Part shown: in pieces, positions 1 through 64,000 of the stretch
How the letters are laid out: every line of letters begins with the position of its first letter
Numbering within the stretch: the stretch's first letter is position 1
Source: a virus
Direction: 5' to 3' (one strand)
Length of the DNA stretch: 64,000 bases
IMG/VR virus record: IMGVR_UViG_3300037246_000990
Span: 32,001-96,000 of that record
Notes under the pieces: model-generated
Told to the model about the DNA's origin: nothing
The model's database searches: none
The model's input: only the letters and a program-made list of their open reading frames with translations
Program-made: the position numbers and the translations under genes

Positions 1-248
1 TAACTACAGTCCTGACTGAGGAGTTCGCCTGTACTGGGGTCAATATGCTCCTTGTGAAGCAGCGTCCACATCTCTAAGACGGCGAGAGGGTGCTTCTGTA
101 TGTAGGCGTCGTGTGTGTTCCAATAGGCTTCTGGATCCTTGTCCCAATCAGGAAAGGACACCAATGTACCAGTAGCAAGGTAGCGACGATGATTAGTGTA
201 TTTTATGTATTCTTCTTCCGTCTCATACCGGATTACTTGATCTGACAT
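1..248 (-). CDS. hypothetical protein (may run off the window edge)
   Basis: ATG at 248 after GGAG; open frame MSDQVIRYETEEEY... to the edge. Confidence 0.5.
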   Translation of the reverse strand, partial: MSDQVIRYETEEEYIKYTNHRRYLATGTLVSFPDWDKDPEAYWNTHDAYIQKHPLAVLEMWTLLHKEHIDPSTGELLSQDCS

Positions 249-496
249 TGCTCTCCCTGCGCCCCGAAGGGCGAACCCAGGCGACCTGCGTACTGAGCCA
301 CCTGGGCTCTAAATACAAGATCACCTCCTTCTTCTGAGTTGAAGTTCGTTGAGCATAGCGTCATGCCTCCTCTATACAACGTCATCTTCCTCTTCCTCTG
401 TACCTGTCGCGTACCGGACGAACCTGTAGAACAACGCAAACGCCTGGTCCTTGGTGAGCTTCGGCACTGCGACGAACCAGTAATGCAAGAAATATC

Positions 497-946
497 TCAT
501 ATTACATGAGTCCATGTTTTGTTTCGTTTGATGCAGCCTATTGTGGTACGATGCACCTCATAATCTTTACTTATCACACGATGTGTTCTAGGGTCACAAC
601 GAATAGCTCTCACTTGTACTTCAGTGAGTTTTGCTCTTCCGTTGTGAACTCCACGAGAGACTCCGGCTACCTGCCGTCCTTTGTGCACCTTGTCGGCCAT
701 GTTGTCAGCTTGTGTACCCAAGAACAGATGAGAAGGTCTTACACATTTACCGTTGTCACAGCTATGGCACACGCACATCCCTTTAGGGATACTACCGTGT
801 CCCATCTCCCATGCTACTCTGTGCGCGGCAATACGGCGTCCTCTCAAGGTGAAGTAAGGATACTTTCCATTGAAGTTACGCCATACCCAGCATTCTGGCC
901 CACTCTTCACCTTAGCCCAAAACCTTTCTTTAATACTAATCTTCAT
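497..946 (-). CDS. HNH homing endonuclease (HNH_3 type) with C-terminal HTH-like tail
   Basis: [40 protein letters not shown]; start moved to ATG 946 after GGAG. Confidence 0.88.
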   Translation of the reverse strand: MKISIKERFWAKVKSGPECWVWRNFNGKYPYFTLRGRRIAAHRVAWEMGHGSIPKGMCVCHSCDNGKCVRPSHLFLGTQADNMADKVHKGRQVAGVSRGVHNGRAKLTEVQVRAIRCDPRTHRVISKDYEVHRTTIGCIKRNKTWTHVI

Positions 947-954
947 TTCTACTC

Positions 955-1135
955 CTAAAATGAAAGCGGGGTTAACTTCTGCCGGGTCTTCCCTGAACAC
1001 CGCTGAAGGGTGCCCCCGCTGGCAGGGAGACTTAGAGACAGCCTCCTGGGTGGATCCTACTGCCGTGTCTAGCACGGGTGAGATCCGGAAAACCTTCCGG
1101 GTTGTGCTTCTGCGAGAGGCCATTGGAAGGTGTTG
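955..1135 (-). ncRNA. candidate structured RNA between tRNA and HNH gene
   Basis: several GC-rich stems (CCGGAA/TTCCGG, CCGTG/CACGG, GGGCACC/GGTGTTC, AGCGGGG/CCCCGCT); no convincing ORF. Confidence 0.3.
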
Positions 1136-1138
1136 TAC

Positions 1139-1212
1139 TGGAGCTAATAGTAGGGATCGGACCCACATCATCGAAGTACAAAACCGAGGCTCTACCATTG
1201 AGCTATATTGGC
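1139..1212 (-). tRNA. tRNA-Thr(UGU), degenerate
   Basis: cloverleaf GCCAATA-TAGCTCAATGGTAGAGC-anticodon TGT-...TCCA; C.A mismatch in acceptor stem, T-loop TCCGATC. Confidence 0.75.
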
Positions 1213-1268
1213 GCATGTCCTTGCTCCTACTTAATTATAGGAATTCTCTCATTCCTTTGCCATGTATC

Positions 1269-1297
1269 ATTATAGCTTTTCCTGAGAATAATTGCAA
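1269..1297 (-). promoter_or_regulatory. sigma70-type promoter driving the tRNA/HNH unit
   Basis: TTGCAA-N17-TATAAT on - strand; shares GAAAAGCTATAAT with the + copies. Confidence 0.8.
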
Positions 1298-1308
1298 CTT
1301 TCGGGGGG

Positions 1309-1337
1309 TTGCAAAAGTTTGAAAGAAAAGCTATAAT
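1309..1337 (+). promoter_or_regulatory. sigma70-type promoter, repeated family copy 1
   Basis: TTGCAA-aagtttgaaagaaaagc-TATAAT; identical at 35556 and 52687. Confidence 0.85.
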
Positions 1338-1343
1338 GAAGGT

Positions 1344-1658
1344 ATGAAAGAATGGATAGAAGGTTCAGGGGTTTACAGGGTTCCAGTCGAGGAACTCCCT
1401 AAGGATGCGTGGTTTGTCAGAGACCCAAAACGGTATGAAAACGAAGAAGTACAGCCTCTTCTGCATATCTGTGAGCAGGACCTAGACACAGGGGACACCA
1501 CGACATGGCTCATCTTGACTGCAAGAGTCCGGTGGGACTTTCATCGCGGCCTTTATTACTGTACAGGGTGCAAAAAGACATGGAACTCAACAAACGAGAA
1601 TGGGTTAAGAGCTATCTGGAGCGATGGTTTAGGCACGGGCGACGAAGGTCTGGCTTGA
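1344..1658 (+). CDS. HxC/CxxC zinc-finger paralog family, member 1 (divergent)
   Basis: LLHIC...YCTGC...NGLRAIW. Confidence 0.75.
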   Translation: MKEWIEGSGVYRVPVEELPKDAWFVRDPKRYENEEVQPLLHICEQDLDTGDTTTWLILTARVRWDFHRGLYYCTGCKKTWNSTNENGLRAIWSDGLGTGDEGLA

Positions 1659-2026
1659 GAAACTACCACCGGAAGACGCTCATCCGCAAGGAGATGTGGC
1701 CCCAGATCGACGACTGGTACTGGTGCCCGAAACCCATCATCGATGAGAGGGTCCAGAAGGAGGATGACAGACTGAACATCATTGCTAGAGCCTCTCCGAT
1801 CTGGTTTGCGTTCGAATCGTGGAAGGCCCTACAATACGCATTAGGGTCCCGATTGGCACATGCTTGTGATGATGGCAGGATCAGGGCTGCATCGTGGGTG
1901 GAATACTACAGGGGCAAAGGAGGAAGTATCGGTATCTACGGTAAATGCCGACACTGTGAGGAGACCCTTTCTGATGGGATTAAAGGTATCATCATCATGG
2001 AGGAGGAGCTAGGATGGGAAACATAG
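1655..2026 (+). CDS. Zn-finger paralog family, member 2
   Basis: TTG start overlapping upstream TGA; LAHAC...KCRHCEETLSDGIKGII. Confidence 0.7.
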   Translation: MRNYHRKTLIRKEMWPQIDDWYWCPKPIIDERVQKEDDRLNIIARASPIWFAFESWKALQYALGSRLAHACDDGRIRAASWVEYYRGKGGSIGIYGKCRHCEETLSDGIKGIIIMEEELGWET

Positions 2027-2349
2027 CCCGCACCATTCGTCGTGCTGGACCACTCCGCTTTACCGCCGACTGGAGCTGTAGCACCGTCTATCAACGCGTC
2101 CCTTCCAAAGAAGAGACGCAAAAGTCGCAAACTTCGATAAAGAAAATAGCCGAGAGGGTATACCTCGTTAAGTACAACTCAGTCGCGCATGAGATGCTCG
2201 TCCACCTCTGCGAGGATCGAGGAGACTACAAAGAGATGACATTCCGTGAGAACGACGACGGCCCGATGTATTGGTGTGAAGGGTGTGGGTTCGTTCTCGA
2301 TGACGGTACAGCGATGGCAATACGACTTTACGAAGCACCGATTTCATAG
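2014..2349 (+). CDS. Zn-finger paralog family, member 3
   Basis: LVHLC...WCEGCGFVLDDG; GGAG RBS. Confidence 0.75.
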   Translation: MGNIARTIRRAGPLRFTADWSCSTVYQRVPSKEETQKSQTSIKKIAERVYLVKYNSVAHEMLVHLCEDRGDYKEMTFRENDDGPMYWCEGCGFVLDDGTAMAIRLYEAPIS

Positions 2350-2357
2350 GAGACAAC

Positions 2358-2564
2358 ATGGGTAAACGAAGACGCAATCCGAAAACAATCCTTGCAGGAG
2401 CAATAGGGTTCTCGAAAATACGTTACTGCCCGGATCACAACAAGCCTGTGAAGGCCGTGAGACTGTTCGGCAGAAAAAGTATGATGTTCCACTGTGCCGA
2501 AGGCTGCAAGCTGGACAAGAACAGAACCGTCCTCAAGGTGCCGGAAGGCCCCCAGAAACGATAA
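2358..2564 (+). CDS. small basic Cys/His protein (not a family member)
   Basis: AGGAG RBS; CPDH...HCAEGC. Confidence 0.7.
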   Translation: MGKRRRNPKTILAGAIGFSKIRYCPDHNKPVKAVRLFGRKSMMFHCAEGCKLDKNRTVLKVPEGPQKR

Positions 2565-2947
2565 TGCCGGATATAATGCTGAAGTACGGCTGCACAGAAG
2601 ACCAAATCCGATTCGAAATGGATGACTGGGCGTTGGTCGCTACGCCCGTAGGTCACGAAGGATTGGACTGTGTGCATGGATGCCACCGCAAAGACAGCAT
2701 AGGCATAGTCATTCAGTGGAGCTACGCGATACCGGGCGATCCGAATTGCCCTGGTTGTGACGCGGTCATGCCTGATGAGGTACAGGGCTTGTTCCAAATG
2801 GCAAATGCAGACTATATAGGGCGGATCCCTATTGGTTGGTACAAGCAAGAGATCGAACGTGGCGTCGCCAAAAGCTTCGCCCAACTCGAGAAGCAATACT
2901 TCCTCAGCGGGTCAGGGTATAAGTACGACCCCAAGGAGGAGGCATGA
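2564..2947 (+). CDS. Zn-finger paralog family, member 4
   Basis: MDDWAL..VHGC..CPGCDAVMPDEVQGLF. Confidence 0.8.
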   Translation: MPDIMLKYGCTEDQIRFEMDDWALVATPVGHEGLDCVHGCHRKDSIGIVIQWSYAIPGDPNCPGCDAVMPDEVQGLFQMANADYIGRIPIGWYKQEIERGVAKSFAQLEKQYFLSGSGYKYDPKEEA

Positions 2948-3480
2948 GCGGATACCACCAGATGATTAAGGATCTCATGACGAGACCTAAGATACCGGCC
3001 AGCCTTCACACAGTGGGCAAATGGGCTATACCCACAGAAAGCGCAATGCTTTTTACGGCAGGCGGGCACCCTGTTCAACCACCGCCACCTCCACATACAC
3101 TGATCTACAACGACAAAGACCCGGACTACAATCCTCATTTCGAAGACCTAAAAGAAGTAACCTGTGAAATCCTTTTTGAACTCGACGGGTGGCAAATCGA
3201 GCACTACGAAGGTACCCCTACCCCATCTGAAGTGGATTGGATCTCGCACGACTGCCCGGTAGAGAAATGGCGCTATCGCATCGATCAATGGCAATTGATG
3301 GGCGACGGCGTATGCCCTGCTTGTTGCACACCCGTTCCGGACGAGGTGATGGGATTATGGAAACTAAAGAACTTCGACAAACTCCCCGCAATGGAAGAAG
3401 CGAGACACATGAGCCACGTACGTATCTATCCGGATAGCCACACGCCTGAAGATGCAGAAGGAGATATGCCGTGGGTCTAG
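2944..3480 (+). CDS. Zn-finger paralog family, member 5 (Pro-rich N-terminal extension)
   Basis: LDGWQI..SHDC..CPACCTPVPDEVMGLW. Confidence 0.8.
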   Translation: MSGYHQMIKDLMTRPKIPASLHTVGKWAIPTESAMLFTAGGHPVQPPPPPHTLIYNDKDPDYNPHFEDLKEVTCEILFELDGWQIEHYEGTPTPSEVDWISHDCPVEKWRYRIDQWQLMGDGVCPACCTPVPDEVMGLWKLKNFDKLPAMEEARHMSHVRIYPDSHTPEDAEGDMPWV

Positions 3481-3752
3481 AAGATCTCTTCTTGTACAAC
3501 GACACACCTATAATCGAGGAAGGAACATGGAGACTCCTCGCACCTACTAAATGGGGTGTGAAATGGAAACACCTTTCCGAAGCACCTATCGTGATTCACG
3601 TATGCCCTAAAGCTCCTTTATATGCGGGGGAGCGTGAAGTCAGCTCTAACCGCATGAAAGACTCCCCATACTGCACGATATGCAAAGAAGAGGTCCCTGA
3701 GAGCATCCAAGCCGTATGGCAGATGACACATATGGAGGCAATGTTAGGATGA
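3471..3752 (+). CDS. Zn-finger paralog family, member 6
   Basis: EGTWRL..IHVC..CTICKEEVPESIQAVW. Confidence 0.8.
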   Translation: MGLEDLFLYNDTPIIEEGTWRLLAPTKWGVKWKHLSEAPIVIHVCPKAPLYAGEREVSSNRMKDSPYCTICKEEVPESIQAVWQMTHMEAMLG

Positions 3753-4024
3753 ACCCCTTTTCTCTAGCCAACTACGAATGCGTAATGGAAGATGAGACTT
3801 GGTACCTAGTCCGAAACAATTGGTCACGCAACTACAACCTACGCCATTACTGCGCTGATGGGGAGATGGACGACCTCTGTGCGAGGTACCGCTGGGATGA
3901 GTTCCAGCGGGCTTGCCGGAGATGTGGGAGCCTCCCGAGCAAAGAGATCCAAGGGATGTACGTCATGTTGACAGGAGACATGGACGCTGCCCCTCGGTGT
4001 GTACCAGAAGGGACAAAGTACTAG
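3749..4024 (+). CDS. Zn-finger paralog family, member 7
   Basis: DETWYL..RHYC..CRRCGSLPSKEIQGMY; ATGA overlap. Confidence 0.8.
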   Translation: MNPFSLANYECVMEDETWYLVRNNWSRNYNLRHYCADGEMDDLCARYRWDEFQRACRRCGSLPSKEIQGMYVMLTGDMDAAPRCVPEGTKY

Positions 4025-4032
4025 GAGACGCT

Positions 4033-4374
4033 ATGACGTACCAACCGACAGCGTACATGAGCATGCTACAGCGAGAAGGCCGATTCCGGTTGTTGAAGAG
4101 CAAGCTGAGCAAAGACGTCCGGATCTGGCATAACTGCGAGACCTACGGCGACGCAGAACTCGTCAAGCACCGTACCGTCTACGTATGCCAGTACGGCGAC
4201 TGGGAACAGTTCGATTCTAGTCCGGATGAGCATGGCTGGCGCTGCACGATGTGCAACGCTCTCAGCCCTGAAGGGTTAACTGGAATCTACATCATGCTGG
4301 ACTGGGACCGCGCTACAAACGAAATCGCAAACGTTTCAGAGCAAATGTCCGAGTATGAGGCGTTACCGTTTTGA
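4033..4374 (+). CDS. Zn-finger paralog family, member 8
   Basis: EGRFRL..WHNC..CTMCNALSPEGLTGIY. Confidence 0.8.
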   Translation: MTYQPTAYMSMLQREGRFRLLKSKLSKDVRIWHNCETYGDAELVKHRTVYVCQYGDWEQFDSSPDEHGWRCTMCNALSPEGLTGIYIMLDWDRATNEIANVSEQMSEYEALPF

Positions 4375-4638
4375 GTGACTACCGTGAGTAGCTTCCTCGA
4401 CGAGCAGATCCTGTGGGAGGATGACGGGTTCATCATCATCACCGATCACTACATCGATCCTGGCCGGGAGGGATTACCGACTGCCACGTTGTGGCACCGA
4501 TGCCGTGACAAGACAGACGATGCCAGCGTGATATGCCGCCCGCAAGAATACCCATGGTGCTCTGGTTGTCACCTTCATGTTCCTGCTGAGCTGGTTGGGT
4601 TCTGGGAGCTGGTGCGATACGGGCAGGAGCAAGGATGA
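4375..4638 (+). CDS. Zn-finger paralog family, member 9
   Basis: DDGFII..WHRC..CSGCHLHVPAELVGFW. Confidence 0.8.
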   Translation: MTTVSSFLDEQILWEDDGFIIITDHYIDPGREGLPTATLWHRCRDKTDDASVICRPQEYPWCSGCHLHVPAELVGFWELVRYGQEQG

Positions 4639-5087
4639 GTTTATCTAACATGATTAACGTGAGAGACGTATGGAAAGACCAAGCCGAGTACATCGAAAAA
4701 GAGTACGGCGATGAGAAGCTCAAACGAGGCCGGTGGAGAGTCATCCAGTACTCCGTACACCACAGCGATGTAGGAGAGCACGGACTCTGGCACCAGTGTG
4801 AAAAGACAGAATGGGAGATGTACCTTTGTGAGTACCGAGCCGACGTAGGGTCTGACTCTAGTTTCAATGGGACCCGGAAGATCAAGCCCAACTGGCACTG
4901 CGAGAACTGCTTCGCAGTTCCACCCGCAAGCATCGTTGCTGTCTGGTGCCTGCTAGAGCCTGACGTAACCTCCGCGGAGGTGAGCACAGCCTTGAAGCTA
5001 CGCGCCGATATAGACGACGAAGAAAGGTATGATAACGTATGTTGGCAAAGCAGGCAGGTCCCCCTCCCGTACAAAGGGCCCTACTAA
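4635..5087 (+). CDS. Zn-finger paralog family, member 10
   Basis: RGRWRV..WHQC..CENCFAVPPASIVAVW. Confidence 0.8.
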   Translation: MSLSNMINVRDVWKDQAEYIEKEYGDEKLKRGRWRVIQYSVHHSDVGEHGLWHQCEKTEWEMYLCEYRADVGSDSSFNGTRKIKPNWHCENCFAVPPASIVAVWCLLEPDVTSAEVSTALKLRADIDDEERYDNVCWQSRQVPLPYKGPY

Positions 5088-5347
5088 TGGATACCCTGGA
5101 CGTCTACAAAACTGACGGGGACTGGCGGTTGTCTCGCAGGTGCGCCGGGACAAAGATGCGGCATACGTTCCTAGAGCACAACTGCGGTTACGAAGACCCC
5201 CGGGCAGTGGTACAACCTAGCAAACGGTACTGGCATGCGCTTATCTACACCGTCGAGGCCCGAAACCAGGCTTGTGCTCTTTGTCAGACCCGGGCTTCAG
5301 ACGGCCTCCAAGCGATATTCTGGATCATGAAAGAGGAGCCCATATGA
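5087..5347 (+). CDS. Zn-finger paralog family, member 11
   Basis: DGDWRL..EHNC..CALCQTRASDGLQAIFW. Confidence 0.8.
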   Translation: MDTLDVYKTDGDWRLSRRCAGTKMRHTFLEHNCGYEDPRAVVQPSKRYWHALIYTVEARNQACALCQTRASDGLQAIFWIMKEEPI

Positions 5348-5583
5348 CTGACGTCAAAACGGTCCGCTTTGAAGATGGACTTTTCAGGCTATCCCGGTAC
5401 CGATACAAGGGCGGGTTTGACTGGTGGTTCATCGAGCACCGGTGTGGCCGTGGAGGCCACTGGAAATGGTTTAGTGGGGTCCCGGAAGACTGCCACGCAC
5501 CGTGTTGGGCTTGCACAGCCGTCGTTCCGGACGGGCTCCATGCGATGTTCTGGTTCGTGAAGGATGGACAAGGTTATGAATGA
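5344..5583 (+). CDS. Zn-finger paralog family, member 12
   Basis: DGLFRL..EHRC..CWACTAVVPDGLHAMFW. Confidence 0.8.
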   Translation: MTDVKTVRFEDGLFRLSRYRYKGGFDWWFIEHRCGRGGHWKWFSGVPEDCHAPCWACTAVVPDGLHAMFWFVKDGQGYE

Positions 5584-5842
5584 CTCGAAAACGCAACCCA
5601 CCCCCTTAGCCGCCGAAGGTGGTTGGGGGTTGTATGAGCAAGGCGAAGACACGCCAGACTACATGCAAGGAACCCCTTACTTGTGGTATTTGTGGCATGA
5701 CTGTGGGCCCGAGAGGGTGGGCTGCGCCCAACGATTCATGTACAAGCATATGGACACAGCTTGTTCATGGTGTAACTGCCCTGTACCTGCGGGGCTCCAG
5801 GCGTTGTTCGTCCTGCTGACAGGAGACATGGAACATGAATAA
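5576..5842 (+). CDS. Zn-finger paralog family, member 13
   Basis: EGGWGL..WHDC..CSWCNCPVPAGLQALF. Confidence 0.8.
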   Translation: MNDSKTQPTPLAAEGGWGLYEQGEDTPDYMQGTPYLWYLWHDCGPERVGCAQRFMYKHMDTACSWCNCPVPAGLQALFVLLTGDMEHE

Positions 5843-6068
5843 AGAGACTCTGATCACTATCGATGCCTTCCGGATTACTCAACGCCCCTGGAACTCAAGC
5901 TCTGTATATATCGAGCATTATTGTAATGGGGAATACACCGGACGTGGCCCGGGTTGGTTGGTTCACGCTTGCGACACCAGAGCCAGCCAACACCCTTGCT
6001 GCTTCTGCAAAGAGAAACCAGCAGACGGGATCCAGGCCATGTTCTGGTTCTTGAAGGAAGGGTCATGA
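5835..6068 (+). CDS. Zn-finger paralog family, member 14
   Basis: IDAFRI..EHYC..CCFCKEKPADGIQAMFWFLKE. Confidence 0.8.
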   Translation: MNKETLITIDAFRITQRPWNSSSVYIEHYCNGEYTGRGPGWLVHACDTRASQHPCCFCKEKPADGIQAMFWFLKEGS

Positions 6069-6304
6069 CAGTTCTGATCACTATCGGTAAGTTCCGGCTT
6101 ACCTACCGCGACCGCATCGCCTCGGGCATGCGTGATGTCTGCATCGAGCATAAATGCGAAAGCGCGAACGCCTGGCCCATGAAAGGCTGGCATCCTTTCG
6201 TTTACGGGCTCGACTACCGGGGTATTTCGTGTTTCGCATGTCATGCGACCCCTGATGAAGGTATCCAGGCCATGTTCTGGTTCTTGAAGGAAGCCCGTGA
6301 CTAA
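6065..6304 (+). CDS. Zn-finger paralog family, member 15
   Basis: IGKFRL..EHKC..CFACHATPDEGIQAMFWFLKE. Confidence 0.8.
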   Translation: MTVLITIGKFRLTYRDRIASGMRDVCIEHKCESANAWPMKGWHPFVYGLDYRGISCFACHATPDEGIQAMFWFLKEARD

Positions 6305-6536
6305 ACAAACCCACATTACAGATGGGAACTGGCGCGTCACAGGCTGGAACGACTCAGGTATCTATGCGTATACCATGATCGAGCATTTATGCGTCAAACA
6401 CCCAGACCTCTCTGGATGGTGCGACCTGAGCTACGGCGTTGCGTATCGCGGGATGCCTTGCATGTACTGCAAGAAATCCGCTCCGGGGGGCATCCAGGCT
6501 GTGTACTGGTTCTTGAAGGATAACGAACTGAAATGA
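6297..6536 (+). CDS. Zn-finger paralog family, member 16
   Basis: DGNWRV..EHLC..CMYCKKSAPGGIQAVYW. Confidence 0.8.
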   Translation: MTKQTHITDGNWRVTGWNDSGIYAYTMIEHLCVKHPDLSGWCDLSYGVAYRGMPCMYCKKSAPGGIQAVYWFLKDNELK

Positions 6537-6832
6537 CTAAAGACGAATGCGAAGTCAAGCTCGAAATGGGCGATTGGATGATAGCGAAGTTCTATGCATC
6601 GAGCGTACACTTCATGTACCACCGATGTCATATTGATAAAGTGTCGTATTACGCAGCGATGTTCCACGAACTGGCGTTCTCTCCAAGAGCAGGATGCTCC
6701 AACCCCTGCTGGGCCTGTGCTGGTTGTGGAGCCTCGGTTCCAGAGGAGCTGGAAACCGTGTATCTACTGCTCGAATCAGAGTACGCGTACGACATCATGC
6801 AAAAGCACCAAAACACCTTAAATAACACCTAA
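6533..6832 (+). CDS. Zn-finger paralog family, member 17
   Basis: MGDWMI..YHRC..CAGCGASVPEELETVY. Confidence 0.8.
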   Translation: MTKDECEVKLEMGDWMIAKFYASSVHFMYHRCHIDKVSYYAAMFHELAFSPRAGCSNPCWACAGCGASVPEELETVYLLLESEYAYDIMQKHQNTLNNT

Positions 6833-7354
6833 ATCAGGCCATTTTCGGGGTCTGATACCCGAGTCCCGACTCAACCCAGTCAAGAGATTCGTAAGAAACA
6901 ACATAGACTTACCATAAATACCTCTAGTACCACCAAGAACCACCATGTGTATATTATAACCCCCATTCCGGCCCTCTAGACCTCCTGTCCTCTGGTCTTG
7001 GGTGTTATAACACCAAGGAATAAGACTAACTACACGTAAATAAAGGCATTATTGCGAATGACAGGTACGATTCTAGCACATAAAGAGCAAAAAGGGTCTA
7101 AAACTACACAGATTCAGCTAATCCCGCGATCTAGTTGGATATATTAAGCTGATGGCAAGACCAACAGACCCACCCCCCCTTAAAAACAGTAGTAGGTACC
7201 TCTATGCTGTAACTCCCTGGCATTGAAGCACTATATCTGTAACCCCACGTCCTTGCTCGGGTATTATCAGTAGAAAACAAGGTCACTATACGGTGTCAGT
7301 CTCAGCCCTCCGAGGGGAAGCTATTTAGTATGGACCGGAGGCAAGTCGGCGGCG

Positions 7355-7367
7355 TAAGTAGTTGATT
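7355..7367. promoter_or_regulatory. IHF consensus site
   Basis: TAAGTAGTTGATT matches YAANNNNTTGATW. Confidence 0.5.
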
Positions 7368-7378
7368 TTATTGACGTT

Positions 7379-7407
7379 TTGACTTTCTCGACCGGATGTG
7401 CGACACT
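7379..7407 (+). promoter_or_regulatory. sigma70-type promoter
   Basis: TTGACT-N17-GACACT with TG extension; followed by 5' hairpin AGCGGCGGA-caa-TCCGCTGCT. Confidence 0.55.
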
Positions 7408-7470
7408 TGAAAAGTCGAGCGGCGGACAATCCGCTGCTACGGTAAACTAAACCCGACATCAGAGAACCAA

Positions 7471-7722
7471 ATGTACAGACTCAGCAAACGACCCAGCCCG
7501 ATGACCATGTTTGTCAGTGCTTGCGACACGGTGAGACGCCAAGAGGCCAAAATCGACGTACAATGTCGCAAACTGGAGGGTCTAAAGGCCTTGGTCCTGG
7601 CCCAAGAGCATAGGATCGAGATAGCAGAGCGCAAGAAGCGACACCTTGAGAAACTCCGGTGGGACAGAGAGCTAATGCTTGGCTTCACTAAAGCCGAGAA
7701 AAAGATCACAACTAGGGCATAA
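7471..7722 (+). CDS. hypothetical coiled-coil protein
   Basis: 83-aa ORF directly after the promoter. Confidence 0.65.
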   Translation: MYRLSKRPSPMTMFVSACDTVRRQEAKIDVQCRKLEGLKALVLAQEHRIEIAERKKRHLEKLRWDRELMLGFTKAEKKITTRA

Positions 7723-7751
7723 TGCCCCAGTCACGTAGGAAGGAGAACACC

Positions 7752-8048
7752 ATGACCAAGACACAACTGAAGGCAGCAAAGGCGGAACTCAAACGGATCA
7801 ATGACTTCATCGCAAAGCACGAACTCGGCGCCGGAGGGTTCGAAATCACAGAGAACGTGGTGAACACCAAGGCCCACGGTGAACGCTACGTGTTCGTGAA
7901 GCTCGACAAGGACGACTTGAAGCTGCGTAAGCAGCTCAAGGGTATTCGCTACGGTGAGCAGGGGCGAGGTAAGGCACGCTGGAACCGCGAAGCGATGCTC
8001 TGGAGCATCAAGGCATCGGCGCTCGATGGCACCGTGTTCGGGTCGTAG
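7752..8048 (+). CDS. basic hypothetical protein, paralog of 11088..11474
   Basis: AGGAG RBS; KAELKR.N.FI and IR.G...RGKAR.N....WSI shared. Confidence 0.8.
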   Translation: MTKTQLKAAKAELKRINDFIAKHELGAGGFEITENVVNTKAHGERYVFVKLDKDDLKLRKQLKGIRYGEQGRGKARWNREAMLWSIKASALDGTVFGS

Positions 8049-8137
8049 CGTGGAGATCCTAGTCTGTCTGATAGTCGTCATGGTACTGTACCTATGCCTT
8101 CGTGACGGCTGCTAAAGCTGATCTGGCAGCATAGTAA

Positions 8138-8198
8138 CATAGCTCAAAGGCACAAAGGGTACCATTAACGACCTTTGTAGCCTTTGGTCTATGATGCA
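8138..8198 (+). repeat. hairpin repeat A copy 1
   Basis: 61 bp identical to 8737-8797; long imperfect stem. Confidence 0.9.
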
Positions 8199-8226
8199 TA
8201 CCGCATTGTAGCCACAAGAGGGTATT

Positions 8227-8439
8227 ATGAAATACATAACAAAGCCGGAAAAGGCCGAGGCTGAAGTGACGACAAAGACCACCGACGAGGGTGTGAACGT
8301 GATCATCAATGGGTGCGTTGTGTTGGCGTTCAAGAATGGCGACGACAGAGTGCAGCTCATCAAAGGTGTCAGTGAGGCCAGGACAGGGCTTCGGACGGAC
8401 AATGTTGGGCTTGTCTTTGTCAACGTGTGTGCTGAGTAG
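8227..8439 (+). CDS. hypothetical protein
   Basis: GAGG RBS, 70 aa. Confidence 0.7.
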   Translation: MKYITKPEKAEAEVTTKTTDEGVNVIINGCVVLAFKNGDDRVQLIKGVSEARTGLRTDNVGLVFVNVCAE

Positions 8440-8471
8440 GAGAGCGAAGCTCTCCCCAAGGCCACAAGAGG
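8435..8471 (+). repeat. repeat B copy 1 (GGAGAGC-GAA-GCTCTCC hairpin plus CAAGGCCACAAGAGG)
   Basis: near-identical copy at 9070-9105. Confidence 0.8.
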
Positions 8472-8486
8472 CTCGAATGACGTTAT

Positions 8487-8583
8487 CATAGCTCAATGGC
8501 GCAAGGCTCGGTGCCCTCAACGAAGCAGGGTCCGGGAGCCTATAACGGCAAACCGAAAGGGGCCTTGTTGCCATTGGTCTATG
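8487..8583 (+). repeat. hairpin repeat A copy 2 (expanded loop)
   Basis: CATAGCTCAATGGC...GCCATTGGTCTATG. Confidence 0.8.
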
Positions 8584-8591
8584 CTGTGTTG

Positions 8592-8611
8592 GTACTAGGA
8601 GTATTTACTGT
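8592..8611 (+). repeat. motif C GTACTAGGRGTATTTACTGT copy 1
   Basis: also at 9132, 10549 and inverted (17/20) at 6911-6930. Confidence 0.8.
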
Positions 8612-8640
8612 AATTCTTTGCCTTTATTCGAGGTTCAACC

Positions 8641-8736
8641 ATGATATTGAAATGTCCTAAGTGCGGCAAGACAGTGAAAACGTGGTGGTCGGCTGTCGTA
8701 GGGTGCCTAAGGTGCAGACCACTGACCATTGGGTAG
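8641..8736 (+). CDS. 31-aa zinc-ribbon micro-protein
   Basis: GAGG RBS; CPKC...CLRC. Confidence 0.5.
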   Translation: MILKCPKCGKTVKTWWSAVVGCLRCRPLTIG

Positions 8737-8797
8737 CATAGCTCAAAGGCACAAAGGGTACCATTAACGACCTTTGTAGCCTTTGGTCTATGATGCA
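8737..8797 (+). repeat. hairpin repeat A copy 3
   Basis: identical to 8138-8198. Confidence 0.9.
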
Positions 8798-8825
8798 CTG
8801 GGTATCATAGTCACAGGAGTGTCAA

Positions 8826-9074
8826 ATGAAAGTTCATATGGTAGTCCGCATAGATAGCTATGGTGTCACAATCATCGGGCCATTCAAAGACCGCGAAGCA
8901 GCCAAGCAGTATCAGGAGCGCAGAGTCAAGCTTCTGAGAGAGGAAGAGGTCAAAGGGATAAGTCTTCGAGGGGGAGTGGCGTTCCTCATCAATACGGTCA
9001 ACGAGCCCATAGAATCACTGATGGTCGAAGAGGCCAAAGCCAAGACCTGTGGCTGCTGTGAGCACGGGAAGTAG
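8826..9074 (+). CDS. hypothetical protein with C-terminal CxCC
   Basis: AGGAG RBS; IGPF motif; ends CGCCEHGK. Confidence 0.75.
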   Translation: MKVHMVVRIDSYGVTIIGPFKDREAAKQYQERRVKLLREEEVKGISLRGGVAFLINTVNEPIESLMVEEAKAKTCGCCEHGK

Positions 9075-9105
9075 GAGAGCGTAGTTCTCCCAAGGCCACA
9101 AGAGG
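9070..9105 (+). repeat. repeat B copy 2
   Basis: GGAGAGC-GTA-GTTCTCC-CAAGGCCACAAGAGG. Confidence 0.8.
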
Positions 9106-9131
9106 ACTAGAGATCAAGAGGGTAGGTCTTG

Positions 9132-9151
9132 GTACTAGGGGTATTTACTGT
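9132..9151 (+). repeat. motif C copy 2
   Basis: GTACTAGGGGTATTTACTGT. Confidence 0.8.
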
Positions 9152-9193
9152 GAGTTGGGTATTTTCTTTGGATTCTTTGACATAGGAGACGAC

Positions 9194-9400
9194 ATGCGAA
9201 GAAGCAAAGGTTCAGGGCTCAACAACCTTGAACTGATGGTAGACGCTGGTATGCCCTTGAAGAAGGCGCTTCAAGACGCCGACGCTCAGATTGAGTGGGC
9301 TCAAAACATATACCCCGAGGTCGTGTCATTCCGTTGGTATCGGAGGTTGCATGGCCTTCGAGCGGGTATCATCAGGTCATTGAAGGTTGAAGGGAGGTAG
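9194..9400 (+). CDS. hypothetical protein
   Basis: AGGAG RBS. Confidence 0.7.
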   Translation: MRRSKGSGLNNLELMVDAGMPLKKALQDADAQIEWAQNIYPEVVSFRWYRRLHGLRAGIIRSLKVEGR

Positions 9401-9401
9401 T

Positions 9402-9587
9402 ATGATCTCAAACATCGAGATGCGAAGGGACACATTAAAGCTGGTAGCTGAGAAGCTACAACGAATCGACCTGGTGGAGGCTGCCATGGACATAGTAGCC
9501 TTCAAGCTGGCAGCAAGGGCCATGATGGTCGAGCTGGAGCTGGACAGAGGGCTCAGTAAGGGACAGGGGCAGCGATGTGGGTCTTAG
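9402..9587 (+). CDS. hypothetical protein
   Basis: GGAGG RBS. Confidence 0.65.
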   Translation: MISNIEMRRDTLKLVAEKLQRIDLVEAAMDIVAFKLAARAMMVELELDRGLSKGQGQRCGS

Positions 9588-9790
9588 TCATACAAGGTGA
9601 CTGTGGCGTTGCTGTCTGTAACCCACCAACAGGTAGCATTCTTGCAACGAAGGTGATCGGTCCTTTTCGCACTGAACTGGGAGCGATGCAGCATTGTGAT
9701 AAGTTTTACAGTGGGCTCACCTCCGAGGACAATGTGATTCAGGCTACGGTGATGTTTGCTGATAGCCCTGAAGAACTGACTGTGAACTAG
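9575..9790 (+). CDS. hypothetical protein (IGPF motif like 8826)
   Basis: VIGPFRTELGA versus IIGPFKDREAA. Confidence 0.65.
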   Translation: MWVLVIQGDCGVAVCNPPTGSILATKVIGPFRTELGAMQHCDKFYSGLTSEDNVIQATVMFADSPEELTVN

Positions 9791-9799
9791 GAGGTGCGT

Positions 9800-10021
9800 A
9801 TGCTGTTGACTGAGGTAATCTCTGAGGTGATAGCTGAGTACCCCAAGGGTGACTGGTGCTTCTTGGTTGGTGAGATCATGCGTCGAACGGAAGGGATCCA
9901 TGAACCTTGGATAGTAATGGCTGGACTCGAACGACAAGGGAGGACGATGACAAAGGCAGAGTACGAGGAACATAGGCGTAGGTACGACAATGGTTGTAAG
10001 TGCTGTCCTCAAGAGATATAA
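9800..10021 (+). CDS. hypothetical protein with C-terminal CxCC
   Basis: GGAGG RBS; ends GCKCCPQEI. Confidence 0.65.
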   Translation: MLLTEVISEVIAEYPKGDWCFLVGEIMRRTEGIHEPWIVMAGLERQGRTMTKAEYEEHRRRYDNGCKCCPQEI

Positions 10022-10032
10022 CAGGAGACACG

Positions 10033-10263
10033 ATGAGCGAGAAATACAAGTCTTGTAAGAAGGCCGTATACCAACACGGAGAAGTCATGTTCATCGAACC
10101 TATGCCAGCAATAGAAGCTGAGCGCATAGTTAGATCCCTAAGAGAGAGATGGCCTGGGTGGTGGGTGGACTGGCACTACGCCGCAGGGAGAGCGGTGTTT
10201 AAGAAGCTTCGCAAACCGTGGTGGCTACGAATCTTCTGTGGTCGCAACATGAACGATGACTAA
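10033..10263 (+). CDS. hypothetical protein
   Basis: AGGAG RBS; VDWHYAAGRAV motif. Confidence 0.7.
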   Translation: MSEKYKSCKKAVYQHGEVMFIEPMPAIEAERIVRSLRERWPGWWVDWHYAAGRAVFKKLRKPWWLRIFCGRNMNDD

Positions 10264-10272
10264 GGAGACCCA

Positions 10273-10539
10273 ATGAAGCAGGGAACAACGCATACCTGTC
10301 ACCCGCACATGGGGACTGGCTGGTACCTTGGTGGCCCTGAAGGGGACATCATGGGCATGATGGAGATGAAAGGCTCCAGTAGTGCGCTCGGCCTCGTACC
10401 CACTGCATGGATACAGTACCCTGGGTACTCCGCTGAGTTGATGACAGGCTTTGAAGGACTCGTGAAAATGACTTTGAAGGCGGCAGATAAGGTTGACATG
10501 GTGGTGGACATGACAGTGGACTCAATACACAGGAGCTAG
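10273..10539 (+). CDS. hypothetical protein
   Basis: AGGAG RBS. Confidence 0.7.
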   Translation: MKQGTTHTCHPHMGTGWYLGGPEGDIMGMMEMKGSSSALGLVPTAWIQYPGYSAELMTGFEGLVKMTLKAADKVDMVVDMTVDSIHRS

Positions 10540-10548
10540 GTAGCCTCT

Positions 10549-10568
10549 GTACTAGGGGTATTTACTGT
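10549..10568 (+). repeat. motif C copy 3
   Basis: GTACTAGGGGTATTTACTGT. Confidence 0.8.
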
Positions 10569-10678
10569 AAGTTTGTTGCTTTTCCTTTGCCATAGGAGAC
10601 TCGAATGATCGTTTTCATCTGTGTTGTCGTGGTTCTAGGTGTGACCAGTGCTGCCTCGTTGTGGTGGGGCTCTGAGGC

Positions 10679-10918
10679 ATGACAACTCAGTACGTTATCT
10701 CAGCGCTGTTCACACTGGGTGACTGGTGTATCAGCAGCGACCCAACGGCACTACCTCGACACTATGCAGCTCATCGCTGTCCTGGTAAACACACGTACAC
10801 AACATGGGCTTGGGCTGTACCAGACTCTAGATTTAACAGGTTCGTGTGTTACTACTGCCATGAGTCTGTGCCTGATGAGATACAAGGGCTACTGGTCTTG
10901 CTCTCATCAAAGATATAA
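10679..10918 (+). CDS. Zn-finger paralog family, member 18
   Basis: LFTLGDWCI..AHRC..CYYCHESVPDEIQGLL. Confidence 0.82.
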   Translation: MTTQYVISALFTLGDWCISSDPTALPRHYAAHRCPGKHTYTTWAWAVPDSRFNRFVCYYCHESVPDEIQGLLVLLSSKI

Positions 10919-10926
10919 CGGGTGAG

Positions 10927-10955
10927 TTGACAACCTGCTCGATTTGTGTCATAAT
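10927..10955 (+). promoter_or_regulatory. sigma70-type promoter
   Basis: TTGACA-N17-CATAAT with TG extension. Confidence 0.75.
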
Positions 10956-11087
10956 GTGGGGCAGATCGACCGGCAGATTCATTGAGGTGTGTGTCTCAAT
11001 GGATGTGTTGGTCAATGAGGTCAGCACACTGAGGGTTAGCTTGGTGGGCATAGTGCCACACTGAGAGGCCCTCAATAGGAGAATCAA

Positions 11088-11474
11088 ATGCCCAAGAAGA
11101 TGAGCGTCAAAGAAATGAAAGCCGAACTCAAACGACTCAATGCCTTCATCGGCAGCGAGCAAGGCTCGAAGTCCGAAGGGAATTTCGGACGAGTCATCGG
11201 ATACCGGAACGACAAGAACAGCGACGAGTACGGTACTGAGTACACGTTCATGGAGTTCGTGGACGCCAACGACGTGCCTCTCGGTTCCCCTCGGGGCAAC
11301 TCGGAGGCCGAAGAGGTGCTGAAGGCGATTAAGAAGATCCGCTTCGGCAAGAACAAGCGAGGAAAGGCACGGTTCAACAAGAAGGCCGGTGCTTGGAGCA
11401 TCCAGACCGAGCACGTCCCGTCTTTCGTAACGATGGGTACCAAGAACAAGGCGGGTAAGTTCACAGCCAAGTAG
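11088..11474 (+). CDS. basic hypothetical protein, paralog of 7752..8048
   Basis: AGGAG RBS; shared N- and C-terminal blocks. Confidence 0.82.
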   Translation: MPKKMSVKEMKAELKRLNAFIGSEQGSKSEGNFGRVIGYRNDKNSDEYGTEYTFMEFVDANDVPLGSPRGNSEAEEVLKAIKKIRFGKNKRGKARFNKKAGAWSIQTEHVPSFVTMGTKNKAGKFTAK

Positions 11475-11484
11475 CATAGATGTA

Positions 11485-11561
11485 GCAGGAGTTAGTTTAA
11501 CAAGGTAAAACAGTGGGTTGTGGCCCCGCCGAAGTGGGTTCGAGTCCTACACTCCTGACCA
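11485..11561 (+). tRNA. tRNA-His(GUG)
   Basis: G-1, CAGGAGT/ACTCCTG acceptor stem, anticodon loop TTGTGGC, GTTCGAGT T-loop, ACCA end. Confidence 0.92.
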
Positions 11562-11568
11562 CAGTTCG

Positions 11569-11628
11569 ATAGCTCAATGGCACAGAGGGTACCATCAGCG
11601 ACCTCTGGAGCCATTGGCCTATGGTGCA
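11569..11628 (+). repeat. hairpin repeat A copy 4
   Basis: covarying variant AATGGC/GCCATT, CAGAGG/CCTCTG. Confidence 0.85.
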
Positions 11629-11653
11629 TGAGGTGCCATGTAGAGGAGACAAC

Positions 11654-11818
11654 ATGAAACAAATAGAACGAATGTGGTTCAAGAAGGCTCTGAGACTGGC
11701 AACCAGAGGCCCCAAGGGTAGCAAGGGTGTCTGGGTGTACTTGGAGAACGACAAGAGGCCGACGCTGGTGCATCCGAACTACAGCCTGTCCCGAGGGCTG
11801 ATCCAGGGGAGGTGGTAG
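11654..11818 (+). CDS. small basic hypothetical protein
   Basis: GAGGAG RBS. Confidence 0.6.
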   Translation: MKQIERMWFKKALRLATRGPKGSKGVWVYLENDKRPTLVHPNYSLSRGLIQGRW

Positions 11819-12128
11819 TGAGGGTTGCGATGGCGTTGTTCATAGCGATGGTCGCTGGGTTTTTCTACCTTGCGATGTCGTTCGACATCTCAGAGTACCG
11901 AAGCACTGACCTACCGCAAGGGGTGTTCCCTTGCGAGCTGTTGTAGCATGGAGGTAGCATGGAGTATTATGTACTGCTGGTCAAGGTGGCAACGGGAGCC
12001 AACAAGTACCTTGTTGTGTTTCAAGACGACGACACTGGTGCTTTGGTGTTGTATGACAAGTGGGACGATGAGGTAGGTGCCTTGGCGATGGCTGAGTACC
12101 TCAACAGTGGCAAAGGGTAGGAGACACG

Positions 12129-12350
12129 ATGGTAGACCTAGAAGCAGACATCGAAGGCTTGAAGGCTAAGATCGAGGCGCTTCAAAGATCAAAGAGGCGT
12201 ATGATCAAGGCTCACATGGGTCTCATCAAGGAGAACAAACGCAAGAAGAGGCAAGCTAAGAGGCTGGCCCAGATGCTGGAAGCAGGAGAAAATCTCTACG
12301 GTAGCTACGCAGACTGGACAGCGGAGCAGTTCGGAGAGGCACCGAAGTGA
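12129..12350 (+). CDS. hypothetical coiled-coil protein
   Basis: AGGAG RBS. Confidence 0.7.
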   Translation: MVDLEADIEGLKAKIEALQRSKRRMIKAHMGLIKENKRKKRQAKRLAQMLEAGENLYGSYADWTAEQFGEAPK

Positions 12351-12625
12351 CAGCCTCGCCCGCTGCTTTGTTTACTCTGGGTGACTGGAGTATACACACG
12401 GACTCGAACACCGTGGAAGGCCCTAAATTCTACGCAAACCATAAGTGTACGAAGTACAACACGCAGCCAGCAGGCCGGGGTCTGTTGGCTGAGTATGTAA
12501 TGAGTCGGTTTGCGTGGGTCAAGGAGGATGATGGTTTCAAGTGCTATTACTGCCAAAAGCATGTGCCTGATGAGATACAAGGGATGCTGCTGATGTTCTG
12601 GTCGGGTATCAAAGGGAGTCGGTGA
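12347..12625 (+). CDS. Zn-finger paralog family, member 19
   Basis: LFTLGDWSI..ANHKC..CYYCQKHVPDEIQGML. Confidence 0.82.
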   Translation: MTASPAALFTLGDWSIHTDSNTVEGPKFYANHKCTKYNTQPAGRGLLAEYVMSRFAWVKEDDGFKCYYCQKHVPDEIQGMLLMFWSGIKGSR

Positions 12626-12888
12626 TGGCCGAGACTTTGTTTACTCTGGGTGACTGGAGTATCGTGGATAACTATGAAGAAGAGTGCTTTGAGTACTACG
12701 CAAATCATAAGTGTGACCTCAAAGAATACAAGAGGGTACGCAAGCTAACCAACACTGCAGAGGTTAGACCTGGAAGCTATGCTTGGTTCAGCACGGACGA
12801 TCCAAATGTTTGTTACTACTGCTGTGTGCCTGTGCCTGCTGAGATCCAAGGTTTGATGGTGCTGCTCATGGCAGGAGTCAGGAGGTAA
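12625..12888 (+). CDS. Zn-finger paralog family, member 20
   Basis: LFTLGDWSI..ANHKC..CYYCCVPVPAEIQGLM. Confidence 0.82.
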   Translation: MAETLFTLGDWSIVDNYEEECFEYYANHKCDLKEYKRVRKLTNTAEVRPGSYAWFSTDDPNVCYYCCVPVPAEIQGLMVLLMAGVRR

Positions 12889-13178
12889 CATGAACGACAC
12901 ACTCGCAGTAAGAATCGAACTACTCAAGGCAGAGGTAGCGAAGCAGAAGCTAGCTGCTTTGGAGCGTGACATGGATGATGCCATAGTACTAGCGTATCGT
13001 GCTGGTGTCTTGGCATGTCATCCGAACTTTCATTGGCGTGACCTGGAGGTACAGTGATGCTAAGTGATGTGCAGTTGCTTGAGGCCATAGGAGAGCGAGG
13101 AAAGAATCGAGATACAATACTACGGCTACGCATCGCACTACTAAGTGCACTAGCCTGCTTGCTACTGCATGTGATACC

Positions 13179-13493
13179 ATGAGTAAACCCGCCGGGTTCA
13201 GGCACTCCGAGATGTTCGTAGACGATACCTACCTAGAGCTAGAAGATAATTGGATGATACATAGGTATCGAAACCTCGGTGGCCGATGGAATGCTGGTGC
13301 TAGACACAAGCACGTTAATGATGCAAGATGTACCGGCACCAACTCAATAGACTCTGTGTATGCCTACCTCGACCATGATGCGGATGATGGCTGGAGCTGC
13401 ATGGTGTGTGGAGAGACAGCACCCGACCGAGTACTAGGGATGGAAAAGTTGGTTCAATACGGTAACAGGTGTGAAAACGAGGAGACACGATGA
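13179..13493 (+). CDS. Zn-finger paralog family, member 21 (HxH variant)
   Basis: EDNWMI..RHKH..CMVCGETAPDRVLGM. Confidence 0.75.
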   Translation: MSKPAGFRHSEMFVDDTYLELEDNWMIHRYRNLGGRWNAGARHKHVNDARCTGTNSIDSVYAYLDHDADDGWSCMVCGETAPDRVLGMEKLVQYGNRCENEETR

Positions 13494-13915
13494 GTACGTT
13501 AGAAGCGATAGCACTGTACGTGGTGGTTGCTGCTGTAATTGTGGGTTTCATTGCCGTGTTCAAGTTCATGCTCAAGATCAAAGCTCAGAGCGAGCTGATG
13601 GATACGCAGCGTGAGTCCTCCACTTGGGTCTGGGCTCGTGGTACCGGCAAGGGGATAGAACCATTGAGACCTTGGCCGAGGCACTCACACCAAGGGACGA
13701 TGCCGAGATGGGCCTCAGCATACAATGAGCATGAGGATGTGTACTTCAACGATCCCGCTGATGCGTATGAGTACGTGATAATGGCATTGGCGGACCTCAA
13801 TCGAGACATTGATAGGTTAGAGAACACAGTAGACAAAGGAGTAGCCTCTCATTGCAAGCACATGCAGCGTGAGTACTGGCTCAACAACCTCAAGGAATTC
13901 AGAGAGGACACATGA
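13490..13915 (+). CDS. membrane-anchored hypothetical protein
   Basis: N-terminal hydrophobic helix. Confidence 0.7.
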   Translation: MSTLEAIALYVVVAAVIVGFIAVFKFMLKIKAQSELMDTQRESSTWVWARGTGKGIEPLRPWPRHSHQGTMPRWASAYNEHEDVYFNDPADAYEYVIMALADLNRDIDRLENTVDKGVASHCKHMQREYWLNNLKEFREDT

Positions 13916-14367
13916 AACACTATGAAGGTAACCTGATACGAACACTCGGTAAAGCTATTGCTTACGCAGCGATGGCGCATCAAGATCAAACAGACAAACA
14001 AGATGTAGCTTACATCTTGCATCCGATCAGAGTGGCCGAAGCACTACGCCGTGATGGTTGGAGCACCACGTACCAGCTAACAGCGGTGATTCATGACCTA
14101 GTGGAGAACACTGGTGTTGAGTTGAGTGACATCGAGCGACACTTCGGCAAGATCATACACGACAGCGTGGATGCCTTGACTCGAAGGAAAGCTGAGGGTG
14201 AGACGTACAAGGATTACATCAGACGGTGCTGCAAGGACAGCTTGGCGATGACTGTCAAGAAGTACGACGTGTATGACAACGCTGACCCTTGGCGGTACTG
14301 CAAGGACGTGCCGTACTCACGGTATGCTTGGGCGATGAGTTATATCCAAGAGCAGGAGGCAGTATGA
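13912..14367 (+). CDS. HD-domain protein, RelA/SpoT-type small alarmone hydrolase-like
   Basis: AHQDQTDK..YILHPIRV..AVIHDLVEN..LT..VKKYDVYDN. Confidence 0.82.
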   Translation: MKHYEGNLIRTLGKAIAYAAMAHQDQTDKQDVAYILHPIRVAEALRRDGWSTTYQLTAVIHDLVENTGVELSDIERHFGKIIHDSVDALTRRKAEGETYKDYIRRCCKDSLAMTVKKYDVYDNADPWRYCKDVPYSRYAWAMSYIQEQEAV

Positions 14368-14510
14368 CAGTACATTGCACTGAGTGCCACCGCGAAGCAC
14401 AAACTGTGAAGAACAACAAGCCCTGTGCATGGTGCAACGCACCGATGAAGGCCATCGGTGACTGTTGGATGAGTAAGAGCGATGGCTCGTTGTCCAACGA
14501 GGAGAAGTAA
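14364..14510 (+). CDS. small zinc-ribbon protein
   Basis: CTEC..CAWC; GGAGG RBS. Confidence 0.55.
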   Translation: MTVHCTECHREAQTVKNNKPCAWCNAPMKAIGDCWMSKSDGSLSNEEK

Positions 14511-14511
14511 G

Positions 14512-14733
14512 ATGGGTAGATACAAAGAACATGGAGTATGGTGGACCTCACCAGGGGTACGTGCAGCCTCCCAAAGGACATCACTACAACAGGCAGACTA
14601 TGAGTACAACCTGGCTGTTAGCAATGAGATATATTGGGGGGACAAGAAGGACGAGGCGTTCAAGAAGTACAAGGCAGAGCTTGAGAAGGCGGACGCTACT
14701 TGTACCTGTTGTCCTAAGCACGGCACCAAGTAA
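14512..14733 (+). CDS. hypothetical protein with C-terminal CxCC
   Basis: ends TCTCCPKHGTK. Confidence 0.65.
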   Translation: MGRYKEHGVWWTSPGVRAASQRTSLQQADYEYNLAVSNEIYWGDKKDEAFKKYKAELEKADATCTCCPKHGTK

Positions 14734-14906
14734 TGACAGACAAGGAGAAGTACAACACGATACGAACCTGCCTCTTGGGTGTGATAGCGTGCTTCAAGAG
14801 CAGGGTAAACGGATGCGATGATGTTGGTTGTATCAACGACCATCACCCATCGTGCCTCAAGTATGTGACAGACATACTTGCCTTGACAGACAAAGAGGAG
14901 TAACGT

Positions 14907-15311
14907 ATGCTTCAAAGAATAAACAAGATCATCACCAGTTTCTTTGGTGCTCTCGGTATGGCTGTGTTTGGCTTCGTCAGCATGGGCATAGACATCGCCG
15001 CAGGTGCTACAATCTGGGCATGGGTCATGGGGGCATGTACCTTGTTTTGGTTGAATATGGCACGCCTAGCCCTCAAGAACAAAGGCACCCATGAGAGCAA
15101 CGTGAGGCTCACCGATGACCAGGAGCAGAGGATCGAGATAGCAACCAGAGAGTTCCATGCTGTCGTGAAAGAGGTCGAACTTGAGCTGAAGCGAGCAGTA
15201 AGGGAGCAAGCCAATGTTCAATCAAACCAACGAAAGGATCAAGAAGCTGGCAAGGAAACGACCGCGACTGACGGACGAACAGATAGCAAGGAAGATCGGA
15301 CGCCCCGATGA
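14907..15311 (+). CDS. two-TM membrane protein
   Basis: two hydrophobic helices followed by a coiled coil. Confidence 0.7.
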   Translation: MLQRINKIITSFFGALGMAVFGFVSMGIDIAAGATIWAWVMGACTLFWLNMARLALKNKGTHESNVRLTDDQEQRIEIATREFHAVVKEVELELKRAVREQANVQSNQRKDQEAGKETTATDGRTDSKEDRTPR

Positions 15312-15426
15312 AGCAGGGCTACGTCGGGTGCGTAAGGTAACGCAATCCGAGGAGTTACAGGATGAGATACTTCACAGCGTAGAGACAGGAGAGGACGAGG
15401 ACAATGAGAAGAGGCAGAGTTGTTAA
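15214..15426 (+). CDS. small HTH-like protein
   Basis: LTDEQIARKIGRP. Confidence 0.55.
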   Translation: MFNQTNERIKKLARKRPRLTDEQIARKIGRPDEAGLRRVRKVTQSEELQDEILHSVETGEDEDNEKRQSC

Positions 15427-15634
15427 GGAGGCACGACGCGCAGCAGCAGAGGCACGACAGGCTGAGCGAGACAAGCGTACCGATGAACAGCAACTAAAGA
15501 AGCTCATCTTCAGCGGGCATGGACACTGTAAGGAAGCGCAGCGTCTTGCTGGTGGCATTGATGAAGGGTCCATCGTTGAGGTGGCCGGTGAGTGGGAGAA
15601 GTCAGCGTCGTTCAGAGGGCCGACGTATGAGTAA
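15404..15634 (+). CDS. hypothetical protein
   Basis: GAGG RBS; tiles with neighbours. Confidence 0.65.
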   Translation: MRRGRVVKEARRAAAEARQAERDKRTDEQQLKKLIFSGHGHCKEAQRLAGGIDEGSIVEVAGEWEKSASFRGPTYE

Positions 15635-15718
15635 ACTACAACGAGCGAGGGGCTGGCTTGTACTCCTTGGAGAGCTGGCGTTCGTTGTTATGGCAGGTGT
15701 GCTATGCAGTAGGTTGCT

Positions 15719-15961
15719 ATGAAAGGCACACGCAAGCCAGTGATGAGCGAGGCACGACGTAAGGTGTTGAATTTGTTGGAGTTTTGCCTTGAGTCTGACC
15801 CGTACCTATGGAGTGTAGATGAGCTAATCAGAGGCGTGAGTCATGTTGCTGGGGGTATGAGTGACGAAGAACTAGCCAAAGCACTACAAGACTACGCCGA
15901 TGGAAGGATCAAAGCAAACATAATGATGTATCTTCTTGCACACCCCAAGGTGGAACAATGA
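15719..15961 (+). CDS. hypothetical protein
   Basis: ORF tiling. Confidence 0.6.
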   Translation: MKGTRKPVMSEARRKVLNLLEFCLESDPYLWSVDELIRGVSHVAGGMSDEELAKALQDYADGRIKANIMMYLLAHPKVEQ

Positions 15962-16149
15962 CTTGTGATGTTAAGAGGTGCAGACGACTCACCTACTTAG
16001 AGTACGCTGCCTTCGAGAAGCGTACTCGATGTGTTAGTGTGTGTGAGTTCCATTGGCAGAAGCATTGCGATGAGGGTGATAAGTTTGATCTACGAGATCA
16101 CTTCTATCCTAAGAAAGTGTAAGATACAACCATAGAAAAGGAGAACGGT

Positions 16150-16428
16150 ATGACAAGAGTTAAGTTCCGTGTCTATGTGACGAGACGATGCCGGGTGTGC
16201 AAGAAGATACATCAGATGCCCACGCACAGGTACATCGACCACTATGGAGAAGAGGATCAGGCAACTGAGATCCAAATAGGTCATGCACTTGTTTCTAATC
16301 TCTTGGAAAAAGAGAACGCAAGGGCTGAGTCGCGTGACCGTAAGGCACGCAAGGCTGGCTCGGGTAGGATGCACACCAACCAACGGCAGCGTCCCTTGTA
16401 CCAGTACTGCCTTGAGGTGACAGGATGA
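16150..16428 (+). CDS. basic hypothetical protein (CxxC...H)
   Basis: AGGAG RBS. Confidence 0.65.
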   Translation: MTRVKFRVYVTRRCRVCKKIHQMPTHRYIDHYGEEDQATEIQIGHALVSNLLEKENARAESRDRKARKAGSGRMHTNQRQRPLYQYCLEVTG

Positions 16429-16754
16429 GTGAACAAGAACCTACCCTCAACCCAGCGGTGACTGAGGCTATCGAAGGGCTGATGAAGGAGATGCCTCCGG
16501 CTGTTACACAGGGTGTGTTCAACAGGCACATGTTCTTGGAGGCGGTGGTTGTCAAGGGGGGTGGTGCTGCTCTTGACGAGGACGACATACGAAAGCACGG
16601 TTGCCTCACCAGCAAGGAGTTCATCGTCATCAAGGATGAGTACATAGCCAAGGGTGTAATCAAAGAGGAGACTAATCTCTTTGGGGTTACACTCTACAGC
16701 CTACAGTACGACATCAAGGGAGGTGGACTTGACAACCTGCCCGAAATCAAGTAA
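16425..16754 (+). CDS. hypothetical protein
   Basis: ATGA overlap. Confidence 0.7.
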   Translation: MSEQEPTLNPAVTEAIEGLMKEMPPAVTQGVFNRHMFLEAVVVKGGGAALDEDDIRKHGCLTSKEFIVIKDEYIAKGVIKEETNLFGVTLYSLQYDIKGGGLDNLPEIK

Positions 16755-16757
16755 GCT
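16729..16757 (+). promoter_or_regulatory. sigma70-type promoter
   Basis: TTGACA-N17-TAAGCT; shares TTGACAACCTGC with 10927. Confidence 0.6.
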
Positions 16758-16784
16758 GTATGTTGAGCGAATGGAGAAAAACCA

Positions 16785-17138
16785 ATGAACCTATCGTTAC
16801 TACAGCGACCGAAGAAGATCAAGCCGGGTACAAAAACCATGTATGTCTATTATCCTGCTATCGTGACAACTAATGAGGTGCTTAAACCCGGTGTTGTGCT
16901 CAAGATCCTCGATGTCTTTGAAGGTGACAGCACTACTACAACCACCCTCAAGGTGATGTCAGCAGAGGATTGGGACTCTCACAAGTACGGTAGAGGTGTA
17001 CCTTATTGCATCAAGGGTGATGCAGATACACGACGCGAAGATGGTGAGAGCTGTGACTGTGAGAAAGAACTGAGTGAGATGAGTGATACCTTCAAGGAGT
17101 TGGTACACTATGTCCTACTCTCAGATGTGGGGAAGTAA
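16785..17138 (+). CDS. hypothetical protein
   Basis: GGAG RBS. Confidence 0.7.
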   Translation: MNLSLLQRPKKIKPGTKTMYVYYPAIVTTNEVLKPGVVLKILDVFEGDSTTTTTLKVMSAEDWDSHKYGRGVPYCIKGDADTRREDGESCDCEKELSEMSDTFKELVHYVLLSDVGK

Positions 17139-17283
17139 ACATGATTGAAAACATACAACTTGCTGCCGATGACGCAATATGTGAGGCACTCTGTGAAATA
17201 CCTGAAGATCAGGCTGTTGAGTACTTGATCGCTCTAATAGAGTGTGCTATATCCCAACTCAAACTCAAGATGGAGATACCGAT

Positions 17284-18336
17284 ATGAAAAGCGTGTATGA
17301 TTACCTACCAAAGATCGACGCCAACACAGCAGAGGAGATGGCTAAACAAGCTGGCCTTGACTTCGATGCTATCAAGCTGGAGATACCGTACTCGTACCAA
17401 CCTCCAATGCCTGATGGTTTGGTGGCTCAGCTCATTGAGAAGGGCTTGAGTGCGGCAGAGATTCTGAATCACATCGAAGATCACCCTCACCTCGTGCCTC
17501 GGAAGGTGGAGAGTGTGGTGCCTGACAAGGTGATCGTAGTGCGAGAGGATGACGGTCGTTACCTAGGTACAGTGGGTAAGGATCGAGGCATCGTGCAGTA
17601 CCGTGATGTGCTGGCTTTCACTGAGGCATTGGTGGATAAGGGCACAGCATCCTACGTGACAGGTGGGATACTAGGCAACGGGCAGCAGGCGTTCGTTGTT
17701 ATGAAGGCAAAGAACACCATCAAGCTGAGCGGTACGGATGAGGTGGACTGTTACTTCTACATCACCACCTCACATGACAGCACCAAGGGACTGGAGATTG
17801 TGTTCGCTCCATTGAGGACTGTCAACGGCACCATCCTCACTGGTCCTAAGTCACAGCGGATCCGCTTCCGGCACAGCAGCAAGGTAGAGCAGCGAGTGAA
17901 GCGAGCAGCGATGAGCATTGACAAGATCAGCTCCTACTTTGAGGACATGGAAGAGAACTTTCGATTGCTCAGATCAGTCAAGCCCACCGTATCTCAGCTC
18001 GATGTGTTCATTCAGTCTCTGTTCCCTGACCCGGAAGAGAAGAAGAAGAGAGCAGAGAACATTCGGGATGAGATCTACAGCATCTATCGCAACGGACCAG
18101 CGTGTCAGCTACCCGCAACACAAGGCACCATGCTCGGTGCTTACTTTGCTGTGGTTGAATGGGTTGACAAGCAGCAGGCAACCAAGACATCGAAGGTCAG
18201 GCCCAATGAGTACGATGCCAAGATTCATAGGCTGCTGGAAGGCAGCGGGGCAGAGCAGAAGGCGACAGCCTACGCCTTCGCCCTCGACATGGTAGACAAG
18301 CTGAAGGATGTCAACATCTTCGGCAACAAGGTGTAG
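17284..18336 (+). CDS. DUF932 family phage/plasmid protein
   Basis: VVRED..LGTVG...VQY..F; TSHDS; RHS; G(T)MLGAYFAVVEWVD pattern. Confidence 0.78.
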   Translation: MKSVYDYLPKIDANTAEEMAKQAGLDFDAIKLEIPYSYQPPMPDGLVAQLIEKGLSAAEILNHIEDHPHLVPRKVESVVPDKVIVVREDDGRYLGTVGKDRGIVQYRDVLAFTEALVDKGTASYVTGGILGNGQQAFVVMKAKNTIKLSGTDEVDCYFYITTSHDSTKGLEIVFAPLRTVNGTILTGPKSQRIRFRHSSKVEQRVKRAAMSIDKISSYFEDMEENFRLLRSVKPTVSQLDVFIQSLFPDPEEKKKRAENIRDEIYSIYRNGPACQLPATQGTMLGAYFAVVEWVDKQQATKTSKVRPNEYDAKIHRLLEGSGAEQKATAYAFALDMVDKLKDVNIFGNKV

Positions 18337-18337
18337 C

Positions 18338-18643
18338 ATGAGCGAGACACATAAGAAAATTGAGTTGTTAGATGGAGAAACATTACTCCTTGAGTCTGAA
18401 GAGTGGGCTGTTATACTCGACTCCAGCGACGGGCGTGGTGCAATCCTAGCGTATGGGTCACACGAAGAGTGTACGGTTAGCTTTGACCCAAAGCGAGCAG
18501 CTCCTGGTAATAAGTATTACTATGGTGAATACTCCTGGCTGCCAGAGGACCCGCCAACCTGTAAGTACTGTAACGAGCCTGTCCCGGATGGGATACAAGC
18601 GATTGTACACCTAAGAAACTGGGGACTAAGAGGAGAAACATGA
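18338..18643 (+). CDS. Zn-finger paralog family, member 22
   Basis: SEEWAV..SHEEC..CKYCNEPVPDGIQAIVHLRNW. Confidence 0.8.
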   Translation: MSETHKKIELLDGETLLLESEEWAVILDSSDGRGAILAYGSHEECTVSFDPKRAAPGNKYYYGEYSWLPEDPPTCKYCNEPVPDGIQAIVHLRNWGLRGET

Positions 18644-18885
18644 GTAAGTTTGACCCATCAGGTAAAGCAATGACCAAAGACATGGTTAGGAACCTCGTGA
18701 AAGACGCAATGAAACGAAAGCCAGAGTTCGTAAGAGAGGTGCTTGATAAATCCAATATACCCGGTGACACCGCAGAAGAAATAACCGAGCACCTATGGAG
18801 TAACATGCCTCCGGGTGGTGTAGGTTTCATGGACAAAGCAGACGAAGCAAGATTCAGCAACAACAAAGAGGACAACAATGAGTGA
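18640..18885 (+). CDS. hypothetical protein
   Basis: AGGAG RBS. Confidence 0.7.
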   Translation: MSKFDPSGKAMTKDMVRNLVKDAMKRKPEFVREVLDKSNIPGDTAEEITEHLWSNMPPGGVGFMDKADEARFSNNKEDNNE

Positions 18886-19141
18886 TGGAATGTACAGATG
18901 GACTTCAAAAGAAAGTATGGCTATCTCCTACAGTGTAGGTGAGAGCATAGCGCAGAGGGTCATTGACCTCATTGACAGGGAACTAAAGAAAATAGCACCC
19001 CGACCTGATAAGTTGCGAGACTTGTCTGAGTGCCTGAGAAATTGTCTCGCTATCACCGGGTCAGAGACGGCTGAAGATGAACGCGACGCCAAAGAGAAGC
19101 AAGCAAGCAAAGACATCGAAGCACCTGAACTAGAGGAATAG
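18878..19141 (+). CDS. hypothetical protein
   Basis: GAGG RBS. Confidence 0.7.
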   Translation: MSDGMYRWTSKESMAISYSVGESIAQRVIDLIDRELKKIAPRPDKLRDLSECLRNCLAITGSETAEDERDAKEKQASKDIEAPELEE

Positions 19142-19142
19142 A

Positions 19143-19346
19143 ATGGCAATCACAAAAGAAACAGCGATCAAAATGATCACGTATCTCAAGACAGAGAAGC
19201 CTGAACGGTGGAGAGCACTAACAGAAGTAAACATTAACCTCGAAGTCTCTGAGGAAGAGTGGCCGGATTACTTGGTTACATTGGAAGGTCAAGCCCCTTT
19301 CGCCTTCAAGTATCTTATCGAAGCAGTAAGCAAAGAGGAGAAGTAA
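19143..19346 (+). CDS. hypothetical protein
   Basis: GAGG RBS. Confidence 0.65.
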   Translation: MAITKETAIKMITYLKTEKPERWRALTEVNINLEVSEEEWPDYLVTLEGQAPFAFKYLIEAVSKEEK

Positions 19347-19347
19347 A

Positions 19348-19560
19348 ATGGCTAAGAAGAAAGACCTAGACGGTGATACAATAGCAAGGCAAGTGAAAGA
19401 GATCATGGAGCTACGTCGTGTCTTGCATGACTGTGTTACGCAGCCAGGAGCGTTGTGTCTCTACGAGGACAACGCTAGGTACATGAAAGCGCGGTTGGAG
19501 TACATCAATGCTGTCGCAAAGGCAGCAGCGCGGCAACCATTTTTCGAAGAGGAGAAGTAA
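19348..19560 (+). CDS. hypothetical protein
   Basis: GGAG RBS. Confidence 0.65.
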   Translation: MAKKKDLDGDTIARQVKEIMELRRVLHDCVTQPGALCLYEDNARYMKARLEYINAVAKAAARQPFFEEEK

Positions 19561-19561
19561 A

Positions 19562-20710
19562 ATGGGTACAGCAGGACAGGAAATCTGCCAACAGAATGTG
19601 AGTGAGATCCTTGACATCGTGTACAGGCTAGGGCCTGAGTTTGCCACTATGATCTGGGGTCCTCCCGGTATCGGCAAGACTGAGGCAACCAAGGCGGTGT
19701 TCTCAAGGAAAGAGGATCCGCATGAGATCGTGCTGGTTCTCGCTGGATGCTCGGAGCCCACCGATATCAGTGGTGTGCCGTTTGAGTACAAGTACAAGGG
19801 TGAGGCTGTGGCTACTCGGATCCTCGCTCCCATCTGGGCGTACCATGCCAGCACCGAGGCACCCCCCGAATGGCAGAAGAAGAAGATGGTTATCTTCTTT
19901 GATGACATCGTGACAGGGCATGAGCAGACACAGGCTGCTTGCTTCAAGGTGTTCGGTGAGAAGAAAGTAGGGAACCTTCAGCTCCGTGATAACGTCTATA
20001 TCATAGCTGCGGGGAACAGGGTAGAGGATAAGTCAGCGGCGTTTGAGATGCCGATGGCTCTGGCTAACCGGATGAAGCATTACTACGCCAAGACAGACGT
20101 AGATTCGTGGTTGGAGTGGGCGATTGATAACCATATCAACCCCCTGATTACTGCCTTCATTCGGACGCAGCCTCAATGTCTGAACACCTTTGCCGAGGTG
20201 GTCAAGCTCGCAGCAGCAGAGAAAGCCTTTGCTACTCCGAGGACTTGGGAGATGATGAGCAAGGCCATGTACAAGATGGATCCCAAGGGTGGTGTCAAAG
20301 GTGAGTGGCTCTACAAGACAGCCGTTGGTTGTATCGGCTCGGGAATTGGGATTACATTCTCTGCCTTCGCCAACAACACAACCAAGCTGATTGCCCCCGA
20401 GGTTATCATCAAGGATCCGGCCAAGGCTCCGATCCCGCCCAAGACAGAAGTCGATGTGCTGTACGCTACGATCTCTGCACTTGAGCATCACATCAACATC
20501 GAAGAGAACTGGGGCAAGTGGGCCAAGGCACTCCAGTATGTGCTGCGCCCCGAGCTGGAGCCTGAGTTCGGTTTGCTCATTGCTAAAATGGCAACCATCA
20601 TCGCACTCAGTAAACTGAGTGAGGCAGACCGGGTGAAGGCAGCACAGAACAAGTACTTCAAGCTGATGTACGCAGAGTACGGTTCGTACCTCGCCAACTC
20701 GGGAGCGTAA
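19562..20710 (+). CDS. AAA+ ATPase (MoxR/AAA_5-like)
   Basis: Walker A GPPGIGKT, Walker B IFFDD, AAGN, ALANR, ATPRTW. Confidence 0.9.
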   Translation: MGTAGQEICQQNVSEILDIVYRLGPEFATMIWGPPGIGKTEATKAVFSRKEDPHEIVLVLAGCSEPTDISGVPFEYKYKGEAVATRILAPIWAYHASTEAPPEWQKKKMVIFFDDIVTGHEQTQAACFKVFGEKKVGNLQLRDNVYIIAAGNRVEDKSAAFEMPMALANRMKHYYAKTDVDSWLEWAIDNHINPLITAFIRTQPQCLNTFAEVVKLAAAEKAFATPRTWEMMSKAMYKMDPKGGVKGEWLYKTAVGCIGSGIGITFSAFANNTTKLIAPEVIIKDPAKAPIPPKTEVDVLYATISALEHHINIEENWGKWAKALQYVLRPELEPEFGLLIAKMATIIALSKLSEADRVKAAQNKYFKLMYAEYGSYLANSGA

Positions 20711-20712
20711 GG

Positions 20713-20955
20713 ATGCCTGCCTTGGTACGACAGGGTGACTGGAGGTTACACACAGCTACATCAGGGTCAGGTCGCCTCTATGTTACGCACTGGCATAGCA
20801 AAGTTGGGGGTCATAGAGGGGATTGGTCTCGATGTGGCACCTACAACGGAGACACTTGGGACCCTGCTGCGTGTAACAAGTGCGGTGAGACACCACCCAA
20901 GGAAATGCAAGGCTTCATCAACCTGATGTCATGGGATAGAGGAGAAGTAACATGA
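20713..20955 (+). CDS. Zn-finger paralog family, member 23 (HxH variant)
   Basis: QGDWRL..THWH..CNKCGETPPKEMQGFINLMSW. Confidence 0.8.
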   Translation: MPALVRQGDWRLHTATSGSGRLYVTHWHSKVGGHRGDWSRCGTYNGDTWDPAACNKCGETPPKEMQGFINLMSWDRGEVT

Positions 20956-21155
20956 GATATCATAAACGAGAAACAATACCCGACGACGGTGACGCCCACT
21001 TCTTCCGTGAAGATGAAATACACGAGGCTATTGATAACCTCAATGATTGTTTCTTTCCGGTCAAGATTTCTGTGGTTACCAAGAAAGAATACATGGACGA
21101 TACCTACGGAGAGGGAGATTGGACCCAAGAAGATTGGGATAACAACGAGGACTGA
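20952..21155 (+). CDS. small acidic protein
   Basis: GGAG RBS; D/E-rich. Confidence 0.65.
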   Translation: MRYHKRETIPDDGDAHFFREDEIHEAIDNLNDCFFPVKISVVTKKEYMDDTYGEGDWTQEDWDNNED

Positions 21156-21184
21156 GTGACTGGGAGAAGTAACGTGGAGGGTGA

Positions 21185-21658
21185 ATGACTAAGAAAACTA
21201 AAGAGAGATTCTGGGCTAAGGTACAGAAGGGACCGAGATGTTGGCTGTGGAAGGCTGGTAAAAACAATAAGGGTTATGGTAACTTTTGGGTAGGAGGAAA
21301 GTGTTGTAAATCTCATCGACTATCTTATGAAATGAAACACGGGTCTATACTTAATGGCATGTATGTATGCCACCATTGTGATACCCCGGCCTGTGTAAAT
21401 CCAGATCATTTGTTTGTAGGCACACAAAAAGATAATGTCATAGATTGTATGAACAAAGGGAGAAACAACAAAGGAAAAAAGATAGGAAGCTGCAACGTGG
21501 GCTCATTACACCCACGGGCCAAGCTGACGGAGGAACAAGTCAAAGATATCCTAACAGACACAAGACTTCATAGAGAGATAGCAAAAGATTATGGTATAGA
21601 TAAATCAATAATATCTAAAATAAAATCAAAGAACATATGGAAGCACGTAAAGGAGTAA
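21185..21658 (+). CDS. HNH homing endonuclease
   Basis: ERFWAKV..CWLW..SHRLS..CHHCDTPACVNPDHL; AT-rich. Confidence 0.9.
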   Translation: MTKKTKERFWAKVQKGPRCWLWKAGKNNKGYGNFWVGGKCCKSHRLSYEMKHGSILNGMYVCHHCDTPACVNPDHLFVGTQKDNVIDCMNKGRNNKGKKIGSCNVGSLHPRAKLTEEQVKDILTDTRLHREIAKDYGIDKSIISKIKSKNIWKHVKE

Positions 21659-21661
21659 ACA

Positions 21662-22879
21662 ATGAAGAAAATCGACACTGACAATCCGAGAGAGAAGCTA
21701 ACAAAAGCTCGGATGCAGCTTCTAATGGCCTTTCCTTTCTTCGGTGAACTTGTAATGCGGATAGTTTTTCACGAGTCTAAAACAGCCGGGGTAGGTACTA
21801 CCTGTATAGATCATAAGGGTAATCTTTGGTATCACCCTGATTGGGTACGTGGGTTCACCTCTACTCAAGAAACTATGTTTGAGTTGAGTCACGAAGTCAT
21901 GCACTTGGTACAGCGATGCACCGTCCGGTTCCCCAACGGGGGCAACCATCAGGTGTGGAATATTGCGGCTGACATCAAGGTAGATAGCATCCTCGTTGAT
22001 GCAGGGATGGCCCAATCCAGGGTGAGTAAGAAGAACATCACCGACGAGATCATGGAGAAGTACAAAGGCAAGACCACGGAGCAGATCTATTACCATCTGA
22101 TCCAGAACCCAGAGGATCAGAAAGACTTTGGTGGTTGCCCCCACCCCGATGGGGAAGGGGGTGAAGGCCCTAATACTAAGCCGGGTAGCCAAGTTGGTGA
22201 TCGTGGCTGTACCTCAGGTGCTTTGCATGGTGAGAAGATAGACACCGAGACGATAGAGAAGTGGAAGCAACACGTTATCGCCGCTGCTATCAATGCAAAG
22301 AACAGGGGTAAGTGCCCTGGATTTGCTGATGATTTCTTGGTTGATATCCGCAGACCCAGCGTGACATGGAAGGATCTCCTCCGAAGGCAAGCTACCTCGA
22401 TGTTCCGTGGTAGATACGGCTACCATCGTGACAACAGGCGGTCCCGTGCCTTCGGGATGAAGCTCCCATCAAGGACACGTAGCCCCAATGGTGCCATCAT
22501 AATGATCGACACCTCTGGGTCTATCAGTGACGACAACCTGTCTCAGTTTGTATCGGAATGCTCCGGTATCCTGAGAGAAACAGGGTGTCAGTTCCTCAAG
22601 ATCTACTTCCATGATGTTGAGTGCTACCACATAGAGGAGTACGACCTCAACACCATCAAGAAGATCAAGGCCACACGGGGTGGCACCTCACACATTGATG
22701 TCTTTGAGAAGGTGGAAGAAAGCCGTGACAAGGTAGGTATGGTGATCGCCTTCACTGATTTAGAGACAGCGTTCCCTCCAATACCGCCTGAGTTCCCGGT
22801 ACTCTGGGCTCACCCGCCTGGATACGAGCAGCATGCAGTGCCCTTCGGGATCAAGGTGAAGGTGGACCTGACGCTGTGA
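21662..22879 (+). CDS. DUF2201-like metallopeptidase + VWA domain protein
   Basis: HEVMH zincin motif; MIDAS DTSGS; GGT; FTD. Confidence 0.88.
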   Translation: MKKIDTDNPREKLTKARMQLLMAFPFFGELVMRIVFHESKTAGVGTTCIDHKGNLWYHPDWVRGFTSTQETMFELSHEVMHLVQRCTVRFPNGGNHQVWNIAADIKVDSILVDAGMAQSRVSKKNITDEIMEKYKGKTTEQIYYHLIQNPEDQKDFGGCPHPDGEGGEGPNTKPGSQVGDRGCTSGALHGEKIDTETIEKWKQHVIAAAINAKNRGKCPGFADDFLVDIRRPSVTWKDLLRRQATSMFRGRYGYHRDNRRSRAFGMKLPSRTRSPNGAIIMIDTSGSISDDNLSQFVSECSGILRETGCQFLKIYFHDVECYHIEEYDLNTIKKIKATRGGTSHIDVFEKVEESRDKVGMVIAFTDLETAFPPIPPEFPVLWAHPPGYEQHAVPFGIKVKVDLTL

Positions 22880-23280
22880 GCCAAGACAGGGAGATACCCG
22901 CGCCGGGCAATGTCCTTCAGGTCGATGGAGAGTGGCAACTTGAAAATCACAACCACGACAAGGGACCCGTCATCAGACACAACTGCGACGACGAAAACAA
23001 CGGCAATACCTACATTATAGACTTGAACCGTGAATTCCCGATGTGCCGCCATTGTGGTGCTGACATACCGAACAGTATGATCTCGGGGTTTAGCTTACTC
23101 AACTACAACGAGTCCACAAACGATGAGTACTTCGTGGATCCTAAGTATGAAGTCCTAGACTTTGTCTACAACGGGCACCTCCGAGAAAGATGGGACAAAG
23201 TGATCGTAGTCGAGGAAATTGACAAAGAGCAGGTACTAGCAGCCATAGCCGAATGGAAAACTGAACAGGAGTTGACATGA
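22876..23280 (+). CDS. Zn-finger paralog family, member 24
   Basis: DGEWQL..RHNC..CRHCGADIPNSMISGF. Confidence 0.8.
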   Translation: MSQDREIPAPGNVLQVDGEWQLENHNHDKGPVIRHNCDDENNGNTYIIDLNREFPMCRHCGADIPNSMISGFSLLNYNESTNDEYFVDPKYEVLDFVYNGHLRERWDKVIVVEEIDKEQVLAAIAEWKTEQELT

Positions 23281-23504
23281 GTGAAGCCGTGCTTAGTGAT
23301 TGGTTCTCAATGGATGAGAAAGTAACCCACTTCTGCGGAGGTACAACGGACGAGAAGAAAAACAACAAGCCGAAAGAGACACAGGTAGAGCTAACTAAAT
23401 GGTTCAACCCCACGAAAACTAAGGAAGATTCCGAGGTGCTAGTATGCCTAGCGTGTGGTGCTGAGCATCAACCGGATGAACCCACCGTTGAAGTTGGAGG
23501 ATAA
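23277..23504 (+). CDS. small Zn-binding protein (possible divergent family member)
   Basis: THFC...CLAC. Confidence 0.6.
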   Translation: MSEAVLSDWFSMDEKVTHFCGGTTDEKKNNKPKETQVELTKWFNPTKTKEDSEVLVCLACGAEHQPDEPTVEVGG

Positions 23505-23505
23505 A

Positions 23506-24522
23506 ATGGCTAGATGGACGACAGTTACTTTTGTTCAAGCCTTCCTACGCAATAAACTTGGAAGGAAAAGGATACATGGTTCCTACCGAGTGCTTGACGG
23601 TGCTCATTGTAAAGTACTGGTGCGAGCAACAACTTCTTATGGTAGGCCAAGTGGCAATGAAGTCATCGCCATCAATCTAGACTCTGAGACAGAGCGTGTG
23701 GCTTTCTTGCATTCGTTTAACACAAGGTGCTTCACATACCATATGAACAACACCCTAGACACTTACCACGCACCCAAGCTGCCTTCTAGTATGCTAAACG
23801 ATGGTCACTCTAACCTCCTAGCCTCAGGTATCATTGACACCAATGATAATGAGATACTCATTGAGATAGGAGACAAACCTTACCTCCTATACAAAAGGAA
23901 AAAGGACGATGGCCCTGTAGTAACATGGTTCGATGGTGTCTGCACATTCAACAGCGCAGACCCAGTCTCAATAAGGGTAGCCACCATCAACGAAGCCAAA
24001 GAACTGCTAGCCGATCCACCGGGAGCAGAACAACTATGTGGTCTTTGGTGGGCGCATAAGCAGCCAAGTGGGTTCCAACCACCTAAGTTGGATGATTCTG
24101 TCCTCAAGATACTTAGTAATCCTGTTAATCCACTTAATCATGGGTACCTAATTAGTGATTGTTTTATTAAAAGCGAGGGCGTTTACTCAGATGCCACTCA
24201 AACCTTGATTCCTGATACAGCACTGCTGCAAGAACCTCTCGATAGCCGATCCAGAAGTTACCTAACTGCTCGCTGCCTTTGGAATGATACATGTAAAGTA
24301 GTCAAAAAGAGGCTACCTATGGAGTACGAAGGGTTGACGATCAAGAAAGACAAGTACGCAACCTCTTCTACCCCGGATGAAAAAACCGGCTGCATCATCA
24401 GGACATCAAGCGGTGTGTTCATACAAGGCTTGATCAAAAACAACAAAGACTGGGGCCTACAGTCTAAGCTGGACCACTGGTACAAACTTGACTCCAAAAT
24501 CAATAGGATTGATCTAACATGA
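23506..24522 (+). CDS. hypothetical protein
   Basis: 338-aa ORF, GGAGG RBS. Confidence 0.8.
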   Translation: MARWTTVTFVQAFLRNKLGRKRIHGSYRVLDGAHCKVLVRATTSYGRPSGNEVIAINLDSETERVAFLHSFNTRCFTYHMNNTLDTYHAPKLPSSMLNDGHSNLLASGIIDTNDNEILIEIGDKPYLLYKRKKDDGPVVTWFDGVCTFNSADPVSIRVATINEAKELLADPPGAEQLCGLWWAHKQPSGFQPPKLDDSVLKILSNPVNPLNHGYLISDCFIKSEGVYSDATQTLIPDTALLQEPLDSRSRSYLTARCLWNDTCKVVKKRLPMEYEGLTIKKDKYATSSTPDEKTGCIIRTSSGVFIQGLIKNNKDWGLQSKLDHWYKLDSKINRIDLT

Positions 24523-25781
24523 GCACGGACTCTTACACAAGACAGCACTATAACAATCACAAAAACCACAAGTCTCAACAGTATCAGGAGGTAGGCCGTA
24601 ACCAAATATATCTCACTGAAGAAGAAGAAATTAAACTGGTCAATGAGTACACGGTAGCACGACAAACACTGCGTAGATACATTCTCTCCAAGAGAAAGTG
24701 CAGACAGTGGTACTTAAATCTATACCGACAGACAAAGGCAGAAGGCCGATCAGTAGCCAAGCTATGTGCTCGCTTCAATACCAGGGTGAAGGGGTTGAGT
24801 ACCCAACTAGAAACAGAGATGGAACGTATCCTTCAGCGCTTAGGGACACACAACCCTGCGGGGCACGAGTGTGCGAACTGGGTCATCTTTGATATGCTAC
24901 CCTCCGAGTACTGCTACTCTGAGATGGTGAAGCTAGTGCCTCGCACCAAAATCCTAGCCCGTATGCAGGCTAAGGTAGCGAAGATAGAGGACACGCTGCT
25001 CCGCTCCATGCTCATGGCAGCACATGAGATAGCAAACAGCAGTTCATCTAACATCTTGAGTGTTGATGAGAATGATGCGGTGCAAGAAGTCCAGATGTAC
25101 TTCCTCGAATCCATACGCAAGTATGATCCTAACTTCCAGACACCTGAAGGGAACCGAGTGAAGCTGTGTACCTACGCCTACAGCAGAGGTGAACGACTGG
25201 TACAGGAATGGATACTGAACAACAGCAGGCTGGTGCGTGTACCTCGGAACAAAATGGGCAGAATACTCACCGTGATTAAAGCGTATGAGCTACTGGAAAA
25301 TGACAATCTCAACCTGTATGCATTGACCAACGAAACGAACAAGATTCAAAAAGAGAAAGGGGCCTTGACAAACAGCAATGTCTTCACAGTTAAAGAGGTA
25401 GACGAACTCATTAAGATACTCATGAGCAACTACATCCACTTGGATCAACCCTTTAACCGTAATAAAAACAACCCCACCACCATAGGTGAGATGCTTAGCA
25501 ACGATGAACCTTGTGTCACAGAATTAATACAAGCACAAGATAAGAAGGAGCAACTGCTTGAGCTACTTCAAGACAATCTAAATAAGATAGAGTACCAGAT
25601 CATATCACTTCGATACTTCCATGACTCAGCGGACAAGGTACCTAAGGCACTGAAAGAGATAGGCCCGCTGCTTGTGTCAGTATACGGTGGTAAGAACTAC
25701 AGCAGAGAAAGCATACGAAAGATTGAGAAAACAGCCTTGGCTAAAATCAAGGCTCTATGGGAGGTCAAACGATTGTGGTAG
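24519..25781 (+). CDS. RNA polymerase sigma factor, sigma70/RpoD-like
   Basis: region 1.2 LTEEEEIKL; region 2 DAVQE..KYDP..LCTYA; LVRVP; LDQP; region 4 SRESIRKIEKTALAKIK. Confidence 0.88.
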   Translation: MSTDSYTRQHYNNHKNHKSQQYQEVGRNQIYLTEEEEIKLVNEYTVARQTLRRYILSKRKCRQWYLNLYRQTKAEGRSVAKLCARFNTRVKGLSTQLETEMERILQRLGTHNPAGHECANWVIFDMLPSEYCYSEMVKLVPRTKILARMQAKVAKIEDTLLRSMLMAAHEIANSSSSNILSVDENDAVQEVQMYFLESIRKYDPNFQTPEGNRVKLCTYAYSRGERLVQEWILNNSRLVRVPRNKMGRILTVIKAYELLENDNLNLYALTNETNKIQKEKGALTNSNVFTVKEVDELIKILMSNYIHLDQPFNRNKNNPTTIGEMLSNDEPCVTELIQAQDKKEQLLELLQDNLNKIEYQIISLRYFHDSADKVPKALKEIGPLLVSVYGGKNYSRESIRKIEKTALAKIKALWEVKRLW

Positions 25782-26086
25782 AACTAAACACTTGGATCAT
25801 GGCAGGCCTGCTGGGCTTCGGTGTTGGTGTGATTGTTACTGGTATCGTAGTGATGCTGGTGGTGATCTACAACAACATCAAGGTAGTGACAGAAAAAGTA
25901 AGTGAAGATGACAGCGAAGAAAATGTCTATGGAGGAATACCCTTGTCCGCTTTGCTGGGCGGTGGAGGAGGGAGACCAATCAGCATGGCAGACCTTCAGG
26001 CTATGGCATCGAGAGCAGCACCAGCACCAGCACCAGCACCAGCAACAGAAACCAAGCAAACAGATGGAGGAGGTAACTATCTCTAA
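25775..26086 (+). CDS. membrane protein with PA repeat
   Basis: N-terminal TM helix; (GCACCA)x4 at 26018-26041. Confidence 0.7.
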   Translation: MVELNTWIMAGLLGFGVGVIVTGIVVMLVVIYNNIKVVTEKVSEDDSEENVYGGIPLSALLGGGGGRPISMADLQAMASRAAPAPAPAPATETKQTDGGGNYL

Positions 26087-26415
26087 TGCCGTACATAAAA
26101 CAAGAAGATCGTGACACATACGAAGCGTGGCTCGCCGCACTGATAGAGGATCTGACAGAGGTTGACTTTCCCCCTGGGGATGTGACCTACCTGATGTACA
26201 GGATCGTGGGCCACTGGTTCCTACACAAGCCCAGCTATCAGTCGATAGATGAGGTGCGTGGGGCGTTGGTGGGTGTGCTGTCTGAGTTCGACAGGAAGTT
26301 CGCCTTCCCTTATGAGGACAAGAAGATCAAGGAGAACGGTGACATCGCTTGGGAGTTGTCTCAACTAGAGGGAGAACCTGAAGTAGACGACATAGACACA
26401 AGAGGAGGTGCATGA
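26086..26415 (+). CDS. conserved phage protein (DUF6899-like)
   Basis: MPYIK..G..TY..EFDRK..PYEDKKIKENGD. Confidence 0.75.
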   Translation: MPYIKQEDRDTYEAWLAALIEDLTEVDFPPGDVTYLMYRIVGHWFLHKPSYQSIDEVRGALVGVLSEFDRKFAFPYEDKKIKENGDIAWELSQLEGEPEVDDIDTRGGA

Positions 26416-26654
26416 TGGGTGATACTAACGAGTACGAAGTACCCCCTGGGTACAACCACAAGGCCACGTCAGAGAACTTTGGCGGAGCAGAGAAGGCAGT
26501 GATTTATTATTCAAGCAAGGAGGATAACTACCTAGTAGTACTCCACTCCAAGTTGAACGAGGACATAGATGAGACTGGTGTGTTCCTCAATGCAACACAG
26601 CTTGAGCTGGTTATCCACGCTGGTACAGATGTGTTGCACGACGCAAAGATGTAG
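26412..26654 (+). CDS. hypothetical protein
   Basis: GGAGG RBS. Confidence 0.65.
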   Translation: MMGDTNEYEVPPGYNHKATSENFGGAEKAVIYYSSKEDNYLVVLHSKLNEDIDETGVFLNATQLELVIHAGTDVLHDAKM

Positions 26655-26656
26655 AC

Positions 26657-26998
26657 ATGATTAAACCTTTTCAAAACTATATGGCAGCATACCAGGCTGA
26701 CAGCAAAGCACTCCTTCACGATGGTAACTGGACTATCGAGAAGCTAAGTGAACTAGAAGAAGCACAGGGCTTCAGGTCACATCGGAGTGATTACTTCTCA
26801 TTGCTCAAGCATGTGTGTTATCCCAAGGGGTACGACGGTAAGGTTCCTTACCCAGAAAACGGGAGCAACTGCGTGTATCAAGTGGTGGTGTACCCCGACG
26901 TCAGATCAGATTGCTGGCGTTGCGCGGCAAAGATACCCGAAGGCATGGTAGCGGTGTGGAAGTTTCAGAATTGGGAGCAACTAAAGTATGGAGGCTAA
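26657..26998 (+). CDS. Zn-finger paralog family, member 25
   Basis: DGNWTI..KHVC..CWRCAAKIPEGMVAVWKFQNW. Confidence 0.8.
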   Translation: MIKPFQNYMAAYQADSKALLHDGNWTIEKLSELEEAQGFRSHRSDYFSLLKHVCYPKGYDGKVPYPENGSNCVYQVVVYPDVRSDCWRCAAKIPEGMVAVWKFQNWEQLKYGG

Positions 26999-27680
26999 GA
27001 AACGAACAAGGCGGGTACCCAAGCGGTTGAACACACCCTTCCTGAAGCATGGCATAACGGAGATCAACAACGAGATCGAGAAGGCGTACTCCAAGGTGAC
27101 AGGAAAGGACAAGCTATGGCAGACGTATGACAAGATCCAGGTATCAGATGCAGAGGCGTGCTTCCGCCAGTACCGTGGCAAGTGTGTGTTCTGTGACACA
27201 CGCCTCAGCTACCTAGGCAGGGTAACGATGCCCGCAGCACGGCTAATGTTCTACGTACCACTCAAGGTAGGTGGTGAAGCACGGCCCGACAACCTCATCG
27301 TAGTATGCGCTCACTGCAAGCATGAGTACCGAGACACACGCAAGCTGAGGCAGGACATAGTAGGGCTGGATAGCTTTGCTGACTGCTGCGAAGAGTTGTT
27401 CATAGCCATCAAGGAAGGGCACCCCCAAGCTAAGATCAACATGCTTAAGGCACGAATCAACACACGGCTGACCGATGTGGCTACGTGTATGAGGTACGTC
27501 ACCACCCCCGACTGGAGGCCAGTCAAGATGGAGAAGCTGGTTGATGGGAAAAACACAATGGCTGAGGCACTGGAAAGTATGGGTAAGGGAGAGGATACGA
27601 AGGAGGCTATCACGAACAACGTGAAGCAGGCAGTGACAACTAAACAGTACAGGATCATGAGGGAGCCAACCGATGAGTAA
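26988..27680 (+). CDS. HNH (McrA-type) fold protein, catalytic His apparently absent
   Basis: CVFC..MFYVPLKVGG..DNL..CAHC. Confidence 0.7.
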   Translation: MEAKKRTRRVPKRLNTPFLKHGITEINNEIEKAYSKVTGKDKLWQTYDKIQVSDAEACFRQYRGKCVFCDTRLSYLGRVTMPAARLMFYVPLKVGGEARPDNLIVVCAHCKHEYRDTRKLRQDIVGLDSFADCCEELFIAIKEGHPQAKINMLKARINTRLTDVATCMRYVTTPDWRPVKMEKLVDGKNTMAEALESMGKGEDTKEAITNNVKQAVTTKQYRIMREPTDE

Positions 27681-27712
27681 GTTTGCCATCAACCTCGCAA
27701 GGTGGGCAACAG

Positions 27713-27994
27713 ATGCTGACGCTTGAAAAGATCTTTGAGAAACAGATCAGAACCAACATTATTAAAAGGGAAATCCTGTTTGAAGATGGGCTATGGTGTA
27801 TCTACAAAAGAACACCAGCCGACATTAACAGCACACACAGTCTCATCCATAGATGTAGTATATACGTATGGTCCGCAACCCTAAAAACACTTCCGGTCAG
27901 GTGCCCTGAATGTGAAGAGGCAGCACCTGAAGGGATACTGGGGTTGCTTGAGCTGCAACAGTGGGGAACAAAGGACGGTAAGTATGCTAATTGA
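27713..27994 (+). CDS. Zn-finger paralog family, member 26
   Basis: EDGLWCI..IHRC..CPECEEAAPEGILGLLELQQW; start uncertain. Confidence 0.75.
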   Translation: MLTLEKIFEKQIRTNIIKREILFEDGLWCIYKRTPADINSTHSLIHRCSIYVWSATLKTLPVRCPECEEAAPEGILGLLELQQWGTKDGKYAN

Positions 27995-29453
27995 GTTCGA
28001 CAACACCGTAGCTCTAATCAAACCAGAGGATGATGATGAGCTAAAGATGTACGCTCAGGTACGAGATGGGGTCAAGACTATGGCCCCCGGTGCCCGGTAC
28101 ATGAGGCAGCATAAGCTCTGGCTCCAAACGAAAGGGGCAAGAGGGTGGGATGGGCGCACCAGCATCCTCAGTAAGGCACACCCCAGCAACGGCAGTGCCT
28201 TCTTCCCTACGGGGCTGCTGCCCTACATCCACACAAAGCTAGCGGAGCTGGTTGTGTTGCCCTTCACCTTCAATGACCTGAGGCATACGCCACCAGTACC
28301 CAGCTACAACTACACTGTACCACTATTTGACTTCCAAGCCATAGTCTTCCTTGATGCAGTAGACAACAGAGTATTCATGGGAACCACAGCAGGCTATCAC
28401 TGGCCTCAAGGTGTACTTCAGATAGCAACTGGAGGGGGCAAGACAGAGCTAGCTGTAGCTATGTGCCAAGCGATACCTGTACCCACCATGTTCATCGTCC
28501 ATCGTAAGCACCTAGTTACCCAAGCTAAAGCTAGGTTCGCTAAGTATGGTATCACAGCGGGGCAGATAGGTGATGGGGTGTTTGACCCCAACACCTCCGG
28601 CGTGACTATAGCCACAACACAAACACTAGACCGGTTGTTCAAAGAGGGCGACAACGAGAAGATCAAGCAATTCTTAGGAGCAGAGCAGATCTTCTTCGAT
28701 GAGGCCCACCTTGCCGCCAGCAAGATAGCAGTGGGGAACCAACTTGTTTCGGTGTCTCGTCAGTTCCGCAGGGCGTACTACAGGTGGGGCCTAACCGGAA
28801 CCGCCTTTATGAAGGACAAATACAGTAACCAACTCCTTATGGGGTGTACTGGCGATAGGCTTGCTCATATCACCAGCGACCAGCTCATCAAAGCGGGCTA
28901 TCTCACGCCACCTCGGGTAGTGATGATAAATATGCCTGATATCGGCAGGCCAAAGAGTTGGCCTGAAGTATTTGATCACGCCATCGTTCTAAATCTGAAT
29001 CGGAACAAAAGAATCATAGAGGAGTTGGACAAATGCCCAAAGCCTGCGCTGGTGATGTCATCACGATTATCACATGCAAGTATCCTCCGAAGAATGGCGA
29101 TAAATAAAGGGATTTCGGTTCCGTCCGTTCATTGCGGGGCTACGAAAAACAAGGATAGAACCAAAGGGATAACTGACTTGCAATCTGGGAAAATAAATGC
29201 TATAATTGCTACAACAATCTATGACGAGGGTTTGGATATCCCCGAGCTACGTACCCTCATCTTGGCCGGAGGGGGTAAGAGTAAAGTGGCAGCACTTCAG
29301 AAGATTGGCCGAGGCTTGAGGAAAGCAGCAGGGAAACATGAGGTGCTGATCATTGATTTCTGTGATCAGACGGGAGCAATACTAAAACGACACTCGGCTG
29401 CGAGGAAAAAGATATGGGAGGAAGAAAACTTCAATGTTACAGAGGAAGACTAA
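27984..29453 (+). CDS. SF2 DNA helicase (UvsW-like)
   Basis: ATGGGKT, DEAH, GLTGT, DEGLDIP, QKIGRGLR. Confidence 0.92.
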   Translation: MLIEFDNTVALIKPEDDDELKMYAQVRDGVKTMAPGARYMRQHKLWLQTKGARGWDGRTSILSKAHPSNGSAFFPTGLLPYIHTKLAELVVLPFTFNDLRHTPPVPSYNYTVPLFDFQAIVFLDAVDNRVFMGTTAGYHWPQGVLQIATGGGKTELAVAMCQAIPVPTMFIVHRKHLVTQAKARFAKYGITAGQIGDGVFDPNTSGVTIATTQTLDRLFKEGDNEKIKQFLGAEQIFFDEAHLAASKIAVGNQLVSVSRQFRRAYYRWGLTGTAFMKDKYSNQLLMGCTGDRLAHITSDQLIKAGYLTPPRVVMINMPDIGRPKSWPEVFDHAIVLNLNRNKRIIEELDKCPKPALVMSSRLSHASILRRMAINKGISVPSVHCGATKNKDRTKGITDLQSGKINAIIATTIYDEGLDIPELRTLILAGGGKSKVAALQKIGRGLRKAAGKHEVLIIDFCDQTGAILKRHSAARKKIWEEENFNVTEED

Positions 29454-29898
29454 AGACTGGAAGAGATTCTGGAGCAAGGTAAAGAGAGGCCCGAACTGTT
29501 GGGAATGGCAAGCAGGTTGCTGCTCTGATGGTTACGGTAAGTTTTGGTTTGAAGGTCGAAATAGTCTGGCTCATCGTGTGTCGTATGCAACAAGCCAGGG
29601 TATACCAGAAAAGCTGTGTGTCTTACATACCTGCGATAACCCACCATGTGTCCGACCCTCTCACTTGTTCCTAGGGACACAGGCCGATAACGTAGCTGAC
29701 ATGGTAATCAAAAGAAGGCAATCATATAATACCGGCGCTTGTGGTGTCCAACACGGGAACGCAAAGCTCACAGAAGCACAGGTGAAAGCTATCCGCTGCG
29801 ACCCTAGGCTACAGTGTATAATAGCTAAAGATTACAAGGTGAGTCGTTCTACAATAACTTATATTAGGCAACGCAAAACCTGGAAGCACGTCGCATAG
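29434..29898 (+). CDS. HNH homing endonuclease
   Basis: RFWSKV..CWEW..AHRVS..LHTCDNPPCVRPSHLFLGT. Confidence 0.9.
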   Translation: MLQRKTKDWKRFWSKVKRGPNCWEWQAGCCSDGYGKFWFEGRNSLAHRVSYATSQGIPEKLCVLHTCDNPPCVRPSHLFLGTQADNVADMVIKRRQSYNTGACGVQHGNAKLTEAQVKAIRCDPRLQCIIAKDYKVSRSTITYIRQRKTWKHVA

Positions 29899-29908
29899 GA
29901 ACCCACCA

Positions 29909-30178
29909 ATGGATGCTATAAAGTATGGCCAAGTCATGCTCACAGAAGGTGAGTTCTCCATCAAGGCAGGAATATTTAGTTATTTCATAGTACATGACGT
30001 TTGTGGTACTGGTGTTTATTCTGTAATGAGAGACAGGACCCCAGGGAAACATGATTGGTGCCGACGCTGCTACGACCTCTACGGTAAGAAGATACAATAC
30101 GATGAGAAAATGACAGGAATCGTAGCTCTACTAGATTGGAAAGATGAAGGAGACAGCCGTGACCAATTTGCTGAGTAA
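29909..30178 (+). CDS. Zn-finger paralog family, member 27
   Basis: EGEFSI..VHDVC..CRRC..EKMTGIVALLDW. Confidence 0.72.
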   Translation: MDAIKYGQVMLTEGEFSIKAGIFSYFIVHDVCGTGVYSVMRDRTPGKHDWCRRCYDLYGKKIQYDEKMTGIVALLDWKDEGDSRDQFAE

Positions 30179-30857
30179 CGCAAAGACAAACGCTAAGACA
30201 AAGAAGATGTTGGATGAGTTCGGATACGAAGGGGTCATTCACTACATGGCGCCTGACGTGGTGGCTGACGGAAAACACACAGTATGCCCTCATAGCACGA
30301 TAGGTTGCCGTGAGTCTTGTCTATATACTGCTGGTCGAGGAGCTATGAGAAATGTGCAAGATGCACGCATCCGTAAGACACTGGAGTTCCTCAAGGACAA
30401 GCAAGGGTACGCAGACAAGTTGGTCAAAGAACTGGCCAACCTTGAGACCCGTGCCTTGAAGAAGGGTTACACGCCAGTAGCTCGGCTGAATGGTACGTCA
30501 GACATCCCATGGGAGAACTACATCGACATGGAAGCCCTCCCCAACGTCCGATTCTATGACTACACCAAGGGTTATATGAGGATGCAGAGCTGGCTGCGTG
30601 GGGTGCTACCTTTCAACTATCATCTGACATTCAGCAATGATGAACACACGACGCTTGCAGAGCGGCACTTCATCCTGGCGAAGGGAGGCACCGTGGCCAT
30701 GGTATTCAGGGATAAGATCCCCGACTGCTGGCAGATGTACCCTGTAATTTCAGGTATGACACACGATTTTAGATTCCGTGACAAGACAGGCTGCATCATA
30801 GGGCTACTCGCAAGGGGCCGTGCCAAGCAAGACAGCACAGGGTTTGTGGTGGATTGA
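30144..30857 (+). CDS. conserved phage protein, GP88-like
   Basis: CPHS..GC...CLYTAGRG; RLNGTSDI; FYDYTK; NYHLTFS. Confidence 0.72.
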   Translation: MKETAVTNLLSNAKTNAKTKKMLDEFGYEGVIHYMAPDVVADGKHTVCPHSTIGCRESCLYTAGRGAMRNVQDARIRKTLEFLKDKQGYADKLVKELANLETRALKKGYTPVARLNGTSDIPWENYIDMEALPNVRFYDYTKGYMRMQSWLRGVLPFNYHLTFSNDEHTTLAERHFILAKGGTVAMVFRDKIPDCWQMYPVISGMTHDFRFRDKTGCIIGLLARGRAKQDSTGFVVD

Positions 30858-31144
30858 TGAGTACGAGCAACGTAGGTACACTAAAGATCCTAGTACCTGA
30901 CATACAAGGGTGGGCAATAGTTAAACACCAGTTCAGCGTGACGGGTACTTCCATCCATGGTGAACATTTAATAGGATGCAAACATGCCTTCGATAGACTG
31001 ATAGCTCGTTGGTGCTGGGAGTGGAGCGATGCTGGTGTAGAGAATACGGACCGCTGTTGGGTGTGTAAAGAACCTGTGCCAGAAGAGATCGTAGCGCTAG
31101 TAGCGATGATGAATTGGGAGAAGATACAACGTGGCAAACCTTAA
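30857..31144 (+). CDS. Zn-finger paralog family, member 28 (CxH variant)
   Basis: QGWAI..GCKH..CWVCKEPVPEEIVALVAMMNW. Confidence 0.78.
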   Translation: MSTSNVGTLKILVPDIQGWAIVKHQFSVTGTSIHGEHLIGCKHAFDRLIARWCWEWSDAGVENTDRCWVCKEPVPEEIVALVAMMNWEKIQRGKP

Positions 31145-32090
31145 AACATTCAAGAAGTACAAGCCCAAGTACAGGAAGCCGGTGCACAAGACAGACGAAG
31201 AACTGAGAGGCCCCTTCAAGCCTATGAAACCGTTTACTATTCACGACCCTAAGGTACACGTACAGTACCCATCTCTATGCACCCCCAAGATTGACGGGAT
31301 CCGGTGTGTCACGTATCCAAACGGGACACCTATGAGCTACCAACTCAAGCCCATCCCCAACCTCCACATCCGCAAGGTGTTGGAAGAGTACGGGGTAGAG
31401 GGTATGGACGGTGAGCTGTTCATCAGAGGTGCCAAGACATTCGGTGAGTCCTCCGGTCCCATCATGAAGGTAGATGGTGAACCTGACTTCATTTACTACG
31501 TGTTCGATATCTATAACAGCCTTGACTTTTACAACCAGAGAGTGAAGCAGTTGGACAAGCTGCCTAAGCCGAGGCCAGCGTGCATCGAGTTGGTAAAACC
31601 AACCCTTGTCTTTGATGCCGATGGGTTCATGAAGTATTGGAACAAGTGTGTAGACGAGGGGTACGAGGGAGTCATCGCAAGGCAAGGGCATGTGTACCTC
31701 CACGGTCGTAGCACCATGACACACGGTGGTATGGGTAAGTACAAGCATTTCCAAGATGATGAGGCAGAGATCATTGGGTTTGAAGAGATGTGTACTAATA
31801 CGAATCCCAAGAAAACCAATGCTCATGGTAGGTCGGAGAGGTCGAGTGCTAAGGCAGGCAAGGTACCCAACGGCCACCTTGGTAAGTGGTTATGCCGAGA
31901 CCTCAAGACAGGCATCGAGTTCTCCTGCGGTACCATGAAGGGTGTGACGAAGAAGCAACGCAAGGAGTGGTGGAGTAACAGGCAAATCTACATTGGGTAC
32001 ATCTGTAAGTACAAACATCAGCCAAGCGGAGAGACAGCGAAGCCTCGTTTCCCGGTTTGGTTGGGGTGGCGTTCAAAGGATGACATGTAA
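31131..32090 (+). CDS. ATP-dependent DNA ligase
   Basis: KIDGIR, DGEL, YVFD, GYEGVI, PRFP. Confidence 0.93.
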   Translation: MANLKTFKKYKPKYRKPVHKTDEELRGPFKPMKPFTIHDPKVHVQYPSLCTPKIDGIRCVTYPNGTPMSYQLKPIPNLHIRKVLEEYGVEGMDGELFIRGAKTFGESSGPIMKVDGEPDFIYYVFDIYNSLDFYNQRVKQLDKLPKPRPACIELVKPTLVFDADGFMKYWNKCVDEGYEGVIARQGHVYLHGRSTMTHGGMGKYKHFQDDEAEIIGFEEMCTNTNPKKTNAHGRSERSSAKAGKVPNGHLGKWLCRDLKTGIEFSCGTMKGVTKKQRKEWWSNRQIYIGYICKYKHQPSGETAKPRFPVWLGWRSKDDM

Positions 32091-32353
32091 TGGCTTATAA
32101 GTTTGAAGTACTGGTTGAGGAAGGTGACTTTCGGATAGCCCGTGTTAAAGGGGATGCCCAACATCAGAGATGGATCGTTGTTCAACATCGTTGCGACCCA
32201 GATGTATACGTCGATAGGCTATTTAGTGATAACGGGTGGTCACTTTGTTATCATAGTGATAGGCGATGCTACTGCTGTAAAACGCCTGAACCTGACAAGA
32301 TGATAGGCTTCCACGACTTAATAATGTGGAACAATACTGAGTATAGAGTATGA
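32090..32353 (+). CDS. Zn-finger paralog family, member 29
   Basis: EGDFRI..QHRC..CYCCKTPEPDKMIGFHDLIMW. Confidence 0.8.
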   Translation: MAYKFEVLVEEGDFRIARVKGDAQHQRWIVVQHRCDPDVYVDRLFSDNGWSLCYHSDRRCYCCKTPEPDKMIGFHDLIMWNNTEYRV

Positions 32354-32362
32354 GGAGATGCA

Positions 32363-32512
32363 ATGTGTTTCTTTAAGCACAAATGGGGGAAGTGGGAAGC
32401 CCCCGTCACAACTAACCCAGACGACGAAGGCAACATAAACAAAATGCAAGTAAGAACTTGTGATCGTTGTGGTCTATGGCAGCGACGGATGTGCTACCCG
32501 TATGGAATATGA
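32363..32512 (+). CDS. 49-aa Zn-binding protein (C..H.W...CxxC)
   Basis: MCFFKHKWGKW...RTCDRCG; flanked by a 17-bp direct repeat. Confidence 0.6.
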   Translation: MCFFKHKWGKWEAPVTTNPDDEGNINKMQVRTCDRCGLWQRRMCYPYGI

Positions 32513-32521
32513 GGAGATGCA

Positions 32522-33748
32522 ATGCGTGTACTAACAGGTAACAAGCAGAAGGTTCCGGTGAAGGCATGGGTGGATGGCGTGGAGCTAGATATCAAGGCCG
32601 AGATACAGCTACGCCAGACAGCGCAGCTCCCCTTCATTCACAAGCATCTAGCTGTCATGCCAGATGCACACTGGGGCATGGGCTCCACTGTAGGGAGTGT
32701 CATAGCTACGAAGAAGGCAATCATACCTGCTGCGGTGGGTGTGGACATTGGGTGTGGTATGATTGCTGCACGCCTGCCTGGTGCGGGAATATCTTGTGGT
32801 GTGGTCGAGTTCTGTAAGGAGATCCGCGCAGCCATCGAAGCAGCGGTACCTCACGGGCGCACCGACAACGGTGGGCCGAAAGACGAGGGGCGGTGGCAAG
32901 ACAGTATCCCTCGTAGCACAGGTGTCGAGTGGAGTAATATGCAGCAGGCTTTCTGGGACATAGGTGACAAGCACCCGGAGATCTATAAGTGGGGCTCTCC
33001 TATGTACCAGCTCGGTACGCTGGGTGGAGGCAACCACTTCATTGAGGTGTGCAAGGACGAAGAGAATGAGGTGTGGGTCATGCTGCACTCAGGGTCACGG
33101 GGTATCGGCAACAAGATCGGTAGGTACTTCATCAAGCTTGCTCAAAGGGAGTGTGAGAAGTGGAACATTGATCTACCCAACTCGGACCTGGCGTACTTGC
33201 CTGAAGGTACAGAATACCATGACGATTACGTTGAGGCGGTACACTGGGCACAGAGTTACGCCAAGATTAACAGAGATATCATGCTGGAGCTAACGCTGGA
33301 AGCGATGGGTGGTGTGCTTGGGTATGATATCCGGCCCGACGATCTTGTGGTGAATTGTCATCACAACTACGTGCAGAAGGAGAACCACTATGGGAAGAAC
33401 GTATTTGTTACGCGCAAAGGCGCTGTACGGGCTAGGGTTGGTGATCTTGGTATTATCCCTGGGTCTATGGGAGCCCGGTCTTACATTGTGGAAGGTCTTG
33501 GCAATCCTATGTCTTTCAATTCCTGTTCTCATGGAGCTGGTCGGGTTATGTCGAGGGCGGAAGCCAAGCGAACCTTCACGGTGAAGGATCACATCGCAGC
33601 CACCAAGGGTGTCGAGTGCCGGAAGGACAAGGGTGTGATAGATGAGACACCCGGCTGTTACAAGGACATCGATGCTGTCATGGCAGCGCAGAAGGATCTA
33701 GTGAAGATCAAGCACATACTGAAAGCTTTGGTGTGTGTCAAGGGGTAG
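32522..33748 (+). CDS. rtcB: RtcB RNA ligase
   Basis: MPDAH, VGVDIGCG, GTLGGGNHF, HSGSRG, HHNY, PGSMG, SCSHGAGR, DETP. Confidence 0.96.
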   Translation: MRVLTGNKQKVPVKAWVDGVELDIKAEIQLRQTAQLPFIHKHLAVMPDAHWGMGSTVGSVIATKKAIIPAAVGVDIGCGMIAARLPGAGISCGVVEFCKEIRAAIEAAVPHGRTDNGGPKDEGRWQDSIPRSTGVEWSNMQQAFWDIGDKHPEIYKWGSPMYQLGTLGGGNHFIEVCKDEENEVWVMLHSGSRGIGNKIGRYFIKLAQRECEKWNIDLPNSDLAYLPEGTEYHDDYVEAVHWAQSYAKINRDIMLELTLEAMGGVLGYDIRPDDLVVNCHHNYVQKENHYGKNVFVTRKGAVRARVGDLGIIPGSMGARSYIVEGLGNPMSFNSCSHGAGRVMSRAEAKRTFTVKDHIAATKGVECRKDKGVIDETPGCYKDIDAVMAAQKDLVKIKHILKALVCVKG

Positions 33749-33839
33749 CCTACACCTAAATATAGTATTCGCTCGAATTGACGAGCATGAAAACCGTGCC
33801 AAAATGAGGAAATATTATACCTCGGCACAAGGAGGAAGC

Positions 33840-34145
33840 ATGCAAGCTAATGGTAAAGATATAATAGAAGTGATACGTATGGGGGAGTGGAGCATCCTCA
33901 ATATGTTGGAGGCTAGTTCACGGGGTGTAGAGGGGCCAGGGGTCGTACATAGACCCTGCGACGGTTGGATAAGGTTTGGGATGCGGGAAAACGCTTTGTA
34001 CTGCCGCTCATGCCATGAAGCTATGCCTAAGGATATAGTAACACTTTGGTTACTCCTCGCAGCGGACTTAGCTTGTAGTAATGGCTTCTACAAGGGAGTT
34101 ACCATCGCCGATGTCACCCAGGATGATCAAGGAGGTTACTCATGA
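33840..34145 (+). CDS. Zn-finger paralog family, member 30
   Basis: MGEWSI..VHRPC..CRSCHEAMPKDIVTLW; GGAGG RBS. Confidence 0.78.
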   Translation: MQANGKDIIEVIRMGEWSILNMLEASSRGVEGPGVVHRPCDGWIRFGMRENALYCRSCHEAMPKDIVTLWLLLAADLACSNGFYKGVTIADVTQDDQGGYS

Positions 34146-35554
34146 ACTTCGATGAAAGCGCCTTCATATACGCTCTGAGTTCACGTCCAGAGGATGCAAG
34201 AAAGTTTGCGACGACATTCAAACCAACGTGGCTCAACACCGCAGAGTATGTACCTATCCTGGCTGAGCTGTTCGCTTTCACCCGAGAACATGGAGAGCAG
34301 CCGTCTATCGACACGCTGCACAAGGTGTTCAAGGACAAGGACGAAGAAGCGTACGACCTAAGATACAAAGCCGCGCTCGATAGCATCACGGATGTCATAC
34401 CCGACCGATCCACCCAGCTCTACACGCTGGGTAAGGCGAGGGATACGGGTGTGGTGCGTGACTTCCAAGAACTGAGTGCCGACCAGAACTTCTTGAAGAA
34501 GCAGGCTGAGCTTGAAGGCGGTGATATGCTTAAAGCTTTACACCAATTCTTCATGAAGCATGGCGACTTGAGTGAGGACAGGACGATGGACGTACGTGAG
34601 GCCATTGATCACCTCATCGACAGTCATGGGTTCACACCAGATCTGGTACGTATCCCTTGTGGGATCCACACCATTGACAAGTGGACAGGAGGAGGGCTGC
34701 GAACGAAACAGCTCGGTATCATAATGGCCCCCACGGGGGATGGTAAGTCCAGCATGCTGGTGAACATGGCGCACAAGATGTCTGCGGTAGAGGAACGCAG
34801 GGTGTGGCTGGTAACCAATGAGCTGTCTCTTGAAGAGCAGACAGAACGTGTGCTGTCTAAGATCACAGGTGTCAAAGTGCAGGACATCATTGACGACCCG
34901 GGCGTGGCGTACACCTCGGAGCTAGCCCGGAAGTGGCGAGAAGGTCTAGCTGAGAAGCTCCGGATTACTGAGGTGAACCGAGAGGTTAGCGTGGATGATC
35001 TCGAATCCGAGATGATGAAGTGGGTCAACCTGCTTGGGTGGAAGCCTGACGTGCTGGTGCTGGACTTCATCGAGAGGATGCGGCCCTGCGATACCGGGTA
35101 CAGTAGGGATAGAGTATGGGATTGGCTGGGTGCGATCAGCCGTGATCTCTCCCGCTATGCGAAGCGCCACAACATACTGGTATGGACAGCAGCGCAGACT
35201 AACCGCTCAGGGTTCGGGAGGGACCCGAAGAAGAGGGATCCTCTCAGCCTGGAGATGGCGCAAGGCTCGGTCAAACATCTGCAAGAGGCAGCCTGCATCA
35301 TTGGGATGCGGCAACAAGAACTATCCGATGAACAGATCGTGATGGAGCTGGTTGACCTCAAGCAAAGGTTCGCCAAGCGGTCCAAGCGGAGCGTGTTCCT
35401 TGAGGTGGACCTCAGCAGGATGAGTATCACGAATAACGAAGTAGAAGCAGACACTTGCGAGGTTGATGAAGGTCCTCGTAAGCGGGCTTACACCCCTGCT
35501 GAGCAGCAGGCGCAGAAGAAAGAAAAGGCAGCGAGGCGGGCTGCCAAGGAGTAG
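34142..35554 (+). CDS. DnaB-like replicative helicase
   Basis: APTGDGKS, TNELS, VLVLDF, WTAAQTNR. Confidence 0.92.
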   Translation: MNFDESAFIYALSSRPEDARKFATTFKPTWLNTAEYVPILAELFAFTREHGEQPSIDTLHKVFKDKDEEAYDLRYKAALDSITDVIPDRSTQLYTLGKARDTGVVRDFQELSADQNFLKKQAELEGGDMLKALHQFFMKHGDLSEDRTMDVREAIDHLIDSHGFTPDLVRIPCGIHTIDKWTGGGLRTKQLGIIMAPTGDGKSSMLVNMAHKMSAVEERRVWLVTNELSLEEQTERVLSKITGVKVQDIIDDPGVAYTSELARKWREGLAEKLRITEVNREVSVDDLESEMMKWVNLLGWKPDVLVLDFIERMRPCDTGYSRDRVWDWLGAISRDLSRYAKRHNILVWTAAQTNRSGFGRDPKKRDPLSLEMAQGSVKHLQEAACIIGMRQQELSDEQIVMELVDLKQRFAKRSKRSVFLEVDLSRMSITNNEVEADTCEVDEGPRKRAYTPAEQQAQKKEKAARRAAKE

Positions 35555-35555
35555 G

Positions 35556-35584
35556 TTGCAAAAGTTTGAAAGAAAAGCTATAAT
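35556..35584 (+). promoter_or_regulatory. repeated sigma70-type promoter copy 2
   Basis: identical to 1309-1337. Confidence 0.85.
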
Positions 35585-35646
35585 GTAGTAGAGAGATAAG
35601 GGAGCGTCTCGATGAAGGGAGGCACCCAGACAAAGGGAGGTACTAT

Positions 35647-35982
35647 ATGAGCGGACTTAGGTTCTCGCCCCGGTGGGCACTCTCGCCTAGAGATTGGGAT
35701 ATTCATCTATCCTGCTCGAAAAGAGTAATACCCGACCAACACGCCCAGAGTGGCACCATAAAAGGTAAACAACAAAGACAAGAAGAAGATAAACGTAAAG
35801 GACTACAACAAGAACAGTGGTTCTATATTGAGAGAGATGGGAATAGTAATAATTGTACTGTGGTACATGACTCCAGCTTTCTCCCCTCTGAGGGGTTGAT
35901 GTATTTTGGGCAACGAAACCAGCCATTCAACTTCAGGGGACAACAGCACACCCCCTCATGTCTTGGTGTGATGCCAGCATGA
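35647..35982 (+). CDS. hypothetical protein
   Basis: GGAGG RBS after the promoter. Confidence 0.55.
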   Translation: MSGLRFSPRWALSPRDWDIHLSCSKRVIPDQHAQSGTIKGKQQRQEEDKRKGLQQEQWFYIERDGNSNNCTVVHDSSFLPSEGLMYFGQRNQPFNFRGQQHTPSCLGVMPA

Positions 35983-36401
35983 GGGGGCCTTCTAAGTCTC
36001 ACACCTATAATCCAGGCGAAGGAGCCAAAACCAGAATGGTAGAATGGGACGGCACTCAGTACATAGACATAGAGACTTACTACAAGCGCGTGGTTTTGAG
36101 CATGCCTCAGGACGGTGACGCCCTCCTAGGAGCCATGACACACCTCAATGCACTGACGTACCTCGGTTGTAGTAAGCTGTTCGTAGCTGAGACCGATGAG
36201 ATGGATATCTACGTAGATGCTTGGCTGGTCAACGGTGCCTTCATCACCCACAAGCACCCTGAGTTCGGGGTGGTGAAGCAAGACAGCTGGGTGACCGGGA
36301 TGGTAGAATGTGGGCTACGTCACAGGGCGTGTGAACTATGTGGGAAAGTGATACCGGGTGAGATTGAAATGATGCATCACTTTTACAGGCTAGACAACTA
36401 A
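35979..36401 (+). CDS. Zn-finger paralog family, member 31 (HxH variant)
   Basis: VDAWLV..THKH..CELCGKVIPGEIEMM; start uncertain. Confidence 0.72.
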   Translation: MRGPSKSHTYNPGEGAKTRMVEWDGTQYIDIETYYKRVVLSMPQDGDALLGAMTHLNALTYLGCSKLFVAETDEMDIYVDAWLVNGAFITHKHPEFGVVKQDSWVTGMVECGLRHRACELCGKVIPGEIEMMHHFYRLDN

Positions 36402-36421
36402 GGAGAAAGAAGAATGGGAGG

Positions 36422-36604
36422 ATGTCGATGCCGCACTACGAGATGATATGCAATAGCGGGCATGAGACAGAGGTGGAGCAACGGATCACCGAAGATCCTC
36501 TGACTGTGTGCCCCAAGCTGGGCACTGATCAAGATGGCAATGAGGTGCAGTGTTGCTCCCCTTGTCGTAGGCTGACGAAGGAGGCTGATGATGCCTCACT
36601 ATGA
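36422..36604 (+). CDS. FmdB-family zinc ribbon (copy 1)
   Basis: MPHYEMICNSGHE.EVEQRIT..PL..CP. Confidence 0.7.
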   Translation: MSMPHYEMICNSGHETEVEQRITEDPLTVCPKLGTDQDGNEVQCCSPCRRLTKEADDASL

Positions 36605-36836
36605 TTACAAATGCGACGCGGGTCATGAGTTTGAGATTGAGCAGCGTATCACTGCGGATGCTTTGAAGGTGTGCTACTTCAGAGAAACCATAAATAGTAA
36701 TGAGCTTGAAGGGCTTGAAGGATACGGCACACCTATCAAGCAACGTGTGTGCGGTGCTCCTTGTCGTAGGCTGATCTCTAAGACCAGCTTCACGTTCAAA
36801 GGTGGAGCCCCAACCCCTAAGGGAGGTATGATATGA
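36588..36836 (+). CDS. FmdB-family zinc ribbon (copy 2)
   Basis: MPHYDYKCDAGHEFEIEQRI...RLISKTSFTFKG. Confidence 0.8.
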   Translation: MMPHYDYKCDAGHEFEIEQRITADALKVCYFRETINSNELEGLEGYGTPIKQRVCGAPCRRLISKTSFTFKGGAPTPKGGMI

Positions 36837-37036
36837 AGGGTGAATTTGAAGAGAAAGAGTACTGGGTACACCAGCAGCAGCGCTTCGAGGCGGCGCTGAA
36901 GTTCGCTACCAGTAAAACATGGTGTAAAAGTGAGTTTACCACCTTGTCTATCTTTGAAGCAGTCGAGCGAGCTGATGAACTGCTCGCCAGGCTAGAAGAG
37001 ACACGGACCAAGACGAACGAGGATACCCCGTTTTGA
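36833..37036 (+). CDS. hypothetical protein
   Basis: AVERADELLARL; GGAGG RBS. Confidence 0.65.
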   Translation: MKGEFEEKEYWVHQQQRFEAALKFATSKTWCKSEFTTLSIFEAVERADELLARLEETRTKTNEDTPF

Positions 37037-37884
37037 TGAGCGAATACACCACAGCAGATATAACAGCTTGGATGTTGACCGCTTTCGCCGTCAATAAGAA
37101 GAACGGGGCCGAGCTACAGTTCGACTGCCCTGAGTGCGGGCACCCCTCATGCTACTTCAACGTGAAGAAGCAGGTTGGGTACTGCCACAGGGCTACGTGC
37201 CGGGAGGCATGGCCTCTCGATAAGCTGATCGACAAAGTAGGCCACACCCCTAAACAGGCAGGGTACCTGCCTGCTCTTGACACCATTGATGCCGTGCTCT
37301 CCAAGCCGGTAGCTCTGCCCAAAGCAGCAAAGCCCATTGAGTACCTCGACATGGCGGTTGACGCACTTAGCTATCGAGGTGTGACATGGGATCATATCCA
37401 AAAGTTCCGGATCCATCAGGATGAGAAACGATTGTACGTGCCAGTATACGAAGCTGGAGAGCTGGTGCAGTACAACTCACGTAGGGTGCGTAAGGAGAAC
37501 CCACCTGAGGATTGGTTCAAGGCGGGTGAGACGCCGTACCGTTACGCTAGCGGGCACCCCATCACCCACTACTTCTTAGGCTGGGAGGAGTGCAGACTTT
37601 GGAATGATATCGTGCTGGTGGAAAACTCATTTGTATCCATGTGGTTGCGTGATATCCATGCCACTGCGACGTTTGGGTCACACCTGAGCAACACACACAT
37701 CGACAAGATACTACACAGCCGCATCAACCATGTCACCTTCTTGTGGGACGAAGGGACTGAGTACGCCTCGCAGAAAGCGCAGCGCAAACTGAAGGAGCTA
37801 GGTGTACCAAGTAGGGCCGTCCACATCAAGGGACAACCGGATGACTACACGAAGGATGAACTGAAGGAGATGATCGATGGCTAA
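37036..37884 (+). CDS. DNA primase (Zn finger + TOPRIM)
   Basis: CPEC..CHRATC; LVEN; ATFG; FLWDEG; QPDD. Confidence 0.85.
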   Translation: MSEYTTADITAWMLTAFAVNKKNGAELQFDCPECGHPSCYFNVKKQVGYCHRATCREAWPLDKLIDKVGHTPKQAGYLPALDTIDAVLSKPVALPKAAKPIEYLDMAVDALSYRGVTWDHIQKFRIHQDEKRLYVPVYEAGELVQYNSRRVRKENPPEDWFKAGETPYRYASGHPITHYFLGWEECRLWNDIVLVENSFVSMWLRDIHATATFGSHLSNTHIDKILHSRINHVTFLWDEGTEYASQKAQRKLKELGVPSRAVHIKGQPDDYTKDELKEMIDG

Positions 37885-38125
37885 AGCACTAGACATGACA
37901 GACGAACAACTGGACAGGTTCATTGTAGATATGCAGCATCGTATTGATGACGGCGACGCCGACTACTATGGAATCAATGACACCTTTGAGGAAGCAAAGG
38001 TAATCGCTGAAGAACTGGTGAAATTGAAACAGAGAGATCTGATGCTTTCAGCATTGGAAGGAGCCGGAGTCGACAACTGGGAGGGGTACGACTACGCCAT
38101 GGAAGAACTGGAGAAAGAATCATGA
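37877..38125 (+). CDS. conserved small phage protein
   Basis: LEGAGVDNWEGYDYA motif. Confidence 0.75.
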   Translation: MAKALDMTDEQLDRFIVDMQHRIDDGDADYYGINDTFEEAKVIAEELVKLKQRDLMLSALEGAGVDNWEGYDYAMEELEKES

Positions 38126-38307
38126 AGATGCTATTCTGTGACGTCTGTAATAGGAAGATAACAATCGGCGAAGCTGAGTCGTTCAACTACAATCGCGAGG
38201 GCGAAGGCCCCTTCTGTGACGTTTGCTTCTTCTTCGTTGAGAAGATCCAGATGCTAGAGATTAGGATCGATGATCTAGAGTATGCTAATAGGATACCTTT
38301 GATGTGA
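38122..38307 (+). CDS. small zinc-finger protein
   Basis: CDVC...CDVC. Confidence 0.6.
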   Translation: MKMLFCDVCNRKITIGEAESFNYNREGEGPFCDVCFFFVEKIQMLEIRIDDLEYANRIPLM

Positions 38308-38498
38308 CAACTTGCTGTCAGTGCCACAGAAGCTACTGGCCTGGGAAAGGGAAGTGCCCAGGTCGACCCCAGCGCTGGGACGCCTTTGAGTACGAGGAAG
38401 CCAAATCATGTGGTCACGACCCGTGCGAAAAGTGTACACATTACGTAGATGAAAAGGAGAAAGACTATGGACCCCAAAAGACATCAAGAAATAGATAG
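38304..38498 (+). CDS. small Cys-rich protein
   Basis: CCQC..CGHDPCEKC. Confidence 0.55.
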   Translation: MTTCCQCHRSYWPGKGKCPGRPQRWDAFEYEEAKSCGHDPCEKCTHYVDEKEKDYGPQKTSRNR

Positions 38499-38627
38499 CT
38501 TTGTTGATGCTACTAGCGGGGATCTATGGCGTTGTTTGAAGTGCAACCTTGTACATCAGTACTTCCGAAGTCAGCCAGGGTGCCCGAGGTGTAAAAGGAG
38601 AGAAGCGGATGAGTAGGTGGAGAACTA

Positions 38628-39089
38628 ATGCCGTATAAAAGTATACCGTTAACTGACAGGCTACAGAGGGGGCTTAAGCTACAACCTAGTGGATGCTGGG
38701 AATGGCAGGGTTACTGTACCCGGGGAGGGTATGGACAGACCGGTAGTGGCGGAAAATATGGTAAAAAGCTTTATGTACATAGAGCAATATGGGAAATTGT
38801 CTTTGGTTTTATTCCAGAAAGGCTGTGCGTCTTGCATAAGTGTGATAACCCTCCTTGTGCTAACCCGGCTCATCTATTTTTAGGTACGAAGGCTGACAAT
38901 ATAGCTGATATGGTAAGCAAAGGGCGTCAACGAGGCCCACGGGGAACCCAACACGGAAACGCAAAACTAACTTGGGATCAAGTTCACGCTATTCGTGTTG
39001 ATGGTAGAACTCAACTTAAAATTGGCAAAGCGTATGGAATTAACCAGACAGCAGTGAGTGCTATTAAAAGAGGCACGCGATGGAAGTAA
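38628..39089 (+). CDS. HNH homing endonuclease
   Basis: SGCWEW..GYG..VHRA..LHKCDNPPCANPAHLFLGT. Confidence 0.9.
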   Translation: MPYKSIPLTDRLQRGLKLQPSGCWEWQGYCTRGGYGQTGSGGKYGKKLYVHRAIWEIVFGFIPERLCVLHKCDNPPCANPAHLFLGTKADNIADMVSKGRQRGPRGTQHGNAKLTWDQVHAIRVDGRTQLKIGKAYGINQTAVSAIKRGTRWK

Positions 39090-39225
39090 AAGATTATAAA
39101 CAGGTAAATATGAAAATAAATGAGATAAGATTAGCTTTCATTATAACTAAATTGAAGTTGGTTCGAGCTTTATTGACACCTATTTTGAGGCTTCACATTC
39201 GTATTCGACTGAGAAGGAGAGGGCA

Positions 39226-39471
39226 ATGACAGAGCAGCCGTACCTAGAGAGGCTTGAACAGATAATCGAGCGGCAGTACAAAGACCACCCGACTGGCTGC
39301 GGTGGGAGCTTCGGAGAGCTGCTGTGTTGGGAGATCCATGAGAACGGGAAGACCTTCATCTGGCTGGCTGAGAAATGGGGGATCAGTGTGACCACGCTTG
39401 GGGATCTAATCGCGGACCATTGCCGCAAGCTAGAGGAAGACCCGTGTGTATCGCATGAGGAGAGCAGATGA
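39226..39471 (+). CDS. small protein, HTH-like
   Basis: TFIWLAEKWGISVTTLG; AGGAG RBS. Confidence 0.65.
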   Translation: MTEQPYLERLEQIIERQYKDHPTGCGGSFGELLCWEIHENGKTFIWLAEKWGISVTTLGDLIADHCRKLEEDPCVSHEESR

Positions 39472-42041
39472 CAGAAAGTTGTAAATTGAGCTGTGACGGC
39501 CAACCGGCCTGTAAGCTAGGGTCGCTGACCAAGCAGGTCCAGGTCGCGGGCCATAACCTGCTCTACACCCCTAGGACGTCGAATCTAGAGGCCCCAGTAC
39601 CCCACAAAGTCATGATTGTGGTGAAATCTCCTGATAACAAGGACATTGGGACCCTGGGCAAGGGCCGAAACATTGAGAAGTTGAAGGAGCTACTGGCCCT
39701 CGCAACCCTAGATGAGAGCGATGTCTACGTCACGGGGCTGGTCAAGTGCTCGCCGCCAAAGCGACCGCCCTCGGTACAGGAGATCCTAGCTTGCATGGGG
39801 CATCTGGGCGATGAGCTGAAGGCCGTGGACCCTGACGTGGTGGTACTTATGGGGGCAGCTACCCTCCGTGCCTTCAACCTGATGGGGGAGGGCGGCGTTA
39901 ATAAGCTGCACGGAAAGATCATTGAGAAAGCTTTTCCTCATGACGACACCAATGACAAGGTGTACAAACTCATGGTTACAACCGATCCCAACGCCCTGTA
40001 CATGAACCCTGACCCGCGCCTCCAGGGCACAATGGTCAAGGACCTGATCCTCGCCAAGGCTGTGGTTGAGGGCGACCTCGTCAACCCACACCAGCAGGAC
40101 GTGGACTACAAGCTGATCGACAACCTCGCTGACCTAGACTGGATGGTGAAGCAGATCCGGAGGAAGGGAATGTTCGCCTTTGACTCTGAGTCACGGGGCC
40201 TACCCTGGAGCGAGCAACCCCTAATCTGCTTGCAGTTCTGCTGGGGTTACAATGAGGATACTCAGACAGTGGCAGTGCTGCCCTTCTACAACCACGATCC
40301 GGATGGCACGGATTGGAAGTTGAAGGCCCGGTGGTCTGCTTTTGGGTACCGGGGTCGGATCATAGAAAAGCTGAAGGAGATCTTTGAAGACCCCAACATC
40401 CCGAAGGTCGCCCACAACATCAAGTACGACATGTGCGTGATGCGGAAGCACCTCGGCATAGAGACTAAGGGCTTCCTGTTCGACACCCTGCTTCTCCATC
40501 ACGTCCTGTGGGAGCACCCGCCGCATGACCTTGAGTACCTCGCTGACCTAGAGCTGAACACAGGCAACTACAGTAAAGCAGTCCACGACATCACAGGTCA
40601 TGGTAGGGTGCTACGGAACACCTATGATCACGTACCTGATGAGATCCTCCATCCCTACGGGGCCAAGGATGCTGAGAGTACGTATCGTTTGTTCTGCCGG
40701 TACTACTCCAGGCTGCAGAACCTACCGGACCAGTGGCAGCTATACACGGATGAGGTGCATCCCTTCATCCGCACCATGATGAAGGCTGAGTGGAAGGGCA
40801 CTCGTTTGTCTACAGACGTGATCGACACACTGACCGAGGAGTTCGTGAAGGAGCAGGCTGAGCTGTCTATCAGCCTCAAGAAACGGACGTGGCCTGAGTT
40901 CAACGGCGACAAGTCAGATGATGTGGCTAAGGCCATCATCCAGGCTGGGTACGGGAGGGATATAGAGACCCCCAAGACCACCCAAGGCTACAGCACTGAC
41001 AAATCTAAGCTGCTGCCCCTCATCAAGAAGCTCCCCATCGTGGAGGAGTTCATGAGGTACCGCTCGCTCACCAAGCTGATCAGTACCTACATGAACAACG
41101 CCAAGGATATGAGTGGGTCTGCTGATGGTAGGGCTAGGATCAGTGTGCTGCTGCATGGTACTGTTAATGGTCGGCCTTCCTGCGCTTTCCTTCACCAGAT
41201 TCCTCGCCTTGATTGGGAGCGTATCAAGAAAGGCCTGGGCAACCTGAGGGACATGTTCATAGCTCAAGAGGGCTACAGCATGGTCTATGGGGACTTTTCT
41301 CAAATTGAATTGGTTGTCCTCGCCATCAAGTCAGGCGATGAGAACATGATGGAGATCTTCCGATCAGGCCAGGACATCCACAAGGCCACGGCTGCTCAGT
41401 TCGTAGGGCTTGAGGACGATCAGGTCTGTGCCCACAACCGTGACCTCGCCAAGCCCGTCAACTTCAGTAGGGTGTACGGTGCGGTGGAAGGGCGCTCGCT
41501 GATGAAGCTGACGTGGATGGACCTGGAAGGAAACGAGTGGCCTGTGACGAAGGAGATGATACAGGACGGGTACGCTGCGCTGGACGAACGGTTTCCTGCT
41601 GCGGGTGAGTACTTCATCAACACGGTGGCTGAGATCTCAGCTAACGCTGGCATCCACGTCACTCCGTTTGGTAGGGTCAAGCACATGGGCAGCACCCTCA
41701 ACTCAGGCAACAAGTGGGCGAGGGAGAACGCTGAGCGACAGGCAGTGAACGGCACCATCCAGTCACCGGCTGCATCGGTGACTATCCGTACCCTTAACGC
41801 CATGAACGCGTACCTTGAGGAGCAGATCAAGGTAGGTCTCATGACGGAAGAGGAAGCGGCCCTCATCATCACGGTGCATGACTCCGGGTTGTTTGAGGTG
41901 AAGAACGAACACCTGGGTTGGTTCGAAGATAAGCTACGTGAGATCTCGAATCGTCCCGTACCCCAGCTCGACAACTGGCGCTTCACCATGAAGGTGGGCA
42001 TCGGGCAGAGCTGGTCGGAGGCAGAACTCAATGCAAAATAA
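39468..42041 (+). CDS. family A DNA polymerase with N-terminal uracil-DNA-glycosylase-like domain and 3'-5' exonuclease
   Basis: VKCSPP..C UDG-4 pattern; ExoI FDSE, HNIKYD; motif A DFSQIEL, B AKPVNF..VYG, C VHDS. Confidence 0.95.
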   Translation: MTESCKLSCDGQPACKLGSLTKQVQVAGHNLLYTPRTSNLEAPVPHKVMIVVKSPDNKDIGTLGKGRNIEKLKELLALATLDESDVYVTGLVKCSPPKRPPSVQEILACMGHLGDELKAVDPDVVVLMGAATLRAFNLMGEGGVNKLHGKIIEKAFPHDDTNDKVYKLMVTTDPNALYMNPDPRLQGTMVKDLILAKAVVEGDLVNPHQQDVDYKLIDNLADLDWMVKQIRRKGMFAFDSESRGLPWSEQPLICLQFCWGYNEDTQTVAVLPFYNHDPDGTDWKLKARWSAFGYRGRIIEKLKEIFEDPNIPKVAHNIKYDMCVMRKHLGIETKGFLFDTLLLHHVLWEHPPHDLEYLADLELNTGNYSKAVHDITGHGRVLRNTYDHVPDEILHPYGAKDAESTYRLFCRYYSRLQNLPDQWQLYTDEVHPFIRTMMKAEWKGTRLSTDVIDTLTEEFVKEQAELSISLKKRTWPEFNGDKSDDVAKAIIQAGYGRDIETPKTTQGYSTDKSKLLPLIKKLPIVEEFMRYRSLTKLISTYMNNAKDMSGSADGRARISVLLHGTVNGRPSCAFLHQIPRLDWERIKKGLGNLRDMFIAQEGYSMVYGDFSQIELVVLAIKSGDENMMEIFRSGQDIHKATAAQFVGLEDDQVCAHNRDLAKPVNFSRVYGAVEGRSLMKLTWMDLEGNEWPVTKEMIQDGYAALDERFPAAGEYFINTVAEISANAGIHVTPFGRVKHMGSTLNSGNKWARENAERQAVNGTIQSPAASVTIRTLNAMNAYLEEQIKVGLMTEEEAALIITVHDSGLFEVKNEHLGWFEDKLREISNRPVPQLDNWRFTMKVGIGQSWSEAELNAK

Positions 42042-42211
42042 ACCGAAGGCATCGCTAATCACAACAGGTATGGTTGCAGGTGTAGCAGGGCTCGTCACTT
42101 TGGGGATAAACGCACCTTTGTTAATGGGCGGACTTGTGATCGCAGCGCTTGTAGTGGGTGTGTATCTTTTGATACTAGAAGGTTTAGAGTCAAAGAGCTA
42201 GGAGAAGTATA

Positions 42212-42511
42212 ATGGATAACGAAACAGACAGCAAAGCAACACACTACATGGCAACAGTATCAATCAACATGGGGTGGCAATGCCCTGTGTGCGACAAGTG
42301 CTACGCTCCCTGGGTTCCTAAGTGTGAGGATTGTGGCTCAGGTTCAGACTTCACCGTCAAATACAACGATAACATGGCAGGGTGCGAGCACATCTGGAGC
42401 CCTAACTCGCAGACCATAATGGGTGTCTTCTGTATCTACTGTGGCCACCCGCAGACACCCCCAGCAGCTTCGGGGAACGTATGCTCAAACGAAGGAGAAG
42501 TAAATGGTTGA
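42212..42511 (+). CDS. Cys-rich zinc-binding protein
   Basis: GWQCPVC..YAPWV..C..C; CEH..CIYC. Confidence 0.7.
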   Translation: MDNETDSKATHYMATVSINMGWQCPVCDKCYAPWVPKCEDCGSGSDFTVKYNDNMAGCEHIWSPNSQTIMGVFCIYCGHPQTPPAASGNVCSNEGEVNG

Positions 42512-42965
42512 AGTAACAGTGGAATACTTGGAAGAAGGCCAGTGGGTCGCCAACTCAGTGGAGCTAGACACCGATAGTGACCTAGCTCTCAGTGATGAAA
42601 CCCTTAACAAGGACATGTGCGCGCTCCCTAAGCGTATTGCACACTACGCTGAGGTGGCGGCTGAGTGTCATGCCTATGCCTCTCGTAAGAAGAACGAGGT
42701 GGAGGTGGTAGAAGCTGAGGTGGCACAGGCACTTAGGATCGAAGCTGCTCAAAACAAGCTGAAGATCACGGAGGCTGGTATCCGAGAGCATGTCGTCCAG
42801 CAGGTTGAGGTGACTGAGGCACGCCATGCCTCATACAAGGCACAGGCTCAATACACCATGGTTGATGGCTTCTACAGGGCCCTGCGAGAGATGGCATCCC
42901 TGGCTATCGCCCTGTGCTACAAGCAGAAGGAGGAGATTCGGGTCCTAAATAGCCCATTGGAATAG
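42504..42965 (+). CDS. helical protein, possible UvsY-like recombination mediator
   Basis: coiled-coil, KITEAGI motif; located near SSB and RecA. Confidence 0.55.
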   Translation: MVEVTVEYLEEGQWVANSVELDTDSDLALSDETLNKDMCALPKRIAHYAEVAAECHAYASRKKNEVEVVEAEVAQALRIEAAQNKLKITEAGIREHVVQQVEVTEARHASYKAQAQYTMVDGFYRALREMASLAIALCYKQKEEIRVLNSPLE

Positions 42966-42966
42966 G

Positions 42967-42995
42967 TTGCAATCTTTGGAAAGAAAAGCTATAAT
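42967..42995 (+). promoter_or_regulatory. repeated sigma70-type promoter copy 3
   Basis: TTGCAA-tctttggaaagaaaagc-TATAAT. Confidence 0.85.
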
Positions 42996-43044
42996 TGAAT
43001 CATAACCAATTCGTCAACGACGACGATACTGAATGAGGAGAAAC

Positions 43045-43230
43045 ATGGGCATTGCATTATCGATAGAGATATACGAAGACAGAGTACAACCAGGGCTATT
43101 CCGTTGGGTTTTTCTTGACTCCTCCGGAGACAAACACGGTCCTTCTGTGGGGTTCACATCCCGTTGGGAGGCGAAGGCTGATGTTGAAAGGATTCTTGCT
43201 ACACATATGGATAAGAAGGGAGGCAAATAA
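43045..43230 (+). CDS. hypothetical protein
   Basis: AGGAG RBS. Confidence 0.6.
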   Translation: MGIALSIEIYEDRVQPGLFRWVFLDSSGDKHGPSVGFTSRWEAKADVERILATHMDKKGGK

Positions 43231-43442
43231 TGTCTGAAGAACTAAGGAAGATAGCAGAAGATCTGCAAAAGCATTACGCTCGCCTAAGCGTCTTGGCGGC
43301 GGAAAGCCTAGAGCAGACTAGAAAGAATTCCGGAGCAGGCTACTGCTGGTCTATCAAAGATGCAGCAAATGATTGCTTTAATAGTGCCGTGTGCCTACAA
43401 AGCCATGCAGACAACCTGGACCTGGATAAGGGAGACAACTAA
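43230..43442 (+). CDS. hypothetical protein
   Basis: GGAGG RBS. Confidence 0.65.
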   Translation: MSEELRKIAEDLQKHYARLSVLAAESLEQTRKNSGAGYCWSIKDAANDCFNSAVCLQSHADNLDLDKGDN

Positions 43443-43630
43443 TGGAAGGGAAACGAAAGTTCAATCGTATGGTCTGGTGGAAGCAGTTGTTCCCTCGAAC
43501 CCTATACACTATTTATCGAGACGAGCAAGAAGGCGGCAGGCGCTACTTTTCCATCTGGCGACAGTGGATGAACCGGGCTTACGACTTCCGTCGTATACCT
43601 GTAGCTGAACAGGACGAGGGAGACAAATAA
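43442..43630 (+). CDS. hypothetical protein
   Basis: GGAG RBS. Confidence 0.65.
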   Translation: MEGKRKFNRMVWWKQLFPRTLYTIYRDEQEGGRRYFSIWRQWMNRAYDFRRIPVAEQDEGDK

Positions 43631-44364
43631 TGGAAGATGAAAACGGCCTGCCCGCAGGCTTTGGTGAGGTGGACAAGGACTTTCAGCGCGAGGCATACGA
43701 AGAGTCCAAGAAGATCAGAGATAGTGGTGATGGGAAGACCCTCTTCCTGAAGTCGGGGATGACCCACCTACGTATCCTCCCTCCGGTCAAGGGTGCCAAG
43801 TCATGGTTCCGTGCGTACAAAGAGCATGGGCTCAGGACCGATGGGAAGTACGGGACGTTCACTTGCCCTACGTCGATTGACGACAGCGAGTGCCCCATCT
43901 GTGAGGTAGGTAAGGAACTGTACGAGGCGAAGGGAGACACGAACATCAAGAAGGCTAAGAAACTGTACGCGAAGCAAGCCTACTTGTACAACGCCTACGT
44001 GTACAGCTCTCCGGACGGCAAGACTCTAGCTGATGGTATCTTCACTGTTAAGTCCGGGTCAATGGTGTTCAAGCAGTTCATGGAGTACGACAACGATCCG
44101 GCAGGCGATTGGGGTGATATCTCCAACATCGCCAGCGGTGTTGAGCTGAAGGTTACACGCACCGGCAAGGGTCGGTTCGATACTGAGTACGGGGTTATGG
44201 GCGTGCCTGCACGGTCTAACATCGTGGACCAGGTGACCGCGAAAGGCGTGGACTTTGGTGAGCCCACTGATCTGACTGAGGTATACCCTCCGCTTTCTTA
44301 TGATGAGTTGGCGGATGTGTACGCGAAGTCGGACAACGCTACTCAGGAAGCTGTAGTAGAATAA
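43630..44364 (+). CDS. single-stranded DNA-binding protein (T4 gp32-like)
   Basis: LRILPP, H..C..CPIC Zn site, G..LKVTRTGKG..TEY; precedes RecA. Confidence 0.8.
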   Translation: MEDENGLPAGFGEVDKDFQREAYEESKKIRDSGDGKTLFLKSGMTHLRILPPVKGAKSWFRAYKEHGLRTDGKYGTFTCPTSIDDSECPICEVGKELYEAKGDTNIKKAKKLYAKQAYLYNAYVYSSPDGKTLADGIFTVKSGSMVFKQFMEYDNDPAGDWGDISNIASGVELKVTRTGKGRFDTEYGVMGVPARSNIVDQVTAKGVDFGEPTDLTEVYPPLSYDELADVYAKSDNATQEAVVE

Positions 44365-44370
44365 GGTCTG

Positions 44371-44417
44371 GTGGGGTGGTGCCTTTGAGTCGAGACCATT
44401 GGTCAGGGCCACCCCGC
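44371..44417 (+). other. intergenic stem-loop between SSB and RecA
   Basis: GTGGGGTGG...CCACCCCGC followed by CTTT. Confidence 0.5.
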
Positions 44418-44436
44418 CTTTCCGCCGGGAGATTAA

Positions 44437-45495
44437 ATGAATAGCTTCGACAACATGTTCAAAGCGGTAGTCAAGAAGACAAAGAAAGATCCCAACACAG
44501 CCGTGTTCAAACCAGGCGACATCAACATCAAGAGCAACATCCCCTGGAGTATTCGCACTGGAATACCTGAGCTAGACTTCAACATGGGGAAACCAGGCTG
44601 GCCTGCAGGCCGGTGTGTTGAGCTGTACGGATTTGAACACAGTGGTAAAACAACATTAGGGTATCATGCCATTGCCGAAGCGCAGCGCATGAGAGGTAGC
44701 GCGTGGTTCCTTGACACAGAGAAGTCGTGGGATGAGCTACGAGCGATGGACTGTGGTGTAGACCCTGATTATCATCTAGGTATCGGCGACCCCGACTCAG
44801 TGGACGCTATGTTCCGACAGATCCAGTACATCATTGAGGCAAGAGAAGAAGACAACGACGGCAAACCGCTGGTCATCGTAGTTGACTCCGTCACTGGCGC
44901 TGCTACTGAAGGTATGAAGGCTAAGACCATCGGCGAGATTGAGAAGATTGCACAGGATGCCAAGGCTATCCGTGGGGGTATCCGTCGTATTCAGCCTGAT
45001 ATCGCAGGGCTCAACATCAACCTGTTCATGATCAATCATGCGACAGCCAACATCACAGCCAACAAGTACGCCAAGCAGAGTGACTCGTCTGGGGGGCACT
45101 CTATCAAGCTGGCTGCTACTGTACGTTGTTCGATGAAGCATGCAGGGTGGATTACAGACACGGACAAGATCAAGCGGCTCGGCCAGAAGATCAGCCTTAA
45201 AATAGAAAAGCTGAAGGGGTCTCAATTAGATTACCCTGAAGTGCAGGACACCCCGCTGCTCAACACAGTGGGCTTTGACACGACTGAGAGCCTACTACGT
45301 GCTGGTATAAAGGCGGGTTGGGTGGAACATAAGAAGGGCTCCCAGGCTTACAAGCTATACGATGAGGAGTTCGACCGGAAGTCGTGGCCCGCACTTGTGT
45401 TTGGCCGTGGTGGGATTGATGCAGCATACACAGAGTGGATCGATTGGTGCATCGAGGATGGGTGCATGACTAGGTGGGGAAGGGGTCTCGAATGA
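44437..45495 (+). CDS. recA: RecA/UvsX recombinase
   Basis: GRCVELYGFEHSGKTT, FLDTE, IVVDSV, SGGHSIKLAATVR. Confidence 0.93.
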   Translation: MNSFDNMFKAVVKKTKKDPNTAVFKPGDINIKSNIPWSIRTGIPELDFNMGKPGWPAGRCVELYGFEHSGKTTLGYHAIAEAQRMRGSAWFLDTEKSWDELRAMDCGVDPDYHLGIGDPDSVDAMFRQIQYIIEAREEDNDGKPLVIVVDSVTGAATEGMKAKTIGEIEKIAQDAKAIRGGIRRIQPDIAGLNINLFMINHATANITANKYAKQSDSSGGHSIKLAATVRCSMKHAGWITDTDKIKRLGQKISLKIEKLKGSQLDYPEVQDTPLLNTVGFDTTESLLRAGIKAGWVEHKKGSQAYKLYDEEFDRKSWPALVFGRGGIDAAYTEWIDWCIEDGCMTRWGRGLE

Positions 45496-45839
45496 GTAGG
45501 CGTACTAGCTATGAGATTTTCCAAACGATGTCACTAACAGGCAACATAAAAGAAATAAAGCTTTATGTTGACGGGGCTTGGAGTCTCTATGGCAGACCAT
45601 CTACTTGGGGGTTGGATAATCTTATGAAGTCTTATTTTATCCATGATTGCCCTAACTATAAGAAGAGCATATGGTATCATTATTGGATTAACTATCTGGG
45701 CGAGGAAAAGCAGAGTACTCTCTTCGATATTGATTGCCAGGAGTGCAACACATCAGCACCCCAAGGACTTCAAGCACTCTGGCGTTTTCATAGCTTTGGG
45801 TGTGAAACAGCTCTTATCTTTATGGAGAAGACTACATGA
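45492..45839 (+). CDS. Zn-finger paralog family, member 32
   Basis: DGAWSL..IHDC..CQECNTSAPQGLQALW. Confidence 0.8.
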   Translation: MSRRTSYEIFQTMSLTGNIKEIKLYVDGAWSLYGRPSTWGLDNLMKSYFIHDCPNYKKSIWYHYWINYLGEEKQSTLFDIDCQECNTSAPQGLQALWRFHSFGCETALIFMEKTT

Positions 45840-46894
45840 AGATCCTGATCTTTGCAGACCTACACCTCCACAATCATGTCTACGGGGCTACCATTGTAGA
45901 TTATCCTTCATGGAATTTCATGGGTATAAATTCTAGACTGCTTGATGGGTTCAAGGTATTTGAGCAAATCTGTGCCTACCTCAAAGACAACCCAGTAGAT
46001 GAGATTGTGTTCTGCGGAGATACATTTCATACACACGGGAAGATAGACGCTGGTGTGTTAAGGGTGGCGTACGAGGGGTGGGAGACAATCATGCAGTACC
46101 ACAATAAGAAGTACCATGCATACGCCATTGTGGGCAACCACGATACAGCGGACAAGTCCATGAACACTCACGCTTTGCACTGGCTGGATGCGCTAGGTAT
46201 CAACGTCATCAACACGGCTTGTCATAATGAGTTCAACGGTCTACCTAGGAAGCTCAGCTTCTTGTCATACACTGAGAATGTGGAGGTGATCGAGCAGTTC
46301 TTCAAGGACGCAGTGAAAAAGGGCGGCAACCCTGTCTGCTTCATGCATGCTGGGATCGATGGCGTGCCTATGAAGTCGGGGTTCGTACCCGGCTCAGCGT
46401 TCAACACGGATATGATACCTGATGGCGTGCAGCATGTGTTCGCAGGGCACTATCATCCTTACAGGATGGTGACGGACAAGGCCACAGTCCCAGGCTCACC
46501 GCTCCAGTTGAACTGGGCTGATGAGGAGGATACCCGAGGCTTCATCGTTTACGACACAGATACAGGCGAGCAGGATTTTCATCCCATCAAAGCACCGAAG
46601 TTCGTGACAGTAGACATGGATGATCCAGGGTGTGGGTTCTCTCTTGGTTATAGACTACAAGGCAACTTTATTCGTGTGGTCAACCATGACCACTTCAAGC
46701 AGGAAGAACTACGAGAAGAGTTTACGGGGGCAGGTGCAAGATCCGTGGAGTTCGTCGTGAAGATAAAGGAGGTTGACCGGCTGCAGCCCCTTAGTAGCGA
46801 CGGGCTCCACATCCCCGAGGCAATCAGAGAGTACGAAGAGCAGAAGGAAGTAACGTTGGAACGTCGCAAGGTAGGGGAGGAGTTAAGGAAATGA
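45836..46894 (+). CDS. SbcD/Mre11-like nuclease (gp47-like)
   Basis: ADLH, GDTF, GNHD, GHYH, PGSP. Confidence 0.92.
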   Translation: MKILIFADLHLHNHVYGATIVDYPSWNFMGINSRLLDGFKVFEQICAYLKDNPVDEIVFCGDTFHTHGKIDAGVLRVAYEGWETIMQYHNKKYHAYAIVGNHDTADKSMNTHALHWLDALGINVINTACHNEFNGLPRKLSFLSYTENVEVIEQFFKDAVKKGGNPVCFMHAGIDGVPMKSGFVPGSAFNTDMIPDGVQHVFAGHYHPYRMVTDKATVPGSPLQLNWADEEDTRGFIVYDTDTGEQDFHPIKAPKFVTVDMDDPGCGFSLGYRLQGNFIRVVNHDHFKQEELREEFTGAGARSVEFVVKIKEVDRLQPLSSDGLHIPEAIREYEEQKEVTLERRKVGEELRK

Positions 46895-48681
46895 AACTGC
46901 TGAACTTGCACGCCCACAACGTCTTCAGCATCGGGACCATCGATCTCGACCTCACGGGCAAAGGGTTGGTGTTGGTCACAGGGTGGAGCAACGATGAGAA
47001 CACCGGGAACATGGCGGGTAAATCCTGCGTGGCTAACCGGACCATTGTGTGGGGGTTGTATGGTCGGACGGTGGACGGTATCAAGGCCGACGATGTCATC
47101 AACACCAGCATCAAGAACGCCAAGCACTGCGGCGTGCGGATCCATTTTGAAGGGATTGATGGTAAGGAGTACCGGATCTATCGGGCACGCAAGCCGAACT
47201 GTCTGGTGCTCAGTATCAAGAACGCCTTCGAAGAGGTGTGGACAGATTTGTCGAAGAGGAACGAGAAGGATACCCAAGAGCTTATCAATGCACTGTTGGG
47301 GCGAGACCACAAAACATTCATCCAATCGGACTTCTTTGGGCAAGGGAGGGAGCGGTCTTTTCTGGCACTGCCGGGTAGCGAGCAGAAGGCGGTGGTAGAA
47401 GAGATCCTCCCCCTCAACTCTCTTGAGAAGTGGAAAGACAAGGCGAAGGAAGAGTTGAAGCTAGTGGAGGAGCGTGTCGAAGCAGCAGAGATCGAGCAGT
47501 GCATGTCTCATGAGCGAAAGAGAACCGCTCTCTCCCACTACCACACTCTCCAGTCGCAGGAAGCAGGGTGGAATACCAACAACGCAATCGAACTCAATCA
47601 AGCGCAGAAGGAGCTGAATAAGATCCTCTGCATTACCGAAAACATCGAGGATGAGATTGAGGTACTGAAGGAGTCAATCCCTGGAACGCCAGCGAGAACG
47701 CTAGAAGAGCAGATTGTTATTGAAAGAGTGTTGAGTCAGTCGATCAATTCCCTTGGGTATAGGATTGATACCCTCACAGGGGATATCGACCGTCGTGCCT
47801 CTCGCCCTGAGATATGCGTGAGTTGTGAGCAGACACTACCGAAGGAGCGGGTCGAGCTGAACGCCGAGGCTTTGAAGAATGACAGGGCTAAGCGAGAGGA
47901 ACTGATCGCAGAGCGGGGTGAGAAGGAAGCCAAGCAGTACCTCGCTGCCTCCTATATAGCGATCTGCCATGAGATTCAAGGGCTAGAGGTGAGCGTCAAG
48001 GTTAAAAGCCAGCGGGCAGCACTGGAAGAGAAAGTTAGAATACTCGTCAATGCCACTAACCCGTTTGCTCATCTCGTCTACGTCGCCGACAAACAGGTGA
48101 AAGCAGAACAGATCATAAATGAGGAGACGGAGCTTCAGGTTCTTGAGATGGCAGAGGAGAGAGAACACTACCGATTCTGGGCCAACGCTTTCGGTCATGA
48201 CTTGAAGACGATGATCTTCAATCAGGTGTGTCCCTACCTTGAGCGACAGACGAACCAGTACCTTCGTGACTTGGACAACGCTCAAATCAAGGTCAAGTTT
48301 CGCACAGTCAAGCTGCTGAAGTCAGGCGATGCCCGTGACCAGTTCTGTGTGACCGCAGCGTCGGACACAGGCAGCAAGGTATTCGAGCTGTTCAGTGGAG
48401 CAGAGAAACAGCTCACCAGTTTCGCAGTAGGCATGGCTCTCTCAGATCTAGCGGGGATGCAAGTGGAGGGGGCATCCTCGTTTATGATCCTCGATGAGCC
48501 CTTCTTGTATCAGAGCCCTGAGAACTGTGAGCGTATCATCAACTTCATTACCACCCATTTAGTGTCCGGTGGTGAGGGTGGTAAAACGGTACTACTTATA
48601 TCCAATGAGGATAACTTAGTGAACCTAGTGCATGATCGAGTACATGTCGTGAAAGAGAAGGGGGTAACTTACATTGCCTAA
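46891..48681 (+). CDS. SbcC/Rad50-like ATPase (gp46-like)
   Basis: NMAGKS, coiled coil with CVSC hook, FSGAE signature, ILDEP. Confidence 0.92.
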   Translation: MKLLNLHAHNVFSIGTIDLDLTGKGLVLVTGWSNDENTGNMAGKSCVANRTIVWGLYGRTVDGIKADDVINTSIKNAKHCGVRIHFEGIDGKEYRIYRARKPNCLVLSIKNAFEEVWTDLSKRNEKDTQELINALLGRDHKTFIQSDFFGQGRERSFLALPGSEQKAVVEEILPLNSLEKWKDKAKEELKLVEERVEAAEIEQCMSHERKRTALSHYHTLQSQEAGWNTNNAIELNQAQKELNKILCITENIEDEIEVLKESIPGTPARTLEEQIVIERVLSQSINSLGYRIDTLTGDIDRRASRPEICVSCEQTLPKERVELNAEALKNDRAKREELIAERGEKEAKQYLAASYIAICHEIQGLEVSVKVKSQRAALEEKVRILVNATNPFAHLVYVADKQVKAEQIINEETELQVLEMAEEREHYRFWANAFGHDLKTMIFNQVCPYLERQTNQYLRDLDNAQIKVKFRTVKLLKSGDARDQFCVTAASDTGSKVFELFSGAEKQLTSFAVGMALSDLAGMQVEGASSFMILDEPFLYQSPENCERIINFITTHLVSGGEGGKTVLLISNEDNLVNLVHDRVHVVKEKGVTYIA

Positions 48682-49264
48682 AGGTATCCCTAAGATTGAT
48701 ACCGAACTCGCCAAGTTGAACATGACGTTCGACAGGGGAGTAGATCTTGACAAGCGCATCATCTACATCTTTAATATAATTGATGAGTCGATGGCCGAGA
48801 ATGTAATTGTGAGTTTGCAGCATCTATCCGTTACCGATCCTGAAGCCGGTATCACCATTATGATTAATAGCGAAGGCGGTACCGTGTCTGCTATGTTTGC
48901 TATTTACGATGCGATGCGTGCTTGTACTAACGAGATCACTACTATTGGCATCGGTGAGGTGTGTTCCGCTGCTGGTCTACTGCTAGTAGCTGGAGATAAG
49001 CGCCTCGCTTCTAGAAACTGTCTGTTCATGGCGCATCAGATGATTGGCGGGTACAGCCCAGATGAGAACATTGACACAATCGAAGCACAGGTAGCTGCCA
49101 ACAAGATGTGTTGGGATCGCTGGGCCGCAGCAATGGCTGAACACACGAATCAGAAAGTGAACTACTGGAAGCGAGAGCTACCTTCTAAGTTGAATGAGCT
49201 GTGGTTGCCGGTGGAGAAAATGAAGATGCCGAAATACGGAATCGTTGACGGAGTATGGGAGTAA
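48674..49264 (+). CDS. ClpP-like protease
   Basis: INSEGG, VCSAAG (catalytic Ser), FMAHQ (His), YGIVD. Confidence 0.85.
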   Translation: MPKGIPKIDTELAKLNMTFDRGVDLDKRIIYIFNIIDESMAENVIVSLQHLSVTDPEAGITIMINSEGGTVSAMFAIYDAMRACTNEITTIGIGEVCSAAGLLLVAGDKRLASRNCLFMAHQMIGGYSPDENIDTIEAQVAANKMCWDRWAAAMAEHTNQKVNYWKRELPSKLNELWLPVEKMKMPKYGIVDGVWE

Positions 49265-49266
49265 TC

Positions 49267-49521
49267 ATGAAAACAGTAAAAGAGATAAAAGAACTGCTAA
49301 CCTATCCAGCGTTTATTTGGCTTGTGACAATTGGTGTTTTATTGGCGGTAAATGCATGGACAAAGGAAACTACCACTTTAGACGAAGCGCTTGAGCACCC
49401 GGTTAAGGTGGAGAAGTTTGTAGACAAGGTAAACGGAGTGGTGTGTTACTGGAGTACTCGTCACCCTCAGTACCTTGATTGTGTGAAGGTCACCAATACG
49501 AGCAAGAGGCACGCACAATGA
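49267..49521 (+). CDS. small membrane protein
   Basis: TM helix; D..NGVVCY...LDCV. Confidence 0.65.
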   Translation: MKTVKEIKELLTYPAFIWLVTIGVLLAVNAWTKETTTLDEALEHPVKVEKFVDKVNGVVCYWSTRHPQYLDCVKVTNTSKRHAQ

Positions 49522-49784
49522 CTAAAGAGAAGATGGCACTAATTGAGACGGCTCTTGCTGAGGTGCGAGGTGAGTTGCTTGCCGCTTATGAGAACTACCC
49601 CGACTTTCGTTCCGCTCATGAAGGAGTGGCGATAATAGAGGAGGAGTTCATTGAGTTTAGGGACGCAGCGTACTGGTCACACAAACACCCATTAGATGCT
49701 GAAGTGACTGAGGCACGACAGCTTGCTGCAATGAGTGTTCGCTACTTAGTGGATATATGTTTCAATAAGGAGGCACCAAGATGA
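49518..49784 (+). CDS. MazG-like NTP pyrophosphohydrolase-fold protein
   Basis: FRSAHEG.AIIEEEF.E...EARQLAAM. Confidence 0.55.
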   Translation: MTKEKMALIETALAEVRGELLAAYENYPDFRSAHEGVAIIEEEFIEFRDAAYWSHKHPLDAEVTEARQLAAMSVRYLVDICFNKEAPR

Positions 49785-50047
49785 GTTTGAAAGTTACATT
49801 GGAAGAAGAACCTAGAATATTTCTAGTCAAAGTTGGAGAGAATAGTATCGGCAAAGTCACGTCACACTGGGAGAAGGGTGACGCAGATGATGATGAAAAC
49901 TATCATGCCGCACTCTTCACAAACGATGAAGATAAGAGGGATAAGGGGTTGGGTTGGTTCGACACACTTGAAAAAGCAGGGATAGCTGTAGTGGAGTACG
50001 CACACGGCCCCACGAAGATCAACAAGGTGACAGAAAGGATCGTATGA
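49781..50047 (+). CDS. hypothetical protein
   Basis: GGAGG RBS. Confidence 0.7.
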   Translation: MSLKVTLEEEPRIFLVKVGENSIGKVTSHWEKGDADDDENYHAALFTNDEDKRDKGLGWFDTLEKAGIAVVEYAHGPTKINKVTERIV

Positions 50048-50511
50048 TTACTGAGCTTGCCTACGCCCTGTGTGGGCTCATCATGCTACCGCTAGTGGAT
50101 AACGCTACGGAGTACGACTTGTACACCAACGATGCGTACGATATTACACTGACGCACCCAGACAACATCATAGAGGTGTGCAGAGATGACTACCCCCAGG
50201 TCTATATTTGTGAACCGAGGTACGGGTGCTTCATTAGATCAGACTATTATTACATCGCTCGAAACGAGGACGAAGAGTCTGATCCAGGGGAGAAGCTGGA
50301 GATACGGTGGGTGTGGGATCCAGACTTTGATGATGATGGTATCGTAGGTTTCTTAGACTTTGGTTTGTGGGTCGGTGCGTTCGGAGGTACTGATCCTAGG
50401 GCCGACGCAGACGGGAATGGCATAGTAGGTTTCTCAGACTTTGGTTGGTTTGTGCAGCGGTTTGGTGAGTGTCTTAGTGAGAACCTTGTGAAGGTGGTGC
50501 CTTGTGGCTAG
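50044..50511 (+). CDS. exported protein with dockerin-like duplicated Ca-binding loops
   Basis: hydrophobic N-terminus; DFDDDGIVGFLDF and DADGNGIVGFSDF. Confidence 0.75.
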   Translation: MITELAYALCGLIMLPLVDNATEYDLYTNDAYDITLTHPDNIIEVCRDDYPQVYICEPRYGCFIRSDYYYIARNEDEESDPGEKLEIRWVWDPDFDDDGIVGFLDFGLWVGAFGGTDPRADADGNGIVGFSDFGWFVQRFGECLSENLVKVVPCG

Positions 50512-51154
50512 GAAGAAGAAGAAGAAACGATGTGGCAGGTGCCACGTTCTAAAGCCAATTACGAAGTTTCCTCCTTGTAAGATGGGTAAGGACGGGGTTT
50601 ACAGTTATTGTAAGCCGTGCCATTGTGCATATCAAAAAGAGAGGCATCCTAACCGAAAAGAGATTGATGAAAAAGCAGCTCGCAGAATAGGATTAAAGAA
50701 ACAAGAGCTAAAGACTTGTACATCGTGTAAAACTGTGCATCCTTATAGTAATTTCTATAGTGATTCTAGACATATCGACGGTAAACAAAGTATTTGTAAA
50801 GATTGCTGGTATGTCAAGGGTAACACATCCTATCTAAAGAAGGAATATGGTCTAACAGTGGATGAATTTCATCTATTATTAGACGCTCAGGGTGGTTGTT
50901 GTGTAATCTGCCGTCGACCTCCGAAGAAGAACCGATTCAATATAGATCATTGTCATAAGACGCATCGGATCAGAGCGTTACTCTGTGTCAACTGTAACAC
51001 TAATCTTTTGCCTCTTATTGAAGCCCACCCTGATTGGGTGAAAAGAGCTTTTGATTATCTAGAAAACCCACCGGCTTTTGAAGTTATAGGTAAAAGACAA
51101 GTACCAAAAACAAATCAAGCACGTAGGAAGCAGAAGGAGAAAACAAATGGGTAA
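50504..51154 (+). CDS. endonuclease VII-family nuclease with two N-terminal Zn modules
   Basis: YGLT..QGG.CVIC..IDHCH..IRALLCVNCN. Confidence 0.88.
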   Translation: MARKKKKKRCGRCHVLKPITKFPPCKMGKDGVYSYCKPCHCAYQKERHPNRKEIDEKAARRIGLKKQELKTCTSCKTVHPYSNFYSDSRHIDGKQSICKDCWYVKGNTSYLKKEYGLTVDEFHLLLDAQGGCCVICRRPPKKNRFNIDHCHKTHRIRALLCVNCNTNLLPLIEAHPDWVKRAFDYLENPPAFEVIGKRQVPKTNQARRKQKEKTNG

Positions 51155-51920
51155 ACGTGTAGACCATACGGGACACAGACTTGTGTTTGATATCGAAGTC
51201 TCTCCGGCGATCTACTGGATTTGGAAGGGTGGGTACGGTATCAATGTACCGACCAGTAACTTGCTTGAAGAGCCTAAAGTGATCTGCATCAGTTACAAAT
51301 GGGAAGGTGAGCAGCAGACACACCACCTACAATGGGACAAAAAGCAGTGTGATAAGAAGATGCTGAAGAAATTCATTCCGATCATGCAAGAAGCAGGGGT
51401 ACTGATTGGTCATAACTCAGACAACTTCGATATTCGTTGGCTGCGTACGAGATGCCTATATCATAGACTACCTTGCCCGCCTGACTTCATCACCATCGAT
51501 ACGTGGAAGCAGGCGAAGAAGTTTCTGAGACTCCAGGGGAATGGCCTAAAGTACGTCGCCCAATTTCTCCGACTTAAGAAAGGCAAGCTTGTGACCGCTG
51601 AAAACGCGGGGCTGTGGAAGGAAGTGGTATTCAAGAAGAGTGCTAAAGCAATGAAAGAGATGCTAGCCTATTGCGACCGCGACGTAGATGTTACTATGGA
51701 AGTTTATGAAGCGTTCGTCCCTTACACCGGCACCATCGGCCACCGTGGCAAGAGCATGCAGGACTGCGCTCACTGCGGTAGCAGTAACACCAAGTGGGAG
51801 AAGAATCGGGTCTCTACTGCTGGTATGAAGAGGACACAGTTCAGGTGTCAGGAACCAGGCTGTATGAAGTATGGTACTTGTGCAGCTAGTAAATGGTACA
51901 AAAACACCAAGATAAAGTAG
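51147..51920 (+). CDS. RNase H-like DEDD exonuclease with C-terminal zinc ribbon
   Basis: FDIE, GHNSDNFD, IDT, YCDRDV. Confidence 0.85.
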   Translation: MGKRVDHTGHRLVFDIEVSPAIYWIWKGGYGINVPTSNLLEEPKVICISYKWEGEQQTHHLQWDKKQCDKKMLKKFIPIMQEAGVLIGHNSDNFDIRWLRTRCLYHRLPCPPDFITIDTWKQAKKFLRLQGNGLKYVAQFLRLKKGKLVTAENAGLWKEVVFKKSAKAMKEMLAYCDRDVDVTMEVYEAFVPYTGTIGHRGKSMQDCAHCGSSNTKWEKNRVSTAGMKRTQFRCQEPGCMKYGTCAASKWYKNTKIK

Positions 51921-51936
51921 ACAGGAGGACTGTAAA

Positions 51937-52356
51937 TTGCGTGTTTACCTCTGTGGACCGATGGATAACTACACCGAAGAAGAGTTGAGTACTTGGAGGA
52001 AGGATGCTAAGAACTATCTAGGTCTCCAAGGGATCACATGCCTCGACCCAACGGATCGCATCTACAGGAATGAGGATTACGGAAGCGATCCAGAGAGTGT
52101 GCTGCCTGATCTTGTTGAAGCAGACAAGATCGACATTGAGGCATCAGATGTGCTCCTCGTTAACTACACGAAGGTAAGCGTAGGGACCAGCATGGAGATT
52201 TTATTGGCTTGGATGAAGGACAAGCACGTAATTGTAGTGGCTCCCGAAGGCATGCACCTGAGTGCGTGGGTTCATTACCATTCTCACAGAGTATTCCGAA
52301 GTATGCAGGAAGCATACGACCATATCATTCAGTTCAACCTTCGTATCGGGCCATGA
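51937..52356 (+). CDS. nucleoside 2-deoxyribosyltransferase
   Basis: VYLCGPM, DP, DKIDIEASD, SVGTSME. Confidence 0.88.
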   Translation: MRVYLCGPMDNYTEEELSTWRKDAKNYLGLQGITCLDPTDRIYRNEDYGSDPESVLPDLVEADKIDIEASDVLLVNYTKVSVGTSMEILLAWMKDKHVIVVAPEGMHLSAWVHYHSHRVFRSMQEAYDHIIQFNLRIGP

Positions 52357-52673
52357 GGAACTGGAGGGAGTGGTTCATAACACCTGAGGATGAGGCCCCA
52401 GTCTATGAGACTGAGGATGACATTCGAGTACTATCAGGGTCCGGACATATAAAAGAGGGTAAGATCCTCCCTATCCGGAAGAAGCTGCCTCCTCGCTGCG
52501 CCACCTGTAAGAAGTTCGTAGGCTCCGATACAGGCATGCATCTCCTGCTAACAGGGCAGTGGAGGGTTCATATCTCCTGCTTCGCTGAGGTGCTGGAACG
52601 CCACTACAAGGACGGAGAGCTGATTGACTTCACCAATGGATCCATCAGAAAGATTGATTACGACGATTCTTGA
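52353..52673 (+). CDS. zinc-finger protein
   Basis: CATC...HISC; ATGA overlap. Confidence 0.65.
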   Translation: MRNWREWFITPEDEAPVYETEDDIRVLSGSGHIKEGKILPIRKKLPPRCATCKKFVGSDTGMHLLLTGQWRVHISCFAEVLERHYKDGELIDFTNGSIRKIDYDDS

Positions 52674-52686
52674 CCGGCAGACAGGG

Positions 52687-52715
52687 TTGCAAAAGTTTGA
52701 AAGAAAAGCTATAAT
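52687..52715 (+). promoter_or_regulatory. repeated sigma70-type promoter copy 4
   Basis: identical to 1309-1337. Confidence 0.85.
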
Positions 52716-52733
52716 TGAGGTTAAGGAGAGCAA

Positions 52734-53852
52734 ATGAATAAAAGCGAGAAGGGTAGGACCCTCTTGATGACGATTGATAAAAGGATGAAGGTCGCCCGGG
52801 AGATGTACGGGATGGAACCTCTGCTTCAGTATCAGGCTATGATGAATGCAGCGCTTGAGGGGGATACCTCGGTACTTAGGTATATGCATGAAGGTCGGGG
52901 GGATAAAGAAAGTGCACTCAAGCAACTAACTATATGGTTCGGAGCGTATATTTCATTTCAAGAAAGTGACGATGAATTTCAATACGTGTTTGTTGACGAC
53001 GCTTCTTACCTGTCTGTGCATATCAATAAGTATGATAAAGATGGTAAGAACCATATCGAGGTTGACTTGGTGACAACCCAACAGGAAACATTCGATAAGA
53101 TTAAGGACAAGTTTAAGAGCCTAGTTCAGACCTCACCACCTTCGAACGCTGTGCTTGCTCTGGTTAGCACCCCAAACGGCTTGGGGCTTTCAGCTCTTGG
53201 ACAGTTCAAGCAAGAGCTACTTACTTGTAACTACTCGGCTAATGTCATTAAAGGGTTTGAGCATGTGAAGGCTTGTCTCGCTACTAAGTCACCTTGTGGT
53301 CGGCTTGTGCTGTTTCAAGGGGCACCGGGTACGGGTAAGAGCTATATGATTAGATCTTTGGTGTCTACTGTTGAGTCTACTTTCATTATCGTTGGCTCCA
53401 ATATGATTGCCGATCTATCTGGGCCTGCCATACTGCCGGTTCTGATGAGCACTGGGCGTGACCAGGATAAGCCGATTACGTTTATTCTTGAAGACGCAGA
53501 CGTGGCGCTCTCTGACAGGAAGTCATCAGGGATGAATCATCTTAGTGGTTTACTGAACCTCGGAGATGGCCTCCTTGGTGAGATGATGGACATCAGAATC
53601 GTAGCCACGACCAACGCAGGTACGATGGAACTTGATGATGCGATTGTCCGACCCGGAAGGATGTGTCAGCACATCATGTTCGATTCGCTCAGTGCCACCG
53701 AAGCAAATGTGCTGTACTCTAAGCTGGTCGAGGGTAAGGATAAGGACACTCATATTACTAAAGCACTAACCTTGGCTGAGGTCTACAGGATGGCCCGTCA
53801 GGATGGGTGGGTACCACCTAAGCCCACCGTGACACACGGCGCATACGTTTAA
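52734..53852 (+). CDS. AAA+ ATPase
   Basis: GAPGTGKS, FILEDAD, LLNLGDG, ATTN, AIVRPGR. Confidence 0.9.
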   Translation: MNKSEKGRTLLMTIDKRMKVAREMYGMEPLLQYQAMMNAALEGDTSVLRYMHEGRGDKESALKQLTIWFGAYISFQESDDEFQYVFVDDASYLSVHINKYDKDGKNHIEVDLVTTQQETFDKIKDKFKSLVQTSPPSNAVLALVSTPNGLGLSALGQFKQELLTCNYSANVIKGFEHVKACLATKSPCGRLVLFQGAPGTGKSYMIRSLVSTVESTFIIVGSNMIADLSGPAILPVLMSTGRDQDKPITFILEDADVALSDRKSSGMNHLSGLLNLGDGLLGEMMDIRIVATTNAGTMELDDAIVRPGRMCQHIMFDSLSATEANVLYSKLVEGKDKDTHITKALTLAEVYRMARQDGWVPPKPTVTHGAYV

Positions 53853-53861
53853 GGAGGGAAC

Positions 53862-54263
53862 ATGGGACAAGAGCATATCGAGTTTGTGTTTAACGATGCA
53901 AAGGCTACTATTATCGAGCGCGGTAATGAGCGGGATCAGCCTGATGGGGAGCGTACCATCCCCCGCTGTGTGACGGCGTTCAACGCCATCACAGGGCATA
54001 AGCTATCGAACTGTGACGGGTGGTTGTTCATGGAGATCTTGAAGAAATGCCGCTCCGTCCAGGGTACATACAAGTACGACGATTACCGAGACGGTGTAGG
54101 CTACGCTGCCCTTAGGGCAGAGGAAGCTAGGATGGAACACGAAAAGGCGACGCCTGACGTTACCTCTGAGTTGGTGTTCAAACCTTGTGCTCATGGCTAT
54201 ACGAACTGTAGTACGTGCGGTCTCTCGATGGTACCTGTGGAGTGTGATACCCGTGCCGTTTGA
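53862..54263 (+). CDS. DUF6378-like phage protein
   Basis: ERG..D..AFNAITG..GWLFM..K..DDY.D..GYAAL. Confidence 0.72.
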
Positions 54264-57200
54264 CAAGAAGGGTAACTGGATAGGTAAGACTAAGGATGAA
54301 GTAGATGCCTTCGTGTCCTCCCTCGATGAGGAGATGCAGACAGTACCTAAGGAACTCCAATTACAAATCCAGGCCCTAGGTGATCAGGTGCTGGGTGCTA
54401 ACAGCGCTCTGGTAAAGTCAAACAAGAACAGGGGGAAGGCATTTTCCAACATTCTGTACAAGGGAGTCAAGCCGGTAGATATTGTGATCCCGGTGTATGG
54501 TGGGCTCCACGTCTTAGCTCCATGTCTCGCTTCCATCATCCAGCGTACAGGTTGGCCGTACAGACTCATCCTCGTTGACGACGCCTCGCCTGACAAGGGC
54601 ACCACTGCGTGGCTTAAGACGTGGGCTACGGAGCACCCCAACCACACCGTCCTCTACAACAAGAAGAATCGAGGCTTCGCTGCCACAGTCAACCGAGGCA
54701 TCGAGGCAGGGGATAACGACTACATCTGCGTCCTCAATTCAGACGTGCTGGTCACGAAAGGCTGGCTCTTCAAGCTGGTGGTGGCGATGGAGACGGATCC
54801 GAAGCACAACAAAATCATCAACCCCTGCACCAACAACACCGCCCTTATCAACATCCCTCTCCAAGAGGGCTACGACTACAACGATATGAACCGGGCCTTT
54901 GAGAAGCTGTCTTCTCATTCCTACCCGGAGATCATGCCTACAGGCTTCTGCTTCTTCATGCCCCGCTCTTTAGTGAATGACATAGGTACCTTCGATGAGG
55001 GGTACGTGTCCTACGGTGAGGAGTCAGACTTCTGGATGCGGACAATTACTCGGATCCATAATGGTGGAGTGGTGAACTGGAGATCAATACTCGCAGACGA
55101 CACTTACATCTTCCACGAGAGAGGCACCTCGTTCGGTGTGATGGGCGCGGAAGAGCACATGGGGTTCCGGAAAGCAGGGTCAGCCCGGTTTCATGGTATC
55201 TGGCCTGGGTTCAAGGCATGGGAACAGTCCTTTGACATCCGTAAGTCCTTAGCAACCTTAAGGACACCTGTCGCTGAAGACCTCATCAAGAAAGAGAACC
55301 CGCCGTACCACATCTGCTTCGTGGTGTACAGCACGGAGAATTGCGGTGGCATGAAGGTGATTGCAGACATCGTTAACCACCTCAATGAGACAGGAGTAGA
55401 CGCTAAGATCGCTCACGTCAAGAGAGACCCTAAAATGAAGAAGAACGTGTTGCCTTCACTGCGGACAGAACCCATCGTATTTGAAGGCACGCCTGACTTC
55501 ATCAACAACTTCCACGACCGAGTGTTCAAAGAAGGTATCGTGGTAGCTGGTACTGGAGAGCTGATGCCTCTGGTGGCTGCGGTTACTCACGGGAACTCCA
55601 AACTGACCTCGATCCATTTCTCACAGAGTGATGACCTCTGTATCGCCCCCTCCAAGCAGTTGAAGGATTCTATCAGGAACGCTAACAAGCTGGCTGACTT
55701 CACCTTCACCAATAGCAAGTGGACAGCGAAGAAGATGGCTAAATCTCACAAGGTACACGGCACCATCAACCCTGGGTACGACGAACTGATGTTCTCCCCT
55801 AAAGGTAGAGAAGAAGGTGACGAGCGTCCTACTATGTTGGTGTCTCTCGGCAATCAGGTGTACCCCTTCAAGGGGCATGACCGTGGTGTCGAGCTGTGTC
55901 ACCACGTACATAGGCTTTGCAAAGAGAATAAGAAGGAGGTTCGGATCCTGGCTAACGGAGTTGATTCGGTGCAAGGCTCTCCCTACATTATAGGGCTAGG
56001 TATCCTACCTCAGACGAGGTTCGCCAAGGTTTTAGGGACAGAGGTAGACGTCTACGTTGATCCTGCAAGGAACCACAGCTACGGGCTACCCTCCTTAGAG
56101 GCGATGGCTTCTGGTGCAGTGCCGGTGTGTTGGGACAACAAGGGCATCAGGGAGTATGCGACGCACGATCTTGACGCTATCGTCCTCAACAACAAGACAG
56201 TACCCGAGGTCCTGGCAGAGAGGATCTACAACCTCCTATTCAATGAGCCGAAGCGATTAGCTCAGCTCAGGGAAGCGGGGCAGAAGACAGTTCGGAAGCT
56301 GACCCGGCAACAAGGAGTCTTCGACTTCATCAAGCTGCTAGAGAAGAAGCTCGACCTCAGAGTGCAATCTAAGAAGATTGCAATTATCACCCCGCACCTA
56401 AGGAAGCACGGCGGACCCACCACTATCCTGAACACGGCCAACATGCTCCAAAAAGCAGGGCACAATGTGTGTCTCTACTCCATTTACACCGATATCGCCC
56501 CAAGCATTCAGAAGAGCTGTGAGGTACCGCTGCGGGTGGACTGGCAGAACATTCCGCCTTGTGACTTGTTGATCTCGAACTCAGACAACGAACACAACAA
56601 GGAATTCCTTGAGATGTCACACATTAATAAGAAGGTCATGCTCAAGCTGTCACACAACCCCAGGTTCCAGTCACTAGAGGCTGACTCGTTGAACCTTAAG
56701 TGGGACGCCATAGCCACCAGCACGCAGTGGCTAAAGGATGCGTGTGAGACGGTGACTGAGGGGTGGAAATACAAGACACATAAGAACGCTAAGCGGGTGG
56801 GGTGGTACCACTACGGACATGAGCTGTTCAGTGCAGCAGCAAACCGCCGAAGGTTCGGCGATAAGGACGTCGGCCTCACCGTAGGAACATTGATCCATCA
56901 ACATCCTCTTAAGGGAACCACTGAGGCACTTCAAGTTATGGAAGCTATGGCTCGTAGGTACCCCAGTAAGCTCCAGTTGGTGGGTGTAGGTGAAGCACCT
57001 GAGTTTGCTAAGACGAAACCTGACTGGTTGAACTACGTACTCAGCCCGAGCAGAGAAGAGATGTCTAAAGTCATGGCGCAGGTAGACATTTGGATCGTCG
57101 CATCCCATACCGAGGGGCTAGGGCGCATGACGTTGGAGGCCATGTCCAGCGCTTGCGCCATTGTGTCCACTGACACCGGGGCTGAGTTCCTTGAAGACGG

Positions 57201-57384
57201 GAAGAACTGCCTGCTTGCTAAGGTAGGCGACGTCGAAGGTCTTACGAAGTGCGTTGATATCCTCTACCAAGAGACAGAGTACAAACAAACTCTAGTGAGT
57301 GCTGGCTTCGACACAGCAACAAAAGCGGCCGACTCGACGGAGTATAAGAAGAACTGGAACAGGATCATAGGAGACTTGTTTTGA
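54253..57384 (+). CDS. multidomain glycosyltransferase (GT2 + two GT4-like modules)
   Basis: [24 protein letters not shown]; [12 protein letters not shown]; [13 protein letters not shown]; start uncertain. Confidence 0.9.
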
Positions 57385-57537
57385 ACCAAGAAGAACTGAC
57401 CAAACAGATTGAGCATGCTTTCCAGTACGCAGCACCCGGGAAGTTCAAGAACACCAAAGAGGCGCTACAGGTAGTAGCTTCAGCTCTCCGATTCTTGACG
57501 AATCAGTGTGAAAACATGGACACAATAGAGGCTCCGA

Positions 57538-58287
57538 ATGACGACGACTAGAGCTGTAGCTATTAGCACATACAACAGAAGTACCCGTTTAGGTGAAGTA
57601 ATAGAAGGAGTGCTGAGCACTGTACCTAAAAACACAGACGTGTTCGTAGTAGATGATGGTAGTACAGATTCCACTGCTAGTTTGATGGGTAGCTTCCGGG
57701 GCGCACACTACTACCGGGGCCCGAACATGGGGGTTGGTACGAACAAAACCCGCTGCTTGTATCTCATGAAGAACCACCACTTCAGTTGCATTCTCGAAGA
57801 CGATCTTGTACCCACAGAGAAGAACTGGTTTGAATGCTATGAGGCCGCAGCCACCTTGATGGATGTCCATCACTGGTGTCGGGTCCAAGACAAAGAGATA
57901 TCGGAGACAATGCCGTCCTTTACTGAATACATGAAGAAGACTATGAACGCCACCCCAATCTACGCATCGTCGCCGAGGGGGGACATGACCTTCATCACTC
58001 GTAAGGTCATCAGCACGGTCGGTGGTATGGACCCCGCGTTCCAGGGCGTTGGATATGCTCACGGTAGCTGGAGTAACAGAGTAGTGCGGGCAGGGCTTAT
58101 CTCTCATCCTCTTAAGTGGATCGACATCGCTGAATGCCGGGATAAGTTTAAGCAGGTGGGCGACACAGAAGGGGGCCGCTGGGATGAAGATCCGGAGAAG
58201 ATTAAGAAGCAGCTCGCGTATAATAAGAAGGTATCGAAGAAGCTGGGCGACCTTGAGCAAATCTACTGTCCGCTGAGGCTACGCTAA
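57538..58287 (+). CDS. glycosyltransferase family 2
   Basis: ISTYNR, VVDDGSTD, LEDD. Confidence 0.88.
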   Translation: MTTTRAVAISTYNRSTRLGEVIEGVLSTVPKNTDVFVVDDGSTDSTASLMGSFRGAHYYRGPNMGVGTNKTRCLYLMKNHHFSCILEDDLVPTEKNWFECYEAAATLMDVHHWCRVQDKEISETMPSFTEYMKKTMNATPIYASSPRGDMTFITRKVISTVGGMDPAFQGVGYAHGSWSNRVVRAGLISHPLKWIDIAECRDKFKQVGDTEGGRWDEDPEKIKKQLAYNKKVSKKLGDLEQIYCPLRLR

Positions 58288-59216
58288 TGGCTAATATTCT
58301 TCTAGGCTATCGGCAGGACTACGATAAGCGCGGCGATCTTGTGAAGTCGTACTCTCATAGCACACATCAAGCTTTAATAAATCTGAACCATTCTGTTACC
58401 CCTGTAGGTGAGGGTCACGATCTTGTTTCTCTGTCCGATCCACGGTGGTCGAAGACACCTAAAGATGTAATGGATTACGATTTGTTCCTTGACATCGATA
58501 GCGGGCGCAACAAGGACGGAGAGTTGGCCTTTCAGACTGAGAAGCCTCCTATCCTCTCGGCTGTACGATTTATAGATTCGCACGGCCACGCTACCCTGCA
58601 TAAGCGGCTAGCTAAGAACTATGACCATGTGTTCTTTGCAGTGTGGGATAAACGGGATCTGTTCACCAAACATCCGTCATCCCACTGGTGCCCAAATGCT
58701 TCAGATGCGAAATACTTTTACAAGGATATCCTCCCTGACGCACATGAATCTCGGCCCTTCGACGTGGGGTTCTTCGGGAGTAAGCACGGGCTTGATCGGG
58801 CCGACATACTCAAGACTGTAGGGGACCGCAACAAGTGGAAGCTCGACATCCGACAGCTTGGGAAGACCACGAATCGATGGCCGCACACAGCCGAGGCCAT
58901 GGCGCAGTGCAGAGTGTTGTTCAACAAGGGCCAGAAGCACGACGGTCCTAATCAACGGGTGCTTGAGAGCATGCTGATGGAGCGTCCGCTGGTTAATGAT
59001 CGCGATCCTAGGGATGGTATGTCACAGCTCTTTGAGGAGGGGGAGCACTACCTCGGTTACGATAGTGATTCGGAACTCGCTAACAACATCCAGTGGTGCC
59101 TCCGAGAACCATCCTTGGCTAGCGCTATGGCTAAGCGAGCTTATCGGGTGGCGTACGAGAAACACCAAGTCAAGCACAGGGTGGAACAGATACTGGAGGT
59201 GACAGGTGTCGGATAA
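58287..59216 (+). CDS. glycosyltransferase (CgeB/Glyco_trans_1_2-like)
   Basis: DVGFFG, NQRVLES, LFEEGEHY, H..KHRVEQIL. Confidence 0.85.
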   Translation: MANILLGYRQDYDKRGDLVKSYSHSTHQALINLNHSVTPVGEGHDLVSLSDPRWSKTPKDVMDYDLFLDIDSGRNKDGELAFQTEKPPILSAVRFIDSHGHATLHKRLAKNYDHVFFAVWDKRDLFTKHPSSHWCPNASDAKYFYKDILPDAHESRPFDVGFFGSKHGLDRADILKTVGDRNKWKLDIRQLGKTTNRWPHTAEAMAQCRVLFNKGQKHDGPNQRVLESMLMERPLVNDRDPRDGMSQLFEEGEHYLGYDSDSELANNIQWCLREPSLASAMAKRAYRVAYEKHQVKHRVEQILEVTGVG

Positions 59217-59380
59217 AGAAAAGCGGGAGCAACGATGGCGAGCTAGCGCTCATATTCAATTCTTGATTAAACAGTTGAGAAAGCAGAGAGAGCAGAAAAG
59301 AATGTCAGTTGAAACTGTACAGAAATGTAAGGAGACTATAAAGAGGCTTAAGCGTCTTAAAGATGAGGAGATGACAGGGA

Positions 59381-59818
59381 TTGGGTAAGAAAGGCTGTAA
59401 AGAAGGTTTGAGTATAGCAGAACGTATTGACGAAAACGTTGATAAGAGTTCTGGTTGCTGGGCTTGGCTTTTATATACTAAACCTTATGGGTACGGTCAT
59501 TTCAAGGTAAATGGGAGAACAAGGCGAGCACACAGGGTATCCTGGGAAGAGTTTAATGGACCAATACCAGAAGGAATGTTTGTTTGTCATGATTGTGATA
59601 ACCCGTCGTGTGTTAATCCTGAACACTTATTCTTAGGGACGCAGGCCGATAACTTACAAGACATGAAACAAAAAGGTAGAGGAAGAGGTAGGTTCTCTGG
59701 GGTTACTCATTGTAGATTAGGGCATCCTTTCTCTTTAGCTACAAGTGGAAAGCGTATCTGTAGAACCTGTCATCGTCAAAGAGATAAAGCTAGGTATCAT
59801 AGGAGAAAACATGGATAA
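59381..59818 (+). CDS. HNH homing endonuclease
   Basis: [26 protein letters not shown]; C-terminal THC..GH..C..C. Confidence 0.9.
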
Positions 59819-60566
59819 GATAAGAGGTCTTACGCCAACAATTCTAGCCATGAATGACCAGTTCTGGCTCCCCTACGCTCTAGAATCCCTTCGCGGTCGA
59901 TTCGAGCGTTATGTAATATATGATGCGGGAAGTGAGGATGAGACCGGGAATATTATTGATTGGTTTTGTGAAACAGAAGAGGCTGAGTTCTTCGTTCGCA
60001 AGCTGCCGTTCGCCGTGCCCTCTATCCAGGGATGCTACCGCAACTCTATGCTGGTGGAGGCTGAAACAGAGTGGACGTACATGGTAGACTGCGATGAGGT
60101 GTACCACCCAACCAGTCTTGATAACTTACGTAAAATATGTTTGAGAAACGGTGACACGGCTACTGCTTTCCAAGAAAGCATCAAGTACGGGGTAGTGCAA
60201 CGCATAGAAATGGCTGGGAATCTGCTTCAGAAGTACTCAGACGAGCGCACACACCACCGCCTATACCGCCGGAACGCTTACTTCACCGGTAACCACCCAG
60301 GAGAAGCACCTAAGTTTAAGCAACGACAGAACAACGAGATTATTATTGAAGACGTCACATGCTGGCACTTCCACAATGCTCTTCGCTCCCCCTTGGAGGG
60401 GTCGGTGCCGAAGAGACTGGATCGAAAGTCCCAAGGTACGTACCACCCAGGAGAGTTGGTACCCTTCGATCTGTTGAAAGAACTGCCTATCCTACGGGAA
60501 CCGATCAATGACTTCCCAGTCAGTCCCGATTTGGAAAGGCTACAGCATGGCGCTCGTAAGATGTAA
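59811..60566 (+). CDS. glycosyltransferase family 2-like
   Basis: N..FW..YALES; YDAGSEDET; VDCDE (DxD). Confidence 0.8.
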
Positions 60567-60735
60567 GTGCGGCAGGTATACTCAGAATGGATTTCTCTGC
60601 ACTAACTGTCAGAAGGATTCTTCTATCGATTTAATGTACTACACCCCAGAGGATGTCGAGGATGAGGATGAGTTCGATGAGTACGGATTCCTCATCATTG
60701 ATACTCTAGAAGAGTGCAATGCAGAGGATGATTAG
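60547..60735 (+). CDS. small Cys/acidic protein
   Basis: CKC...CTNC, acidic tail. Confidence 0.55.
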   Translation: MALVRCKCGRYTQNGFLCTNCQKDSSIDLMYYTPEDVEDEDEFDEYGFLIIDTLEECNAEDD

Positions 60736-61121
60736 AAGTCTATTTCGTACTGCGGGTTCTTAAGCTCCCCGGCCTCGCACATCAATTCCCGTGCTCTATC
60801 CACCGCCATTGAATGTCTGTTCATCAAATCCCACTGCATCTGCACATAAAAACACATGAGCTTACCGTACTTATAGTCAGGGCTGTTCTCTTTTGCTTCT
60901 TCGCAGTACTGGATGCGCTCTGTCAGGTGTATCATCTCTTTATATTGGAAGCTGTAACTATCGGCCAGCGCCTCACAAGGGAAGCCGAGGTACAATGTTA
61001 CCAGATTAGGGTCTACCTCATCAACAGGTGTGTCTGTTCTAGCTCGGAACGCCACAAGAAACAGTATCGCTAACACACACGCCAAACCCAAGGCATACGC
61101 TGCTACTCTACTAATCATCAA
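60732..61121 (-). CDS. membrane-anchored or secreted hypothetical protein
   Basis: N-terminal hydrophobic helix; convergent with the + strand block. Confidence 0.7.
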   Translation of the reverse strand: MMISRVAAYALGLACVLAILFLVAFRARTDTPVDEVDPNLVTLYLGFPCEALADSYSFQYKEMIHLTERIQYCEEAKENSPDYKYGKLMCFYVQMQWDLMNRHSMAVDRARELMCEAGELKNPQYEIDF

Positions 61122-64000
61122 CTTCTCCCTTTCAACATGTATTCTTTGCGGAGAGCTTCAAGCAACTCCTCCCTCGCTCGGTTTCTTTCTTGCCCAGCCC
61201 ATTGCCCTGCTTGTTCTAGTCTGTCTTCAATGTCTGACTGGGACCACTGCCGCAGCTTCGGGTGCTGCCCTAGTCTATCCGAGATCCCCTTCAGGTAGCG
61301 GGTGTACTTCTCCTGAGCTATTAGCGGGCTGTGCTGGAACTGCTCAGCGAACGAACCTTGGATCTCTGTCAGGATCTGCACGATCTCCCTCTCGTTGCCC
61401 TTGTTGAGGTGGTAGTCGAGGTTCTTAGCGAGGTGCTTCCGGATCTTGTACATGTGCTGCTCTGTCTTGCTCTCGTTGGCGAGCTGCTGCTCACCGGTGG
61501 CAGCGTACGACTTGAAGACACCGAAGTTGTTGATCCAGAAGTCGTTGGTCATGCTGCCGGGTCGCCCTGTCATCGGGTCGATAGCGTTACCTGTGTCGAT
61601 CAGGAACCGGGATATGTTGGTAATGCCTGTAGGTTCGCCCCACAGCGGCACATCGGGTGTTGACATCTTCAGACCGTACTTCTGAAGGATAGGAGGTGCC
61701 AAGAAACCCAGCATACCAGCGATAGTCTTGGAGAGACCCCCCAAAACAGTACCGTCACCAGCAGGCTCGCCATAAGGAGTCTCGCCTGTGAAGGCAGAGA
61801 TCATCGGCTTTAGGATGGCGAGGGGCTCGGCTGGCATCTGCTCCAACAGCCCAGGCAAGTCCTGCCACGGAGCGTAGTTGCCGCCGAAGTCCGGGGCGTT
61901 CGTGGTCATCATGAACGTGGAGTGAGGTAGGAAGTCCAGCATCGCACCCCGCATCTGCTTGGCATGCGCTTCATCTGTGCTCATGGCGGCTAGGAACCCA
62001 CCGAAGGCGCCGCCGGTCAGTCCACCAGCGTACGCTGCTTTGGCACTCTTCCCCATTATGGCTCCTGCTGCCGCACCGAACAAGGCACCGGTGCCACCAC
62101 CACCCACAGCAGCGATAGCACGCCCCTCTCCAAGCAGGGTGGTGTGAGCCTGCGCCCAGAAGGGGAGCTGGCGCTTGGACTCTCGCACTTCTGTCGGATC
62201 CCCTGCAAATCCCATGCCACTCATCATCGATTGAATGACTTGAGGCGCACGCAGCCAGGGGATCATCCGGAGGGGGTGATCTTGGAGGTTGTTCTTCGTG
62301 ATACGTAGGGCTTCAGCAGGGAACGTAGCCCACGGGAAGGCGAACTTACGGCCACGCTTAATAGCGGACCCCACGGTTCCGTACATAGGGAGCCGTCTAG
62401 CCACCTCTGTCACGGCTGATTGTCTTGACAGGCCCCTGCCCCTGAGGTGGATGAAATACGCCATCTTGGGGACCATATCCTCAGCGAGGTACGCCTTGGT
62501 CAGTTGGTCGAACCACTTCACTCTGTTGCCCACCTGGGCGATGTCTTTTGTCTTCGTGTAAGCCCTGATCACACCCTTAGTGAAGATCTGCGTGTCAGAC
62601 AGGGCCTTTCCCATCCGTTCCAATGCTCTCGAACCCTCGATTTGTTCAAACGCTGACGCCTCAAGCAGCTCCTGCACTGTGGGGTCGAAGAACTCATCGG
62701 CTAGGTTCAACCGCTGACCCTTGAAGCCCGCCTCTGACCCCAGGTCTATGCCTTTGAGGAGGCCCTCTGAGTCGAATAGCTTGCCTCTTGTCGTCATACC
62801 CGCCTCGGTGGCCACCTTGTTGATCTCAGCGATCTTGTTGAAGGTTGTAGTCATCCGGCCCATGAGAGCGATGTTTTCAGGTGAGGCTACGTTGAAGCCA
62901 GCCTGAGCCAAGAAGGACATGTTACCCGTGAGGTTCTGGATGTGGGTCGGGACGGATCCTGCTGTCTTCATCGTCTTATAGATCGTGGTCATGATATCCA
63001 TGAGGGAGTGGGAGATCTGCTGGGTCTGGGCCATCATACCTCGCTCACCCCAGATCTCATTGAAGACATCAGTCTTGATCCACGGAAGCGCCTCTTCTGC
63101 CTTCCCTGTCTTCTTCGCAATCATGCGCCTGAGGATGGCAGATGCACCGTCAGGAGCGTTCTCCAGCGACACATAGCCAAGTTGTTTCATCTTTCTAGCA
63201 CCAAACCCAGATGCTTTCGCGAGGTCAGAAGGCTGGAAGAGGGTGCTGTTCGGTTTGGTAATCATGTCTGTGATGAATTGGAAGTTGGAATGCAGGATCC
63301 CATCAGTCATGTACCCGTTGATAGTAACGTCGGCCATGTCGGTGACCATATCACCAGACTGGAGGCGTTCAAAGATGTCTTCAGGCGTACCTGTCCGGTG
63401 CTTCAGGGTGGGGCTGCTCAGTTTAGGTTCGTGGCGTGTTGTAATTGCTACGTGCTGGTACTCGCCGACGGCTTTGATCTTGCCCTCTTCCTCGATGATA
63501 CCTGTCGCCCGTTTCTTTCCAGGCTTGGGCTTGATAGGCACCATGTGTGTGGTGGTGGGGCTGATATCACCAAGTCCTGGCGTATCTTTGTATGTAGCAG
63601 GAAGGTGAGCAGGGCCGATGCTTTTGAACGTTTCTTCGGTGATGAACCCGCTCTTTACCATCTCGGATTGCCGTCGCTTCGCTGCTTCATAGTAGAAGTC
63701 AGCCCACTTCTGGTTTTTGACGGACAGTTTACCGTACTGCTTTGTCGCTGCTGTTGTTAGCCCTCTACCGGGTGCGATTCTACCGAGGAGATATGCGTAG
63801 ATAGCGGGGCTATCCACCTCGGTGGGCATTTCTCGGAGGATGGTACCGATAGTGTCATTCTGCCACAGCTTGTCGTGCATTTCATGGAACGCACTCTTGA
63901 CACCACCGTTGGCGGCATCGTCGATCAGGGCGTTGTAGGTCTGCGCGAACCTTCTATCGAACTCATGCTGTATTCTCTCCCAAGCGTTGAGGGGCTCATC
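61118..64000 (-). CDS. large protein, C-terminal part (probable internal virion/ejection protein)
   Basis: frame open to the window edge (>960 aa); helical, Gly/Ala hydrophobic hairpin, AFPWATF motif. Confidence 0.7.
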   Translation of the reverse strand, partial: DEPLNAWERIQHEFDRRFAQTYNALIDDAANGGVKSAFHEMHDKLWQNDTIGTILREMPTEVDSPAIYAYLLGRIAPGRGLTTAATKQYGKLSVKNQKWADFYYEAAKRRQSEMVKSGFITEETFKSIGPAHLPATYKDTPGLGDISPTTTHMVPIKPKPGKKRATGIIEEEGKIKAVGEYQHVAITTRHEPKLSSPTLKHRTGTPEDIFERLQSGDMVTDMADVTINGYMTDGILHSNFQFITDMITKPNSTLFQPSDLAKASGFGARKMKQLGYVSLENAPDGASAILRRMIAKKTGKAEEALPWIKTDVFNEIWGERGMMAQTQQISHSLMDIMTTIYKTMKTAGSVPTHIQNLTGNMSFLAQAGFNVASPENIALMGRMTTTFNKIAEINKVATEAGMTTRGKLFDSEGLLKGIDLGSEAGFKGQRLNLADEFFDPTVQELLEASAFEQIEGSRALERMGKALSDTQIFTKGVIRAYTKTKDIAQVGNRVKWFDQLTKAYLAEDMVPKMAYFIHLRGRGLSRQSAVTEVARRLPMYGTVGSAIKRGRKFAFPWATFPAEALRITKNNLQDHPLRMIPWLRAPQVIQSMMSGMGFAGDPTEVRESKRQLPFWAQAHTTLLGEGRAIAAVGGGGTGALFGAAAGAIMGKSAKAAYAGGLTGGAFGGFLAAMSTDEAHAKQMRGAMLDFLPHSTFMMTTNAPDFGGNYAPWQDLPGLLEQMPAEPLAILKPMISAFTGETPYGEPAGDGTVLGGLSKTIAGMLGFLAPPILQKYGLKMSTPDVPLWGEPTGITNISRFLIDTGNAIDPMTGRPGSMTNDFWINNFGVFKSYAATGEQQLANESKTEQHMYKIRKHLAKNLDYHLNKGNEREIVQILTEIQGSFAEQFQHSPLIAQEKYTRYLKGISDRLGQHPKLRQWSQSDIEDRLEQAGQWAGQERNRAREELLEALRKEYMLKGRS

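What the first reader, a model, noticed from the sequence alone, without database searches (positions are those of the whole stretch)
1344..45839. About 32-member paralogous family of mini zinc-finger proteins with a constant framework and hypervariable loop
Seen: at least 32 ORFs of roughly 75-180 aa share the ordered signature [D/E]-G-x-[W/F]-x-[L/I] ... H-x-C (variants HxH, CxH, HxxC) ... variable loop of about 10-40 aa ... C-x2-C-x3-4-P-x-[G/E]-[I/L]-[Q/V]-[G/A]-hydrophobic helix, often ending in W. Starts: 1344, 1655, 2014, 2564, 2944, 3471, 3749, 4033, 4375, 4635, 5087, 5344, 5576, 5835, 6065, 6297, 6533, 10679, 12347, 12625, 13179, 18338, 20713, 22876, 26657, 27713, 29909, 30857, 32090, 33840, 35979, 45492. 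The segments between motifs are mostly unalignable and often aromatic-rich. Knowledge: phages rarely keep more than a few paralogs, and I do not recognise this signature as a named family (not Lar, FmdB, DksA/TraR or ZAS). Inference: this is a repertoire of binders on one Zn-stabilised scaffold. The conserved helix could dock a common partner (for example RNA polymerase, a protease or ATPase, or other members), while the variable loops recognise different host targets such as defence proteins.
Basis: partly seen in the sequence, partly recalled or inferred. Interest (0 to 1): 0.92.

Follow-up and report, generated by a model that had tools for sequence, protein, structure and literature searches.

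The report
Phage zinc mini-protein multigene family
An uncultured 120-kb phage spends about 8% of its genome on some 30 fast-diverging copies of one small, probably zinc-binding protein that matches no named family; it is most likely a set of binders aimed at host proteins, but its function is untested.

Summary
All 32 ORFs exist. Leave-one-out HMMs recover 28 of 32 at E<1e-5. Profile-profile tests make o1655 and o35979 probable, o2014 possible and o1344 unproven. No other ORF in the 119.6-kb genome matches.

H-x-C...C-x2-C is near-invariant in 234 pooled sequences. Two AlphaFold models share one topology: three strands, H-x-C, a poorly modelled loop, the C-x2-C knuckle and a helix.

No Pfam, NCBIfam, PHROG or PDB match is significant.

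The family spans the phage clade: 32-35 copies in a complete relative and 17 in a 49-kb fragment. It has 1,082 metagenome cluster representatives.

Orthologs diverge faster than core genes (63% vs 80% identity; median dN/dS 0.33 vs 0.15), fastest in the loop. Copies turn over without recent duplication.

The proteins are acidic to neutral, and the array sits next to a candidate promoter.

The best reading is a zinc-scaffold binder repertoire against host proteins; this is inferred. The closest precedent is the ~35-copy zinc ribbon of Bacillus phage G, which shows no detectable homology. This scan has noted similar arrays in other phages.

The parts
1309..1337 (+). Candidate sigma-70-type promoter TTGCAA-17-TATAAT. 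It ends 6 nt before the ATG of the first array gene. A mirror-image site lies on the - strand (1297-1269) inside inverted repeat 1267-1339.
   Evidence: It matches 10 of 12 consensus positions. The total of promoter-like sites in 1-19000 (17) equals the shuffle expectation (16.1), so this is only suggestive.
1344..1658 (+). o1344, 104 aa. Doubtful member that heads the array.
   Evidence: Leave-one-out E=0.87. hhalign probability 4.4%. Ligands are in the right order. G001 ortholog is 80% identical.
1655..2026 (+). o1655, 123 aa from the TTG start (an ATG at 1505 gives 173 aa). Probable member.
   Evidence: Leave-one-out E=7e-5. hhalign probability 74%. It is the only member with a clear ortholog in distant G004 (57% identity, 125 bits vs 28).
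2014..2349 (+). o2014, 111 aa. Possible member.
   Evidence: Leave-one-out E=0.054. hhalign probability 39.5%.
2564..2947 (+). o2564, 127 aa. Member with a C-terminal extension.
   Evidence: Leave-one-out E=1.4e-10. No reciprocal ortholog in G001.
2944..3480 (+). o2944, 178 aa. Member with a Pro-rich N-terminal extension.
   Evidence: Leave-one-out E=8.3e-10. No reciprocal ortholog in G001.
3471..3752 (+). o3471, 93 aa. Member.
   Evidence: Leave-one-out E=3.2e-10.
3749..4024 (+). o3749, 91 aa. Member.
   Evidence: Leave-one-out E=4e-10. No reciprocal ortholog in G001.
4033..4374 (+). o4033, 113 aa. Member.
   Evidence: Leave-one-out E=5.7e-13.
4375..4638 (+). o4375, 87 aa. Member.
   Evidence: Leave-one-out E=2.9e-9.
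4635..5087 (+). o4635, 150 aa. Member with a C-terminal extension.
   Evidence: Leave-one-out E=2.5e-9.
5087..5347 (+). o5087, 86 aa. Member of the FW[FI]-K-E helix subgroup.
   Evidence: Leave-one-out E=9.6e-13. Helix motif.
5344..5583 (+). o5344, 79 aa. Member.
   Evidence: Leave-one-out E=3.9e-13.
5576..5842 (+). o5576, 88 aa. Member.
   Evidence: Leave-one-out E=2e-9.
5835..6068 (+). o5835, 77 aa. Member.
   Evidence: Leave-one-out E=1.5e-13. Nearest paralog is its neighbour o6065 (43% identity).
6065..6304 (+). o6065, 79 aa. Member.
   Evidence: Leave-one-out E=2.3e-12.
6297..6536 (+). o6297, 79 aa. Member.
   Evidence: Leave-one-out E=1.3e-12.
6533..6832 (+). o6533, 99 aa. Last gene of the 17-gene array.
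   Evidence: Leave-one-out E=4.1e-10. 15 of the 16 array junctions are -13 to +8 nt.
10679..10918 (+). o10679, 79 aa. Member and subject of the first structure model.
   Evidence: Leave-one-out E=1.4e-15. AF2 pLDDT 80.1 with strands 8-13, 16-20 and 28-32 and helix 66-76.
12347..12625 (+). o12347, 92 aa. Member.
   Evidence: Leave-one-out E=3e-14.
12625..12888 (+). o12625, 87 aa. Member.
   Evidence: Leave-one-out E=1.9e-14.
13179..13493 (+). o13179, 104 aa. Member with a longer H...C spacing.
   Evidence: Leave-one-out E=4.7e-9. Alignment.
18338..18643 (+). o18338, 101 aa. Member, starting 1 nt after the stop of the DUF932 gene.
   Evidence: Leave-one-out E=1.3e-10. Junction. Neighbour annotation.
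20713..20955 (+). o20713, 80 aa. Member, starting 2 nt after the stop of the ATPase gene.
   Evidence: Leave-one-out E=9.2e-11..
22876..23280 (+). o22876, 134 aa. Member that overlaps the upstream phrog_1314 gene by 4 nt and has a C-terminal extension.
   Evidence: Leave-one-out E=3.1e-8..
26657..26998 (+). o26657, 113 aa. Member.
   Evidence: Leave-one-out E=2.1e-9.
27713..27994 (+). o27713, 93 aa. Member upstream of the helicase gene.
   Evidence: Leave-one-out E=1.3e-11..
29909..30178 (+). o29909, 89 aa. Member with an insertion between C-x2-C and the helix, lying downstream of an HNH gene.
   Evidence: Leave-one-out E=5.8e-6.. No reciprocal ortholog in G001.
30857..31144 (+). o30857, 95 aa. 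Member that overlaps the GP88-family gene by 1 nt.
   Evidence: Leave-one-out E=2.5e-9..
32090..32353 (+). o32090, 87 aa. Member that overlaps the ligase-like gene by 1 nt.
   Evidence: Leave-one-out E=6.4e-12..
33840..34145 (+). o33840, 101 aa. Member lying between RtcB and the DnaB-like helicase, overlapping the latter by 4 nt.
   Evidence: Leave-one-out E=6.7e-7..
35979..36401 (+). o35979, 140 aa. Probable member with an H-K-H variant site and an N-terminal extension.
   Evidence: Leave-one-out E=7.3e-4. hhalign probability 63%, over the C-terminal half only.
45492..45839 (+). o45492, 115 aa. Member lying between RecA and the SbcD-like gene with 4-nt overlaps on both sides, and subject of the second structure model.
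   Evidence: Leave-one-out E=5.1e-10. AF2 pLDDT 73.2 with strands 22-27, 30-36 and 45-51, loop 64-73 below pLDDT 50, and helix 91-114..

Best explanation
This is a lineage-specific multigene family of about 30 small cytoplasmic proteins built on one scaffold. The scaffold is a three-stranded sheet ending in H-x-C, a variable loop of 12-44 residues, a C-x2-C knuckle and a C-terminal amphipathic helix. His and the three Cys most likely hold one structural zinc ion (inferred).

The genes belong to the phage's early and replication transcription block. Seventeen lie head to tail at its promoter-proximal end. The rest are wedged singly between replication and recombination genes and are translationally coupled to them.

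The framework is conserved. The loop and tails diverge fast, and whole copies are lost or replaced between related phages.

The most likely function (inferred, untested) is a repertoire of small binding proteins, each of which recognises a different host protein through its loop, for host takeover or counter-defence.
For: Shown:
- One family: leave-one-out HMM recovers 28 of 32 at E<1e-5.
- Ligands: in 234 pooled sequences His is present in 234, the first Cys in 226 and C-x2-C in 233.
- Same predicted topology in two members that are 22% identical.
- Real genes: dN/dS is 0.15-0.55 in 24 of 24 ortholog pairs. SD-like sites precede 25 of 32 starts against 22% of random positions.
- Faster evolution than core genes: ortholog identity has a median of 63% (24 pairs) against 80% (178 other pairs). 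Median dN/dS is 0.33 against 0.15 for 25 large non-family pairs (my medians from the table).
- The loop is the fastest part: identity 53% against 71-75% for the framework, and omega 0.41 against 0.19-0.27. The difference is 0.18, with a bootstrap interval of 0.08-0.30.
- Turnover: 8 of 32 members in G000 and 11 of 35 in G001 lack a reciprocal partner. None of these 19 has a copy more than 49% identical anywhere, so they are not recent duplicates.
- At the divergence of G004 (polymerase 61% identical) only 1 of 17 members keeps a clear ortholog.
- Not basic: median pI is 5.4 and 0 of 32 are above 8.
- Loops are enriched in Trp, Tyr, Asp and Pro and depleted in Leu and Ile.
- The array starts the + strand block next to a candidate promoter.
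- Tight gene coupling: 15 of 16 array junctions are -13 to +8 nt. 11 of 15 other members start within -4 to +10 nt of the upstream stop.
- The same genome carries RtcB, an HD-domain protein and tRNAs. From general knowledge these fit a phage that invests in countering host attack.

Inferred: zinc binding, a binding function and host targets.
Against: - No partner, no expression data and no host are known.
- Omega in the loop is 0.41, not above 1, so positive selection is not shown. Relaxed constraint would also fit.
- dS is 0.5-1.8, and near saturation for some pairs.
- Part of the Trp enrichment in the loop comes from one conserved Trp, present in 121 of the 150 metagenome hits.
- The two structure models share much of their alignment, so they are not independent.
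- The promoter call is no better than the shuffle expectation for the region as a whole.
- Known anti-defence loci usually hold unrelated small genes, not one paralogous family (recalled, not tested).
Confidence: 0.42

Rival explanations
1. The proteins are sequence-specific nucleic-acid-binding factors (transcription factors or structural DNA/RNA binders). Each would recognise a different site through its loop. This is what was proposed in print for the ~35-copy zinc ribbon of Bacillus phage G.
For: Iyer et al. 2021 (PMC7824862, section 3.4.3, passage seen) suggest specific TFs or structural DNA-binding proteins for the phage G expansion. Small zinc modules often bind nucleic acids (general knowledge). 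The phage has its own sigma factor, so added transcription control is plausible.
Against: None of the 32 is basic. Median pI is 5.4 and net charge at pH 7 runs from -16 to +0.8. The family profile finds nothing in the phage G genome at E<=1. No nucleic-acid-binding Pfam family is matched.
Confidence: 0.13
2. The proteins are accessory subunits or regulators of the phage's own replication and recombination proteins. Each interspersed copy would work with the gene it is coupled to.
For: 11 of 15 non-array members start within -4 to +10 nt of the stop of an upstream gene. Those upstream genes include DUF932, an ATPase, a phrog_1314 protein, a GP88-family protein, a ligase-like protein and RecA. 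13 of the 15 non-array members keep a reciprocal-best partner in G001, at corresponding places along the genome.
Against: Seventeen copies sit in an array with no partner gene. G001 has extra, very divergent copies at the same junctions, for example two around the ATPase-linked copy and one after the phrog_1314 gene. In G004 the interspersed copies are no longer recognisable orthologs, while the core genes are. Partner-locked subunits should co-evolve slowly with conserved partners.
Confidence: 0.15
3. The copies are selfish or near-neutral gene cassettes. They would spread and swap by recombination between related phages and persist without a host-directed function.
For: Copies are gained, lost or replaced at fixed junctions between conserved genes. 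Nearest paralogs are physical neighbours in 7 of 32 cases against 2.0 expected. The genome also carries several HNH homing-type endonucleases.
Against: All 24 ortholog pairs are under purifying selection, and the ligand set is near-invariant in 234 sequences. Copy number stays at 32-35 in both complete genomes. No nuclease or recombinase motif is present, and no flanking repeats beyond the coding similarity itself were found.
Confidence: 0.1
4. It is not one family. The shared Cys/His pattern would be a chance or convergent feature of unrelated small ORFs.
For: Median pairwise identity is only 20%. o1344 fails the statistical tests.
Against: 28 of 32 pass leave-one-out at E<1e-5. The motif occurs 26 times on the coding strand against once on the other. 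The profile finds 32 matches in G001 and 1,082 cluster representatives elsewhere, with the same signature.
Confidence: 0.02

Closest known systems
[quoted passage not shown]
   Same: Dozens of copies of one small zinc-binding protein in a single phage genome, with function unknown.
   Different: There is no detectable homology: the family profile gives 0 matches in the 497,513-bp phage G record at E<=1. This host genome is 120 kb, not jumbo. The ligand signature is H-x-C...C-x2-C plus a helix.
Generic zinc ribbon / zinc-knuckle modules (for example Pfam Zn_ribbon families)
   Same: A C-x2-C knuckle, about four metal ligands and small size. Single members give sub-threshold hits to DUF2614, Zn_ribbon_9 and zf_DPOE_2.
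   Different: The first ligand pair is H-x-C at the end of a strand, not a second C-x2-C knuckle. An obligatory C-terminal helix follows. No zinc-ribbon Pfam model is matched by more than 1 of 30 members, and none reaches its cut-off.
Primase zinc-binding domain (Pfam PF01807 Zn_ribbon_DnaG; T7-type ZBD)
   Same: A Cys/His pair, a spacer and C-x2-C, followed by a helix (recalled). ESM Atlas neighbours include a viral cluster auto-named 'DNA primase (Fragment)' and one where 10% of members carry PF01807.
   Different: PF01807 finds nothing in this genome at E<=10, although it hits in 12 of 14 control genomes. The phage primase (37033-37884) has its own CPEC...CHRATC motif. hhalign between the family and that domain gives a probability of 2.5%.
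PH-like superfold (Ran-binding, EVH1/WH1 and PH domains)
   Same: Antiparallel strands capped by a C-terminal helix. These domains top both VIA-align lists. Examples: 9b62_E at Z 4.8, rmsd 3.3, 73 residues aligned; 2p8v_A at Z 4.6, rmsd 4.1, 68 aligned; 5j3q_A at Z 4.1, rmsd 3.6, 67 aligned.
   Different: Z stays below 5, while the tool's own benchmark puts chance-level best hits at Z 7-8. PH-like domains have seven strands and no zinc site (recalled). The two models share alignment rows, so the recurrence is not independent.
Anti-defence / host-takeover gene islands of phages (anti-CRISPRs, early accessory genes; general knowledge, plus passages of PMC12028318 seen on fast-turnover anti-defence regions)
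   Same: Small, acidic, early-block, fast-diverging genes that are gained and lost between close relatives.
   Different: Those islands usually mix unrelated families (recalled). Here a single scaffold is reused about 30 times. No member matches a known anti-defence protein. PADLOC and dedicated anti-defence libraries were not searched.
'CxxC motif proteins' of halovirus ChaoS9 (Dyall-Smith et al. 2019, PMC6471424; gene-table passages seen)
   Same: Several very small Cys-motif ORFs scattered through a tailed-virus genome.
   Different: There, seven ORFs are labelled by motif only, and the passages I saw do not describe them as one paralogous family. Foldseek against BFVD lists one of them at E=2.9, which is not significant.
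Other mini-protein arrays logged by this scan (e1-5711552, e1-5712381, e1-6138645 and others)
   Same: Tandem arrays of 13-48 fast-diverging small, mostly metal-binding paralogs in uncultured large phages, all with untested function.
   Different: A sequence look-up with o10679 found look-alikes only in this genome. These are AI notes that I did not check, apart from the paper they cite.

Membership tests
This family itself (unnamed H-x-C...C-x2-C mini-protein family) | Significant score against a profile built without the sequence under test. | tested here: met
   28 of 32 score E<1e-5. o1655 scores 7e-5, o35979 7e-4, o2014 0.054 and o1344 0.87. hhalign probabilities for these four are 74%, 63%, 40% and 4%.
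This family itself | Four metal ligands, H, C, C and C, in fixed order. | tested here: met
   Among the 32: H 32 of 32, first C 31 of 32, C-x2-C 32 of 32. Among 234 pooled sequences: 234, 226 and 233. H-to-C spacing is one residue in 207 of 234.
This family itself | Zinc is actually bound, with tetrahedral geometry. | not testable with these tools
   Structure prediction returns no coordinates.
Pfam PF01807 Zn_ribbon_DnaG (primase CHC2 zinc ribbon) | Match to the family HMM at or near its 24.9-bit cut-off. | tested here: not met
   0 matches in the whole genome at E<=10, while controls hit in 12 of 14 genomes. hhalign against the phage's own primase ZBD gives a probability of 2.5%.
Bacillus phage G zinc-ribbon expansion | Detectable sequence homology to the phage G copies. 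| tested here: not met
   Profile A1 finds 0 matches at E<=1 in NC_023719.1. The same kind of search gave 32 matches in G001. Remote homology below HMM sensitivity is not excluded.
ZAS anti-sigma factors | A contiguous H-x3-C-x2-C motif (recalled from memory). | tested here: not met
   H and the first C are 1 residue apart in 207 of 234 sequences, and the C-x2-C lies 12-44 residues further on. No anti-sigma Pfam family is matched.
   None of these families appears among matches at E<=0.1 for any of the 30 members scanned, or at E<=1 for the 10 scanned earlier.
PH-like superfold | Structural alignment clearly above background. | tested here: inconclusive
   The best Z is 4.1 for model 1 and 4.8 for model 2, with no chain at Z>=5. 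The tool's benchmark puts chance best hits at Z 7-8.
Phage counter-defence / host-takeover proteins (a functional class, not a homology family) | Small size, early genomic position, fast divergence and variable presence between relatives. | tested here: met
Phage counter-defence / host-takeover proteins | Binds or inhibits a host protein or defence system. | not testable with these tools
   The host is unknown and there are no interaction data.

The most novel reading that the evidence does not exclude
A mid-sized phage lineage maintains a heritable repertoire of about 30 zinc-clamped mini-binders. The repertoire evolves by loop diversification and cassette replacement on a fixed scaffold. Each binder would neutralise a different host defence or housekeeping protein, making this a phage-side, germline-encoded analogue of an immune receptor repertoire. 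The scaffold may be a new fold.
Probability: 0.3. Interest if true: 0.8.

Novelty: new variant of a known kind. Interest (0 to 1): 0.55.

Why it matters
If the copies are binders, each is a ready-made probe for a host protein that matters during infection. The scaffold, about 75 residues with one metal site and one free loop, would be a compact natural template for engineered binders.

The case also shows that large paralog expansions are not confined to jumbo phages. Here one family fills 8.3% of a 120-kb genome. It has 1,082 cluster representatives at 50% identity in public metagenomes, none carrying a name among those I looked up.

It adds a well-delimited, alignable family, with an HMM, two models and ortholog sets, to a class of phage genes that remains functionally unexplained.

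Tried and rejected
- Primase zinc-binding-domain lead from the ESM Atlas: rejected. PF01807 and Toprim_2 find nothing in the genome. The primase at 37033-37884 (phrog_47) has its own zinc motif. hhalign gives a probability of 2.5%.
- Structural neighbours: Foldseek against PDB and BFVD gave no hit at E<=1e-3. VIA-align wide gave a best Z of 4.1 and 4.8. A profile search of PDB sequences returned only His-tag and repeat artefacts of designed TIM barrels.
- Homo-oligomer co-fold of o10679, two copies: no verdict (score 0.00). This is not evidence either way.
- Fused long forms: none at E<=1e-3 among proteins of 313-2000 aa. The tool itself calls this weak evidence.
- RNA evidence: no RNA holder is listed. 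The only run is a DNA run that may be the source sample.
- A DNA pattern for the C-terminal motif in IMG/VR gave 37 stretches. HMM scoring showed true members only in 7 stretches, from 3 contigs of this clade; the other 30 are chance.
- The search for related loci with alignment A1 failed because the alignment has no conserved 7-10 column stretch. I used the DNA polymerase instead.
- tblastn of o10679 against GenBank phages: no match at E<=0.01.
- Literature searches (listings only, except the three papers named) found no description of this family. The claim 'not in print' rests on these six searches of open-access text only.
- Recent tandem duplication as the source of lineage-specific copies: rejected. 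The best identity of any such copy to any other is 26-49%.
- PADLOC was not searched. The genome contigs and metagenome-contig scans were not used, so presence in prophages is untested.

Full report
WHAT THE WINDOW IS. The window is bases 32001-96000 of a single 119,599-bp virus record with an 87-bp exact terminal repeat. Large ORFs on the - strand fill both arms of the genome (1-33.2 kb and 93-119.6 kb). A central + strand block (genome 33.3-92.6 kb) holds small genes followed by replication and recombination genes. These include DNA polymerase I, a DnaB-like helicase, a second helicase, a sigma factor, RtcB, an ATPase and an SbcC-like protein. They also include RecA, an SbcD-like phosphoesterase, DUF932, a GP88-family protein, a ligase OB domain, an AAA protein and an HD domain. 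A primase, a gp32-like SSB, an exonuclease and several HNH endonucleases complete the set. The nearest GenBank phage polymerases are under 30% identical, so this is a deep, uncultured lineage.

THE OBSERVATION. A loose version of the C-terminal motif occurs 26 times in + frames and once in - frames. An HMM of the 32 hits exactly those 32 among the 1,229 segments of the whole genome. Because that is circular, each member was scored against an HMM built from the other 31. 28 of 32 reach E<1e-5, o1655 and o35979 reach 7e-5 and 7e-4, and o2014 and o1344 do not pass (0.054 and 0.87). Profile-profile comparison with orthologs added gives 74%, 63%, 40% and 4% for these four, against mostly 0.1-3% for shuffles. 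I therefore count 28 solid, 2 probable, 1 possible and 1 unproven member. The family occupies 9,918 nt, or 8.3% of the genome.

THE SIGNATURE. The signature is L-x3-G-x-W-x-[IL] ... H-x-C ... W ... C-x2-C-x4-P-[DE]-[GE]-[IL]-Q-[GA], followed by a hydrophobic helix. In 234 pooled sequences His is present in 234, the first Cys in 226 and C-x2-C in 233. The pool is the 32 of this genome, 35 of G001, 17 of G004 and the 150 best metagenome hits, 9 of which are near-identical to window proteins. The loop between the two ligand pairs is 12-44 residues long (median 22). It is enriched in Trp (3.65x), Tyr (2.1x), Asp and Pro, and depleted in Leu and Ile, relative to the phage's large ORFs. Part of the Trp signal is one conserved Trp (121 of 150 hits).

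STRUCTURE. AlphaFold2 of o10679 with the 30-row paralog alignment gives pLDDT 80.1 and pTM 0.68. It shows strands 8-13, 16-20 and 28-32 (ending at H32-x-C34), a weaker loop, C57-x2-C60 and helix 66-76. o45492 is 22% identical to o10679. Modelled with a 50-row alignment, it gives pLDDT 73.2 and the same order of elements: strands 22-27, 30-36 and 45-51 (H51-x-C53), loop 64-73 below pLDDT 50, C82-x2-C85 and helix 91-114. The alignments overlap, so the agreement is not independent. Coordinates are not returned, so the ligand geometry could not be measured. Zinc binding is an inference.

NO KNOWN NEIGHBOUR. No structural neighbour is significant. PH-like domains recur at the top of both VIA-align lists, but at Z no higher than 4.8, below the tool's own chance benchmark. 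No Pfam, NCBIfam or PHROG family is matched by more than one member or at a significant level.

DISTRIBUTION. A profile search of 1.84 billion cluster representatives finds 1,082 proteins at E<=1e-3 and 41 at E<=1e-10. The 150 listed are all 67-194 aa. Their median identity to the nearest window paralog is 36%. Every source name seen is 'hypothetical' or 'uncharacterized', and all sources are metagenomes.

Using the polymerase, 15 related IMG/VR loci were found. The complete relative G001 (119,470 bp, polymerase 87% identical) has 32 profile matches, or 35 ORF-level hits. Fragments G002 to G005 (32-49 kb) have 5, 7, 17 and 6. A motif scan of IMG/VR yielded true members only in contigs of this clade. 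The expansion is thus a stable trait of the lineage and is not seen outside it, within the limits of these searches. One metagenome protein, P0001, carries two family domains in tandem.

EVOLUTION. Between G000 and G001, 24 family pairs are reciprocal best hits with a median identity of 63%. The 178 other pairs have a median of 80%; that set was built from all + strand ORFs of at least 50 aa and so includes some non-coding frames. Nei-Gojobori dN/dS is 0.15-0.55 for the 24 family pairs (median 0.33). For 25 non-family pairs of at least 200 codons it is 0.05-0.49 (median 0.15). The values are; the medians are my own arithmetic from that table. So the genes are under purifying selection but evolve about twice as freely as core genes.

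Each pair was split by landmarks. The N-terminal framework has 71% identity and omega 0.27. The loop has 53% and 0.41. The C-terminal framework has 75% and 0.19. The tails have 58% and 0.47. The loop-minus-framework difference is 0.18, with a codon-bootstrap interval of 0.08-0.30. Positive selection is not shown.

Eight of 32 members in G000 and 11 of 35 in G001 have no reciprocal partner. None of these 19 is more than 49% identical to any other copy in either genome. They therefore reflect differential loss, cassette replacement or very fast divergence, not recent duplication. In G004 only the o1655 counterpart is a clear ortholog (57% identity, 125 bits against 28). The other 16 have best hits of 20-45%, no better than paralogs. 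Paralogs within G000 are ancient (median identity 20%, maximum 47%). Nearest paralogs are physical neighbours in 7 of 32 cases, against 2.0 expected and a maximum of 8 in 5,000 draws. This is a trace of old tandem duplication.

GENE LAYOUT. The first 17 members form a head-to-tail array at 1344-6832, and 15 of its 16 junctions are -13 to +8 nt. Just upstream, inside inverted repeat 1267-1339, lie mirror-image TTGCAA-17-TATAAT sites on both strands at the point where transcription direction switches. This would make the array promoter-proximal. The region as a whole has no more promoter-like sites than its shuffles, so I treat this as suggestive.

The other 15 members lie further along. Eleven of them start within -4 to +10 nt of the stop of the gene upstream. 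SD-like sites precede 25 of 32 starts, against 22% of random positions. Many interspersed members end their helix with a hydrophobic-x-[NSQD]-W-[DEG] motif. A block of array members ends with F-W-F-[LV]-K-[DE] instead.

WHAT IT MOST LIKELY DOES. Several features are shown: a small scaffold fixed by four ligands, a free loop with a binding-surface composition, no basic members (median pI 5.4, 0 of 32 above 8), position in the early and replication block, fast divergence and copy turnover. Together they fit a repertoire of protein binders directed at host factors, for host takeover or counter-defence. That step is inference. No partner, host or expression datum exists.

The rivals are weighed in their own section:
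- Nucleic-acid binding, as proposed for the phage G zinc ribbon in PMC7824862, is disfavoured by the acidic charge.
- Partner-specific accessory subunits of the replication proteins fit the tight coupling. They do not fit the 17-gene array or the turnover at fixed junctions.
- Selfish cassettes do not fit the uniform purifying selection.

COMPARISON WITH WHAT IS KNOWN. [quoted passage not shown] The present family shows no detectable homology to it. It sits in a genome a quarter of that size, and it has a different ligand pattern and charge.

This scan has already logged comparable arrays in other uncultured phages. Those are AI notes that I did not check, beyond verifying the paper they cite. 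A sequence look-up found no look-alike of o10679 outside this genome.

So the kind of thing, a large expansion of a small metal-binding protein in a phage, is known. This family, its scaffold and its mixed layout of array plus interspersed copies in a mid-sized phage are not described in anything I could search.

VERDICT. It is a new and large protein family of unknown function and possibly new fold. The phenomenon it belongs to has precedent. Interest is moderate to high for phage biologists. The functional reading is plausible but unproven.

Noticed in passing
window 8134-8232, 8733-8831, 11564-11662; partial copies 8484-8504 and 8565-8586: A repeated ~99-nt intergenic element whose 5' part resembles a tRNA acceptor/D arm. 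Copies are 86% and 66% identical to the reference. Each ends in an RBS and the ATG of a small ORF, and one follows tRNA-His directly. ARAGORN does not call them tRNAs.
   Followed up: partly
window 1267-1339: A 32-nt inverted repeat carrying mirror-image TTGCAA-17-TATAAT sites on both strands, at the switch between the - strand arm and the + strand block. The + strand -10 element ends 6 nt before the first ATG, which could mean a leaderless or very short-leader transcript.
   Followed up: partly
window 497-1216(-), 21185-21658, 29434-29898, 38628-39089: Four HNH_3 (PF13392) endonuclease genes; the three + strand ones all match the same PHROGs. The - strand ORF as called overlaps tRNA-Thr (1139-1212, - strand), so its true start is probably further in.
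   Followed up: partly
window 36368-36604 and 36576-36836; also 38011-38307 and 38449-38616: Other small Cys-motif ORFs unrelated to the family. Two adjacent paralogs begin M-P-H-Y-x-x-x-C and look FmdB-like (recalled, not tested). Two further small C-x2-C ORFs lie nearby. The phage carries several kinds of zinc mini-proteins.
   Followed up: no
window 37033-37884: A primase (phrog_47, E=4e-22) that matches no Pfam family at E<=0.01. It has a CPEC...CHRATC zinc motif near its N-terminus. The called TTG start is immediately followed by an in-frame ATG.
   Followed up: partly
window 7722-8048 and 11088-11474: A second, two-copy paralog pair of about 110-128 aa that shares a 34-nt near-identical stretch (repeat D15). 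Function unknown.
   Followed up: no
window 32522-33748, 13912-14367, 1139-1212(-), 11486-11561: An RtcB RNA ligase, an HD_4-domain protein and two tRNAs (Thr-tgt and His-gtg). This gene set would suit repair of, or resistance to, host attacks on tRNA or nucleotide signalling (general knowledge, untested).
   Followed up: no
protein P0001 (metagenome hit, 192 aa): One protein carries two family domains in tandem. The second is 50% identical to o6533. This is either a natural fusion of neighbouring array genes or a read-through in gene calling.
   Followed up: no
window 54187-57384 and 57538-58287: A 1,065-aa multi-domain glycosyltransferase and a family-2 glycosyltransferase at the end of the + block. 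These are possibly for DNA or surface modification.
   Followed up: no
window 23455-24522: A 355-aa ORF with no Pfam or PHROG match. Its ortholog pair is unusually fast-evolving for a large gene (63.5% identity, dN/dS 0.49). It lies just upstream of the sigma factor.
   Followed up: no
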